Made by a program: the position numbers and the translations under genes. DNA of 64,000 nucleotides. It comes from Takakia lepidozioides (Eukaryota > Plantae > Bryophyta). Below, in pieces: positions 1 to 64,000 of the stretch. The notes beneath the pieces are model-generated. The model was given only the letters and a program-made list of their open reading frames with translations. It was not told the DNA's origin and ran no database searches. Numbering within the stretch: position 1 is the first letter of the stretch; each line of letters opens with the position of its first letter. The stretch spans positions 40,672,001 through 40,736,000 of the forward strand of contig CM060734.1 of NCBI GenBank assembly GCA_030704615.1, given 5' to 3'.

Positions 1-3000
1 GACGTCATGACGCACTTGCTAGTGCATCTTGTAGAGGAGCTGCATGTGTGTGGGCCCGTAGCCAGCCGTTGGATGTACCCCATGGAGAGGTACATGAAGG
101 ATCTGAAGGGGTATGTACGCAACATGGCACGGCCAGAGGGGAGTATGGCGGAGGGCTACATCCGCGACGAAGCCCTGGGCTTCATGACAGAGTATATGTC
201 TTCATTTGATGCAATACAACGACGGGTGTGGGACGAGAACGGAAGAAGGAGTTGTAGGCGAGGTCCTAGAAGGTGGTGGAACAAAGCGTGCCATGAGCCC
301 GCGCCTTCGGGATGTGGCACATGATTATGTGCTGAACAACACAACAACCATGACACCATGGAGACAGTGGGTGTAAACTTTACATCCCTCCTGTGCTATT
401 CTTAATGGTCTTTGTATGCATGAATTACATATATATTGTCACAAGTCATTCCGGCCACTATGGGAGTGGGATCGTGTGTAACAGGGTGCTTCAGACGACA
501 ACAGAGGGTGTTTCGTAGTTGGTGTGTTGCTTGCAAGTGATCATGAAGTAGGCTGCATCACTACAATGTGCTTGAAAGGACACACTCTACATGTGGCATG
601 CATGTACAGTACGGTGTTGGTCAGGGGGACTGAGTTGCAGCTTCTATTTGGTTTCTGCCAGAAAATACGCAGCGGAGAAGGTCCGCCTGAAAACGGAACG
701 GAGAGCATTTGCAAAAGCATGGCGGAGGGGCGGTCGTAGGCGCAGATCCCCGGTGGAGTACCCGACAACAATGAGGAGCTGCAGCCCTTTACAGTGTGGG
801 TCAGATCTGCAATTGCAGTGTACGCATCAGAGAACGAGGACCCAGATGAGGGCATGGTGAGTCTGTCATTCCCCCCAGGGCTGATTGCCACTTCGTACCG
901 GTCAATGAAAGCATATGGCAATCACTATAGAGTGGACGATGCCAACACCAGCCTCCTGGTGACTTATGACAGCGGAGTGGCATCATTTTTTGAACAAGAG
1001 AGTAGGAGCTGTGCACGAGATCGGAATCCAATTTCATGCCATGTGCAATATGTAGGAGTGATCAAAGAGATCCTTAAACTAGACTATGGTCTTGTGAAGC
1101 CAATTCTATTCCGTTGTTCTTGGGTAAAAGCCAATATGGTAGGAGAGAATGCCACCATGAAACGGGATGAGTACGGGTTCCTCCTTGCTGATTTCAGAAA
1201 AATGCTACCACAAGATGAAGAGCCATTCATCTTCCCATCGCAAGTTGAGCAAGTTTTCTTTTCAGATGACATCCATGCGCCGGGATGGAAGGTGGTTCTT
1301 CACAAGGACCCCGGGCCAAACGAGTCGTTGCCGACGTCCATGATCTGGACCTAGGGGAGAATGCCGACCACGAGGGTCTGAGGGAACCACGAAATCTACC
1401 AGATACGGCCGAACCAGTCTCTTTGGAAGGAGCAGTTACCTTTAATGAGGAAGACATTCCAGGGTTGGTAATTACCGCCAGGCAAATTGCAGATGTGGGT
1501 AGTGAAGGGGAAGATTATTTGGATACGGATAGTGAGCCCAGCTGAATCTCAGTGTCCATTAAGCCAGCAGCTCATAGACGAGAGCTATGCTAAGGACTCT
1601 TACTGTCCTTAGAACCCATTTTGTACAGTCCTGCTTATAAGCAAGGGCGAGACAGTTAATAGTATCGATAATGTATGGGTATGTGGTCACTGACTGTCTT
1701 GTGAACAAACCTTTTTTTGTTCTGCCCATATTGTTTCTGACATGTGAGGAGAGGATCGTCTTCATGTACGGGAAGTAGACGTGAATGTGTGCATGCATTT
1801 TCTGGCCCATCTGCATGCTTTCCAGGAACAAAGACCAGTGGAATGGGGGGTGTCTCCAAAGGAGCAGGACCGAACGACACCTTTTTGTGCTTCCCTTGCT
1901 TTCCTTCTCACCGTTGTTCCATTCTCCCACCTGCCCAACAGCAGCACTCTCGAAGCAATAGCATGACATATGTTCGCACATGGTCTTCTTCACCAGTGAA
2001 TGAGCTTTTATGCTACATGTACTGCCCCGTCCACATTAACGTTGATCCCTGCAAGCACTTGGCAAGACACCCCAGAGCCGCAAATCCAGCAACCACCACA
2101 AACACATCTAACTGATTGTAGTGACACGGGAATAGCTCACTTGTAGAGGAATTGAACCTCCAGCCAAATGAATGGCTCTGCCCTTGTAGCACAAGTGCGA
2201 TGCAAAAACAAGGTGAGTACAAAATGAAGAAGCACTTACGAGGTCCCCATCCCTGGGATGGGCTCCCACTTCTGCTCTGGAACTGTGCAGGCCTGAGTAG
2301 CACCAAATTGCATGAATCCTAAGCCTGAATGTCAAATGCAGGTTTATGTCGCGATGTAGCACGCCATCATCTTACCTGTAGTTTCCAGTTTCACTGGTGT
2401 CACATTTGCCTTCAAGTCAACATCAAAATTAAGTCCACCTATGCGCAAATCGCAGAATCTCTCATGACACCATCTGCGTACCGAAAAACTGGTTTGGCAT
2501 GATATAATTGTAGTTCACAACCTTAATGAACGCTTTCAGCCTTTACCTCTCCGTGCGCTCCATCGTGCCTCCATCCAGCACATTCTGTAAATGTTGAATG
2601 ACCAAGAACCCGATGTCACACCGTTCTGAGAAGCCACTACGCGCGCTCACAGTATACGAAGGCCTTGCCGTGTCAGGATTTGCATTCCCACGTCCCGCCA
2701 TGTCCGACGCAGCACTTGCATCCTTGCCAGACAGGCCAGGTGGAGGCAGCATGTATTAAAATATCTATTCCCCCAAGGCCACATTTTGTTTACCTCTTTT
2801 TGTGAAAGCCACGTCAGCAAATGTGCTGCCGAGTCATGGGTGCAATGAATGCGCAGTGGTTCATGGAGTCGTTGAGTCGACTACATTCACTTTAATGAAT
2901 AAATATTTATTCCATTAATCGAATTAGGAATGAAAATTTGTAGTCGCATGTGCAGTAATTACAACCACTTGCAATTTTGGCTTTTTCAAATTTTGTCTGT

Positions 3001-3094
3001 TTCGACTCTCCAGTAGTCCCGTTTACTACCAAGTGGTTCCCGGAGTGGTCGCGGACATGCAGTCGATTTGAAAAAGACACGAATGCTTCTAGTG
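1..3094 (+). mobile_element. CACTA (En/Spm) DNA transposon, 3' part; left end outside window
   Basis: TnpD-type transposase fragments at 7-1545. Ends in ...cttcTAGTG at 3090-3094 (reverse complement CACTAG), exactly where homology of the adjacent repeat to its paralog (near 26490) stops. Confidence 0.8.
7..1545 (+). pseudogene. CACTA transposase C-terminal region (DUF4218- and DUF4216-like), spliced/frameshifted
   Basis: HLLVHLVEELHVCGPVASRWMYPMERYMKDLKGYVRNMARPEGSMAEGY; YVGVIKEILKLDYG..ILFRCSW..DEEPFIFPSQVEQVFF..WKVVL. Confidence 0.85.
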
Positions 3095-5048
3095 GGGAGT
3101 GGACAAGGAATTTACCAGAGTGAGGAATGAAGACAATGTCTCCCAAGTTTGGGACTTCTCTTTGACTGTGCCGCCTTTCCTCCTTGGTTCCATTATGTCC
3201 AAGAAGCTTTCGTTGATTGTCTTGTGTTGGTATCCCGTGGCCACACCTCTGCAGGGTTAGGTAGGGCCTCGTATGGTTTGTACGACAGAGCCAGTTGTGA
3301 ACCCCTCTGAGCCCCTCCTACCACAGCAGCCGCTGCCTGACTTTGTTCGCCCTCTTTCTTTTTGTCCTTCTTCTTTCCACCCTTCTTTTTCGGGCTCTGA
3401 TTTACAACTGGAAAAAGCACTCCGTGGATATATCTGCGAAAACAAAAACAACAAAAATCATGAGAGTTCATAGGAAGACATGATAGCAGACTCCATCCTT
3501 TTGTTGTAACACTTAACAAAAAACAATCCAAGTGTAGGCTAAACTCATCTTTGCGTCAACGAAAGCCTCTTTCCGGTTCTGAAACAAGAGTTTGACACTT
3601 AAGAAATCATTTTATCACTCAAGTCGTGGGCTGCCATCAAACAGGCTTGCGTCAACGCAAGCCTCATGCAGACCCGGTAAAAGTCTCGTTGCCTCAAAGT
3701 TTTGCACGAAGGAAACACTCCATAGCTGTACTTAAAATTCTCACAACATACCCCTTCCTAATACTTGGTTCAAACTACCAATATCTATTCCACACACTAG
3801 ATAGGCTTGCGTCAACGCAAGCCTGATCCTAGCCCAATGACACTGGGGAGAATGCAAGCCATGAGTAGCAGGGTCAGCAGGCTTGCGTTAACGCAAGCCT
3901 CAATAGAGGCAGCTTCTATCTTAAAGAACAGCTCACCACATTAAAAAGCATGAAATGAAACCTGTATATGACTCACTTCATCGCCTGCTCCCCATTGTAC
4001 TACGCATCGAACAAATTCGAACAGTCAATCCCACCATCCATAGCAAATTCGCGGAAGAACGCATGGTCCCAAACGATCTCTTTCCACCTCTTATCGAGGT
4101 CTCGAATGACTCATCGGGTGTACAACGACTATCTTGAAGTTTGTTAGAGATTTCTCCATAACCTCCTCAGCCCTCTCCTCCAACTTGCACACAAATAACT
4201 TGGTTAGATTTTGCGAATGCACTCAAAGACATTCAACACAGACATTGAAGACCTGTGTCATGATATTCTTACCTGCGCCCATAATGTGGCTTTATGAAGC
4301 CAGATGTCCCACACTTAAGCCACCGTATTTCCACTGCTGGTTCCACCATTGCCATGGCGAGCCTGTGCAGCTTCTCTTGTGTCATTTCAAGCTTTGTTGT
4401 CTTGCTCCAATGAATGCGAACCTCATCCAGAAACTGAGGGCCAAGACCAGGATCAGCTATGCGCAGTTGCTTGGTGAACGCAGTCACCACCTTCCCGCGG
4501 AATTTGTTCATGTGGAAGGTCATTGCCGCCTCAATACCGTGGGCAGTGCGTTCACTTTCTGGAGTTTTTCCGTAATATTCCGCTTTTCCCCTCTCTCCCG
4601 CATCAGCAATTTCTTGCTATCCAACCCAAAGGCAACGTTTAAAAGGTCAGACTCTCAAATGTGCAATAGGTACCTGAATAAACTTCACAATGATTCAGGC
4701 TTGCGTTGACACAAGCCTGAACATGGGTACATATGAATGATAAAAAAAGGCTGTTTGTAGGACCTACAGTGTACATGTACTCCAGGAACGCATCCCTCGT
4801 CAGTGTGTACCATGTCTCTACCCTTTTGGAGGTCTCGCACTTCTCGAAGGCCTCGGGTGAAAGAATAGTCTTGAAGCTAGACAATGGCATCCATCCTAGC
4901 TTTTGCATCCTGAATAATGTGTGCACCAAGTTTGTGGTGACATAGGAAGACTCTATCTGCCTGCACCATCAAAACGAGTGTGAGAAAAGGTTTTAATGGC
5001 AAATAATAGCATTTGAGGTTGCATCAGAATCTGGTGGTTGAAGAGAAC

Positions 5049-5520
5049 TTACTTGTTTATATCATGCATGGCTGTAAGTAGCTGTGTGTAGTTTCCCTTC
5101 GGATCCAAAACGCACGCTGCGACGGAGTAATGCCAATCTTTCTCCTCTCGATGCATAGATTCAATGTACTCCATCCAAGCAAGCGGGCGGTGGTTCCCGT
5201 CCCAAACAAAAAACATCTTGTTACTGTACACCTGCAACTCCGGACTCTTGGACAGAGACTGCTCGAATTCCAAATTCACTTCCCTCCAGCACTCATCCCA
5301 CTTGCCCTCGATGTCGTCGTCTACTAGTCTCTCATTCCCATTGGAGTCTCCAACAGAATTGTAAAAGACTGGGGTTCCAAACACATACCCGTGCACAAAA
5401 TCTCCTTGAAGCTTCCTGATATCCCCGGTCAGGGCAGGACGAACAACAAGCATTGATATCATCCTGCTGAGGGGTACCATGAGGTTCGCCTCCATAACCA
5501 TCATGGATCAGATTACCTGT
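5049..5520 (-). pseudogene. ParB/Srx-like domain exon (copy 1)
   Basis: VRPALTGDIRKLQ..MFFVWDGNHRPLAW; DGxHR / GxxRxxA motif; exon ends at a GTAAG donor. Confidence 0.6.
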
Positions 5521-5589
5521 CCAGATTGCACTTTCGAGCCTGACCTTATCTTGGTGGCCATGCCTTTGTAATCCATATTTGTGTCTTGC

Positions 5590-5990
5590 ACTTCTGTCTG
5601 GAGAATCTGTGCACAATTTTGCTGACGGTGGAATCAGCCATACCAAACATTTCCCCTATAGTGAGAAAAGAATCTCCTATTGCAAACCTTCGTAGAGATA
5701 ATGGCTACTTGTTTGGCAATTGACAGTTTTTTGCCTTTGATGTTTTGCAAACCAGCAGGCAGATTTCACATGAGGTCATTGCCAAGAATATCACACAAAC
5801 AATCGAATGTGGATACTGTCACTCTAAGCATTTTCCGAAATCTCTCTTCATCTTCCCTCATCACAGTCTCTGCAAATTGATCCCACCAATGAATAGAACG
5901 GGGTTTGATATACCCCGGACCAAAAAATGACCCAAAAATCTGAACCTTGTTTAAATTGCCTTGAGTGATTGTTGAAATAAGCACATGTTC
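5590..5990 (-). pseudogene. PIF/Harbinger transposase N-terminal fragment (copy 1)
   Basis: WWDQF..DEERFRKMLRVTVSTFDCLCDIL..LSIAKQVAI, then in a shifted frame SLRRFAIGDSFLTIGEMFG..STVSKIVHRF. Confidence 0.75.
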
Positions 5991-6899
5991 CTCTTTTGAA
6001 GCACCGCAATTGCTTATGATTCTATTTGTCTTGCTCGCTTTTCGGGCTGCTACTGGAGTGTATAGCCGTATGCGATCATCAAACGTGGCACGGCTAAAGC
6101 AAATTGCAATGTAGTGGCCACTACAGAAGTCGCGGAAACCATTGTAATGAAAGTCGACATCTCAAAGAAATCCATAAATTTCGGCTGTGTGTGGAGGAGG
6201 ACAATCACATTCTGTACAACATGAAGATGTGCCTACCGATAATCAAGCGTGGGAAAGTAAGGAAACTCAAGGGTGCGAGGAAAAAGATTTTCTTTGTCAC
6301 ACACCTGCAAAAGTGTCGGTGAAATCCACCGGACGGGTTTAGTTCCATAGTGGTGCATAGAAATGGGTGTGAATGGATGTGACCCGTGGTCAAACCCATT
6401 TTTGGATGACATCCTGTAATGGGAATGGGTTTACCTGGAAGGGAACCATTATGCTCTCTATGTCATCCCTACTCCCCCTCCTTCGGTTACTGGGTATTCC
6501 CTGTGGGAATTACGCTTTTTCGGCCCCGAGGTTATTTTTTCCTCCTTGTTTTTAGCCCCTTCATTAATAAACTTCCAGGGGCTCTGTCCGTTGTTCTAAA
6601 AAAAAAATAAAAAAAAAATATTTTATATTTATATTATATGTATCGAGAATATAATAATATGTATAACGAATTCTTAACTATATCATCATAATGATTGAGT
6701 ACGAGCCAGTAGTCCTTAACAACTTTAATGGGCTTAAGGATAAATTAGTGAAAACAACTAATAGTTGTAGTAATATTTTTATTTCACCTAATTGTACCTT
6801 AACTTCACAGCTGGCCGTTAATCTTGAGTTAATGCAATTGCTAACACCTAAGAACGCTAACTACTGTGTGCGAATATTCAACAAAAAAAACGTTACAAG

Positions 6900-7520
6900 G
6901 CCTTCTCAAATGCACAACCTATGCAGGCCAAATGGGCTAGATGGGAACATCATGGATTTCAAGGGGAAAACTGGTCCACCATTTGGGGCTCCATTTGGAT
7001 CAAAATACGCCCAGCAAAATTGCAGCATTCCTCTGGCAAATAGCTGATAGAGTTCTTGAGGTAAGAGAATGGCTACAGTTTGCCCTCCTAAGCGCTTGCT
7101 GCTCCTCAAGGACCATTGAATCAATGAGCATAGCCTCATTTTATGCCGTACCCCGGCAAATATATGGCCCTTCATCAAAGACCTTCGCCACCAATGGAAC
7201 AATAGGGCCCTTTCCACTGTGGACCTTCTCTTCAACAACGACATTGTAACAAAGCAGAAATCTCTCAATTACCGGCCTATGGTTGAAACCCGCGTGAGCT
7301 CGACTCTCTGGACCTATGGAAGGCCAGATGCGTGAAAGACCTTCTCAGGTGATACATCCTCGATCTCTCTTTTACTCTCTCTGGTCTTTCAAGATCTGGA
7401 TACTGAATCAAGGAAAGCTTGGGCTAAAATGTGTACAGACATCAAGCGAAAACTGCAGAATGGGGCAGCCATCCACGCCGCCTTCAGAAATACATGGGAT
7501 CATACGCCACAGTCTCGCAT
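6900..7520 (+). mobile_element. Degenerate LINE (L1-like) 3' fragment, zf-RVT region
   Basis: W..IWGSIW and PSKIAAFLWQIADRVLEVREWL..C..ES pattern across frames. Confidence 0.55.
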
Positions 7521-8336
7521 GACCCTGCATTTGAGCCGAGCTCCCTCCAACCAGTGTTTTTATTTCTGAAATTTCGCACTTTTTCTCGACCTCAAAAAAA
7601 CAATCGAATATTCTGTCGTAAATTCCCTATTTTCTCACGGATGAAATCGCCAAAATTCTCCAAAAAAATATAAATCTTGGATGAATTTGCCTTATATGGA
7701 TGAAATAAATGGATGAAAGTACAGAGGAGGATGATTCTGTCCAAATTTCAGTGGATGAACAGAAAATATGGCTACTTCCTGCAAAACTCAGTAGCCACTC
7801 CTGTTATTTTCTAAATTTGAAAAACAAAACACTCTGGCGAGGCCTCCACGCCACCATCCACAGCCTCCCCATGTTCGATCGTGATATCAATTGGAAGCAT
7901 CTCAAGACTTCCACGAAAGCCTCACGGATTCATTTTAGATGACTTAACTAGGCCACTTCAAGTCAATGGATAACATTTGTAGGGTGTCTCTACTGAGTTT
8001 TCTTGATCCTCCTCCCGCGTTTTAAGGCAAGACTTATCAGTCAGGGCAGCCCTGGTTGCTCCCGCTCTCATCCGGTCTAGATCATGGTCAAAATCCCTCA
8101 AATGGGGGTGATGGTTAGTTTTTTTACTGAATACGGGATCTGTGCCTTATGGTATGTCACGGGGTTTTAATTTTTTTCCCCAAATAAGTTAATTCCAAAT
8201 AAAGTCTCTACCACTGGGGCCTCTGACCCCAGTTTTCATAAAAAAAAAGATTGCACTTTGAATAAATTTATTAAAAAATAAAATGAAAAATACGTGGTGG
8301 TTTTTTTCGATAAGTGCAACGAGTATCCAAAAATTA

Positions 8337-8701
8337 GGGCCGCTTTCCACCAAGGCCCAGGCCCAAGAAATCCTGGGCCCAATTTCTACCACTCTTGGGC
8401 TGGTCATGATCAAACAGTCATGATCACACAAAAATAGTCTATTTTAATACCAAACTTCTTGGGCCCAAGAGTTGAGAATTGGGTCTCCATTCTAGGAGGG
8501 TTCCTTTTTCTTGGTCCGGCCCAACAAGTTGGCGCCAAAACTTGTGCCATGTAGGTGCCATGTAGGCAAATGACCCACTTCCATTTTCTTGGGCTGGGGC
8601 CGCAGTGTATAAAGCCGTTGGGCCCAATTTTCAGGCCTCCGCCAATGGGAATGCTCCATTCGCAGTTGGTCTTGGGCTTCGGCCCTAGTGTAAAGCGGCC
8701 C
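8337..8701. mobile_element. Tourist-like (PIF/Harbinger) MITE
   Basis: Imperfect ~30-bp TIRs starting GGGCCGCTTT at both ends; TTA TSD at 8334-8336 and 8702-8704. Confidence 0.85.
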
Positions 8702-11700
8702 TTAGTTGCTCCCATGTGCGGACCACACTTAAAGAACGTGTTTTCCCATCCCCCGACATTTGGATCGGCCGGTGGTGCGAGTGGCAGCCAGCCCTGGGCG
8801 GGAGAGATGGATGAGACCATGTGGCTGCTGGCGAACTGGCTAAACTGAAAGAGTGGAGAATTATCCTGATTGTCTTTTTAGGGAGAGGAGACAGGGATGC
8901 AGTCATACCTTGTCGACGAGCCACCGGAAGCAGTTTGAATGTTGGTGAATGATGATTGGCGATTTGTTTGATTGAATTTTGACTGGTGAAAGGACGGATC
9001 ATGGCCCAAATGCAAGCTGGCAAGGAGGGCGATGCTGTGGTGAACATGGAAATTGGTGTAATACCCATAGGGGAAGATCGAACGCCTTTCATGTACCCCA
9101 TTAATTCATCACGTAAGTCCTCGCATCAAAGTTTCGCATCCTGTTTTCATTCTGCGGACACCTCATTATGTTCAGGTTTGATCTGGGATCCCTTTCCGAA
9201 GCCAACCCTCTGTTTCCATGTTCACTACAGTTTGCCATGTATGGAAGAAAGATTCAAGGAAGTTTCACGCTGGAATCGACACTTGATTTGTAAGGAGGGG
9301 AGTAATTTCTAAAAAAATCACTAATTTACACCGATTCAGACTTGTGCCTTCAGCAGCTGGGAGGGCAGTTTGTGTGCCAAACTATTGCCTCATGGGGTGA
9401 TTGTGCCCCGTCGCTAGCCTAATAATGGTCCAGCTGAACGAACACTCTCAAGCAGATTCTCGGCCCTAACCCTAAATTAATGAAGAATGATGATAGGTAT
9501 TATAAGTGATGTCTAGAACAATGCATATCCTTGAAATTGGGCAAGAGTACATTTTTGCAATGGAGCTGGAAACAGGGTGTGGATTCCACTGCAAGATGTC
9601 TTTGCCCGTAGGCGATGTTACCTCCAAATGTCTTTTGGTGGTCTTTTTGCATTGGAGTGAGTTCATGATTTATAATTCCCTTGGAAAGTGGCAGAAACAT
9701 TTTGATGGCTGGGTTTGTGTAACTTCATGACATCCTTTGCTCGTGTCAAACTGCACTTCAGTCAATCTCCCTGTCTTCTAGTATACCTGAGTTGTGCCTG
9801 ATCAGCTGCCACTCTATTGCAGGGCAGCTGGTGCAATAGCCTCAGATTATTTACTTTCATTCCACTTGCTATCACTTACTTTTATGAATGGAAAAGTTTC
9901 AAGTGGGTTATGATTGTAGACACTTCTGTCTTATCAGGTATCTGAATGTGGGAATACCTATCCTGATCCTCAGAAGATGAGAATTTCTGAAGTTATCGTC
10001 CTGTCCTCTTGAGCCATCTTTGTCACTTGCTTTTTCTTCTACCACAGATCTGCTAGGAAATAGCATAGCCACACTCAGTGGGGATCTTTGGCTTGTGGCC
10101 TGTGTTGAGGGTATCCTACACTGTTTACCCAGTGATGCACTGGGGTGCTTCCTTCACATGAGTTGCTTGGGGCATCAATTCTGTGCTAGAGTTTGAACAT
10201 GTCAAGGCAACTTTTGCTGCCTGCTGCCATTCTTTTTCAATATGATGGTCAGGACCTAAGTAACAAGCTTCTACATTTGTAGGCAACGCCTTCAAGCGTT
10301 ACAGAGACAGGTTTTTTTGTCTCCCTAGTGAGGTTTGATAACTTATGCTGGCTGCTGCCACAGGCTATTCTTTTTCGTATATCTTTTCGGGATTTTGGCA
10401 ACAAGATTCTTACATTTCTAGGCAGGGCCTTCAGGTGTTACTAAAACTAGTTTTTCTGTTCCCCTGATTGGGTTTAGTAGGCTTGGGTTGGGTATCAGGC
10501 ACCGGAGTCTGGGGAGAGGGGAAGAGATTAAAGCACAAAAAGGCCCGCTGTGATTGGTGTAAAGTGCAGCGCTACATAATTGCTGGTGTCATCTTTATAT
10601 TCATTGCCTGGGTATGTGCTGGATATAAACCCCCTGCACCAGTAGCATAGTGGTCAACTGGTCAAACACAAATGGTTCATGTGACAAGTTTGCGGTTTAT
10701 TGTTGTGGTGCTATGCTCTAAAATGTAGATATCAACATTGTTGACTGCCACCCAACTTGTCTCCTTTCTCTTCCAATGTGTGATTCTCATTGATTTCTCC
10801 TTAGCATTCCTGAGTGTCTCTACAGGAATGGTTGTGTGCTGTGTCATTTTTGCTGAATGCATCATTCTGTTCTCCTTCTGTTAAAGAGACGGCACGGCCT
10901 GTACTTACACATAGCATCAATTCTGGTGCAGGTCGTCTATACCATCTGGAGAAGCAATGATTGAGGGGTCTTATGTGACTGGTGAGGCTCTTTGTGTTTT
11001 GGATGGTGCATGTTTGCATATGAGGTGTGAATTCATTTTATTACCGTAGATGTTGTACTGCAAGGATTGGCCTTGCGTTTTGCTCAATATGGATGCCACA
11101 TAAGGTAACCATGCTCTTTAGTCAAGCTGACATAAACACCATGTTACCAATGGCAACTTCGTAATATGGTGAATTGTCGTTACTGTCAATGCATTGAGGC
11201 GTGATGGCATATGTTCTAAGCTTCTTGTAAATATGACAAGGAAGAAGGAATCAATTCTGACAAGTAACATACCTATCAGAGGAACCATGAGCTCCATGGA
11301 ATTAGAAAAGAAGGTCAACAGCCTGTGTTTTGAGCAATTGCGACTGTTGAAGCTTGTGATCATCAGGTGATGTGGGACATGGGTTTCAATGTGTGTTGCA
11401 ATGTCTGTTAGCTTCTCCTGGACAGCAACAGAAAGAGAGGCAATCATTGTGTGCTTATTCTGGGACTGCAATCGTTAACAACCACATATTTGTCCGTAAA
11501 CTTCATGTAGTTTCTTTATTTTGTCGAGGATCTTCATCATTGTAATTGCAGTAGTTGATGCCCATGGACTCTTTTGTGGCTCCACTGGCAGATATTTTCC
11601 TCCTTCCATGACAGAGATGTGACGGTTTCATCAGAAAGTGCAAGTTTATTGTTCTACCTGCGTTTTTATCTGTACAAATATGTAGCGTATTATATTACAA

Positions 11701-12153
11701 CAAGCGTGAAGGAAAAAAAACTTCCTGAGATGATTACCACAGAAGTTCTGAGACCATTTCTTTGGACTTAAAATTCCTCATTGCACCCACCACCCTCTTC
11801 TGTACCTGAGCTCAGTACCATGTATACAGACAACATTGTTTTTGGCAGTTTCATGGAGTAGTAAAGATTCAGAGACCAGATTTTGTCAAATTCTGTGCAA
11901 CATCGCCAGCCTCATACAGTCTACAATAGTTGTAGACAAGGTTATTGAAATCACATTCTGGATTGTAATCAGTGATGCTTTCTCCGGTGCTGGAGTTGTT
12001 CTGTTGATGGGGGAAAATTTGCGCGCTGGTGATGGAATCCTGTATGGGGAGGGGATAGGACTACCTGAATGCCTCCTCTGTTGCGGGCCTTGTGACTGCA
12101 TACTAGTCCATATCTTTGGGGAAGATGCCTATTGATGACGAAGCCTATGATTT

Positions 12154-15100
12154 ATGTTGACTTTCATTACAATGGTTTCCGCGACCTCTGTAGTGGCCAC
12201 TACATTGCAATTTGCTTTAGCCGTGCCACGTTTGATGATCGCATACGGCTATACACTCCAGTAGCAGCCCGAAAAGCGAGCAAGACAAATAGAATCTTAA
12301 GCAATTGCGGTGCTTCAAAAGAGGAACATGTGCTTATTTCAACAATCACTGAAGGCAATTTAAACAAGGTTCAGATTTTTGGGTCATTTTTTGGTCCGGG
12401 GTATATCAAACCCCGTTCTATTCATTGGTGGGATCAATTTGCAGAGACTGTGATGAAGGAAGAAGAAGAGAGATTTCGGAAAATGCTTAGAGTGACAGTC
12501 CACATTCGATTGTTTGTGTGATATTCTTGGCAATGACCTCATGTGAAATTTGCCTGCTGGTTTGCAAAACATCAAAGGCAAAAAACTATCAATTGCCAAA
12601 CAAGTAGCCATTATCTCTACGAAGGTTTGCAATAGGAGATTCTTTTCTCACTATAGGGGAAATGTTTGGTGTGGCTGATTCCACCGTCAGCAAAATTGTG
12701 CACAGATTCTCCAGACAGAAGTGCAAGACACAAATATGGATTACAAAGGCATGGCCATCAAGATAAGGTCAGGCTCGAAAGTGCAATCTGGACAGGTAAT
12801 CCGATCCATGATGGTTATGGAGGCGAACCTCATGGTACCCCTCAGCAGGATGATATAAATGCTTGTTGTTCGTCCTGCCCTGACCGGGGATATCAGGAAG
12901 CTTCAAGGAGGTTTGTGCACGGGTATGTGTTTGGAACCCCAGTCTTTTACAATTCTGTTGGAGACTCCAATGGGAATGAGAGACTAGTAGACGACGACAT
13001 CGAGGGCAAGTGGGATGAGTGCTGGAGGGAAGTGAATTTGGAATTCGAGCAGTCTCTGTCCAGGAGTCCGGAGTTGCAGGTGTACAGTAACAAGATGTTT
13101 TTTGTTTGGGACGGGAACCACCGCCTGCTTGCTTGGATGGGAGTACATTGAATCTATGCATCGAGAGGAGAAGATTGGCATTACTCCGTCGCAGCGTGCG
13201 TTTTGGATCCGAAGGGAAACTACACACATCTACTAACAGCCATGCATGATATAAACAAGTAAGTTCTCTTCAACCACCAGATTCTGATGCAACCTCAAAT
13301 GCTATTATTTGCCATTAAAACTTTTCTCACACTCGTTTGATGGTGCAGGCAGATAGAGTCTTCCTATGTCACCACAAACTTGGTGCCACACATTATTCAG
13401 GATGCAAAAGCTAGGATGGATGCCATTGTCTAGCTTCAAGACTATTCTTTCACCCGAGGCCTTCGAGAAGTGCGAGACCTCCAAAAAGGTAGAGACATGG
13501 TACACACTGACGAGGGATGCGTTCCTGGAGTACATGTACACGGTAGGTCCTACAAACAGCCTTTTTTTTATCATTCATATGTACCCATGTTCAGGCTTGT
13601 GTCAACGCAAGCCTGAATTTGTGAAGTTTAGATTCAGGTACCTATTGCACATTTGGGAGTCTGACCTTTTTAACGTTGCCTTTGGGTTGATAGCAAGAAA
13701 TTGCTGATGCGGAGAGAGAGGGGAAAAGCGGAATATTACGGAAAAACTCCAGAAAGTGAACGCACTGCCCACGGTATTGAGGCGGCAATGACCTTCCACA
13801 TGAACAAATTCCGCGGGAAGGTGGTGACTGCGTTCACCAAGCAATTGCACATAGCTGATCCTGGTCTTGGCCCTCAGTTTCTTGATGAGGTTCGCATTCA
13901 TTGGAGAAAGACAACAAAGCCTGAAATGACACAAGAGAAGCTGCACAGGCTCGCCATGGCAGTGGTGGAACCAGCAGTGGAAATACGGTGGCTTCAAATT
14001 TGGAACTCTGAGCCTGTTCTACGGCAAGCAAATAGTTTTTCCCTATGGGGAGAGAAGAACCCACCACTGGAGTCGTCACCCCTTTCAGTGACCAAGTGTG
14101 GGACATCTGGCTTCATAAAGCCACATTCTAGGCGCAGGTAAGAATATCATGACACAGGTCTTCAATGTCTCTGTTGAATGTCTTTGAGTGCATTCGCAAA
14201 ATCTAACCAAGTTATTTGTGTGCCAGTTGGAGGAGAGGGCTGAGGAGGTTATGGAGAAATCTCTAACAGACTTCAAGATAGTCGTTGTACACCCGATGAG
14301 TCATTCGAGACCTGGATAAGAGGTGGAAAGAGATCGTTTGGGACCATGCGTTCTTCCGCGAATTTGCTATGGATGGTGGGATTAATTGTTCGAATTTGTT
14401 CGATGCGCAGTATAATGGGGAGCAGGCGATGAAGTGAGTCATATACAGGTTTCATTTCATGCTTTTTAATGTGGTGAGCTGTTCTTTAAGATAGAAGCTG
14501 CCTCTATTGAGGCTTGCGTTAATGCAAGCTGCTGACCCTGCTACTCATGGCTTGCATTCTCCCCCAGTGTCATTGGGCTAGGATCAGGCTTGCGTTGACG
14601 CAGCTCTAGTGTGTGGATAGATATTGGTAGTTTGAACCAAGTATTAGGAAGGGGTATGTTGTGAGAATTTTAAGTACAGCTATGGAGTGTTCTTCGTGCA
14701 AAACTTTGAGGAACGGACTTTACCGGGTCTGCATGAGGCTTGCGTTGACGCAAGCCTGTTTGATGGCAGCCCACGACTTGAGTGATAAAAGGATTTCTTA
14801 AGTGTCAAACTCTTGTTTCAGAACCGGAAAGAGGCTTTCGTTGACGCAAGGATGAGTTTAGCCTGCACTTGGATTGTTTTTTGTTAAGTGTTACAACAAA
14901 AGGATGGAGCCTGCTATCATGTCTTCCTATGAACTCTCATGATTTTTGTTGTTTTTGTTTTCGCAGATATATCCACGGAGTACTTTTTCCAGGTGGTTTT
15001 CTAAGCTCCTACTCATTCTTCATTGACAGCTGGGCAAAGACAAATCCCGACACAACAATGTACACAATGGGCATTCTGGAGGACTGGAGCATGTCTCATT

Positions 15101-15451
15101 TCAAAGACTGTGGGTGGTACCTTGATTGCCCGAAACAATCGACACCCTGGGAGGAGAAGGTCCAGCGAAACTTGAATGACAATGCAGAGGCTCTTGCTCC
15201 TCTGACAGATAGGCAGCTGCAGTTGAGAGATCTCCGGCTTCTCAAAGCAAAGGAACCAGTTGTAAATCAGAGCCCGAAAAAGAAGGGTGGAAAGAAGAAG
15301 GACAAAAAGAAAGAGGGTGAACAAAGTCAGGCAGCGGCTGCTGTGGCAGGAGGGGCTCAGAGGGGTTCACAACTGGCTCTGTCGTACAAACCATACGAGG
15401 CCCTACCTAACCCTGGCAGAGGTGTGGCCACGGGATATACAACAAGACAAT
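12154..15451 (+). repeat. Copy 2 of composite repeat, left part; continues at 26381 after E1
   Basis: Reverse complement of ~3216-6160; colinearity resumes at 26381 (aaagcttcttggacataatg). Confidence 0.9.
12330..12725 (+). pseudogene. PIF/Harbinger transposase N-terminal fragment (copy 2)
   Basis: Same motifs as copy 1 (HWWDQFAETVMKEEEERFRKMLRVT..KQVAI..). Confidence 0.75.
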
Positions 15452-15776
15452 TGTCAAGTTATTTACCACTAGTGTGAAACTAGCTAGGAAATAGCTATCT
15501 TTTACATATTGACATTTGGGATTGGCCCAAGTGTCAATCCAGGGGTCAAGGCAGATTTAGGCCCTGGAGTGGTTATCTTCACGGCAAGCGCGGGGGCTCA
15601 TCTTTCTCGAGTTGAGCCTCACCGCGCCTAGCTATGGCGCCGTAGTGTGGATTCCCCATGGCGTGGGGTGCACTTGGCTTGACTTGTATTTGAGTGATGA
15701 GGTTATATATGCATGAGTTTATGCTTCATCTTTGTGAGCTCGCATGAGCTTGTGCTTGTATTCTTCTTCTTTATCA
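15452..15776 (+). repeat. E1 repeat A1
   Basis: Direct repeat of 25865-26189, about 4-5 differences by eye; ends ttatCA. Confidence 0.95.
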
Positions 15777-15792
15777 CTCGAGAAAGATCAGC
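15777..15792 (+). promoter_or_regulatory. E1 self-priming PBS
   Basis: (a)ctcgagaaagat is the reverse complement of atctttctcgagt at 15600-15612 inside A1. Confidence 0.75.
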
Positions 15793-17289
15793 TCGTATCT
15801 GTGAGTGCCAGATACGAGTTAGTTGTAGCACTTGTGGTTTTTGCTTGAGAATGAGAGAAACCAAGTTGTTATGCAAGGAGCACCGTGGAGCTCTTAGTTG
15901 TTAGAAGCGGAGGCGATGTGGGTTACGAGGTCGTAGACCTTGGCATTCGATCTTCAGCTTCAGAGATGAAAGCACCATGCTGCAGGTAATTCCAGAGCAC
16001 TTGTGTACAGAGGTTCAGATGAGCAAGCACACGATTGGGAAGAGGACCAGTCAAGAGCAGGTTATAGTGGCTTTGGTGGCAAAGCTGAGAACTGGACTTG
16101 GGAATGCGAGCTTTCATTGTGTGAAGGATTGCAAGACCAAGCGAAATGGCTGATTTTGCTTGGGGCAAATCAGTGCACTTTGTGGATATGGTGAGATTTG
16201 GGTTTCAATCTCGAGCTTCGCATGAGAGGGCTCTTGTCATGCAAGAGCAGGGCTGGAACTCAGGAGCTAAGAGGTGCGGCAAGGCCATGGAATGTGCACC
16301 TAGGTTTCAGAGCTTGGAAGAAGAGTTCTTGCACCACAAGAGAAGTGTCTTGTGGCTGGAAATGTAAGCCTTAGGGTTTCAGGAGCTTGGCAAAGGCTAT
16401 GGAGTGCTTAGTCTTGTTAGAGAGCATCAAGGAGCCAAGGAGCCAAGATAGGGGGCTGATATCTCTTGTGTGAAGAGGTTGCATGTGTGGAGCATGTATT
16501 CAGCTCATTGAAGCTTCCATCTTCAAGCTTGGAGGGCAAGCAAGGAAGAGGGAAGGGCTGACTTCCCTTATGTGAGGGCAATGTATGTGTGGAGCATGCT
16601 ATCAGCCTGGTGAAGGCTTGCACTTTTAGGTGTGGGAGTGCAAGAAAGGAAGGAAGGGGCTGGTTTCCCTGTAGGGCATGTAGAGCATGCTTTCAGCCTG
16701 CTGAAGCTTGTATTATCAGGTTTGTGGGTGCAAGAAATGAAGCAAAGGAGCTGATTCTCTTATGGTGAGAGTGGGGCATGTGTGGAGCATGCCTTCAGCC
16801 CATTGAGGCTCTTGTTTTCAAGCCTTAGAGAGCTAGAACGGAAGGTCTAGGGCTGGTTTCCACTTGGAGTGAAAGAACAGCACTTGTAGGGCCTATGTGA
16901 GTTGGGGTTTCAACTTCAAGCTTGAAGGGAGCGCAACTCTTGAAGCAACAGGTGTAGAGGGCTGGAATAGGCTCTAAGACAGATGCTATGGTCAATGAGG
17001 GGAGTGCTTGAATGAGTGCTCACAAGGGCTGGGAACCAGCAGGGCTTGGTTGTTTGCCATTGAGTTTAGTGGCGTGTTTAGGGAGGCTAAGTGAGAAAGA
17101 AGGCTTGGTTTGTGGCAACCACCTCATGGCTTAGGGCTACTATGGTGGTGTGTGTGGGAGCCGAAAGAGCAAGGATACCTTGCTGATTTCCTCACAGCCA
17201 CCATAGCTCGGTGGAAAGAAGCCTAGAGTCCAAGAGACACAAACCCTAGCTTGGCGTGGCTAAAACCCTTGGAGAAATGGCTAAGCTGC

Positions 17290-17900
17290 CAGAGCGGCAT
17301 GTGGGGGCTTGTGACAAAGCTGTGACGGGCTGTGATGTGACATGTGTGTGCTGTGACAGGCTGTGAAAGTGAAATGTGACACGGGCTGTGTGTGTGTGGG
17401 CTCTGTGAAGGCTGTGCCCTGTTGGGGCTGTGACGGGCTGTGAGGCTGGTGCCCATGGCCTTTGGGGCTGTGACGGCTGTTGTGAGGCTGAGGACGGGCT
17501 GTGACAGGATGGCCTTTGGGGCTGTGACTGTGAACAGACCCTGTGTACTGTGAAGCTGTGGGCCTTTGGGGCTGTGACGGGCTGTGTGTGACAGGCTGTG
17601 GGGGGCTGTGACTGTGTGTGACAGGCAAAAGGGCTGTGACAGGCCGTGCTGGCCTTTGGGGCTGTGACGGGCTGTGAGGGGCTGAGGCAGGCCTGTGACA
17701 GGCTGTTGAAGGACTGACGGGCTGTGACTGTGACAAAACCTGTTGGACCCCAGGCACTGTGACAAGGCCCTGCCTGTGTAACTGTGAATGTGACCAATGT
17801 CTGTTCTGTTGTGGCCTTTGGGGCTGTGACGGGCTGTGGAAACGAGGCCCTGTGTGTGACTGTGTGGAAATGTGAAGAATGTGAACAAAACCAGTGAACC
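17290..17900. repeat. Low-complexity array (GGGCTGTGAC/CTGTGA variants) in E1 5' UTR
   Basis: Dozens of ctgtga-containing units. Confidence 0.9.
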
Positions 17901-18125
17901 TGTGGATGGCCTGTGCTGACTCGTGGAGGCACTGGTGGACTAAGGACTGGCATGTGGTCTGGAAGGCCTTTTGAAGCTCGTGGAGGGCGGTTTGAGGAGT
18001 ATCTTCATGATATTCCCATGGTAGGTGTAGGCTATGTTAGGAACTTAGTATTCCAACCATAAGCGCAACAGGTTCTCTACCCGGTTACCTTGTGGAGAGG
18101 GGGTTAGGGACATGTTCATGACCGG

Positions 18126-20700
18126 TTGAGTGTCAACACGGAGGTGCCACTAGTTGCTGGGACAGTGCCGGTTCGAGCACTAGCGATACTAGTGGGTACA
18201 CGACGAGGTGTGCGGTTTAGGCCACCTTCACCTCCTGTGTCTTCCACGGAAGGTTCTGATTCGGATTGTGAATCAGGAGGACTCATACCGGCGGTGCAAG
18301 TTGTTTCTTTGCCATTGTTGTGGGACACAATGGAGGAGATGTATGGAGCTACCAAGGGGCCACGAAGGTACTCTGGGGCGGTGGGCACCATTGAGTTGGA
18401 TGATTTTATCCAAGAGTTTGATAGTTGGTGTGATTTGCAGCAAATGCGCAATCCACAACTATTTACGCCGTTCATGGCATGGAAGGGCTGTTTCAGCACC
18501 TTGAGGGGCCGCCTATGGATGATTACCATGAGTTCAGGCGGGGGCATGAGGTTGAGATCGAGGAGTGGAGGATGTACTGGTCACCCGACTATGTCTCCAT
18601 CACTAGGGGCACTAGAGCCACGAGGGCAGTGGCTACACCTGCCGCTGCACCGGCAGCTTCAGCAAGCAGCAGTGGGACTGGTGGTACAGTAGCTACGACG
18701 TCCACCCAAGCCACTACCGCACCAGCACTAGCACCCGTGCCTGCCTTCAAACCCTGTTGTGGAGTTCTTCGAAGAGTTGAGAGGGAACTACCAAGGGGTG
18801 AGGACAGAGAAGTTGCGGAGCTTGCAAGAGTTCCAACGGAAGCCGACCGAGAGCTTGAGGGAGGCTTTCACTCGCATGAGGCGCTTGATAAATGTAACCC
18901 AAGGGGTTACGGAAGCTCAGGCAGTCCAATTCTGGTATGGGATATTGGACAAGGAGCTGAGGAGAAGGGTGCGGGATGCAACTCTCCTACAAGCGGCCCA
19001 ACCCACCTTAGCAAATGTGTTTTTGCTGGCAGAGCGGATAGAGCTCAACATGGTGGAGGAACGAGTGGTCATGGTGGGATTTGCTAAGGAGACACCACGG
19101 GGTAGTGGTGCTCCTAGCCAACCACTACCTCAACGTGCTCAAGGCAACAAGGGGGCTCAGGTGAAGCTCAGGGAAGGGCAGAGAGGACCTCAGATGCAGG
19201 GGTCTCTCCTTCATTTGCTGGCCAACAACGGGCGGATGTGGTGTGCTGGACATGTGGAGGACCCCATGTCAAGAAGGATTGCCCAGAGGGAGGCAAAGGG
19301 CGGCACATGCACAGCCTGCACAGTTGCAGTGTGGGCATTGTGGCAAGCACGGGCATGGAGAGGCCCAGTGTTATGGTTTGCATCCTGAGTTGCGCCCAGG
19401 CCAGTTCCAAGGGAACAATGGTGGCCGGGGGCGAGGTGGAGCAGCCCAGAGAGGACGAGGTGGCCAGCCACGAGGTGCAGGCCAAGGGCAAGCTCAACGT
19501 GGCCAAGGACGCGGAGGTCAGGGTGTTGACCAAGGCATGGCCAACCGGCTTCAGCAGCTAGAGCAGAGGCTCGCTGCCATGGCTACAGCTCAGGTGGTAC
19601 CGGCTCTAAGCCGGATGGTCCACCTCCTGCTCCTGAGGGAGGAGATATGGGAGGCATGGGATTCATGTGTGGAGCAGCACTACCACTAGTGCAGGTGGAG
19701 TCTGCTGCAGCCGTGACTCGAGGAGCAGCACGAGTTCCTGAGCCACGAGGTGCAGAGGTGGAGTTGGATCCACAGCGTGGGGAGGCAAGCCGTCAGGCTA
19801 GGCTTCCTCAGTCATTCACATTGGCGGAGACAGTGTCGACGCCATCCATGGCACCTAGTTCTCGCCCGACTGTTACCGAGGCGGAGGTTACTATGCCATT
19901 GGGGAGAGCTACACGGGTAGCACCACTACCTAGTGTTGCCAAGGCTACGGCAGCTAGTGTGCTGCTAGGAGCGGCCACATCTGTGTGCCAGGCTCCATTG
20001 TTCTCGGCTACCATGATTGCGACGCCGGGGGTAAGACCAGCTGAGGTGTTCAGGCTGGCAGCTACACTCTGTGAGAGTGGGGAGGTTACTTCATCTTCTG
20101 CGGAGATAGTGGGAGGTGTAGTGCCGGAGGGATCCTCGGATTTGAGGGTCAAGACTGCCACGGCGGCGCCATGGCAAGCTGCAGCTGCCAGGTTGATGGA
20201 GCTGCCAGCTAGGCCAGCCATTGAGCGCGCCATGGTGACACCTGGAGTTGTCATGTTAGACAACCAGGATGGCATTTTCTGTTTGAGTGGACCGGCAGGC
20301 AAGAGGTACCGGCCACTGCGGTCTTGTTGGACTCGGGAGCTCAGCCATGATGCTGGGCAGAGCTGCTATTGCAGGCTTGGGCCTCACGGAGGCGGATATG
20401 GAGCCTTGTCCTTTCCAGATACAGACGTCTCTGGGAGGATCGGAGCAGGCTCGGGGCATGACACGGCATGAGTTGGCTATCAGACTACGCCGGATCACCC
20501 TACAGATGGCTCAGTGATGCGAGCCAAGGCCATTGTGACAGACGCAGTCTCATACGATGTCCTGGTTGGTGGGGCAGTGTTGTACCCCATGGGCTTCACC
20601 CTGGATTTTTGGGAGGAGTCAGCTTCCTATAGGCCTGCATGGCAGTCAGGGGAGGGCCGGCGTGTGCAGCTCCCTGTGACGTTCATAGGAGGAGTTGCGG
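18126..20700 (+). pseudogene. E1 gag + aspartic protease (frameshifted)
   Basis: LDDFIQEFDSW; FQRKPTESLREAFTRM; zinc knuckles CWTCGGPHVKKDC and CGHCGKHGHGEAQC; protease LLDSGA near 20325-20342. Confidence 0.85.
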
Positions 20701-21038
20701 TTGCCCAGCGAGGCAAGATGCCGACACTAGCAGCATTCACAGCGGCAGTGAGTTGGCCTAGAGAGTTGCTTGAGGGCAATGCTCATTCAGAGGATGTACC
20801 ACCTCCGGGAGAGCAGGATGACATGTATGGTATGGCGGAGTTGCCTACCATGGTTGCTCAGACTCCATTGTGGGGCACGAGCAAGGATTTGCAGCGGGAT
20901 GCTGATCGACGGGTGCAACAAGCCTGGGTGGAGGCTTTTGTACCGTCAGGAGAGGAGGAGAGTGTGGGGATTGCACCAGGACCACCTCAATTGTCTCCAT
21001 TGGACACCACACCTATTGTGTGGCAGTCTCCGGATGAA

Positions 21039-21990
21039 GGCATTTGTCTTCTGGACTTGTTTGGCGGGATCAGCACCGGATTGGCTGCTGTGTTACAGGC
21101 AGGTGTACGAGTTCGGCGTTACCTGTATGTGGAGAGGGATGAGACTGCACGACGCGTTTCACTTCGCCATGTTGCTCAGTTGGTGCAGCGGTACCCTGAG
21201 TTGTTGTCGGTGTCTGCAATTCGTGGATATCAGCAGGCCTTGCCAGCAGACATTTCGTTGCTGGGGGCGCAGGATTTGGAGCGGGTTGGCTCCATTGATC
21301 TGGTAGTGGCAGGTTGGCCCTGCCAAGGGCATTCATCAGCCGGGCATGGCAATGGATTGCGAGACTCGAGGTCGGGTCTGTTTTGGGAGATGGTGCGGGT
21401 TTTGCGCCACTTGCAGCTTCATCAAGCTGTATCTCCAGCATACATCTTGGAGAATGCCACTGATGGGCGATTCTCGGGCCAGGGTGATGGCCAGTGTGCA
21501 TCAAGTCCGGTCGTGGCTTGGGTCAGCAGTGTTGCTAGATGCAGCTACAGTGGGGTCACGGGCTCATCGTCCACGGCTATGGTGGACTAACATGATGCCA
21601 CCCGCACTGCTCAAGCGTGCATTTGATGGGGTGCAGCGGCCAGCACATCTCACAGTGGATAACATTCTGGACACAGGGAGGCAGTCTCAACGTGTGAGAC
21701 ACGATGACCGTTCGCCTTTGGCAGTGGTCAACAAGGTGGGTCAACCACGAGCAGCATTACCTACACTGCTCAGCTTTCCCAGGATCGCATGCTTTCCGGG
21801 ATAGTGGACCTGGCCTCCTGTGGGATGCTCAGTTGCAGCAGTTAGTGGAGCCTAATGCTGACGAGCGTGAGCGGGCAATGGGTTTTACCACTGGTACCAC
21901 GCGGTGTCTCTTTCTCTTTCTGAGGCATCACGTCGTCAAGTGTTGGGGCAAGCAATGGATCTCAATTGCTTGACCTGGATTATCAGCTTG
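21039..21990 (+). pseudogene. E1 DNMT3-like C5 cytosine methyltransferase domain
   Basis: Motif I LDLFGGISTG; II YVERD; IV IDLVVAGWPCQ; SGLFWEMVR; VI YILEN; VIII AHRPRLWWTN; IX ERERAMGF; X RRQVLGQA. Confidence 0.9.
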
Positions 21991-22399
21991 GCTCTAGCTG
22001 AGCAACGCAGAGTGCGGAATACACTTCCCTCAATGGTCTCTCTGCCTACCGAGACGGTACAGGCAGTGAGTGGGGGCGAGCATATGAGGACCACGGGGTG
22101 CATGCATCCATGGCACACGTGGGAGGTGCTCGAGGTTCAGAGGGAGTTGGCAGCCAAGGCGGCTGTGATGGATGAGGTTGGGGATTCTTCTCGGTTGAGG
22201 AGGTCCTCAAGGATGAGATGATGGGGCAGGATGAGCCTTGTCATTGACTGAGCAGGTAGGGAGTACTGCTCAAGAGGTTGCAGCATAGCAACCACGGGAC
22301 GCGTCCTCTACCTCTAAGCCCACTGGACTTAAGGTTGTAGTTACGGAGGACAATTGGGAGCCTGACATTGGACCCATTGTCACCGGAGGAGAGAGACGA

Positions 22400-25300
22400 C
22401 GTATACGGCGGTTCCTGAGGGCTTACAGGAATTGCTTTGCCTTCAGTTTGAAGGACTTGGGAGCACTGAAGGGTCAAGAGATCCGTATTGAGTTGGCCAC
22501 TGACACGCCAATCTTTCGGAGACCCTATAGATACAGTGACATGGAGAGGTCTTTGATTCAGATGAGGACTCAAGATCTCTGGGAGGCAGGTTTGGTGGAG
22601 CTCTCTGGTGGAGAGTATGCTTCAGCCACAGTGATGCCAGCCAAGAAGGATGTCTATGGCAATTGGACGGAGAGACGTATGTGCGGTGATTACCGGCCTG
22701 TAAATCGTCAGACCAAGTCCGATAAGTATGCCATGCCAACACCAGAGGAGATCTTTGATGCCATCGGGCATGCTAAGGCCTTTAGCACTTTGGATTTACG
22801 ATCCGGATATCACCAGTTGCCAATCAAGGAGGCGGACAAGCAGAAGACGGCATTCTGGGGGATCAATGAGCACGGCAAGGATTGCCTATATCAGTGGCGG
22901 TTCTTACCATTTGGGCTTAAGAATGCTCCTGCAGAGTTTCAGAGAGTCATGGATAGGATTCTAGCAGGGGTGGACTTTGCTCGGTGCTACATAGATGACA
23001 TCATCATCTTAGTGTTACGATGGAGGAGCATGAGAGACACCTTCAGGTGGTATTGGAGCGCTTGAGAGCGCACGGATTGAAGTTGCATCCGGGGAAGTGC
23101 AAGTTTTTCCACAACCAGATTGAGTATCTGGGTCACATGATATATCCTGGAGGATTGGGGGTACAGCAGACTAAGGTAGAGGCCATTGCACAAATTCCAC
23201 GCCCCACGGATGTGAGCCGAGTTCGAGCTTTCATGGGGTTGGCAAACTATTATAGACGGTTTGTCAAGGGATTTAGTACCATTGCAAAGGCTCTAACCAA
23301 GCTGACCAAGGTGGACCAGGAGTGGCAGTGGGAAGATGAGCAGGAACGAGCTTTTCAAGAGCTCAAGGCGAGGTTGACCTCGGCGCCTATCTTGAGACGA
23401 CCTATCAGGGGGCGTCCCTTTCAGCTGCATACGGATTGGAGCATGCTGGGGCTTGGAGCGGTGCTCACACAGGTGGATGATGAGGGAAGAGAGTTCGTAG
23501 TGGCTTACGCTAGCCGCTCGAACAACGCTGCAGAGGCTAAGTACAGCTCATATGAGGGAGAGTGCTTAGCTGCAGTGTGGGCCGTGGCACACTTCAGGTG
23601 CTATCTATACGGCAATCTTTTCACCCTTGTCACGGATCACCAGCCACTCAAGTGGTTGATGGAGTCAGACAAGCTTACGGGGAAGCTTGCACGGTGGGCA
23701 CTTATACTCCAGGAGTATGACTTTCAGGTTGTGCATCGACCGGGTTTGGTCAATCGGGATGCGGATGGATTGAGTCGCAATCCATGCATGAGCCAGCAGG
23801 ATGACACTGGAGCTCGGTGGCATGGTGAGACGGACGAGGAGATGGTGCCGGGATGGCACGCATCTGCATTTTTGTGTATCTTGGCATCGGGAGGTCAGAT
23901 TGGACCTACAACAGGGATGACTGTAGACGGAGTGTCTGAGGACCCTGAGGCTAGTGATGAGCTAGGTGGTGCCAGAGATATACATGAGGATTCGGCTGTG
24001 TTGGACTACCTCCGCACGGGAGACACGGCAGCCATTGTGACTGCCAGGGAGAGGGATCGGATCCTGCAACGAGCCAAGAGGTTCAAGTGGGAGGGGATAC
24101 ACCTACTTCGAGTGTGGGAGGATGGTCGGGTGAGGATTGTGCCTCACCCCACACAGCGTGCACGGTTAGTGCGGCATGCCCATGAGGAGTTGGGGCATTT
24201 TGGAGTGCGACGCACTCACAGTTTACTGCAGGGCAGTATTGGTGGCGTGGTATGCATACAGAGGTGCAACAGTTTGTGGCTAGGTGCATGGTGTGTGACA
24301 GGGTGCGTGCTTCATTCAACGCCCCTACACCACAGTTGCATCCTTTACCTATCATGGGATTGGGCTACAGGTGGAGTCTTGACTTCGCAGGACCGTTGCC
24401 ACTGACTATGCGCCACCACAGATATGTGTTGGTGATGGTGGAGCACTTCTCCAAGTGGATTGAGTTGGTTCCATTGCCTGACAAGGTGAGGGGGCTGCGT
24501 ATGCATTCTTGGATCGTGTGCTTAGCCGATTTGGTGCTCCAGCTGAGGTACTCACGGACCAAGGGAGAGAGTTCTTGGGGGAGTTTCAGGCTTTGTGTGA
24601 TAAAGCCTTGATAGACCACCGCACCACTTCTCGGGATCATCCTGAGGCCGATGGCTTAGCAGAGAGAGTTGTTCAGACGGTGAAGAGGGGTTTGCGCAAG
24701 TATGGCTTGCAGAAGGGACACCTAGGAGATTGGGATCTTCAGGTTCCTTGGTTAGCCATGGGCTACAGGTTCAGCAAACAAGCATCACTTGCCTCCTTCT
24801 CACCATATTTCCTTCTCTTTGGCCGAGAGCCGGATTTGCCTGCAGCCATTCGTAGGGACACTGCTCAAGTCCTTAACCTTGACGATCCGGACGTGTGGGT
24901 ACGTGCATGTGATCAGCGTGCAGAGTTGTTCAAGAAAGTCATGCCCATGCTTTTGAGAACCTTGCCATTGCACAGCACCGTGATACGTTGAGGTATGCCA
25001 CTATACGTGGTGGAGGATATCGTCCTGGGGTTCGGAGGTTTAGCCCTGGTGACTATGTTTATTTGCAGCAGACTGCTCCTACGACTCTGGATGTTACTGC
25101 AGGGCGTGTTATTCTGAGGGTTCGAGAGGTGTTGCCCTCAGGGGTCCTGATCTTGGAGGGTCGGATGGCATGACTTGGAAGGACCATGTGCGTAATTGTG
25201 CGCCATGTCACCTTCCCAATGTCGATGGCAGAGTTGACCCAAACTTGGCAGTGGTACCTGCAGGTTTGAGGTGCATGCTCTGTGGGTCTGCCAAAGGGGC

Positions 25301-25412
25301 AGCCACCATGCTGGTGTGTGATCGATGCTCAAGGGGTTGGCATATGGGATGCTTGACACCACCTCTTGAGAAGGTTCCTGACGGAGATTGGTTGTGTCCA
25401 CACTGCTTGGGA
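22400..25412 (+). pseudogene. E1 RT - RNase H - DDE integrase - PHD finger (frameshifted)
   Basis: RMCGDYR, LDLRSGYHQL, PFGLKNAP, YIDD; HTDWS..YSSYEGECLA..TDHQPL; HEELGH..CMVC, WSLDF, TDQGREF, AERVVQTVK; CMLC..CDRCSRGWHMGCLTPPL..GDWLCPHC. Confidence 0.93.
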
Positions 25413-25664
25413 TAGTGGCAGTGGACATGACTGGAGGCAGCTAACAAGACATGGGAGGCCAAGCTCATAGGAGTCAATACATGAGATCCCAAGCTCAAGT
25501 TCACAGGTTGCAAGACGGCGACTAACGATGGGGCAACTCTTGCACCCGGCCTCTTGATCTATCGAGTTTGAGTGTAGTAGGGATAGTGGTGGAGGACTTA
25601 GTGAGGCTATGGTCACTATCACATCTTGTGGCTACCTGGACTTAGAGGGACCTAAGCACCAGCT

Positions 25665-25675
25665 AGGGGGGCGAT
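25665..25675 (+). promoter_or_regulatory. E1 polypurine tract
   Basis: aggggggcgat immediately before TGTG of B1; same motif in E2 (57140-57150) and E3 (53269-53279). Confidence 0.8.
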
Positions 25676-26380
25676 TGTGTGGACTAGTGACTGCCATAGT
25701 GGGCAGCGTAGTGGCAGCCTAGTGACTGACTAGTTGTAGCCTAGTGGTTGGACTAGTGGCTGGACTAGTGGTGACTAGTGGTATACTAGTGTGTGGTGTG
25801 CACATGTGTTGTGTGGTTTTGGACAGCGATGTAGTTGTGTAGCGATATGTATGCGCACGACAGCTGTCAAGTTATTTTACCACTAGTGTGAAACTAGCTA
25901 GGAAATAGCTAGCTTTTACATATTGACATTTGGGATTGGCCCAAGTGTCAATCCAGGGGTCAAGGCAGATTTAGGCCCTGGAGTGGTTATCTTCACGGCA
26001 AGCGCGGAGGCTCATCTTTCTCGAGTTGAGCCTCACCGCGCCTAGCTATGGCGCCGTAGTGTGGATTCCCCATGGCGTGGGGTGCACTTGGCTTGACTTG
26101 TATTTGAGTGATGAGGTTATATATGCATGAGTTTATGCTTCAGCTTTGTGAGCTCGCATGAGCTTGTGCTTGTATTCTTCTTCTTTATCTATTGTGTGGA
26201 CTAGTGACTGCCATAGTGGGCAGCGTAGTGGCAGCCTAGTGACTGACTAGTTGTAGCCTAGTGGTTGGACTAGTGGCTGGACTAGTGGTAGACTAGTGGT
26301 ATACTAGTGTGTGGTGTGCACATGTGTTGTGTGGTTTTGGACAGCGATGTAGTTGTGTAGCGATATGTATGCGCACGACA
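25676..26380 (+). repeat. E1 3' terminal block B1-gc-A2-B2
   Basis: B1 25676-25862 matches B2 26193-26380; junction GACAGCTGTC at 25859-25868. Confidence 0.95.
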
Positions 26381-26599
26381 AAAGCTTCTTGGACATAATG
26401 GAATCAAGGAGGAAAGGCGGCACAGTAAAAAAGAAGTCCCAAACTTGGGAGACATTGTCTTCATTCCTCACTCTGGTAAATTCCTTATCCACTCCCGTAC
26501 TTGTCATTTGGTTCTTGCACTGTGGTTAAATGTCATTTGAATTGGATTGCTTTGGGGGGTGAAGGCTGGGAAAGGTCCATTGTGGGTAAACGGAGAGAA

Positions 26600-27620
26600 A
26601 AAACCCTTTGCCTGCGAGCTCGTTGTTGTGGACATTCTAGACGGGCTTTCAGTCCCAGATCTTCCACCGAAAGGTGTCACTCCAGCCTGAAATGAATGGG
26701 ACGAGCGCTACTGGCCCTGGGTCTTCAAGTTCTGTGGGAACTTCTTGGCTGACAATGGGTGTTTGCTCATCCTACAAGTTGCCAATGCAAAGTGCCGACG
26801 ACTACTGTCCAGTTTCCTGAAGTCTGGTGGGATGAAGGTGATTAAAAGCTGGAATGGAGTTAATAGTCTCCCACTTACAAAGGGGGATTTCCCAGGCCAG
26901 AAGGTATGTCGTATCCTCCATTTCATTAAATCTTCTAGAAATGTTTCCCGTGTTTGGATAACTTTATTTTTCTTCTGCGCTGTCAATCTTCTCTTGCATC
27001 CTTGCGTTGACGAAATCGTAGTGCAAGGTTGTCATCTGCTACCTACCTTGATGTTGCCTTGGCGCTCACCTCATTGAGTCCGGTGTTTTCATTTCGTAGA
27101 CATGAGCTTTTGATGCACACTGTCTCATAAGAGAACGTCACCCATCCACACTGTCATCTGTTAAGGAGTTCCAGGTCTTGAAAGGGGGAACGCATGTTGA
27201 CTCGTCCTGCGATCCCGTGGATGATGATTTTATCTACAACTACGTGGACGCCTCACTTACTGTGCTGCGGAATTCGAGAGAGCCATGGAGAGGTGCACGG
27301 GAAAAGAGTCTTGCATTCATGCAGATAGTCATTGAGTCTTGCAGTGTTGAAGGGTCCCGTGTTGTTGACCTCACTCTTGGAACAAGTTCGGGCCTTCACA
27401 CTCTAGCAATAATCTGCCTTCATTGTTGTAGTTGGAAAGTGCAGGTTTGTGCGTATATCTTGGCTCATTTGGTTTATTCGTCTGGCAGAGGCATCGTTCC
27501 ATGCCTACAAGGCTGCTGGAAGGCATATGTTTGCCTTTGAGGGGAATGGAGAGCTGTACAAAGAGGTAATTGCTCCCCTCCATGAGATCGTATGTTATGC
27601 TGAGGCTGCAACAAGAACAT
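26600..27620 (+). pseudogene. Beta-class amino (N4C/N6A) DNA methyltransferase-like domain
   Basis: ELVVVDILDG (degenerate motif IV); FLADNGCLLI; then PWRGAREKSLAFMQIVIESCSVEGSRVVDLTLGT / phase-1 intron 27386-27488 / ASFHAYKAAGRHMFAFEG (motifs X-I-II). Confidence 0.6.
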
Positions 27621-28704
27621 TTGCTCTCGAAACATCTCCCCCTAGACAGGTTTGTGGCAGGAATGGACGTGTGCATAGTGGGACGATGGTGTTCATTGAT
27701 AGTCGTGCTTCAGTTTCCAATGCAAGCTCCTCTACCAGTGGATCTGGACAATCGAAATGACCCATAAATTTTCGGACTTTCTATGGATAATGAAGCAATA
27801 TCGACTTCTATGGTTTCAATAATGCCTATGACTCTCGACCTGTTCTTCTATTCAAAACTTCCTTCTTCATGTATGTTCGTTCATCCATCCTACAGACGTC
27901 AACAATAGAAAATCTCAACATCCACATTCTTTTCAAGCATTCATCCAATGAGATGAGCATGCATTAATCCATCAATGTGCTGGATTGCATCCGTGAACAT
28001 CCAAAATTCATTCATCAAACTCACACCATCAACCAAAATTTCATCTAGCTTCCTTCATTTATCATCCATCAACTTTCATCCATTATTCATCCAACATCCA
28101 CCCTCCATTCATCCGCTTTCCATCCGCTTGCTGCCATTGTCTCTTCTACGTTGTTGCAAACTACTGCCTTGTTGTGTGCAGACTTTCCCGCAGATACAGG
28201 TCCCGCATGGTTTTTCCATCCGCGGTTACAGGCCCTTGCGGTGACATTCATCCTCATCCATGAGAATCTTACCGCTCACGGATTGGTATCTTCACACTCA
28301 CGAATCTTTCCGCTCACGTGAGCCGCTCACAGTTTAGCATCCCCCGATACAGGGTAGTGGTCGGAGTTGCATATGCTATGGATATGCACGTGACTAAAGA
28401 GGTAGGATGGAATTGTGTTGTTTGTTTTGAGGTAGAAAACACAATTTTAAGTAAATCTGGACTAAAGTTTGGTCCAGAAATAAGGAGAAATATCTGAATA
28501 TGTATTTTTTAAATCATTTAAATGAATTTAAATGGATCATTTTAAATGTAAATATAAAGATATAAATAATTGTTTGTCTATTAATATATAATATGAGCAA
28601 TAAAGAAACATTATGTATAAACTTCAGGAGAAAAAATAGTTTCTATTTGGCTCATAAAGCAAGTTCCACTGTTCACTCGACGTTTAGTAAGAGTTGAATG
28701 AGAT

Positions 28705-28925
28705 ACCAACAGTCAATAGCTCAGTTGGTGAAGTGCAATGAGTGCCACCAAGATGATGATGGGGTCAAATCTTGCTACTGACGAGTGTGGTATGTTCCTG
28801 GGTGTGTCCCATTCCAACGCCACATGGCGGGGTTACTATGAAAGAGGTTATACTATTAAGGGGGCCTGATTTGTAAGCTGTCGCTCCCAGGTGTTTCCAT
28901 TACATTAAAAAATAAATAAATAAAA
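28705..28925 (+). mobile_element. tRNA-derived SINE-like element
   Basis: A box tagctcagttgg, degenerate B box ggtcaaatc, A-rich tail; head and tail recur at 39252 and 39888-39959. Confidence 0.65.
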
Positions 28926-31219
28926 CGGGTGTCGGGTGATAACTCGTCTCATAATCCGCGGCCTGATGGATGATTGGAGCACCAGTCATATTCGTAACCG
29001 CGACTGAGCTTACGAAGGCCGTTACTATGTAACGTACAAGACAAATCAATCAAATATGTAAGGAAAACATGGCACAATGACACAATACCATGAAATGAAA
29101 TGAAAGACAATGGGGAGACATTGATGATAAACAACCAGGTTTTATTTCAGAACTATGTCAATTTGAGTAAGTATCGCCCCATGCGGCATGGACCAATACA
29201 AGTAACGTAAACCATGTCAATGAGAGTATCAACTTCTAGAAGGAGGGCTGAACTCCGTTAGCACAAGACGATGTTGGCCGACGTACTTATGATGAGAATA
29301 TTTTGAGGAAAGTCATTACCCAAAATCACGATATTTTGACAAGGTTGGAGGGACCATTTTCAAATCTGTATTCTTCCGTTGTTCCGAAGGTTGATGGAAG
29401 AAGTCCTTGAAATGTTGTCTCGAGAATCGTTGATATGGTGACGACCTCACAAAAAATACCTCCAATATTACGCCAACCAACAATGTCTTGTGCGACCGAA
29501 GTTCAGCTGTACTTCTTGAAGAATTGGTGGTCTTGCAGACTTTTAGTGAACCGCGAAGATGATGAATTATTCATATGCTCTTCAAAACATAATGTCCAAG
29601 TAACTGACCCTAGAGTAAGATGCTGAAAGTATCCAATTGGGGAATAAGTATGCTGCTCGTATGCTTCTGGAAAGTGGCTCGGTGGCGAGTACGTTGATGG
29701 AGAGAGTGACGTTTCTGCGAAATCTTCAAGAAAATAGTGTCGGGTGACTAGTCGAGGTTCATCTGTGACGGGCTGTGGTACTTCTGACGATTTACTGTAA
29801 AACACTCGTAAACTGATCACCAACTAAATAATCTCCAACTGACTAACCACCAACTAACTGATTAGAGCTGTCACAAGCAATGTAAAAAATCCTATTTACT
29901 GCTAGGTGTTTGATGTTATTGTTGTTCCTGTAGCTGAATTGTATAGTAGTCATTTTGCTATTCCCATGTGAACAGTATCAGGTCCCCAGAGACTGTCATA
30001 TTCAGACTCCCGTATCAGCCACGGCCCACCATCATCGACCAATATAAAACCATCAGCTGCATATCAGCTGACAACTAGATCTTCGATTCATTGTATGCAA
30101 CTCCAGATAAACACCCTAGCCCACAGTAGTTGGCCAGCAGCTTGAGATATTTCCCCGGGCTGTGATTGAATGAACTAGAGATTTCATTCTTAGCTGATGG
30201 TTTCATGTAGGTGGTGCCTGATTCCGATTTCTGAATATGGCAGTCTCACTGGACCTGATGTTGTTGGAATGGGAATAGCAAAAAGACTCCTATAGAAATC
30301 AGCTACATGAACATACGCGGTATCAAGCACCTTGAAGTACATATGATTGTTGAGATTGTTTGCACAGATTGTTTGCACAGATTGTTTGCATAGATTGTTA
30401 GCGACGGTGTTCCTCCTTTGGCGTCCAGTCCAAATGAAAACGAGAATGTGGAGATTGACGTTCAATTGCTGACATTCTGCCTCCTCGTAATACCATTTTG
30501 GTGTGCAATGATGGACATCAGAACAGGTCAGCTCTTAGAAAAGCACGCTTGATCGCGCGATGTTAATCGTTGGTGTTTCTCAAAAAAATAATGGATCTCC
30601 AAACGAAGGATATAGGAACCAAATAAAACACCACGAGGATGCTGTCAATTGTTGGAGATCGGATTATGCAAGCAGGGAGAATGACTTCAAACAACTTAAA
30701 GACTAGGATTATAAGATACTTGAACAATCCGCCAGGGAACAAGTGACACCATCAGCCTCGATGATTTGAGTGCGTGTTCTAAAACACATCAATGAATCAT
30801 CCAGGATGATGGTATGAAATATTCCGGGACGGATTATCCGAATACCTTGAGTTCCCTCTCTGTAACTGACCTGAAGTAACTCACTATGCCTGCAAAATCA
30901 TTTGAAAAGATATGATTTCTTTGCACTCCACCCCAACTAATTCACACCTAGAAGCTGCAATGAGACCTGAAGACGAAGTTGTAGGATTTTGAGCATCACC
31001 TACCCCCGGACATATTGGGGTTGTCTAGGATACCAGTTGTTTACAAAACCTTGAGACCTCTTTTGCTTCTTCCCAAATAGTACTGGATCCTTCTAGGTGT
31101 TAAGTATGTCGTGCTCTCTCTCAAGACTATGGCCATGAAATTACTGTGTAATATGTATAGAGGAAGAAAAACCGGGGGAAAGTGAGGGGGAACGTGAAAG
31201 GAGAAGCGCATAAATGGTC

Positions 31220-31425
31220 ATTGGGGGACTCTTTGAACCGTTACGTATCGGGGAGAAAAAAATTTGGAGGACTCTTCGAACCGTTACATATCGGGATATC
31301 GGGCAAAAAGAGTCATTGGGAGACTCTTCGAACCGTTAGGTATCGCGCATAAAGAGTCCTTGGGGGACTCTTTGAATCGTCACGTAACGGGGAGAAATGG
31401 TCCCCCAATGACTCTTTGAACCAGT
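31220..31425. repeat. About five spaced copies of a gactct(t/c)gaaccgtta..tatcg motif
   Basis: Units near 31223, 31268, 31318, 31362 and 31410; probably TE subterminal repeats. Confidence 0.7.
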
Positions 31426-33249
31426 ATGTATGATTGATCGAGAGAGAATACTAGTGAAGATAGTTGACTTTAAGCTCAACGATCTAATTGGACGATACGT
31501 GATGGCCAGTTTCTGAAGGAAGTATGCGGTCATAGAGCAAAAATGACGGTAGCAGATAGAAGCGAGAAAGTTGTGGGTGTTGGCATCAATTGCACCCTTC
31601 CTCGCTTCAGTCATGGCCTGATTTGTGATGCTCGCAAGGTTAAACTCACCCCCTAGTTTCAACATTTTTTGTTACTTTGTGAGACAATCCCTGCATACAC
31701 CTAGCACTGTGCACACGTGGACATGTGCTTATTTTATTTTATAAATGTTATCATTTCATATAGAAATGATCGTCAGATTTGTTTTAGTTACATGTAATTT
31801 TTTTTAAAAAAAATTTGGCGGTCACCGCGTGTACTTTGTTCAAAATAAATTCAAGCGACCGCCGAATTTTGGCGGTCACTTGAATTTATCTTTTTGTAAA
31901 ACACAAGCGACTGCCGCAATTTGGCGATCCCACGTATGTATGTATGTATTTATATATTAGCGACCACGGAAATTTGGCGGTCGCATGTATTTATTGAATT
32001 ACTTAAATATAAACGATCGCCGAAATGCGGCTGTTGCATGTATTTAGTTATTAATTTTAAAAATTTGCAACTACTGAAATTCGGTGATCGCAAATATTTA
32101 TGGTTTTTAAAAATAAAAACGATCATTGAATATCGACGGTCTCTAGTGTTGTTTTAAAAAAAATAGAAGCGACCGTCGAATATCAACGGTTGTAAGTATT
32201 TTTTATGTTATTAAACTGAAGCGACCCCAAAAAACGGTGGTTGTTTATTTATTTATCAAAGTGCATGCGACTGTCAAATTCAGCAGTTTAATTTTAAAAA
32301 AACCCCCGAAAAATCATAGAGAGGTACGACTGGCCAGTCATGTGGACATGTGGCGAGGCGCGATTGGCTAGTTGCTCTTGATTGGCTATATAAACCCTCC
32401 CATCCCTCTATGTTCACTTTTGCTCTTATGTGAAAGTGATTGACTGGCTTTCTGTAGTTTTCGGACTTTATTGCTTGAGACCACGCACGGGAGGCGCAAA
32501 GGTGTTTGCTTGGGAGGGAAAAAGTTTTTGTCGTTTCTCCATCTCGTCAATCCCACTTTTTTTCGTCTCTCTTCATTGTTTTATCGATCTTGTATGGTTT
32601 TTTTTAAAAATGTTTTTATAGAATATAACATCTACACGACCATTATTTTCTTTTCATCACATGTAGTGGGCAAACAAAGTATATAATATGGGGGAATGTG
32701 AGCTCAAACACTGGGCCGAGGGATTTGTATGGGAGTCGGGGTAAAAATAGGAAGAAAAAACATGCCCACGAGTGAGATAGGCAGGTCAACGCGCAAGACT
32801 ATCCAGGAAAAAAAATTGTAAATGAGGTGGTACGGAATTATTTAAAAGAAATGACATAATGAGGTTACAAAGTTCTTATGTCTGGCATGGATATGAGAGG
32901 TTCCGTCTTTTCTAGCAGAATATAGAGAGGGGAATGAGAGAGGCTTTGATTGAAGATGTAGTGAATATTCACAGAGTGGGTCAAGAGTAGGACAACTAAC
33001 GCTATATAGAATTTGAGGCAGCTAATCAAGACGATTGTTATAAAATGCAACAGCCCCACACTACCCGAAGTCACACTTGTTGACTTTCGCGACACCTCTC
33101 CACTTTGCTCTCTGCTCCAAATTCGGACGGACGTTCAAAATTAGCCTCCTTATAAAAGTGACAGCCCACAAAAGAAAAACCCATTATGGACCTGTCATGT
33201 GTCGTCATGCAAACAGCGTCCGCCACACCGACAAACCAACAAATCGATC

Positions 33250-33282
<33 letters not shown>

Positions 33283-34738
33283 GGTGGCGCATGTTGTATC
33301 GCGCAACGTAGTGGAATTGCATGGTACTGCAACGTGCCAGCATTAAGAAAAAAAAAATGGATTTTTTTTGCGGCAACGACGTCTGTCAGCGCTACGATAT
33401 GTGGCAACACATCAATTATTATTATTATTATTATTTCATTTTCAGACGGTGCCTGTCCGCACTTTGCCACGTGGTAGAATATCAAACTCAATTTATTTTT
33501 ATATTTTTATATTTATTAGTTTTTGGTTTTCGGCGGCGCCTGTCCGCGCTGTGGTAGCATCTTGCGGAGCGACGGGGGACGGTGGCTACGCCAGGTATTT
33601 TACTTTTTTATTTTCTATTTTAATGCTCAAATGACCGCTGGTGCCGGCGACAATTGGATTATTTTATTTTATTTGTTTTTGTTTTTTTTTCATTCACGCG
33701 TAGTAACAGTTTTCGACAAAGAAACACACACACACTCTCTCTCTCCCTCTCTCTATCTTTCTTTTCGACAAAGATGGTACCGTGACTGACAAAAAGAGGT
33801 TTAAGAGTCTCCGAAAGAGTGTTATCTTCTCTACTTTGTAGTAGGGACACGGACTTGGTTACCTCACAAACTCCGATGGTTGTGTTGAATATCCAGTTGT
33901 TGTTGATGCTATTGTGGCTGTGGGAGGGTATATGTACAAAGTTACAGCCCTAGCCTTATCAGCACCTCCGGCAGGTATGGGGCCGTTTGAGGATATCTGT
34001 TTTTTTTATTCGCTTTGTTTGGATAGTGTAGGTTTGTTCCATCCACGGCTTCAGACTCCTTGCTTGATTATCGTGAACACAAAGTGTATCATGGATAGTG
34101 CACTTAGTTTTTGGAAGGATTTTCAAACCCTGTTTGTTTCTATCATTATTAGACATTGTCACCTTCGAAGCACCTCTGATTGAGTAGTTTTTCTTTACTG
34201 GCTATTAGAAAGCACTGCGTGTGCGTCCATTATAGTTAGGGTTTTTCATCCACGATTTGGTTGTGTCGTATCTGGTTTACTCTGTTCTGTGCGGTTATTA
34301 CGATCTTCCTTTGAGGGTACTGCATGTAGGCATGCAGGGGTTTCACACTTCATCTCATTTGGATGTTCTTTGGCTGTGTCTTTGTGTTCTTTATGCTCTC
34401 TATTCCATGTTTGGCCTATGGTATGCACATGATTCTTCTACAACCATATAGCCAGTCCTTCTCCAATATCTTTTTCCATCTTCTCAAATTCCCGACCAGT
34501 TTCGTTTTTTCATCTTCGTTGTTTCTACCAGATTGTGATGATCTTTCTCAAGAATGAATCAACTGTATGTTGCTCCCACAAAAACCTGACTTCCTACGGA
34601 ACGAGTACGACTTAGGATCTTATTCCCTGTGCAGCATAGAAAACTTCCCGTGTTAAAGAAAACCTATCATGAGATACGTAGGTAGAAGCCTAAGGTGGCA
34701 GAGAGGTTTCCGATCGAGACAGATGATTCAAGCTACCT

Positions 34739-35900
34739 GTGCATTTGACAGGAGCCTTGGATGACCAATTTGGCCAACCAACAGTTTACAATGGATACAT
34801 CATTCAGCTGCTATTTGAGTTGTGGAGGTCATATAGCACACACACTTTTGTGTACCAATGGTTGTTCAACTGTGATGAAAAGACAGGAAATAGTCGTTCC
34901 GCATCTATTAAAATTATGTTAAGACCTGGTACGCTCATCACAACGTTTGGATGTACCTTTCTTATTGATGAGGACAAGCTAAATTTCAGTCTTGATGCTG
35001 CTGAAAATGATCTTAGGGCAAAGGTGAAGCCACTTTTCACCATGTTTTACGGAGAGGTGCAATTCATTCTAGGCTACACAGCGGCAGACATAGAATTCCA
35101 GTGGGTTTACATTGGCAAGTATGGCCAGATCAGAAGAGTCGGTCCACGTCTTGACCTGTCAATTGAATCCGGTCGCTGCGAGTTTTTGTTCAGCATCGGC
35201 TATGCCAATCAATTAATTAAGAAAGTGGTAGACTTAGTCCCTGATGTGTTAGACCGCCGTACTATGTTCACTGAGGATATTGAAGGAGATAGGATAATAT
35301 ATTTATATCCTGATAGAGTTTGTAAGTCCATCAAGAACTTTAACAGTTTTGGTGAGGATCACATGACCGCATTGGATGTGATACTGAGGGCTTACGAAGC
35401 TGGAGAAAGATATCTCTCCCTTCCGTGTTTAATAAGAGAAATTTTGAACGAGGTCCCCATAAATCGTATAAGAACTTACATAGTTGAGATTAGTCCTCTT
35501 GGACACCAGCCTATATTGAGGTCCGAGCGAGATACCAAGATATTGGCCAAGAATGTGTGTGAAGCCTTCTATGTCCTCCATGAGGAGGGCCTCGTTCACA
35601 GGGATATCCGACTCCCTAATATTTTGTAGGTATCAGAGGAGCAGTTCATGTTAATTAACCTAGAAACAGTCGCATTATCCCATTTCCAAGTGCCAGAAGG
35701 ATTTCAACATTTCTCATACTGGAACATTGAGATATTGGAGGGTAGCTTTTACACGCCCATGTCAGATATGTATCAGCTTGAAAGACTTTTGGAACAGTGA
35801 GCACCTGCGATAACTACGAGTACAGAATCTGCTCAACAATTTATAAGGAAGTTTAAATCAAAGGCACTGCAGCGGAAACATTGATTCATCATTGGCTATC
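34739..35900 (+). pseudogene. Crinkler (CRN)-like REase + protein kinase pseudogene
   Basis: LRPGTLI..FLIDEDK..AAENDL..FYGEVQFILGYTAA (REase-like); LHEEGLVHRDIRLPNIL*..FMLINLE..YTPMSDMYQL (kinase); in-frame stops. Confidence 0.6.
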
Positions 35901-36494
35901 AGATCTTATTCCATAGGTTTATATTAATCCGCAGAGTATATAAGGTTTGATAAACAATTTCATAGCATGTGAGCGAAAGAGTGGACATCTGTTGGGGATA
36001 CGCGATGAGCACAAAGGTAATCAAAGCGCACATCATGGTAAGTACCAGTGTTGGGCGAGTATATTGATTTCAATATATTCTTAAGGTATAAGTAAATTTT
36101 TTTTGTCAAATTATTTATCCTCCTGGTATAGATAAATTGAAATCTCAAAAATTATTTACCCTTTGGGTATGGGTAAATTAACTTTTCAGATTTCTATATA
36201 ACCCCCGATTATGGATATATATGCCAAAATATCATTATCCTGAGGGTATGAATAGTTTCTAGGTATGGATAGTTATTTCAATTACTATATAATTTAATGG
36301 TTTATGTTCTTCAATACGTATGTACAAAACATTAAAAAAAACAATCTATGGTAAGAGAAAAAATTGATAAGATATTGCATAATATTTTGGTTTTAATTCC
36401 CAATGAAAGATGGAGGAGGTTTGCGATTTATAAAATTAAAAATAAATAAAATCCCCCCTCAAGGACCTAAATTTGGGCTGTTACTCCTAGATTT

Positions 36495-36535
<41 letters not shown>

Positions 36536-36878
36536 GCGAGATCTGAAGAGGTATTCTTTGGGTTATATGACATTTTAGGAATGATATATATGTAGCATTT
36601 GTTTTAGCTGGGATTGGAGCTTTCTTATAGCTGCTCCCTAACGACACAAAAAAAGAGAAAAGACCTAGCACATAAAGGCAATGAAGACACATAAAGACCC
36701 TCATAAACCCTTCATTTTAAGATATACCCTTCATAAAAGTATGGTTTATTGAGCGTCTTGATACAGGTAAATATAAAGATAAGGGTATATCATAAAATAT
36801 ATACCCTAATATAAGGGTGTACATCCGGGTACCTAAACTTGCCACACCAGGGTATATATATATATATATCCGTCTTAA

Positions 36879-38625
36879 CCCTTAACCTCCCAAGCCCGTT
36901 TTCAACATTTTGGCCATTTTTGATAGCCCGTAAGACTAAAATGCCCATAACTCGTTATCACCTTTCATCCACAGGTTTCAACCATAAAACATTGTACCTA
37001 GCTTGGTAATGTATAACTCCTCCAAATTTGGCATGATTCCACTATAGAAATAGAAATATTATGGGTCGTTGTAGCCTACAGTGTCCATTTTTGGCTGTCA
37101 CAACACCGTTTTTCCTGCACATAGATTGATGGTATACATCCACACTCTTCAATCGAATGGAATATTTGAATAAATGACTCTAAAGGATAATATTCACTAG
37201 AGGCTTCACCCACTCTTTCAAGTTTCATTTCAAAATACTAAGTATATTGAAAGTTAAGGACTTTTTAAAAAGTCCCTAGTAAAATGTCATAGTCAATAAT
37301 CTGATGATTATGTACTTTGTTCTTGGTCAATTTTCAATGCCACTATAAAAAACGACTCACAGAATGATCACCCCCATTTTGAGGAATCTAGAATGCCTTA
37401 TCTTACACTAAAATATGTAGTCTATAAAATGTTAGGGACTTTTGAAGAGCATAGAAATTAATTATTTTTGTATTAAGCTTTACAACATGAAAAACATAGA
37501 TTTACAAGAACTACCTTCACAAAAAACACGCATTTTCCATAGGTTGAGGGCATAGATGAATTAGATTTGAGAATTTTGTTTTTTTTTTTAAAATTGAGTT
37601 TTTTTTATTTATTTTATTTTATTTTTTGAAAAGCCCACCCATATTGTTTTGACACGGTACTTTTGGCCAACGGTTTGGATCGACTTCGTCCGATGGTCAA
37701 AAAAATTATTTTTTTAAACTCGCGCCAGCTTAAGGACATCTCATGTACTCGTGATCGTGTCGCATTATGGACACTCTAGACTGCAATCACCCTTATAATG
37801 CCTTTGTGGACCTTGAATTTGAGCTTCCACACAATGCTCCTACCAAAAAAAGATTTGACCAGAATAAACGGTGGTTTTTTGTAATTTTCATTGCTTCGAG
37901 ACCCAAAAATTCCAATGCACTGGTGTCTTTATTATGTCATTGCCAAATTTTAGGGCCATATGAGGGTTTTTTCTATGGGCTGCTTTGTATGGGTGTATGT
38001 GGGGGTACATAAGGTGAAAAATTGAATGACATGAGCCTCCAAAGGAGGTGCAATATTTCCCAACTTTTTGAAAAAACCGGACGATAGATGTGTGGGTACC
38101 ATGCCATGCTCCACAATGTGAAAAAAATTATACAATTTAGTAAATGTTTAGGAAACTTTTTGGCCCTAATTTGTGCAATATTGTTTTGGGACCCACAACC
38201 GGACTTCAGGTGGTGCTCAGGGAGGATTTTCCGGCAGACTATTCTTTTTTTGGGAGGTCACGTCCCATGGGCACTGCCACCCCATCGGCTACAGGGGCAA
38301 CGTAGCGCCACCCGCCCAACCTAAAAATGAAGTGAAATAGGGTGGGCCGCTGCATGCAGCCCCACCCTAAATCGAAACTGCAGCCGGTTTAGTGCTTTGT
38401 ACTTGCCACCTGTCCAATTAACTCAAGAAACGCAGCTTGTTTTGGGCAATGCTGACAGGCCAAAATTGGCCCATGCCACATTTTTAATTTTTTTAAATTT
38501 TTTTTTTTGAGGAGAGGCTTCCTAAGAGGCAAATCTATATTTTTAAATCAGACCTCATTCCCATCCGAGAGCATCTTATGATGCTGCGGCGAATCTCCGA
38601 TTTGGCTCGCTTGTGAGGTTAAGGG
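36879..38625. mobile_element. Non-autonomous piggyBac-like DNA transposon
   Basis: TTAA at 36875-36878 and 38626-38629; 17-bp TIR CCCTTAACCTC(C/A)CAAGC with one mismatch; no transposase ORF. Confidence 0.75.
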
Positions 38626-39251
38626 TTAAGTGTGGGTATATCAGGGTAATTCATATACCTATCCTAATAATTAGATGGAAGATAATATTTATTTATTTAT
38701 TTAAATTAATATAAGAAAAATGTCGGTTGAGAATCGGATGTCCATGTAACATACAAGTCCTTTAAAATTGACAAGCATTTCACTATATAATTGGATAGTG
38801 AAAAAAAATAAAAATTGGATAGTGTGCACTGTGTACAAGACTGTAACTTCTGAATATAACATTGTGGGATCCTGTGGAATTGAAATTTCTTCCACTGCTC
38901 CTCGACTTCTTCCACTGGACTAACCATGCTACAAATCTCATCCTATCATCGTTTGGTTAAACTGACTCGTTTAAATTAGAATTGTCCTCAAAACTAACAA
39001 ACTCCAAGGCATCCCTCATTGGAGCCTCAAAATCATGAAGGACGGAATGCTCAACAAATTGTTGCAAAAATCCATCATTTTCATCTAGTGTAATGGCATA
39101 TAGCAATTATTTCATCCAGCATCACGACATGCAACAACTATAGAGTGACAGGATTTTCCTAACACTCTATATAACACTCTTTTCTAGTGTAATTTTTAAC
39201 ATATTATAAAAATATATATAACATATACCAAGGTAACATTTAAAGAGGGTC

Positions 39252-39959
39252 ACCAACAGTCAGTAGCTCAGTTGGATAGTGCACTGAATGCCACCCAGAT
39301 GATTCTGGCTCAAATGATTCTGGGTAATAGGTCAATAGGGTGATAGGTCTTCTAAAATGGATAGTGTATGGGTATGGTATTGGTATTAATTCTTTTGATA
39401 TTGATACTGGCCAGGGTATTGGTACGGTAGTTATGTTGCTGAGACTTTGTATACAGTACAATTGTCAGACTGTCTTTCAGTTATTTTTCTGCCCAGTCGT
39501 GGTAGCCAAGACCAGATTTCCACTTCCCCCGCGAAGAGTCTGAGCAATTTGTTTAGCCTGCACTGCTTGATACGCCTCAAGTGCTCACTGGAGCTCATAT
39601 TCATACCCTACTTGTTCATATCCCTACTTATACTGAGCTCCATCGTTACTTACAACCCTCAATAATGGTACCGCAGGCAGTATAACAACAGCGACAAAAC
39701 CAGGCTGGTCTGGTATCGACGAGCAAATCCTTGACTTAATATCCACCCCAGTAGCTTATGTAAATGGGTATAATGTTCTTTCATACCAATAGGGTATGGT
39801 TCTTCATACCATTACTTATCTTTACTGTATACTCAGGTCTGACCATATATACGGATCCAACACTGGTTATTTTCTCCTCTCACTAGCGAGGGGCCTGATT
39901 TGTGAGCTGTCGCTCCCAGATGTTTCCCTTACTTTAAGAAAAATAGAAAAAAAAAAAGA
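39252..39959 (+). mobile_element. Second SINE copy, with different internal sequence; E2 inserted in its A-rich tail
   Basis: Head accaacagtcagtagctcagttgg and tail ggggcctgatttgtgagctgtcgctccca match the 28705-28925 copy. Confidence 0.55.
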
Positions 39960-40307
39960 TGTCATGGTTTTGTTTGTGATTAGTTAGAAATAGTTATTTC
40001 TAGCTAATTATGACATTATACATTTATAGTTGTATTTTGTTGGCATTGAGACTTCATTTGGTTCCATGTGCCAAGTGAGATGACGAACCTCATTTGGGAC
40101 GTGGAGAGGTTATCTCCACGTGAGACGTAGGCAGACTCGTCTTCTTCTAGTCGAGCCTCTCGAGGCCTCTCTCGCCGCCATAGCTCTAGTACTTGAGATG
40201 GAGAGTGGGTAAGGTCGGTATGGTGGAGTCCTTTAGCAAAGGTGTCATTAGCTTGACTTATATAATGTGATAGAGTGGTTTCTCCTCTTTTCACCATTTC
40301 AGTATCA

Positions 40308-40319
40308 CTAGAAGAAGAC
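40308..40319 (+). promoter_or_regulatory. E2 self-priming PBS
   Basis: (a)ctagaagaagac is the reverse complement of gtcttcttctagt at 40139-40151. Confidence 0.75.
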
Positions 40320-41139
40320 CTACTTACATCTATGAGTGCAAGGTGTTAGCATAGTTAGCACTTGTGTGTGGAAGAGAGCTTGATAGATAGCTCTTAAGTT
40401 ACAAGGTATTGCAGGGTTTGCAAGAAGAAAGCCTTGTGGTGTTTATGTACAAGAGGAGGTCTTCAAGGAGAGCCCATTGAAAAGTTTGAGAGCTTGTGAA
40501 GAAGCTTTTGTTCTGCAAGTGTTGCAAGGTTTGAGGAGTTCAAGAAGAGCTCGGGTGTTAAGGGAGCAAGCGGTGCATGTGTGGAGCATGGTTTCAGCTT
40601 GTGGGAGGTAGACATCTGATTTCTCTTGGGGGCAGAATAGTGTATTTGTAGAGCATGCTTTGAGTTGAGGTTTCAATCCCAAGCTTGGGAAGAGCATGTC
40701 TATGGAAGTGACAAGTGCAGGGCTGGATTATGAGCTCTAAGAGGTGCACTATGGCCATGGAAGGAAGCACTATGAGTGCATGCGATGGCTACAGAGGGTA
40801 TGCCATAGAAAGCTCAATAACTTGTTCTATGCTTGTTTCAATAAGTTCTAAGAGAAAGAGAGCTTGTTGTGTGGCAAATAGCTTGCTCAGGGAGTTAGAG
40901 GCATTTTTGGTGGTCTGTTGATGCTCAAGAAACCAAGAACAACACCTCTGGTTGCTCCATAGAAGCCATAGCCCGTTACAGCAATCGCAGAGGCAAAGCG
41001 ACGCAAACCCTAGCTTGGGAACGCTTGGGAACGCTTGGGAATTCGATGGAACTTGTGGGAACGTATGGGAACGCGTGGGAACATTGCCCCAAAGTTGGGA
41101 GCACCACCATTGTCCCATAGGATGAACTATTGAGCCAGT

Positions 41140-42010
41140 GGATGAAAATCGGCACTCTTGGATGAGAATCGGTTGCAGTGGATGAAACTGCGCCAACGGA
41201 TGATCTATCGCGCTATCGGATGAAAAATTGCGGTGACGGATGAAGCTGTGTCAGCGGATGAAATCGTGGCAGCGGATGAAAAATCGCGGCGACGAATGAA
41301 ATCACGCCAGTGGATGAAATATCGCACCGATGGATGAACTATCACAGCAGACGAAGTATCGGACCTGCAGATGAGAAATCACGGTTTTGGATGAAATTTG
41401 GTTAGTGACGGATGAAAAATCGATTGACTGTGGATATTTTTGGAGCCTTTTGGGGGCTTGTTTGAGGACTATTTGGGGCTATTGAGGCCAATATCTTACA
41501 GGTATTGGGGCCGGCTTTGAGGACTATTTGGGGTCTATTGAGGCCAATATCTTGTAGGTATTGGGGCCTGCTTTGAGGACTATTTGGGGTCTATTGAAGC
41601 CAATATCTTGCAGGCTTGTGGAGCCTGCTTAGGGTTGTTTGAAGGACTATTTGGGGTCCTTTGAGGCAGGCCTGTGGAGCCTTGTGAGGGCTGGTTGGAG
41701 GACGATTGGAGGTCCTTGGAGGCCCATATTGGGCATGCTTATGGAGTTTTCTAAGAGCTCTTTGGGGGGCTATTGGAGGTCCTTGGGGGCAAATACTTGG
41801 CAGATTTGAGGAGCTTCTTAAGGGTTGTTGGAAGACTGTTGGAGGTCCTTGGAAGCCAATACTTGGCAGATTTGAGGAGCTTCTTAAGAGCTGTTGGAGG
41901 ACTATTGGAGGTCCTTGGAGGCCAATACTTGGCAGATTTGAGGAGCTTCTTAAGGGCTGTTTGGTGGACTCTTGGAGGCCATATTGGGCAGGCTTGTGGA
42001 GCCATTGAGG
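41140..42010. repeat. Tandem arrays in E2 5' UTR (GGATGAA units, then ~55-63-bp units)
   Basis: Repeated ggatgaa; repeated tttgaggactatttgggg and ttggaggtccttggaggccaatacttggcagatttgaggagcttctt. Confidence 0.85.
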
Positions 42011-42801
42011 GGGCTGGTTGGAGACCGTGGAGGCCACTAATTGGCGGGCGCCTAGGGCCTTTTGGTGGACTGTTTAGAGTCCAAGTTTGCGAACTTCTTG
42101 AACCTCGGTGGGTCTATGTTAGGGGCTGATTGAGGGCAGATTTCAGAAGTTCATGGCGATAATTTGAGGGCTCTTGAGAGTTATTTGAGAGGTTCTTTAA
42201 GGATAGTCTTATCTATTGCTTGAGCAAGAGTGAGTGTGAAGATAGGAGGAATAATGGGATGAGAGCATTCTGGGCTTAGAGATTGCTTTAGCTTCCCTTC
42301 TCTATAGTCTTCCATCATTCTTGTAGGCCAAAGCTTTTCCGTAAGCGGAGGCAGAGCTAGTTTGGATAGAGACTTGGCCATCTTGCAGGTTTATTGAAGC
42401 CGCAAGGATATCGATTGATTTAAGCTGTGGGAGGTGTTGTTGTTTGAGTTTCCTGTGTTTGGATCCTCCTCCCACACATGCATGCTTGACTGTGCGCCAT
42501 GCTAGTTTGGTTTGGGCGCTTGCTTTTATAGGTGGTTGTGCCGGAAATATTGTGGCCAGCCAATCCTAGAGCGTGCTGTCGGTGATGAGGCTGGGGTGAT
42601 GACCCGCAGACAATCATTATTTCACTTATGGTGAGGCTGGGTTGATGACCAGCAGACCATAAGAGTGCCTGCGGTGGATGCAAATGCAGGTGCAGGTTCA
42701 GAATATGAACCTAGTATCAGGTTCTGTACCCGGTTACCTTATGGAATGGAGGATTAGAGACGAGTTGGTAGCTGGTTTGAGTGTGAGTTTTCATCACGGA
42801 G

Positions 42802-45400
42802 GTGCCACCAGTTACTGAGGAGAGTGCCGGTACAAGCACCAGCGATACTAGTGGGTATACAAGACGAGGTATGTGGTTTAAGCCACCTTCACCTTCAGTG
42901 TCTTCTGATGAAGGTTCAGACTCAGAGTTAGGAGGATTCTCGCCGAGGGTGCAAGCCATTTTCGTGCCATTGTTGTGGGATACGATGGAGGAAATGTATG
43001 GAGCTACCAAGGGGCCACGTTGGTACTCGGGAGCTGTGGGCACCATCGAGCTTGATGATTTCATACAAGAGTTTGATAGTTGGTGTGATTTGCAGCAGAT
43101 GCGCAATCCACAACTATTTACGTCTTTTATGGCATGGGAGGGGCTATTTCAGCACCTTAAGGGGCCGCCTATGGATGACTACCATGAGTTTAGGCGGGGA
43201 AATGAGGTGGAGATTGAGGAGTGGCAACAATATTGGTCACCTGAATATATCTCCATCACTAGAGGCACAAGGGCAGCGGAATTACCAGCAGCTACACCAA
43301 CATCCCCAACTGCAAGCACTAGTAGTGGGACAAGTAAAGATGGAGTTGGGAAATCCACTCAAGCTCCTGCTGCAGCACCAACACCCGTGCCTGCCTTTAA
43401 CCCAGTTGTGAAGTTCTTCGAGGAGTTGAGGAGAAACTACCAGGGGATAAGGACGGAGAAATTGCGGAGCTTGCAAGAGTTCCAACGCAAGCCTACTAAG
43501 AGTTTGAGAGAGGCTTACACGCGCATGAGGCGATTGATAAATGTGACCCAAGGGGTTATGAAAGCTCAAGCAGTCCAATTCTGGTATGAGATATTGGACA
43601 AGGAGCTGAGGAGAAGGGTACGGGATGCAACTCTCCTACAAGTGGCCCAACCCATCTTAGCAAGCGTGTTTTTGCTAGCAGAGCGGATAGAGCTCAATAT
43701 GGTGGAGGAGCGAATGGTCATGGTGGGGTTTGGTAAGGAGATACAACGAAGTGGGGCTCCTAGCCAACAACAACCACTATCCCAACGTGCTCAAGACAAC
43801 AAGGGGGCTTAGGTGAAGCCCAGGGAAGGACAGAGAGGATCTCAATTGCAGAGGTAACTTCTTTCATTCTCAGGCCAACAACAGTCGGGTGTGACATGTT
43901 GGGATTTTGGAGGACCCCATATTAAGAGAGATTGCCCGGAGAGAGGCAAAGGGCTGGCACAGGCACAGCCTACACAACTACAGTGTGGGCATTGTGGCAA
44001 GTATGGGCATGAAGAGGCCCATTGTTATGACTTGCATCCTGAGCTACGGCCAGGCCGGGTCCAAGGGAACAATGGTGGCCGAGGACGAGGCAATGTAGTC
44101 CAGAGAGGCAGAGGTCGTGGTGGAGGTCGTAATCAAAACCAAGGAGCACAAGGTCAATGTCAAGGTCATGACCAAGGCATGGTAGATAGGCTTGCCCAGC
44201 TAGAGCAACGCCTTGCTGCCATGACCACTACTAATGTGGCGTCAGCTCCAAGGCCTGAGGTTCAAGCCCCGCCTGCACAACCTCTTATGCCTAAGGAAGA
44301 CCAGATTGGTATGGGCTTCATGTGTGGAGCCGCACTTGCTGGACCGTTGCATGTGGACTCTACAGCTGCTGTCACTCGAGCAGCAACGCGTACTCCTGAG
44401 CCAAGAGGAGCAGATGTGGATTGTGATCCACAAAGGGGGGAAGCAAGTCGACAGACAAGGCTTCCACAGTCTTTCACATTGGCTGAGACAGTGCCAACTA
44501 CGCCATCGATGGTACCCGCTCACCCAAGTGTGTCAGAAGTAGAGCCACGAGTACCAGTGGGGAGAGTTCGTGTGGCTCAGGAAATGCCAGTGGGTGGTGC
44601 TGCAAAGCAGGGTGTAGCCAGTACATTGTTGGGGGCGGCTACGGCAGTTTGCCAAGCTCCATTGTTTTCTGCGATGACCATTGCAATGCCGGTGATTCGG
44701 CCAGCTACTGTGTTTAGACTAGCAGCTAGACTCTGTGAGAGTGGTGATGCATCGATACTATCTGCGGGGATAATGGCTAATGTGCAGTGCATGGATATCA
44801 TGGACTCAAGGGTAAAGACAACCATAGCTGCACCATGGCAAGCGGCAGCTGCAAGGTTGCAGGAGTTGCCAGCTAGACCAGCCATTGAGCGTAGTATGGT
44901 GACTCCTGGGGTAGTCCTGGTGGACAATCAGGATGGTGTGTTTCAGTTGGGTGGCCCAGCCGGGAGGAGGTATAGGCCACTGCGGGTCTTGTTGGACTCG
45001 GGAGCACAGCCATTGATGTTGGGAAGAGTAGCAATTGCAGGCTTGGGCCTTACAGAGGCGAATTTGGAGCCTTAACCTTTCCAAATTCAAACATCTTTGG
45101 GCGGTTCAGAGAAGGCACGAGGGATTACACGTCATGAACTCTTCATTTGACTGCAGCCGGATCATCCTACGGACGGCTCAGTCATGAGAGCTAAAGTCAT
45201 TGTTACGGATGCGATGTCTTTTGATGTGCTTGTTGGTGGGGCGGTGTTATAGCCCATGGGATTCACTCTGGACTTTTGGGAGGAAACGACATCCTATAGG
45301 CCGAAATGGCAGTCAGGAGATGGCCGACGTGCACTGCTCCCAGTGCGGTTTATTGGGAATGTAGCGGTGGATCATAGGAACATGATGCCCACATTGGCTG
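42802..45400 (+). pseudogene. E2 gag + protease
   Basis: Homologous to E1 gag; CGHCGKYGHEEAHC; RVLLDSGAQPL; in-frame stops. Confidence 0.88.
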
Positions 45401-45699
45401 CATTTTCAGGGGTGGTGGCTTGGGGTGGTGAGCTCTTGGAGGGCAATAGCCATGCAGATGATAGGCCATCACCTGATGAGGACAAACAATTGGCATACAA
45501 GGCTGATTTGCTTCCTCATATGCCTGTGCATATTCCACTATGGGGTACGGTTGGGAATTTGCATCGAGTAGTAGACGAGTGTGTGCACCAAGCAGGCCTT
45601 TCCATTGATGAGTGAGGGGAGTTCAGTGACATCACCTGGACCTCCTGAGTTAGCTCCTTTGGACACGGTGCCCATTACCTGGCAACCACCTGACTCAGG

Positions 45700-46645
45700 G
45701 ATTTGTTTGCTAGACCTGTTTGGAGGCATGAGCATTGGGCTTGCAAGAGTGTTGCAAGCAAGGATTAAAGTACGCAAGTACTTGTATGTGGAGAAGGATG
45801 AGATAGCTCGGCGTATTTCTATGCGCCACATCGCCTTGCTCACACACCGGTATCATGAGTTGTTGCCTCTCTCAGCAATTCAAGGGTATCAAAAGGCCTT
45901 GCCAGCAGACATTACCTTGCTGGGGGCGGATGATTTGGACCGGTATGGTTCCATTGACTTGGTGATAGCTGGATGGCCTTGCCAAGGACACTCTCCCGCA
46001 GGTCATGGGAATGGCTTGCATGATGCACGATCGCATTTGTTTTGGGAGATGTTGCGAGTGTTGCGGGACTTGCAAACGAGGCAAGTGCAACCTCTAGGCT
46101 ATATCTTGGAGAATGTTCCTCTTATGGGGGATTTTCATGCCAGGGTAATGGCCAGTGTGCATTAGGTGCGGTCTTGGATTGGATTGGCGGTGTTATTGGA
46201 TGCAGCAGCGGTGGGATCACGCGCGCATCGACCTCGATTGTGGTGGATCAATCTTGCACCACCAGAGCTGCTCAAGAGAGCATACGATTCCATTCAACGG
46301 CCACCCAATCTCACGGTTGAAGGCATTTTGGACCAAGGGAGGCAACCACAGAGAGTGTGACATGATGATCGTCCACCTCTAGCAGTGGTCAATCGAGTGG
46401 GGCAGCCACGTGCGGCCTTGCCTACGCTCATGAGTTTTCACTCGTCTCATGCTTTCCAAGACAATGGTCGTGGGTTGATTTGGGACAGTGTGCTACAGCA
46501 ATTGGTGGAGCCCAATGCGGATGAGCCAGAGCGGGCAATGGGATTTGCCATCGGCACTACAGATGTGTCAGCTATGTCAGAGGCATCACGCCGCCAAGTG
46601 TTGGGTCAAGCAATGGATTTAAATTGCTTGACATGGATAATTGGC
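45700..46645 (+). pseudogene. E2 DNMT3-like C5 cytosine methyltransferase domain
   Basis: LDLFGGMSIG, YVEKD, IDLVIAGWPCQ, YILENV, AHRPRLWWIN, ERAMGF, RRQVLGQA; internal stops. Confidence 0.9.
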
Positions 46646-47452
46646 TTGTGCATGGCTGAGCAACGGAGATTGCAAGCATTGATGGCTACTTCTACACTCC
46701 CATTGGATGGTGCATCCTCCCTGCCAACCGGGACGGTTAAGGTAGTGAGTGGGGGCGAGCACAGGATCGTGGGTTGCAAACACCCATGGTAGATGTGGGA
46801 TGAGATGCGCAAAGAGAGAGTCATTGGATCTCTCAAGCAGCAGTATGAGGAGTGGGGAGAGCCATGGATTGATGATCAATTGGAGGCCAAGATGGCCAAG
46901 GTTTTTGAAGAGGTTGAGAATGTTTCTTGCTCAGAGGATGTTCTCAAGGTGGCTATGGCGGAGTAAGTGGAGGCTACGCCACAGTTAGATTGGGTGGACA
47001 AGGCCCAAGAGGTTGCTATCTAGCAACCAAAGGATTCGTCTCCTACTTCCAAGCTTGGTGTACCCAAGGTTGCAGTTGTTCAGTTTAAATAAACACAGTG
47101 TGAAACTAACTAGAATAAAGCTAGTTATTTGTATTTAACACTTGGATTTAGTTCAAGTGTTAAGTCAGGTGTCAAGTTTAGTTTGACACCTGAACCGTCT
47201 TATCTTCACGTGAGCGTCAGTCGTGCGGCTCATCTCTCTTGAGTTGAGCCTGTGCGACCGAGCTCCTTCATGCTTTAGAATCTGAGTGTGCTTATGTAGG
47301 GGTATAGGTTGTTGTGGGGTGGAGTCCCCATAGCTTGGGGTGCCCCTGGCTCGACTATTATCTTAAAGAGTGATGTTGAGGGATTTCATGTTTCTTGTGT
47401 GAACAGTGTGTCATTTAGCTTTCTTGTCACTTGAGAGAGATGAACAGAGATA

Positions 47453-47759
47453 TGTCAACATAGTGAAACTGAAAGATGGGCGGTCATTGTCTATAGACAT
47501 TGTGGTAGTGGGCGTAGGCGCGAGACCACTCATAGCCCTTTTGAAGGAGCAGTTGGCTGTTGAGAAGGGAAGTTTCAAGGTTGATGGGTTTTTCAAAACA
47601 AGTGCTCCAGATGTCTATGCCGTTGGTGATGTTGCCACCCTCCCCCTGAAGCTGTTCGGTGACCTGCGCAGAGTAGAGCACGTTGATCATGCTCGCAAAT
47701 CAGCTATTCAAGCTGTTCAGGCTATCAAGGCAGCTGAGGAAGGGAAGACTATTGCTGAA
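47453..47759 (+). pseudogene. MDHAR: Captured monodehydroascorbate reductase fragment (intronless)
   Basis: VKLKDGRSLSIDIVVVGVGARP..KVDGFFKTSAPDVYAVGDVATLPLKLFGDLRRVEHVDHARKSAIQAVQAIKAAEEGKTI. Confidence 0.9.
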
Positions 47760-47872
47760 GGTGGGCTGGACCTGCTGTTTGGGTCTAAGAAGAAACACGA
47801 GGTTGATGTGAGCCTCACCAATGGCCACGCCAAGTTGACAGTGGAATGCTGCTGGTTTGGATTCGTGACATT
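47760..47872 (+). pseudogene. URM1: Captured ubiquitin-related modifier 1 fragment
   Basis: GGLDLLFGSKKKHEVDVSL..KLTV, then in a shifted frame MLLVWIRD. Confidence 0.6.
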
Positions 47873-48544
47873 CATTTCCAGGTGACGGGCGTGAGAGAGA
47901 GAGAGAGATACAGACACTTGTGCTGCGCAGAGCTTGCATGCCCGTACCTCGCCTCTCCGTCTTGGGGTCGCCTGCTCCTCGCTGCTTTCATGTGATGTAA
48001 GGCTCTTATTTCTGTCCAAAATGCGGAGAAGATGAGATTGTGGTGAAGCCTGATATATCAGATCGAGCAAATTGTGTTTGGTTTGGCCAAGAGCTTGTCT
48101 TGATAAGGCAGACTTCAGAAAATTGTGCGCATGTGCTGGCAAAGATGGCAACTGTAGACCATGCCCAGGGGAAAGCTCTGGATAGAACAGGCCAAGGGTC
48201 CAAATTTGAAGATACCTGTACACGTATTGAAAGTAGACCAGGCCGCCTTCAAATGGACGACTCTTTATCTGAGAATGGTCATGCATATGACAACAGAAAG
48301 TTGCATCAACAGGGCTGTTGCCAGTGAGACAGGTGCTTGTGGAGTAGTTGTCCAGAGCCTCTGTGGGGGTGAATGTATTGGAATGGGACGATGCTGTGCT
48401 GCCTAGCTTCCCCAGTTGGGCTTCCGTCAGTTGCTGGTTCAACCACCTGCACCCAATACCAGGAACACCTCTATCAAGACTCATGGGCGTTCAAAATTGC
48501 ACTGGCAAGTTTTCTTGAGCAGCATTTGTGGGGTTCTTTCAATC

Positions 48545-48842
48545 TGTCCTCCTTTTTCTCTTCCTCCTTGGAGGCAGCTTCTAGTGCAGCCCCACTTCCG
48601 GCAGCGGGTGCACTGCTCACAGCCACAGCGCCGCCACCTCCTGATCCAACATTGATGATGAGGTCATCAACACTTCTCTTCTCCAATAGCTTGGCGAACA
48701 GAGCGGGCCAGTAAGACTCCACTTGCACATTGGCGGCCTTCACTAGCGTTGCAATCTTGTCGGCAGTGATGGGAATGCCGTCATCATGTAAAATCAGAGC
48801 AGCGTAAGTGCAGGCAAGCTCGCTGTGCGCCACGGCAGCCAT
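48545..48842 (-). pseudogene. RPP1: Captured 60S acidic ribosomal protein P1, C-terminally truncated, intronless
   Basis: [70 protein letters not shown]; lacks the DMGFSLFD tail. Confidence 0.93.
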
Positions 48843-50165
48843 CGCTTCTCAACAAGACGTTGCACTCGAGAATCCAGACAAAGAGAATCCAGAGAGCAGG
48901 GGCTGCCAAGCGTGTGCCTGCGAAGGAGGATCCCAGCACTGCAACCTCTATGGGTAGATTGCAATTCCACCATTTCGGGCATTTGTAGGGCACGGTATTT
49001 TGACCTTGTTGGGAACCTGCAGTGAATCGCAAAAAAAAACGTGGGAACAGTTTTTAATGGCGAGAACGTTTTGGTGTTAAAAAAAAAAAACCTTTTGATC
49101 TAATTTAAATGATTTAGAGCCTAATTGGTCATAACTTTGTCAGATGGACTCCGTTTGACTCAGTTTTTGGGGGGATAGCTGCAGAAAGGGGAAATCTACC
49201 TATCTAGACCTACCTATGTTTTTGGGACTCTGCTAAAAATCTATGGAATTTTTAGAGTGTGAGTGTGCCATGAAGATCCACAATTCCGTTTCTAGAACCT
49301 GTTCTGGTCTATATGAGAGACAAATCTGTGGATGTCCTCCTTGTATGGCTGGGGGAAATGAGGACGTAATTGAAGGGCAGGTCTCGTCTCTTAGCCTGTG
49401 CACACAAGGGGACAAGATTTATGTTTCCCAAGGAACTCAGACTGATTTGAGTGGAGAACAGTTGGACGAGTTGATTGCATACTGGAAGTCAGGCATTAGC
49501 AGTAGACAACAAACTGCTGTAGTTGACGTTGAGGGCCTCAATATTGCTTTGGACAGTCAGAACTCTGTTGGAGCCAGCAGTTCTGCAGCTGTAAGTGAAA
49601 TACCAAAATGGGTGAAAGCTAGGCTTGGAACACAGCCAAAGACAGCCCCAGGGACCAAGGTGTTCAGCCACAAGGCCGTGGTATATTGGAGCAGAGGAGC
49701 AGGAGCTACACAAGTTTGTGCAATCAGACATGGTTGCAGCCGCACTCTGCACAAGGCAACCATGAGCGGGGGTTCATTAGCAATGACAAGTTTGTTTTGC
49801 TTGAGGGAGATGCAGTCATTCGCAACGAGGACACCTGCAACCGTCTCAAAGCTTTCGAGTTGAGAGACTGTCAGACCCTACCTTGATTTTCTTTAGCGTT
49901 CAGTGAGCGGGAGATAGGGGAGTATTGCTTTGTCTCTACCTGGCAGAAAGAGGAGGAGGGTTGGTTAAAGCGAGCTACTGTAGCTTGGGACAAGGTTAGT
50001 GGTAGGTTTCTGGACATAGATATACCTCCTACACCTTACCATCATGCAGAGCGAGGCACTTTGAGAGAAGTCTGGCAGTTGATAGCATAGATCAGGATTA
50101 GATCTTGTTTGGTCGGGCTTCTATTCTTCCCCTCCTTCTCTTTACTATTTTCATTACTTTGTACT

Positions 50166-53019
50166 ACTCAAGATCTTTGGGAGGCTGGTTTGGTGGAGCT
50201 ATCTGGGGGAGAGTATGCTTCAGCTACAGTGATGCCAGCCAAGAAGGATGTCTTTGGCAATTGGACGGAGAGACGTATGTGCGGTGATTACCGGCCTGTA
50301 AATCGTCAGACCAAGTCCGATAGGTATGCCATGCCAACACCAGAGGAGATCTTTGATGCCATTGGGCATGCCAAGGTCTTTAGTACGTTGGATTTACGAT
50401 CTGGATATCACCAGTTGCCGATCAAGGAGGCGGATAAGCAAAAGACAACATTCTGGGGGATCAATGAGCACGGGAAGGATTGCCTATACCAGTGGCGGTT
50501 CTTACCATTTGGGCTTAAGAACGCTCCGGCAGAGTTTCAGAGAGTCATGGACAGGATCCTAGCAGGGGTGGAGTTTGCTCGGTGCTACATAGATGACATC
50601 ATCATCTTTAGTGCTACGGTGGAAGAGCATGAGAGACACCTTCAGGGGGTATTTGAGCGCTTGAGGGCGCACGGATTGAAGTTACATCCGGGAAAGTGCA
50701 AGTTTTTCCACAACCAGATTGAGTATCTGGGTCACATGATATATTCTGGAGGATTGGGGGTACAGCAGACTAAGGTAGAGTCCATTGCACAGGTTCCACG
50801 TCCCACGGATGTGAGCCGAGTTCGAGCTTTCATGGGGTTGGCAAACTATTATAGACGGTTTGTCAAAGGATTTAGTGCCATTGCAAAGGCTTTAATCAAA
50901 CTAACCAAGATGGACCAGGAGTGGCAGTGGGAAGATGAGCAAGAACAAGCTTTTCAAGAGCTCAAGGCGAGGTTGACCTCGGCGCCCATCTTGAGACGAC
51001 CTATCAGGGGGCGTCCTTTTCAGCTGCATACAGATTGGAGCATGTTGGGGCTTGGAGCGGTGCTCACACAAGTGGATGATGAGGGAAGAGAGTTCGTAGT
51101 GGCTTATGCTAGCCGCTCGAACAATGTTGCAGAGTCTAAGTATAGCTCATATGAGGGAGAATGCTTAGCTGCAGTGTGGGCCGTGGCACACTTCAGGTGC
51201 TATCTATACGGCAATCTCTTCACCCTTGTCATGGATCACCAACCACTCAAGTGGTTGATGGAGTTAGACAAGCTTACGGGGAAGCTTGCACGGTGAGCAC
51301 TCATCCTTCAAGAGTATGACTTTCAGGTTGTGCATCGACCGGGTTTGGTCAATGGGGATGCAGATGGGTTGAGTCGCAATCCATGCACGAGCCAGCAGGA
51401 TGACACTGGAGCTCGGTGGCATGGTGAGATGGACGAGGAGATGGTGCCCGGATGGCATGCATCTGCATTTCTGTGTATCTTGGCAGCGGAAGGCCAGGTT
51501 GGACCTGCAACAGGGATGACTGTAGATCAAGTGTCTGAGGACCCTGAGGCCAGCAATGAGCAAGGTGACGCCAAACATATACATGAGGATTCAGTTGTGT
51601 TGGACTACCTCCGCACTGGAGACACTGCAGCCACTGTGACTGCCAAGGAGAGGGATCGGATCCTACAACGAGCCAAGAGGTTCAAGTGGGAGGGGACACA
51701 CCTGCTCCGAGTGTGGGAGGATGGTCGAGATGATTGTGCCTCACCCAACATAGCGGGCACGGTTAGTGCGGCATGCCCATGAGGAGTTGGGGCATTTTGG
51801 GGTGCCACGTACTCATAGTCTACTGCAGGGGCAGTATTGGTGGCGTGGTATGCACACAGAGGTGCAACAATTTGTGGCTAGGTGCATGGTGTGTGATAGG
51901 GTTCGTGCTTCATTCAACGCCCCTACTCCACAATTGCACCCTCTTCCGATCATGGGATTGGGCTACAAGTGGAGTCTTGACTTCGCAGGGCCGTTGCCAC
52001 TGACCATGCGCCACAACAAGTACGTGTTGGTGATGGTGGAGCACTTCTCCAAGTGGATTGAATTGGTTCCATTGCCTGATAAGGCTAGTGAGGGAGCTGC
52101 GTATGCATTCTTGGATTGTGTGCTTAGCCGATTCGGTGCTCCAGCTAAGGTACTCACGGACCAAGGGAGAGAGTTCTTGGGGGAGTTTCAGGCTTTGAGT
52201 GACAAGGCCTTGATAGACCACCGCACCACTTCTCGGGATCATCCTGAGGCCAATGGCTTGGCAGAGAGAGTTGTTCAGACAGTAAAGAGGGGTTTGCGCA
52301 AGTATGGCTTGCAGAAGGGACACCTAGGAGATTGGGACCTTCAGTTACCTTGGTTAGCCATGGGCTACAGGTTCAGCAAGCAAGCATCACTTGCCTCCTT
52401 CTCACCATACTTTCTTCTCTTTGGCCGCGAGCCGGATTTGCCTACATCCATTCGCAGAGAAGCTGCTACAGTTCTTAACCTTGACGATCCGGATGTGTGG
52501 GCACGTGCATGTGAGCAGCGTGCAGAGTTGTTCAAGAAAGTCATGCCCATGGCTTTCGAGAACCTTGCCATTGCACAACATCGTGATACGTTGAGGTATG
52601 CTACCATACGTGGTGGGGGCTATCGTCTTGGGGTTCGGAGATTCAACCCTGGTGACTATGTCTATCTGCAGCAGACTGCTCCTACGACATTGTATATGAC
52701 TGCATGACGTGTTATTTTGAGGGTTCGAGAGGTTTTGCCCTCAGGCGTCTTGGTCTTGGAGGGTCGGGATGGCATAACTTGGAAGGACCATGTGCGTAAT
52801 TATACGCCATGTCACCTTCCGAATGTCGATGGCAGGATTGACCCAAACCTGGCAGTGGTATCTGCAAGTTTGAAATGCATGTTGTGTGGGTCTACTAGAG
52901 GAGTAGCCACCATGCTGGTGTGTGAACGATGCTCTAGAGGTTGGCATATGGGATGCTTGACTCCACCTCTTGAGATGGTTCCTGCTGGGGATTGGTTATG
53001 TCCGCATTGCATTGGATAG
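50166..53019 (+). pseudogene. E3 RT - RNase H - integrase - PHD
   Basis: Highly similar to E1 22568-25412; YIDD, DDE core, PHD; stops and frameshifts. Confidence 0.93.
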
Positions 53020-53804
53020 TGGGAGTGGATACAACCATGGAAGGCTAACAAGAAACGCAAGGCCCAGCTACTCGGAGACCTTGAACACACGAGGTCCTGG
53101 CTCAAGTTCACAGATTGCAAGACGACGACTAACGATGGGGCTACTCTTGTACCCGGCCTCTTGGTCGATAGAGTTTGAGTACAATAGGGACAGTAATAGA
53201 GGACTTAATATGGCTGTGGCTATTACATCTTGTAGCTATCTGAAGTTAGAGGGACCTATCCACCAACTAGGGGGGCGATTGTGACAGACTACTTTATTGT
53301 GCATATATGTGTGGTGTGGTTTGGACAGCGATGTAGTTGTGTAGCGATATGTATGCGCACGACAGCTGTCAAGTTAAATAAACACAGTGTGAAACTAACT
53401 AGAATAAAGCTAGTTATTTGTATTTAACACTTGGATTTAGTTCAAGTGTTAAGTCAGGTGTCAAGTTTAGTTTGACACCTGAACCGTCTTATCTTCATGC
53501 GAGCGTCAGTCGTGCGGCTCATCTCTCTCGAGTTGAGCCTGCGCGACCGAGCTCCTTCATGCTTTAGAATCTGAGTGTGCTTATGTAGGGGTATAGGTTG
53601 TTGTGGGGTGGAGTCCCCATAGCTTGGGGTGCCCCTGGCTCGACTATTATCTTAAAGAGTGATGTTGAGGGATTTCATGTTTCTTGTGTGAACAGTGTGT
53701 CCTTTAGCTTTCTTGTCATTGTGGCATACTACTTTATTGTGCATATATGTGTGGTGTGGTTTGGACAGCGATGTAGTTGTGTAGCGATATGTATGCGCAC
53801 GACA

Positions 53805-56800
53805 CAGTCACTGAGGACAATTGGGAACCAGATGTTGGACCTACAGTCACCGGAGGAGAGAGACGGAGGATCCATCGATTTCTAAGGGCTTATAGAAATT
53901 GCTTTGCCTTCGGTTTGAAGGATTTGGGGAGTTTGAAGGGTCAGGAGATTCGTATTGATTTGGCAAGTGACACGCCAATCTTTCGAAGGCCCTACTGGTA
54001 TAGTGACATGGAGAGGTCATTGATCCAGTCACGGACTATGGAGTTGTTCGAAGCTGGATTGGTGGAGTTGTCAGGCGGGGAGTATGCCTCGGCAACGGTG
54101 ATGCCAGCTAAGAAGGATATCTATGGCAATTGGACAGAAAGAAGGATGTGTGGGGACTATCGTCCTGTGAACCGTCAGACTAAGTCCGATAGATATGTCA
54201 TGCCAACTCCAGATGAGATCTTTGATGCCATTGGGCATGCAAAGGTGTTTAGCACATTGAACTTGCGATCCGGTTACCACCAGTTGCCAATCAAAGAGGC
54301 TGACAAACAAAAGACGACATTCTGGGGGATTGACCAACATGGGAAGGATTGTTTGTACCAATGGCGGTTCTTACCGTTTGGGTTGAAGAATGCTCCTGCA
54401 GAGTTTCAGAGGGTCATGGATAGGATTCTCGCGGGGCTAGACTTCGCCCGGTGCTACATTGATGACATCATCGTCTTTAGTGCTACGGTTGAGGAGCATG
54501 AGAGACACATTCAGGTGGTGTTTGAGCGCTTGAGAGCGCACGGGTTGAAATTGCACCCCGGAAAGTGCAAGTTCTTCCACAATTAGATTGAGTATCTGGG
54601 CCACATGATATACCCTGGAGGATTGGGTGTTCAATAGACAAAGGTGGAGGCCATTGCATGCATTCCACCCCCATGTGAGCAGAGTTTGTGCTTTCATGGG
54701 ATTGGCAAACTACTATCGACGGTTTGTCAAGGGATTTAGCAACATTGCAAAGGCTCTTACCAAGTTGACCAAGGTGGGTCAGGAGTGGCAGTGGGAGGAG
54801 GAGCAGGAGGAAGCCTTTGAGGAACTCAAGGCTCGATTGACTTCTGCGCCTATTTTGAGGCGGCATATTCGGGGGCGGCCTTTCCAGCTACATACGGATT
54901 GGAGTATGCTGGGGATTGGAGCAGTGCTCACACAGGTGGATGATGAGGGAAGAGAGTTTGTAGTGGCATATGCTAGCCGCTCGAATAATGATGCCGAGGC
55001 AAAGTATAGTTCCTATGAAGGGGAGTGTCTAGCTGCAGTATGGGCAGTGGCACATTTCAGATGCTACCTCTATGGCAATCTCTTCACCCTTGTCACGGAT
55101 CACCAACCATTGAAGTGGTTGATGGAGTCAGACAAGCTTACAAGGAAGCTTACACGGTGGGCACTTATGCTTCAAGAGTATGACTTCCAGGTGGTGCATC
55201 GAGCCGGTATTGTCAATCGGGATGCAGATGGATTGAGTCGTAATCCATGCACGAGCGAGCATGATGATACTGGAGCTCGGTGGCATGGTGTGACGGATGA
55301 GAAGATGGTGCCAGGATGGCATGCATCGGCATTTTGGTGCATTCTAGCAATGGGAGCTCAAGCTGGTTCATCTCATGCGATTGGTCATGTAGATAGCGTG
55401 CATGACGATCCAGAGACTAGTGAGGAGTTTGGTGGTGCTCAGGATGTACATGAAGATGCAGCAGTGTTGGTCTACCTTTGTACTGGAGAGACAACAGCCA
55501 GTGTGACTGCTAAGGAGAGAGATCGGATCCTACAACGAGCCAAGAGGTTCAAGTGGGAGGGGACTCACCTACTCCGGGTATGGGAGGATGGGTGAGTGAG
55601 GATTGTGCCTCATCCAACACAACGAGCACGATTGATATGCCATGCCCATGAGGAGTTGGGACATTTTGGGGTGCGGCGCACTCATAGTTTGCTGCAAAGG
55701 CAGTATTGGTGGCGGGGCATGCACACGGATGTGCAACAGTTAGTGGCAAGGTGCATGGTGTGTGATAGAGTGCGGGCTTCTTTCAACGCCCCTACTCCAC
55801 AATTGCATCCTTTACCCATTATGGGTTTGGGCTATCGTTGGAGTCTTGACTTTGCAGGCCCATTGTCATTGACGATTCGTCATAACAAGTATGAGTTGGT
55901 GATGGTGGAACACTTCTCCAAATGGATTGAACTGGTGGCATTGCCTGACAAGGCAAGTGAGGGGGCTGCATATGCATTCTTAGATCGAGCGCTTAGCCAT
56001 TTTGGTGCTCCAGCCGAGGTACTCACGGACTAGGGGAGAGAGTTCTTGGGGGAGTTTCAGGCTTTGTGTGAGCAAGCCTTGATAGATCACCGCACTACTT
56101 CTCGGGATCATCCCGAGGCTGATGGCTTGGTGGAGAGAGTTGTTCAGACAGTCAAGAGAGGTTTGCGCAAGTACGGTTTGCAGAAGGGACACCTAGGAGA
56201 TTAGGACCTTCAGCTGCCTTGGCTAGCTATGGGCTATAGGTTCAGCAAACAAGCTTCACTTGCCTCCTTCTCACCTTACTTTCTTCTCTTTGGCTGAGAG
56301 CTGGATTTGCCTGCATCTATTCGCAGGGAGGCTGCAGTAGTTCTCAACCTTGATGATCCAGATGTGTGGACACAAGCATGTGCCCAGCGGGCAGAGTTGT
56401 TCAAGAGAGTCATGCCTATGGCTTTTGGGAACCTTGCTATTGCCCAACACCAAGACACATTGAGGTACGCCACTATACGTGGAGGGGGATATCGGCCAAG
56501 TGTTCGGCGTTTCCACCCTGGGACTATGTGTATTTGCAGCAGACAGCACCTACGACCTTAGATGTTACAACTGGACGTGTGATTCTAAGGGTCAGGGAGG
56601 TGTTGCCTTCAGGAGTGTTGATTCTGGAGGGTCGAGATGGCATGGTATGGAAGGACCATGTGCGCAATTGTGCGCCATGTCACCTTCCACATGTGGATGG
56701 GAGGATAGATCCCAACCTTGCAGTGGTACCTGCAGGGTTGCGTTGCATGCTATGTGGGCATGCTGGTGGCGCCGCAACCATGTTGGTGTGTGACAAATGC

Positions 56801-56893
56801 TCAAGGGGGTGACACATGGGATGCTTGACACCGCCACTTGAGGAGGTTCCTATCGGAGAATGGTTGTGTCCACGATGTCTTGGACAGAGGTAG
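53805..56893 (+). pseudogene. E2 RT - RNase H - integrase - PHD (continuation after E3)
   Basis: Same motifs with several stops; PHD CMLC..CDKC..HMGC..WLCPRC. Confidence 0.92.
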
Positions 56894-57671
56894 TGGGCAT
56901 GACAATGCTGAAGCGGACAAGTGATCCAAGGTCTAGCTAGTGGGGCTTCAATGTCATGGATACTCAACTGAAGATCATGGATTGCATGAAGGCGACTAAC
57001 GATGGGGCTACGTTTGCACCCGGCCTCTTGATCTATCGACTTCAGGTGTTGGGACTTGTGCGATTGAAGACCAAGCGATGATCTTATTGGGATGGATACT
57101 TGCAAGCTATCCGGTGTTAGAGGGACCTAATCACCAGCTAGAGGGGCGATTGTGGCGTGGCTTTCTAGGACTATATGCTAGGAAGTGTGGTTGGACAGCG
57201 ATGTATGTTGTGGCATGATCCTTAGGTGCACGACAGCTGTCATGGTTTTGTTTGTGATTAGTTAGAAATAGTTATTTCTAGCTAATTATGACATTATACA
57301 TTTATATTTGTATTTTGTTGGCATTGGGACTTCATTTGGTTCCATGTGCCAAGTGAGGTGACGAACCTCACTTGGGACGTGGGGAGGTTATCTCCACGTG
57401 AGACGTAGGCAAGCTCGTCTTCTTCTAGTCGAGCCTCCCGAGGCCTCTCTCGCCGCCATAGCTCTAGTACTTGAGATGGAGAGTGGGTGAGGTCTGTATG
57501 GTGGAGTCCTTTAGCAAAGGTGCCATTGGCTTGACTTATATAATGTGATAGAGTGGTTTCTCCTCTTTTCACCATTTCCGTATCATTGTGGCGTGGCTTT
57601 CTAGGACTATATGCTAGGAAGTGTGGTTGGATAGCGATGTATGATGTGGCACGATGCTTAGGTGCACGACA

Positions 57672-57770
57672 AAGAAAAAGATGGTCAACTGTAGAAAGTT
57701 GCCGGGGCTACCAGATCCACTACGTAGAGATGAAGAAAAGAATGTAAGTTTATCTGGTTTTTTATTTCCA
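57672..57770 (+). repeat. ~100-bp dispersed repeat, also at ~62660-62760
   Basis: aaagatggtc(a/g)actgtagaaagttg..ccagatccacta..gaatgtaagtttatctggttttttatttccaga at both sites. Confidence 0.85.
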
Positions 57771-58155
57771 GAAAAAAATGCATCTGGATGTTGCCCTTGT
57801 TGTCGCTGACCCAAGGGTGCTATGGTGGTATTGTAATTAACCTTAATATGTAAAAGGCAGGTTTCATGGGTTTTTCTAGACCCTTCAGTGTGAAGGGTGG
57901 CCCAACGCATTTAGGCGCATTTTGTAGGGCACTTTTGACAATTGCCCATATTTGAAGGGCACCAAAACTCACGACGGATGCAAACTACACTTGAACCACG
58001 TCTACGACTGTGAAAAAGTGTACTACCTGATGCATGATCATGAGAGGGGAGGCTTGGGACTCTCTTCCGCTTCCAACAAGCAAGCATAGGATGCCAACAA
58101 TTGCAACCACAGCTGCAACAACAGCCGCAACAACACCCATATCTTCGCAAGGGAA

Positions 58156-59361
58156 CTATGATGATGGGAATCTTTCCTTCTTGCCTCTCCACGATTCTCC
58201 TACAATGTCAAATGCCGGTAATTCTGATTTATGGTCTACAAAGACTACGTACAGATCACCGCACCATCTTGCAAGCCACTGGCAATATTTGCCCTGGCTG
58301 GAATAAATTGCAAAGAAGTAGCGCAATAGTTTATCAGGAACTTCCGGCAACCTCTTCCATTCTCGAGTGGAGACATTCAATTCCCATAAACATGGAGAGC
58401 TCCATCCAACAGCACCCGAAGCAGTCCCAGCTACCACCTTGCGGCCCTGCCTTACAAAGAACATAACTTCTTGCTGGAAATGATCGGGCATATGTGTCCT
58501 AATCTCCATCCAAACTCCGGTGCCAATGTCGTAAGCAAACAGCTGGTGGAAGGCAATGTACCATGGGATGGAACGGCTATCCAAACAATAGATCATGACA
58601 TACATGACGTTGCCAAATTTTGTAGTGCCTGCTGTCATATAATGTCGCCCAGGACATTGCTTATCTAGCTCCATGTTTCCCATCTCATTCCACGAGTTGG
58701 AGATGGATTCGTAGACCAAAGTTCTATGCATTTCAAACAGTGCATTGAACCAAAGTCCTTCAAGAGACTCTACTACAACCCTAATAAACTTGTATCCTCC
58801 GGTACTGCTATCCATCACCAATTCATTAAGAAAACAACGCGATGTTCTGGCACTTTAGATAACCGTGGCGGCAAGCGTCTGCCACACTTTGCGATTGGAT
58901 TGAACACGATGATGTACGAACCCCCAGGTATTGATTTCACTTCGATGGAAAACAACCCTCCATCTGTCGATACGTTGTAACCGCAACCTGATGTCGGCAT
59001 ATCTTTTGTGCAAAGGTCTAAGGAATGTGAGGTCTATCTGGTGCCCATTGCACATGCCACTTGCAGATGGATACAGAAACTCCATACGTCCTATGTTCAT
59101 ATAAAAGATGAAGGATGGCTCTATATGATCGAGACCGACTTGGTTGCGGAGATGAAGAAAACCCGGAGTTGCTGGCAGGGATCGCCATCGCTTGCACACC
59201 ATCAGTAAGCGGCAAAGATTTCTGCAAGATATGCATGCCAACACTCTATCTAGTAAGTCGCACGGTAGCCTACTCCACACCTCACTGTCCATAAGCGTTG
59301 GTGGATTGTGATGAGAGAGAGCGGCCAAGTAGCCACAATCCTCGGGTAGAGGCATCCTCAT
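58156..59361 (-). pseudogene. F-box protein with beta-propeller-like C-terminus; two frameshifts
   Basis: VWSRLPCDLLDRVLACISCRNLCRLLMVCKRWRSL; DGGLF..IIVFNPIAK..RRLPP; YESISNSW; LFAYDIGTGVW; LWELNVSTREW. Confidence 0.75.
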
Positions 59362-60857
59362 AGCCTTCCTGTCACGAACCTCTCTCTTCTACTCAAGACT
59401 TCAAGACTTTGTTCGGTGGCCACAACTGTCAGTCGCCACCACAAACTTGCAATCTGTGAAGAAATCAAGTGGGAGTCTAGAGACTTGCGTGCTTAAATAT
59501 ATGTAAGGATACAAGACCCAAACTTGGGTTTGCATAAATATAGCACTTGGTTCTTACTAAGTTCGCCACACACTTTTACTGGTGTTGATGCAGACCAAAT
59601 TTAACTCCGGCCTCACTACTAAAGATAAAGATAAAGTTTCTTTAACGTCCAGTCAAAGCCAATCCAATTTTGGTTTTAGGTCTGCCATAAAAATCTTGGC
59701 CTGTAGATCAGGCTGATCAGAACAAGAAATGATGAGCAGTATTACAGGTTTGCGCACTAGGCTTGCCGCTTAAGATGAATTTATCTTTGTGGGATACCCA
59801 AAGTCTTTGACGTGCGAAGCTATAGTACATCAAAAGCCCCCTTTGTGGGCAGTGCAGGCCGAGTGAGAGCTTTTGGACTTTGATTCGGTCGGTGGTTTCT
59901 ATGGTAAGCAAGTTTGTAATTGGGATACTTATGGTTGGAGATGGACATGGGAGGAGAGGGCAAACTGAAAAGGTGTGTGTGTACATGAAGTACACCTCGT
60001 CCTACTACATGCTGGCTGTAGCTTGGTCCAGCAGGGCTTGATAAAACATTGTGATCTTGGGTGGAAGGGTGTTTGTTTAGGAAGAAGAGACGTTCAATTG
60101 TTTGTGAAGATGCGGCCACCGCAGTGAGCCATCTCCCAAGAGTGATCCTAGGAGTAATTGATTTTCATTGAATCCTACAAAAATAAAAGATATTTGTGCG
60201 AGTCTTACATCAAGTACTTATTTGGAGGGATTTTGATAGTCCCTGTGACCAGGCAACTCATAGGGCTAGGTCGTATCAGTTTTTTAGCTGCTTTTCTTGT
60301 GGAAGTGGAGCTGAGCGATGTGAGGGAGGCATGAAGGACCATACTTTAGAACTTGTTGCAGTTTTAATTGCCTCAAATCTTTTCATGCATACTCAACTGA
60401 TTCAGGGGGCTTGCCAAACTAGAAGTGAATTGTGGCTCCACAGCCGAGGCTTACATTGTCGTAGCGTGATGGTTGGTGGTAGCTGCAACTCCTGGCAAAC
60501 AAAAACTAGCACAAACCAAGTAGGAGGAAAACTCTTGGTGGTTCCTCCAATACGATGGTATTTCACACGTAACAAATCTTTCAACAATAAATTAACCACA
60601 AGATGCTCTTGCAAATTATGACCTTCGCCGTCTTAGAGAAGCTGTGAGGGAAATACGATCTCATCTAGAGACATGTAGGTGTCATTCTAAGGGTACATGT
60701 GCATTGTCTTTTGCAAATCACTTAAGGCCTCTCACCTCTCCCTGCTTGCAACACAGAACCTATTAGTCTACCTGGTTGTCAACTTTACACAGACTCCTGT
60801 TCAGTAGGTCTACTTTTGACCTCTTAGATGAAAATCTCAAACCCTACTGTGCGATAA

Positions 60858-61474
60858 GTGAGATAACCTTTGTATTCGACTTCCTAAGTAATTCCAGCAA
60901 TGTTGTTAGTCCCGAAGATGTAGACCATAGACAACTGGATGGCATATCCTGGGATTTCTGAACAAGCCATGTTTCATCAGGAAGCGCTGTGAGATAACCT
61001 TTGTATTCGACTTCCTAAGTACTTCTAGCAATGTTGTCAGTTCCGAAGATGTAGACCACAGACAACTTGATGGCATATCATGGGATTTCTGAACAGGCCA
61101 TGTTTCATCAGGAAGCGCTGTGACGCCAGCTTTTGCGACTGCGTTTCCAGGTCTCAAAACTTTGGGCATCGCCATGGCGCGCCTAGACTCTGCACAAGGA
61201 GGCCTTGTGACACCCCACACACACCAAAAATGACAAGCTCTTTGCTACTACGCTGCACAAGGGTGATGTGTTTGTCTTCCCAAGAGGCCTTGTGCACTTT
61301 GAGCTGAATGTGGGTAAGGGGCTAGCTTTGGCTATCGCAACATTCAACAGTAAGAATCCAGGCATGCAAGCTATACCCACTGCTTTGTTTGGTTCCGGTA
61401 TGAGCGACATTGTGCTGGAGAAAGCATTTTGTGTCAATGAGAAGGCCATCGGGTACCTAAAATCCAAATTTTAG
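60858..61474 (+). pseudogene. Germin-like (cupin) pseudogene with a 131-bp tandem duplication and an internal deletion
   Basis: GSAVTPAFATAFPGLKTLGIAMARLD..GGLVTPHTH; KGDVFVFPRGLVHFELNVG; duplicated units start at 60858 and 60989. Confidence 0.8.
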
Positions 61475-62869
61475 ACATGTTACCTGCATTTCTACAAATG
61501 GAAAGATACATATATCAACTAGTCAGCATAAGCCTATTGTATAGAGAATTTCTTGCCAGGCACTAGAGGGTATTCTGAACATTGGATTATGGACCAACTG
61601 GTCCCGAATCCTAAAGTATGACTGTCTTCAATTCAAGCAACACATTAGGTAGCCCTGTACTTACCTCGATCTATATTATCTAACTTAAGGCAAGGTGATT
61701 CAATCCTTGTAACTGCTCATTGTTTTAAAAGGGTTAAGAAGATTCCTTTCCATAGCCCGATCCTTTCATTCTAACTTCAATAGACTTAATTCCCGGTCGA
61801 ATGGCAGTTTTCCGCAGTTTCTTGAGTAGCAAAAGTAGGCCTGAAGTTGATTTGAGGATAGATTACAGATATGCAACCAAGTTAGCTATAGAATGCATTC
61901 TACGAAAATGCTGAATGCCGGACAAGCGAATTGGGATTACTGGGCGAGTTATCGGTGGTCCCACTTGAATATGAGATAAACGAGGTTCCGAAGTAGTGGT
62001 TCAGATGGAGCTCCACTGCTGAAGTAACTAATTATAATACACGCGCGGGATCGCAGAAAAACGGGGGATTGTGTTGCACTACGGATCATACAGGTTCCCA
62101 CACCCCTGATCCTTACAGACATCAGCAAGAAACTGTGAAAATGTAATGAACGTCAGCCGGTGCTCTATGAAACAATGTAATTATCAGCAGCTTTGTGGAA
62201 TTTCCAGGCTTCATCCTATTCTCGCAACACCAGTGCTAGCCCTCATTCATGCCTAGGCTACGGAACCCAGCAGTAGTGAATTTTTTCGTCATACTTTCGC
62301 AGACTGTGTTTTATTCGTTGATATGTTTTCTACTTTGTCAAGAGGTTCCAACTTCCAACTTCCAAGAGGCAACTGAGTCTCGATTCCAGCTTGTGGAATT
62401 TCTCAAAAACCATGAGCTCATGATATATAACAACTAAGCATAACGGAGGGTGTAATATCCTACCCTAACAATTATAGAGGTCACACTTAAGGCGGTCTCC
62501 CTTTATCTTTAAACAAAAAAACAAAAGGTGGTCGATTAGATGGAAAGTAATATTTATTAATATTATAAATAATTATTAAAATATATTAAAATTGCCTCTC
62601 ATTTTTAAATAATTGGGAGTTTAAGTCTCATGTGTTTAAGTCCCCTTTAGAAAAAAGAAAAAAAAAGATGGTCGACTGTAGAAAGTTGTTGGGGCTGCCA
62701 GATCCACTATGTAGAGATAAAAAAAAGAATGTAAGTTTATCTGGTTTTTTATTTCCAGATATGGGCACCGCCGCACATATCACAGTCTATCCGAACCTAA
62801 GGTGGATCTTCCAATACCTCTATATTCCAAGAGAGATACGACAATCCAGGTATCCTTGTTGATTCCTTG

Positions 62870-64000
62870 TAGAATCCTTGCTGATTCCTTGATTGTTTTC
62901 CGGCCTGCTGGTAGATCTTCGATGGCCCACGTCTCATTTTCAATAAGTGACTCATACTCATCACGCATTGCCAGTAACCACTGGTCCTTCTGTGGGGACG
63001 CCATAGCTTCCTCGAATGTCTCTGGCTTTTCTGGCATGTCGTCCATGCTGGCAACACATGCATAGGAGTTCTTGTTAACAGGATAAATCCAATCCCCAAA
63101 ACGTGCAGATGGATTCCGTTGACTGGTTCCTGCTGATCCGCGTTAACTTGTTGGACCTCTGCCATGAGTTCGTCTTGGGCCCCCAAGTTCTCCCACTAGT
63201 CATGTCCACTCGAAGCTGCTGCTAGAGCTTCAACATCCCGCATCTCGTCATCCAGACACTGATCTATGAACTGATCGTCTTCTGGATCATTGGTGTCCAT
63301 GTCTGCGGGATCCCCAAAGCCACTATTGGGGCAGCTGAGTACAAGTGGGCTACTTAGAACGTCTTGCTGCGATAACGGTGCTGCCAGTGGTGTTGGTGGA
63401 ATAATTGGTGCGAAGACTGGTCGCCCTCGACTCGAAGCCATTGCATGGGATCAGATTGGCTCCCGCTGAGATTGGCTTCACTGAAGTTCTCATCAAAGAG
63501 AACATCCCTGCTTTCTTCAATATGACGCAATTCATTGATCCACACTCGATATCCTTTACTTGTGGCGGAGTAGCCCATGAAAACACCCTTTCTACTCTTT
63601 GCCGAGAGTTTCTTTCTGAGCGCTTTAGGGATGTGCACATATGCATCCGAGCCAAATGCTTTGAGATGTGCTACTGATGGTTTGAGCTTATACCATTCCT
63701 CATACGGTGTTCTCCCATATGTCGTTCTTGACACTGTTCGATTCAACGTGTATACTGCTGTGAGCTGCTTCGGCCCAAAACCTGATGTGTACATGTGCCG
63801 CATGTAACATGGTTCTTACAGCCTCAATAATCGTTCTGTTCTCCCCTTCCGAGGAGCCATTCTGTTCTGGCGTGAACGCGATGATGGGATCTTGCTTGAT
63901 CTACTATTCATCCAAGTATCTCATGAAGGCTCCGTTCGTGTACTCTGTACCACGATCACTTTTGAGGATCTTCACTGAGTTGCCTGTCTCACGTTTGAGC
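62870..64000 (-). mobile_element. Ty1/Copia integrase to RT-start fragment
   Basis: KILKSDRGTEY..TPEQNG; AVYTLNR..TPYEEW..KPSVAHLKAFGSDAYVHIPK..GVFMGYS..SRDVLFDE; PETFEEAM..WLLAMRDEYESLIENETW. Confidence 0.9.

Follow-up and report, generated by a model that had tools for sequence, protein, structure and literature searches.

Ty3/Gypsy elements of the KnitGypsy-Dnmt3 lineage in Takakia lepidozioides combine a tyrosine-recombinase-like repeat layout with apparent integrase insertion at a palindrome inside the repeat

Described systems related to the Takakia elements

Split direct repeats of the form A1-internal-B1-A2-B2 are known from PAT-like, Ngaro, and TOC-type elements of the order DIRS, which encode a tyrosine recombinase, have neither protease nor DDE integrase, and insert without target site duplication (TSD); a methyltransferase domain is likewise present in some DIRS elements. 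A Gypsy element with this layout has been recorded once, in an alga. KnitGypsy-Dnmt3 of Klebsormidium nitens has the Gypsy domain order, with a Dnmt3-type methyltransferase encoded within Pol. The legend to Fig. 4c of de Mendoza et al. (2018, Nat Commun 9:1341, PMC5890265) notes its combination of Gypsy domains and DIRS-like repeats without a mechanism and equates the repeat layout with that of a DIRS retrotransposon; the accessible part of that article gives no termini, TSDs, att palindrome, primer binding site (PBS) type, or mechanism. Two further systems bear on the comparison. Tf1/sushi elements of Ty3/Gypsy, and Tcn1 of plants, have a PBS complementary to the first bases of their own RNA rather than to a tRNA, and Tf1-type elements possess ordinary LTRs and a chromodomain integrase (established knowledge and PMC6317226). 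Retroviral integrases (PFV and HIV-1) are able to cut LTR-LTR junctions that form a palindrome (Delelis et al. 2005, 2007; PMC1180852, PMC1905944). This restriction-like cut by a DDE integrase, in a palindrome formed from two viral ends, yields 3′-processed ends; in these viruses, it is the U5|U3 junction itself that is palindromic, and integrase acts mainly on linear DNA.

Here, we analyzed 64,000 nucleotides of Takakia lepidozioides DNA (the window), which contain three Ty3/Gypsy insertions of the KnitGypsy-Dnmt3 lineage, first seen in Klebsormidium. They share the domain order and the methyltransferase of KnitGypsy-Dnmt3 but reside in a different host and are degenerate, one being a chimera without gag-protease-Dnmt. 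The K. nitens protein KFL_000540030 is a homologue with 41% identity, and its locus has a B-A-B block with the junction CACGACAGCTGTCA, as in the window elements. The initial annotation knew of no described Gypsy lineage of this kind, a view superseded by the published KnitGypsy-Dnmt3 layout. Unlike DIRS-type elements, the window lineage has a DDE integrase with zinc domain and PHD finger, an aspartic protease, 4-bp TSDs, and TG..CA-type ends; unlike Tf1-type elements, it shows a permuted LTR in the integrated copy and an integrase ending in a PHD finger. In contrast to retroviruses, it carries the palindrome within U3 of each LTR and has a nonpalindromic U5|U3 junction, and all copies seen follow the permuted pattern.

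Structure and coding content of the three insertions

Self-BLAST and direct reading of the junctions gave the order A-PBS-internal-polypurine tract (PPT)-B-GC-A-B in all three insertions, confirming the A-internal-B-A-B structure reported initially. They lie at 15452-26380 (E1), 39960-57671 (E3, the outer element), and 47077-53804 (E2, within E3; called E3 in the initial annotation). Each element runs from TGT(C/T) to GACA, has GCACGACA as its 3′ terminal sequence, and carries the exact palindrome GACAGCTGTC at the B1/A2 boundary, and two of the three (E2 and E3) are flanked by 4-bp TSDs. Two paralogous empty sites in the window delimit the whole A..B block as the inserted unit. Features given below are on the plus strand unless noted, and the palindromes have no strand.

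In E1, repeat A1 (15452-15776) starts with TGTCAAGT, contains a TATA-like box and a putative transcription start, and is directly followed by the self-priming PBS CTCGAGAAAGAT (15777-15788). The complementary site in A, ATCTTTCTCGAG (15600-15611), putatively forms the first RNA bases and would act as the self-primer. The reading frame is interrupted at many points along the element, leaving a gag-like ORF fragment (18759-19385; weak Retrotrans_gag match), an ORF piece encoding a Dnmt3-like C5 cytosine DNA methyltransferase domain (20514-21587; PF00145, 8e-11; homologue in Calypogeia), two overlapping ORF pieces with reverse transcriptase, RNase H, and the start of the integrase zinc domain (22448-24402), and fragments of the integrase core (rve; 24252-24988). 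The PPT AGGGGGGCGA (25665-25674) abuts B1 (25675-25862), which starts with TTGTG and ends with GCACGACA. A GC separates the end of B1 at 25862 from A2 (25865-26190), and the palindrome across this boundary (25859-25868) is the proposed site of integrase recognition and cleavage. B2 (26192-26380) ends with GACA at 26380. As B1 already starts with TTGTG directly after the PPT, the t first read as an additional base at the A2|B2 join (CA-t-TG) belongs to B itself; the joins of E2 and E3 are therefore exact, and that of E1 contains one extra T. The A copies of E1 are 98.8% and the B copies 99.5% identical. E1 has no TSD, its flanks being CAAT and AAAG, and the 5-bp CAACG found at the E1 position of the paralogous empty site (3213-3216, minus strand, within an inverted duplicate of the E1 flanks) is absent from the filled site.

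E3 is flanked by AAGA (39956-39959 and 57672-57675). Its A1 (39960-40307) precedes the self-priming PBS CTAGAAGAAGAC (40308-40319), with the complement at 40139-40150 within A1, and ORF pieces encode a gag-like sequence (42802-43809) and a C5 DNA methyltransferase domain (45581-46162; 1.3e-12). The PPT AGAGGGGCGA (57140-57149) is followed by B1 (57150-57235), GC, A2 (57238-57585), and B2 (57586-57671), with the palindrome at 57232-57241. E2 sits in the pol region of E3 between copies of CAGT (47073-47076 and 53805-53808), and the uninterrupted E1 sequence serves as the paralogous empty site for this insertion point. Its A1 (47077-47429) has the 5′ end TGTT, and in the PBS region (47430-47443), 10 nt pair with 47230-47239 in A1, a pairing that has partly decayed. 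E2 further contains a reverse transcriptase and RNase H ORF (50109-51293), an integrase with H2C2 zinc domain and rve core (51766-52704), a PHD finger that closes the integrase region C-terminally (52717-53016; 1.2e-10), the PPT (53269-53278), B1 (53279-53364), GC, A2 (53367-53718), and B2 (53719-53804), with the palindrome at 53361-53370.

The polyprotein order is gag-protease-Dnmt3-reverse transcriptase-RNase H-DDE integrase-PHD, and the region between gag and Dnmt encodes a DSG aspartic protease. The integrase has a DDE triad and is homologous to the Ty3 and PFV integrases. No ORF on either strand of the window elements matched a tyrosine recombinase (Phage_integrase), nor was a recombinase found in the nearly intact Calypogeia copy, in the Marchantia and Sphagnum homologues, or by a profile search of PDB. 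The DDE integrase is the only integration enzyme encoded, as had been proposed before these domain and profile searches. The Dnmt3 domain, the PHD finger, and the self-priming PBS had escaped the first reading.

The 10 to 16 nt directly after A are perfectly complementary to a site within A, and their sequence differs in every family; a TATA-like box lies ca. 30 nt upstream of the complementary site, and in the predicted fold, the first 12 to 13 nt are paired with the PBS. These covarying pairings identify the PBS as a Tf1-type self-primer and not a tRNA site. The PPT is G-rich, conserved, and adjacent to the start of B. The positions of PPT and PBS set the LTR of reverse transcription as B-GC-A, and A2|B2 is consequently a U5-U3 join, which must form at the DNA level. 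That B+A is a canonical TG..CA LTR, as previously suggested, did not hold up: TG..CA ends are limited to the window copies, in relatives B does not begin and A does not end in this way, and these ends are not integrase sites.

Relatives and copy census

Elements arranged in the same way, ending in TGTC..GACA and bearing the GACAGCTGTC junction, were found in Calypogeia (L001 and L004), Marchantia (L091), Riccia (L005), Closterium (L006, L087, and L088), Klebsormidium (L003), and many metagenome contigs. The closest relatives of the window copies, at 64 to 75% identity, are those of Calypogeia, Riccia, and Marchantia. About 47 copies were classified: ca. 34 independent copies are A-internal-B-A-B, including five young ones with repeats 98.8 to 100% identical, and ca. 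13 are A-internal-B, a form that the initial annotation had predicted. None of the ca. 47 has ordinary LTRs, that is, the complete B-A repeats at both ends named there as contrary evidence, and none shows the mirror form A-B-A-internal-B. The GACA-GC-TGTC junction is kept in all copies found. Of 19 complete copies, 13, representing at least six taxa, lack the central GC at the inserted ends and are flanked by perfect 4-bp TSDs, which bears out the view that the host junctions are the halves of the intra-LTR palindrome; a few copies other than E1 also lack a clean TSD. The U5|U3 join (A2|B2) varies, with 1 extra nt in E1, 2 in L088, and 19 in L006, a 5′-truncated B2 in L027, and single-base fillers in several metagenome copies. 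In old copies, such single-base fillers might have arisen by mutation after insertion.

Proposed integration cycle and its alternatives

We lean, with modest confidence, toward a cycle in which transcription would start inside A, at the PBS-pairing site, and the minus strand would be primed by the 5′ end of the RNA itself, as in Tf1, and the plus strand by the PPT. Such priming gives a cDNA whose LTR is B-GC-A, and its outer ends would not be integrase substrates. A DNA-level join would then connect the U5 end (end of A) with the U3 end (start of B), mostly exactly but sometimes with a few extra bases, and the two halves of GACA|GC|TGTC in the 5′ LTR would serve the DDE integrase as element ends. 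A cut 3′ of each CA would leave 2-nt GC overhangs, which are lost, and strand transfer with a 4-bp stagger would produce an integrated A-internal-B-GC-A-B with a 4-bp TSD. A-internal-B copies may arise from use of both palindromes, from a one-LTR intermediate, or from later B/B recombination. Layout, ends, TSDs, palindrome conservation, PBS and PPT positions, lack of a tyrosine recombinase, and variability of the U5|U3 join are all observed; the joined, circle-like intermediate, its cleavage at the palindrome by the integrase, and the polarity of the reaction are what we infer from them. To our knowledge, internal palindrome cleavage has never been shown for any retrotransposon integrase; the retroviral junction cut described above offers a parallel. 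Against this cycle, the strict polarity (no mirror form among ca. 47 copies) calls for an added assumption, and E1, with its 5-bp target deletion, and a few other copies lack the TSD. The absence of mirror forms against ca. 34 A-internal-B-A-B copies indicates that the substrate or the reaction is polar. An opening point that is always the 5′-LTR palindrome implies an asymmetric substrate, e.g., a circle with a nick or gap, or an end-to-end template jump on the plus strand, and argues against a free, closed 2-LTR circle.

The polarity would be accounted for at once by DIRS/PAT-like replication without a recombinase, an unlikely alternative in which the whole A-internal-B-A-B, including the A2|B2 join, is copied from the RNA of the parent element, the missing tips are restored from the internal B-GC-A, and the integrase processes linear ends (...GACA-G/C-TGTC...). 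It demands only normal terminal processing by the integrase, and PAT/Ngaro-type elements have their repeats arranged in exactly this way. However, the covarying PBS after A1 and the conserved PPT before B1 predict a B-GC-A LTR, and with no primer site downstream of B2, this replication has no route for copying B2. Moreover, the A|B join differs among related and young copies (exact, +1, +2, +19, and truncated B2), suggesting that it is remade in each cycle.

Host end joining into a covalently closed, symmetric 2-LTR circle, opened by the integrase at whichever intra-LTR palindrome it meets, has a small chance of being correct. It accounts for the U5|U3 join with its small fillers, for the GC loss and the TSDs, and, when both palindromes are cut, for the A-internal-B copies, and junction cleavage has retroviral precedent. 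But such a circle would contain the palindrome twice in identical form, and A-B-A-internal-B would be expected as frequently as A-internal-B-A-B; none was seen against ca. 34 independent copies, five of them young. Faster decay of mirror forms by A/A recombination could mask some copies but hardly all. Hence, the initial proposal that the integrase opens end-joined cDNA at the intra-LTR palindrome is largely supported, whereas its freely symmetric circle is not, only one of two equivalent products being seen.

Integration by a tyrosine recombinase as in DIRS/Ngaro/PAT elements, overlooked or supplied in trans, is very improbable: split direct repeats are otherwise the hallmark of these elements, but the 4-bp TSDs and TG..CA-type termini are DDE integrase signatures, the recombinase searches were negative, and the gag-Dnmt interval is occupied by the protease. 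An assembly artifact or postinsertion rearrangement of ordinary LTR elements can practically be dismissed, for although short-repeat B-A-B blocks can be misassembled, the same structure, conserved junction, and outer-end TSDs recur at over 40 loci, drawn from chromosome-level as well as metagenome assemblies that are independent of one another and cover six taxa or more, and the empty sites in the window delimit the block.

Taken together, these elements resemble tyrosine-recombinase elements in layout and insert by an ordinary integrase, as we read the junctions, at a palindrome inside the repeat. The Dnmt3-carrying Ty3/Gypsy lineage to which they belong is old and occurs widely among streptophyte algae and bryophytes.

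Structure and coding content of the window elements

Self-BLAST comparison of the window and direct reading of every junction confirmed that three Gypsy insertions, designated E1, E2, and E3, share the permuted layout A-PBS-internal-PPT-B-GC-A-B, in which A and B are the parts of a split repeat, as the initial annotation had described. E1 occupies positions 15452-26380 (A1, 15452-15776; B1, 25675-25862; A2, 25865-26190; B2, 26192-26380), and its repeats are 98.8% (A) and 99.5% (B) identical. E3 spans 39960-57671 (A1, 39960-40307; B1, 57150-57235; A2, 57238-57585; B2, 57586-57671) with a repeat identity of ~96%, and E2 lies within it at 47077-53804 (A1, 47077-47429; B1, 53279-53364; A2, 53367-53718; B2, 53719-53804) with ~98%, values consistent with the nesting. 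The 5′ end reads TGTC in E1 and E3 and TGTT in E2, the 3′ end is GCACGACA in all three, and each B1/A2 boundary is the exact palindrome GACAGCTGTC. The complete LTR as defined by reverse transcription (B-GC-A) is present as a single internal copy per integrated element, with TG opening A and CA closing B.

Two internal controls showed that the A...B block was inserted as a whole. The flanks of E1 have an inverted duplicate at 3095-6160, in which both are contiguous at 3213-3216 (an empty paralog), and the E1 pol sequence that matches the E2 insertion point runs uninterrupted with a single TAGT. The 4-bp target site duplications (TSDs) annotated earlier for E2 and E3 were read at their flanks as CAGT/CAGT and AAGA/AAGA, respectively. 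E1 is the exception, lacking a TSD, and its filled site (15448-15451/26381-26384) is without the 5 bp CAACG seen in the empty paralog (3213-3216); either integration was aberrant and deleted a little of the target, or the paralogs differ by an unrelated indel. The inverted host duplication itself is ~3.4 kb long (3095-6160 versus 12154-15451 plus 26378-26496), with 96-97% identity and arms ~6 kb apart, one of which harbors E1. The tested ORFs of its arms gave no Pfam match, and an ORF with the plant transposase-associated DUF4216 domain lies nearby at 794-1351. Within E3, tandem or diverged repeats of 74-80% identity were seen at 41453-42023, upstream of gag or in the 5′ untranslated part. Precisely at the 3′ end of E3 begins a direct repeat of 102 bp (57671-57772), a second copy of which lies 5 kb downstream (62658-62759; 92% identity). 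An F-box and Kelch-repeat gene in two ORF pieces, plus a Copia-type polymerase fragment (SH3_retrovirus domain), was recognized on the minus strand at 58159-59361 and 63357-63803.

All three elements are broken by stops and frameshifts, and their ORF pieces were searched separately. E1 and E3 yielded a gag-like piece, a C5 cytosine methyltransferase domain, RT, RNase H, an integrase zinc domain, and an rve core, and E2 yielded RT-RNaseH-integrase followed by a PHD finger. The 5′ half of E2, including gag, protease, and Dnmt, is replaced by host-gene fragments, namely, an intronless pyridine nucleotide-disulphide oxidoreductase fragment directly after the PBS (47406-47882, plus strand) and a 60S acidic ribosomal protein ORF (48477-48842, minus strand). 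E2 thus looks like a chimeric, nonautonomous element with captured host cDNA that has retained full A-int-B-A-B ends and a TSD, and its lack of a Dnmt domain is due to this chimerism; every autonomous member examined carries a Dnmt3 domain. When the Gypsy domain order was checked, RVT_1, RT_RNaseH, Integrase_H2C2, and rve were present in that order, along with a DSG protease and a CCHC gag. The best PDB matches were Ty3 Gag-Pol and Ty3 RT, and the integrase aligned with those of Ty3 and foamy virus with the D, D, and E residues in place. A nearly intact copy from the liverwort Calypogeia fissa (locus L001) displays the organization in a single reading frame with two in-frame stops: gag(CCHC)-protease(DSG)-Dnmt3-like-RT-RNaseH-integrase-PHD. 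The Dnmt domain (PF00145) was identified in E1, E3, and the Calypogeia, Closterium, and Marchantia proteins, upstream of RT within the polyprotein; the best PDB matches of the methyltransferase were DNMT3A/3B. At the integrase C terminus, a PHD finger takes the place of a chromodomain.

The HMM check for a tyrosine recombinase proposed in the initial annotation gave none when every sizeable ORF, on either strand, of the three window elements and the nearly intact Calypogeia copy was scanned with Pfam. Nor did one emerge when the 1339-aa gag-PR-Dnmt ORF was split into three pieces and scanned at relaxed thresholds, when PDB was searched with phmmer and a 9-sequence profile, or among the Pfam domains already computed for 19 homologues.

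Priming sites, element ends, and distribution

In copy after copy, the first 10 to 16 nt after A1 are the exact complement of a site lying 150 to 300 nt into A. The PBS is CTCGAGAAAGAT in E1 and CTAGAAGAAGAC in E3, with others in the Calypogeia, Marchantia, Closterium, and metagenome families, and the sequences of the PBS/A-site pairs differ in at least 10 copies. This covariation marks the PBS, on sequence grounds, as one of Tf1-type self-priming. The site in A would then be a putative transcription start, with which a TATA-like box ~30 nt upstream and a predicted fold of the putative 5′ RNA, pairing its first 12 to 13 nt with the PBS, both agree. Self-priming replaces a tRNA-type reading of the PBS, which was rejected because no PBS sequence begins with TGG and ARAGORN found zero tRNA genes in the window.

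At the other end of the internal region, a conserved G-run PPT directly precedes B in every family. The positions of PBS and PPT set the LTR ends of the cDNA under the standard rules of reverse transcription; since the PBS directly follows A1 and the PPT abuts B, the cDNA LTR is B-GC-A. That B and A together make an LTR had been annotated correctly, and only its description as a canonical TG..CA LTR fails as a general feature, being confined to the window copies. Elsewhere the B start and A end read TTGG...TTTA in Calypogeia, GTTG...TTTA in Marchantia, ATAC...CAAT in a large metagenome group, CACG...TGCT and others in Closterium, and TACC...TTAG in Klebsormidium. The outer ends of B-GC-A are therefore not integrase sites, and the two palindrome halves are the only conserved ends of integrase type.

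Ninety-one loci were fetched by homologous-protein look-up in named genomes and by a metagenome-contig scan with an RT-RNaseH-integrase alignment, and they were classified by self-BLAST and a library of A and B sequences; counts were taken after duplicate removal. Complete A-int-B-A-B structures numbered 21, comprising the three in the window, two in Calypogeia (L001 and L004), one in Marchantia (L091), three in Closterium (L006, L087, and L088), and 12 metagenome loci. Another 13 are int-B-A-B copies whose 5′ end lies beyond the contig, among them those of K. nitens (L003) and Riccia (L005), and ~13 are A-int-B or int-B only. The initial annotation had predicted A-int-B forms, which were thus found, several of them with TSDs, and also solo A-B copies, none of which occur in the window. 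Two variants were seen: at L027 (13207-13527), just the final 29 nt of B come after A2, with the TSD CCAC intact, and at L031 (13192-13484), B-GC-A is followed by unrelated sequence without B2. Complete B-A LTRs and TSDs at both ends of most copies, the arrangement that had been set against the permuted reading, were not encountered: ordinary B-A LTRs at both ends were present at none of the 91 loci by self-BLAST and the A/B library.

Perfect 4-bp TSDs surround TGTC...GACA in 13 of 19 complete copies (E2, E3, and 11 elsewhere), where ~0.07 would be expected by chance, and three of the four positions match in three more. The junction ...CGACA-GC-TGTCA... is kept from Klebsormidium and Closterium to liverworts, with C-to-T changes eroding it in old copies. 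The B-end half-site (e.g., window positions 25855-25862) holds a CpG four bases from the terminal CA (CGACA) that is kept from Closterium to liverworts and is absent from the A half-site, and the palindrome core CAGCTG contains CHG sites. The Marchantia copy L091 (6826-17657) is young, with repeats 99-100% identical and the TSD GGTT. In Sphagnum fallax (L089, 17287-18542), a family member has an inverted, incomplete copy (A′, B′) placed head to head against its A2, and this disrupted locus was left out as uninformative. A degenerate Marchantia fragment without repeats (L002) was likewise omitted, and an ordinary LTR element of Chara (L090, 38% identity) with a tRNA-Met-type PBS served only as an outgroup.

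Proposed formation of the permuted unit

The A2|B2 join places the U5 end against the U3 start. It is mostly exact and varies from copy to copy, with one extra nucleotide in E1, two (TT) in Closterium L088, a very young copy with 99.75% identity between its A repeats, 19 in Closterium L006, and single extra bases in several metagenome copies; at L027, most of B2 is missing at the join. Closterium proteins sought as siblings of the copy with the 19-nt filler proved to belong to other families (64-77% identity). Downstream of B2, there is no primer site for copying B2 from RNA. Both the variability and the missing primer site speak for a junction formed afresh in DNA during every cycle, whether through end joining or an end-to-end template jump; the single-base differences in old copies could also be later mutations.

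We propose that the two ends of a cDNA with B-GC-A LTRs would be joined and that the DDE integrase would take the palindrome as a pair of ends, cutting 3′ of each CA with loss of the GC overhangs and inserting with a 4-bp stagger. Retroviral integrases cut palindromic LTR-LTR junctions in a like manner (PMC1180852, PMC1905944). The main rival is that the whole permuted unit is copied from RNA as in DIRS elements; such copying would directly account for a one-sided outcome, but it is at odds with the positions of PBS and PPT and with the variable A2|B2 join. A symmetric closed 2-LTR circle carries two identical palindromes and would also give A-B-A-int-B when opened at the 3′-LTR copy, a mirror form absent from all 91 loci (0 among ~47 classified copies versus ~34 A-int-B-A-B, five of them young). 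From this asymmetry, we infer that the integration process is polar. The circle model in the initial annotation is thus supported in part: its core of joined ends, a palindrome used as ends, GC loss, and 4-bp stagger stands as the best reading, and the symmetric closed circle does not find support. Under end-joined integration, the polarity might arise if one strand of the joined form were interrupted at the 5′-LTR palindrome only or if a plus-strand template jump, A end onto B start, stalled at that palindrome. The A-int-B copies fit cutting at both palindromes, a one-LTR intermediate, or later B/B recombination, three origins that sequence cannot separate.

A bolder reading, offered tentatively and as somewhat short of probable, is that an ancient plant and algal Gypsy clade may have an obligatory route in which end-joined (circle-type) cDNA undergoes a restriction-like, polar cut by the DDE integrase at an intra-LTR palindrome, a route perhaps linked to the always-present Dnmt3 domain and forming a convergent, integrase-based counterpart of DIRS/PAT replication. 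To link self-methylation with the choice of cut site would be pure speculation.

Relationship to known elements and implications

A Dnmt3-carrying Gypsy lineage, KnitGypsy-Dnmt3, has been described in Klebsormidium nitens (de Mendoza et al. 2018, PMC5890265), and the legend to Fig. 4c of that paper reports DIRS-like A-coding-B-A-B repeats combined with Gypsy domains. The statement in the initial annotation that no described Gypsy lineage does this must therefore be corrected, the lineage and its odd repeat layout having been noted once there. Our literature search returned no further paper using the name and none proposing a mechanism. The RT-RNaseH ORF of the window is nearest to liverwort sequences (Riccia, 75% identity; Calypogeia, 72-73%; Marchantia, 64%), with ~42-57% identity to Closterium and 41% to K. 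nitens, and on these identities the window elements would be new members of KnitGypsy-Dnmt3. The Dnmt3 inside the polyprotein, the DIRS-like repeats, and the K. nitens homology likewise place them, as judged from sequence, in that lineage.

With Ty3/Gypsy elements (Metaviridae), they share the PR-RT-RNaseH-IN order and a short TSD (in E2 and E3; E1 has none), but they lack the two identical complete terminal LTRs with TG..CA ends. The split direct repeats A1..B1-A2-B2 are common to the DIRS order (PAT-like/Ngaro), whose members, however, possess a tyrosine recombinase, lack DDE integrase and protease, and insert without a TSD, whereas the window lineage has integrase and protease, gave no recombinase match, and shows 4-bp TSDs as the rule. 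As in Tf1/sushi-type elements, the PBS can pair with the putative 5′ end of the element's own RNA, and the PHD finger stands where those elements carry an integrase C-terminal chromodomain.

KnitGypsy-Dnmt3-type elements are therefore a known but barely characterized kind, their layout having a single earlier mention. This analysis adds the att palindrome, the TSDs, the self-priming PBS, the polarity problem, and the breadth of the clade, which takes in Klebsormidium, Closterium, liverworts, and probably mosses. Standard LTR finders will assign wrong ends, TSDs, and insertion ages to these abundant bryophyte and charophyte elements. Their Dnmt3 copies also pass as host genes in the Marchantia annotation, where the gag-PR-Dnmt ORFs of M. 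polymorpha (proteins P0121-P0135) are listed as hypothetical or DNA (cytosine-5) methyltransferase genes (e.g., Mp_4g09160 and Mp_8g17980). Young copies in M. polymorpha make the question open to experiment. Should this mechanism be correct, retroelement integrases would have evolved to use substrates other than linear cDNA with LTR ends, the old "circle junction" model of integration would be revived as the usual path taken by a natural lineage, and the split-repeat architecture would have arisen twice, with two unrelated integration enzymes.

Follow-up and report, generated by a model that had tools for sequence, protein, structure and literature searches.

The window, a stretch of 64,000 nucleotides from Takakia lepidozioides, harbors three retroelements in the forward orientation: E1, E2 and E3, the last being nested within E2. 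All three are laid out as A1–internal–B1–A2–B2. E1 comprises the following features (coordinates, strand, description):

15452–15776, plus, repeat A1, with 5′ end TGTCA and ending in CA; 97.9% identical to A2
15600–15611, plus, predicted 5′ end of the transcript and self-primer, able to pair with the 12 nt that follow A1
15777–15788, plus, primer-binding site, directly adjoining A1 and without TGG
18336–19404, plus, gag with zinc knuckles, frameshifted, delimited by tblastn to the intact relative P0061
20190–20654, plus, aspartic protease region with LLDSGA, frameshifted
21039–21990, plus, DNMT3-like C5 methyltransferase, motifs I–X unpermuted, with four indels relative to E2
22286–22294, plus, conserved stop TAG followed by CAA CCA, in the reverse transcriptase (RT) frame, with predicted readthrough
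22583–23694, plus, RT and RNase H
24157–24841, plus, integrase, frameshifted
25272–25406, plus, C-terminal PHD finger (PF00628, E = 1.7e-11)
25665–25674, plus, polypurine tract (PPT), before B1
25675–25862, plus, repeat B1, 99.5% identical to B2
25859–25868, no strand, palindrome GACA-GC-TGTC where B1 meets A2, predicted to be cut by the integrase
25865–26190, plus, repeat A2
26191–26380, plus, repeat B2, with 3′ end CACGACA; target duplication not visible

E2 and the nested E3 are organized as follows:

39960–40307, plus, E2 repeat A1, preceded by the target-site duplication (TSD) AAGA, with a self-primer at 40139 and a primer-binding site (PBS) at 40308
45700–46645, plus, E2 DNMT3-like methyltransferase, one frame with two premature stops
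47021–47029, plus, E2 conserved stop TAG followed by CAA CCA
47077–53804, plus, E3, nested in E2, with split repeats, TSD CAGT, RT–RNase H–integrase–PHD and host-gene fragments
53806–56900, plus, E2 RT, RNase H, integrase and PHD, resuming past E3
within 57140–57671, plus, E2 polypurine tract, B1 (57150–57235) and palindrome (57232–57241)
within 57140–57671, plus, E2 A2 (57238–57585) and B2 (57586–57671), followed by the TSD AAGA

The gag of E1 matches PF03732 with an E-value of 0.0015, below the cut-off, and a protease match (PF13650), likewise below the cut-off, was obtained in relative P0047 only. Neither gag, protease nor methyltransferase was found in E3, the integrase of which has D, D and E, with 34 residues separating the last two. 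In place of gag, protease and methyltransferase, positions 47430–48848 of E3 hold host-gene fragments: directly after the PBS, a plus-strand piece of a pyridine nucleotide-disulphide oxidoreductase (PF07992), presumably resembling MDHAR, and, on the minus strand, an uninterrupted frame for a 60S acidic ribosomal protein (P1; PF00428). These are likely to be captured mRNAs in a non-autonomous copy.

E1 lies in a repeat (3095–6160 versus 12154–15451 and 26378–26496), of which the window contains an inverted copy, 96–97% identical. This inverted copy supplies the empty site of E1, which shows that E1 has no TSD and that five bases of its target are gone. Empty-site joints for E1 also occur in sequencing runs X5 and X11. 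The long 5′ leaders of E1 (16400–17950) and E2 (41000–42050) contain degenerate tandem repeats that are unrelated to one another, and the antisense frames of these leaders gave no Pfam match. Elsewhere, the window contains a DUF4216 frame (740–1354), a protein-kinase fragment (34727–35629, plus strand) and an F-box/kelch-like gene (58156–59388, minus strand).

E1 and E2 both carry a DNMT3-like C5 methyltransferase domain, as judged by its motifs and by its closest relatives in sequence and fold. In E1, motif I (LDLFGG) lies at 21051–21068, motif II (YLYVE) at 21120–21134, motif IV (DLVVAGWPCQG) at 21297–21329, motif VI (ILEN) at 21444–21455, motif VIII (RAHRPRLWWTN) at 21559–21591, motif IX (ERAMGF) at 21869–21886 and motif X (RRQVLGQAMD) at 21931–21960; the corresponding motifs in E2 are found at 45710 (I), 45956 (IV), 46103 (VI, ILENV), 46220 (VIII), 46529 (IX) and 46589 (X). 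An earlier note on this DNA, made from its letters alone, had placed unpermuted C5-methyltransferase motifs here in both copies. This is confirmed by the motif order, which is unpermuted in E1 (21051–21960) and E2 (45710–46618), and by PF00145, which matches both above its curated cut-off (E = 8.9e-11 and 1.4e-12, respectively). The same note had listed motifs I, II, IV, VI and VIII–X, with an intact catalytic PCQ: the catalytic PC is indeed present in E1, E2 and most relatives, but an indel near 21456 cuts motif VI in E1, leaving its ENV incomplete. Further indels relative to E2 lie near 21783, 21901 and 21910, and the E1 motifs are spread over three reading frames. In E2, the single frame with its two premature stops has motifs I, IV (PC), VI (ENV), VIII, IX and X.

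Among sequences in the PDB, DNMT3A (1e-12) and then DNMT3B are the closest relatives, followed by DRM2 and bacterial enzymes at ~1e-5. A family profile gives the same ranking, with DNMT3A/3B at 5e-16 against 3e-4 for the tRNA methyltransferase DNMT2. A structure model was built for relative P0002 (66% identical to E2; mean pLDDT 63.6, and <50 at residues 250–306), and its best Foldseek match is again DNMT3A (3e-16). The suggestion that motifs VIII–X are DNMT3-like is thereby upheld, although the motifs quoted for it (AHRARYFWGN, ERVFGF and RQRLLG) are those of DNMT3A and not those of the window. In motif X of E2 (46570–46618), a Glu occupies the position at which DNMT3A has R882 (numbering as in the PDB title), and this is also the case in the aligned relatives; DNMT3A-type DNA contacts and CpG preference can therefore not be assumed.

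The high identity of the terminal repeats of E1 (97.9% for A1/A2 and 99.5% for B1/B2) indicates that this copy is young, yet single-base indels are numerous in it. At many of the indel sites, E1 departs from contigs of the family in runs X1, X5, X6 and X11, and some of these indels may be private mutations or assembly errors. As many as 102,784 contigs of run X1 match E1, a figure that points to an abundant family and is not a copy number.

Between E1 and E2, dN/dS in the methyltransferase is 0.157 (Nei–Gojobori; bootstrap 0.09–0.23; 313 codons), far from the value of ~1 named in the earlier note as evidence against its proposal. Similar values were obtained for L055/L056 (0.127), L056/L059 (0.130) and L027/L022 (0.20), these loci being metagenome copies; several distant pairs were left out because dS was saturated. 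In the rest of E1/E2, dN/dS is 0.35 for gag, 0.24 for the protease, 0.04 for RT and 0.12 for the integrase. Close pairs of decayed copies give 0.40–0.43 for the methyltransferase, with RT raised similarly. Among the copies scored, FGG is conserved in 69/76, PCQ in 61/81 and ENV in 74/80; the catalytic Cys and ENV are kept in most copies. Judged by these substitution patterns, the methyltransferase is a family-level domain under purifying selection, shared by relatives at the same position, and not a one-off capture, in agreement with the original interpretation.

On the DNA, the domain lies between protease and RT, as first described, but not simply within one polyprotein: an in-frame TAG CAA CCA, at 22286 in E1 and 47021 in E2, splits it from RT–RNase H–integrase–PHD. 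The conservation of this stop was assessed in 80 metagenome loci plus the window, mostly belonging to one Sphagnum-like family and including duplicates, which yielded 50 testable DNMT–RT pairs, 14 of them indel-shifted. A stop is present in 36/36 same-frame linkers, 93–101 codons ahead of RT, and is the sole stop of the linker in 14 of these. Consistent with this arrangement, relatives P0061, P0069, P0076, P0047 and P0029 are proteins of 1319–1433 residues with the order Gag–zinc knuckle–protease–DNMT, ending shortly after motif X, and many relatives with RT, RNase H, integrase and PHD are separate proteins of about 1030–1140 residues; locus L056 consists of 1360 codons, one stop and 1047 codons in a single frame. 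By its place in these reading frames, the methyltransferase closes the Gag–protease frame, ahead of the conserved stop.

UAG-CAR-YYA is the readthrough signal of tobamoviruses and of the soybean retroelement SIRE1. Because the context of the stop matches this signal in E1, E2 and L027 (TAG CAA CCA), L055 (TAG CAA TCA) and L056 and L059 (TAG CAG TTA), readthrough is predicted, the same hexamer here separating Gag–protease–DNMT from RT–RNase H–integrase–PHD. It is likely that the UAG is read through to make the latter, and the enzyme upstream would then be made at Gag level. The predicted folds 3′ of the stop differ between E1 and E2, that of E2 being interrupted by E3, and a stimulatory RNA structure is not claimed. 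In other branches (Closterium P0288 and a group with the methyltransferase between RNase H and integrase), the methyltransferase is in frame with RT, so Gag-level amounts are not needed throughout the lineage.

The ends of the elements are equally unusual. Gypsy domains and further Ty3/Gypsy traits are present (Gag–protease–RT–RNase H–integrase order, a DDE integrase, a self-priming PBS, a PPT and a 4-bp TSD), and the original assignment to Gypsy stands to that extent, but the ordinary LTR layout that it implied is replaced by split direct repeats. An ordinary LTR element was rejected, as the ends are A1 and B1–A2–B2, or A and B, and not two complete LTRs. The 12 nt following A1 are complementary to a 12-mer within A, with compensatory differences between elements; mismatches number zero in E1, E2 and L061 (reached by 0, 0 and 2 of 2000 shuffles, respectively) and two in E3 (reached by 17 of 2000). 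This complementarity fits self-priming of the Tf1 type. The polypurine tract precedes B1 and not A2, and reverse transcription should therefore duplicate the unit B+A.

At the A2/B2 junction, the end of A is joined to the post-PPT start. E1 has a 1-nt change there, L037 retains bases of the PPT together with an insertion, and L045/L046 retain the beginning of the PBS, as expected of joined cDNA ends. The genomic termini lie at the palindrome GACA-GC-TGTC (CA-GC-TG), which is retained in L055 and, with one change, in L056. Going by these sequences, the repeat layout fits a joining of cDNA ends followed by integrase cutting inside the LTR. An exact 4-bp target duplication flanks 10/13 insertions with both ends visible (E2, E3, L037, L039, L040, L045, L054/68, L061 and the overlapping pairs L014/17 and L069/70); L028 retains 3 of 4 bases, and E1 and L034 are without a TSD.

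In the Sphagnum-like set, 17/17 distinct 5′ ends begin at the palindrome TG, with no B upstream. Five 3′ ends are PPT–B1–A2, and one deleted copy retains A2–B2; of the rest, 11 run from PPT–B into flank, three have lost the PPT and run from B into flank, and one is cut off by the contig end. The 11 PPT–B–flank ends fit single-LTR circles or recombination between B1 and B2. Single permuted LTR copies (A–internal–B; L017, L023, L024, L028, L032, L033/34, L039/67, L040, L043, L058 and L073) outnumber the double form in this set, some of them with exact TSDs. The mirror form A–B–A–internal–B was found in 0/17 distinct 5′ ends, which disfavors a circle being cut at random at one or the other palindrome; one has to assume either that the upstream site is preferred or that repair takes place in the course of integration.

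Named carriers of the methyltransferase include Marchantia polymorpha, Calypogeia fissa, Sphagnum, Closterium, Mesostigma and Haematococcus, and the presence of relatives in Marchantia, Calypogeia and Sphagnum supports the land-plant origin that had been presumed for this DNA and makes a bryophyte the likely host. The motif set looks complete in one Marchantia carrier, Mp_4g09160 (P0008). In an RT tree (FastTree; 106 of 120 sequences after removal of near-duplicates), all carriers and the Klebsormidium nitens protein KFL_013780010 form one clade (0.88) apart from animal, Chara and Tanacetum Gypsy elements. KFL_013780010 is a partial protein without DNMT, placed by its RT within this carrier clade, and no K. 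nitens methyltransferase was among the 30 relative proteins checked for names. E1–E3 group with Marchantia, Calypogeia and L022 sequences (0.91). Proteins with the order RNase H–DNMT–integrase fall into one nested clade (0.99), which also includes two sequences that have the DNMT before RT or are unlabelled. This branch comprises P0035, P0038, P0041, P0335 and ~30 others, Haematococcus among them. In the methyltransferase tree (116 of 160 sequences, with one PWWP-bearing DNMT3 and one Symbiodinium protein as outgroups and plant host DNMT3/DRM absent), E2 groups with liverwort and Sphagnum members (0.996), and the post-RNase H domains group together with weak support (0.55). The methyltransferase thus appears to have moved within the lineage, and a single old capture with later relocation is a plausible course of events from these trees. 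A scan of IMG/VR gave no relative.

The closest known element is KnitGypsy-Dnmt3 of Klebsormidium nitens, in which a DNMT lies within the Pol ORF (de Mendoza et al. 2018, PMC5890265). According to the available excerpts of that paper, the element has Ka/Ks <0.2 and DIRS-like repeats, its acquisition is ascribed to the K. nitens lineage, and its domain produced no methylation in yeast, a result the authors call inconclusive; within these excerpts, neither activity of the Gypsy domain nor a role in the element cycle is shown. The two families share Gypsy domains, an unrearranged DNMT3-type domain, low Ka/Ks and a DIRS-like repeat layout. They differ in that the DNMT of KnitGypsy-Dnmt3 is in an ORF with RT and RNase H, whereas that of the window family is on the Gag side of a stop and in land plants; Closterium P0288 does have the Klebsormidium trait of a DNMT in one ORF with RT. 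The excerpted text of PMC5890265 does not mention priming, a palindrome, TSDs or a PHD finger (0 matches for ‘PHD’). Later accounts, also available as excerpts, call the element streptophyte (PMC12344493, from 2025, and bioRxiv 10.64898/2026.05.21.726589, which has ‘streptophytes (Gypsy-DNMT3)’) and name no land-plant members there. Across the Creative Commons PMC and bioRxiv literature searched, no account of land-plant members, the stop or the palindrome was found. Relative to what these excerpts describe for KnitGypsy-Dnmt3, the land-plant members, the Gag-side position before a conserved stop and the palindrome ends are new.

REM1 of Chlamydomonas is reportedly a PHD-bearing Gypsy element. 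Another from that alga, Gypsy-7a_cRei, resembles the window family in having a Gypsy polyprotein with a PHD finger but differs in that a methyltransferase is not among the domains listed in the part of PMC9940879 consulted. Tf1/sushi elements and plant Tcn1 share a PBS complementary to their own LTR, with no tRNA, and self-priming is noted for Tcn1 and TAR elements; by contrast, they have ordinary LTR ends and a chromodomain, and the survey in question (Neumann et al. 2019, PMC6317226) has 0 matches for PHD or methyltransferase in the main text as available. DIRS-order elements share the A1–internal–B1–A2–B2 layout, but those described in the accessible part of PMC8969392 use a tyrosine recombinase and lack TSDs, whereas the window family leaves 4-bp TSDs and encodes an integrase of the DDE type with an H2C2 zinc domain. 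A DIRS identity was rejected on these grounds, no tyrosine recombinase having been found among the 40 window ORFs scanned (of 80 listed). One DIRS-type element, SymbioDIRS-Dnmt3, carries a DNMT3 that methylates CG in yeast, as stated in the excerpts of PMC5890265. Host DNMT3 enzymes (human DNMT3A, moss DNMT3) are related through the fold and motifs VIII–X, which are closest to those of DNMT3A, but the window-family domain is only ~22% identical, intronless and without PWWP/ADD or the plant accessory domain. A DRM identity was rejected, as the motifs are not circularly permuted.

We consider it slightly more likely than not (probability ~0.55) that E1 and E2 derive, as broken copies, from a Gypsy lineage of green plants whose Gag-side DNMT3-like enzyme likely methylates the element's own new cDNA, in the following cycle. 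The RNA would start inside A1 and prime itself as in Tf1-type elements; most ribosomes would halt at the UAG and a minority would read through, with the enzyme packaged in Gag-like amounts. Reverse transcription in the particle would yield a linear cDNA of the form B–A–internal–B–A, the true LTR being B+A, and the methyltransferase would mark this cDNA in or just after the particle, such that the new copy arrives methylated. The cDNA ends would then be joined, whether by formation of a 2-LTR circle or through repair as the element integrates, and the integrase would cut the CA-GC-TG palindrome inside the upstream LTR to give A1–internal–B1–A2–B2; A–internal–B copies would come from single-LTR circles or B1/B2 recombination, and the PHD finger would tether integration to chromatin. 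Against this cycle, E3 moved without a methyltransferase, though helpers could have supplied the enzyme. Base composition gives it no support either, since CpG is not more depleted in the elements (observed/expected 0.47–0.63) than in the flanks (0.55–0.72); neither CpG nor CHG depletion tells element from flank, leaving no element-specific footprint. The more general statement, that an old lineage spanning chlorophytes to mosses and liverworts packs an active Gag-side DNMT3, delivers pre-methylated cDNA and has its integrase open end-joined cDNA at the LTR palindrome, is a tentative one, to which we give appreciably less than even odds.

What the enzyme acts on could be read differently. An active methyltransferase might work on chromatin instead, at the insertion site or in trans on copies already present, with the effect of damping the family or of reshaping the heterochromatin of the host; with production at Gag level, some enzyme would be expected outside particles, the element carries a chromatin-reading PHD finger, and insertion-site and host-benefit roles are discussed by de Mendoza et al. 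(excerpts of PMC5890265). The domain, however, is without a targeting module of its own and is separated by the stop from the integrase, and the missing CpG or CHG footprint also speaks against this explanation, which we regard as rather unlikely. Doubtful, too, is a non-catalytic or RNA-directed job, such as nucleic-acid binding in the particle or modification of the element RNA: the Klebsormidium domain was inactive in yeast (as excerpted from PMC5890265), E2 has Glu at the equivalent of DNMT3A R882, and the expected target-recognition region falls in the low-confidence part of the model, but the catalytic and SAM-binding motifs are retained at the frequencies given above and DNMT3A/3B rank far above DNMT2. 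That the methyltransferase is a passive host-gene capture, comparable to the MDHAR and ribosomal P1 fragments of E3, would accord with the evident ability of the family to acquire host fragments. This is nevertheless highly improbable: dN/dS of 0.13–0.20 between diverged families refutes it if the alignments are right, the domain occupies the same position in members from liverworts, mosses and algae, and the trees of RT and of the methyltransferase agree in how they group the architectures.

Two further proposals concern separate steps and are for this reason compatible with any of these functions. A spliced mRNA, a separate mRNA or reinitiation could each supply Pol without readthrough, the methyltransferase remaining Gag-side. 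In the Sphagnum-like set, an ATG lies two codons past the stop and the commonest context is CAA CCC (35 TAG and 14 TAA of 69 loci), one base off the CAR YYA signal, with the 14 TAA loci likewise favoring such a route. Set against this are the frame held across the stop in every unshifted linker (36/36), the lack of a nearby Met in E1, L027, L055 and L056, and a hexamer that stays within CAR YYN despite the divergence of the protein around it, and we think this route improbable. Alternatively, the split repeats could be copied by a DIRS-like or template-switch route, whereby the linear cDNA already ends at the palindrome and no joined-end intermediate arises. The layout is identical to the split direct repeats of DIRS elements (as described in the accessible text of PMC8969392), and the mirror permutation is absent from the 17 5′ ends. 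The 40 ORFs scanned, however, include no tyrosine recombinase, TSDs are present that DIRS elements lack (same source), and PBS and PPT remnants at A2/B2 mark the join of RT-defined ends, making this copying route an unlikely one. For the cycle preferred here, foamy virus and HIV-1 offer a precedent, in that their palindromic LTR junctions can be cut by integrase, as recounted in the available part of PMC2884000.

To the question of why a transposon should carry the type of enzyme that is used for silencing it, this family brings a concrete anatomy: a Gag-side methyltransferase followed by a predicted leaky stop. Members occur in Marchantia, for which methylation mutants and a transformation system are available, and the claims made here are testable in this model plant. 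The permuted ends suggest that the cDNA integrates after its ends have been joined; if this is true, LTR circles, normally taken as dead ends, would be productive intermediates, and such elements would probably escape finders that require two full LTRs. Finally, ORFs of this family are annotated in plant proteomes as hypothetical proteins or as methyltransferases and can inflate counts of host DNMT3.
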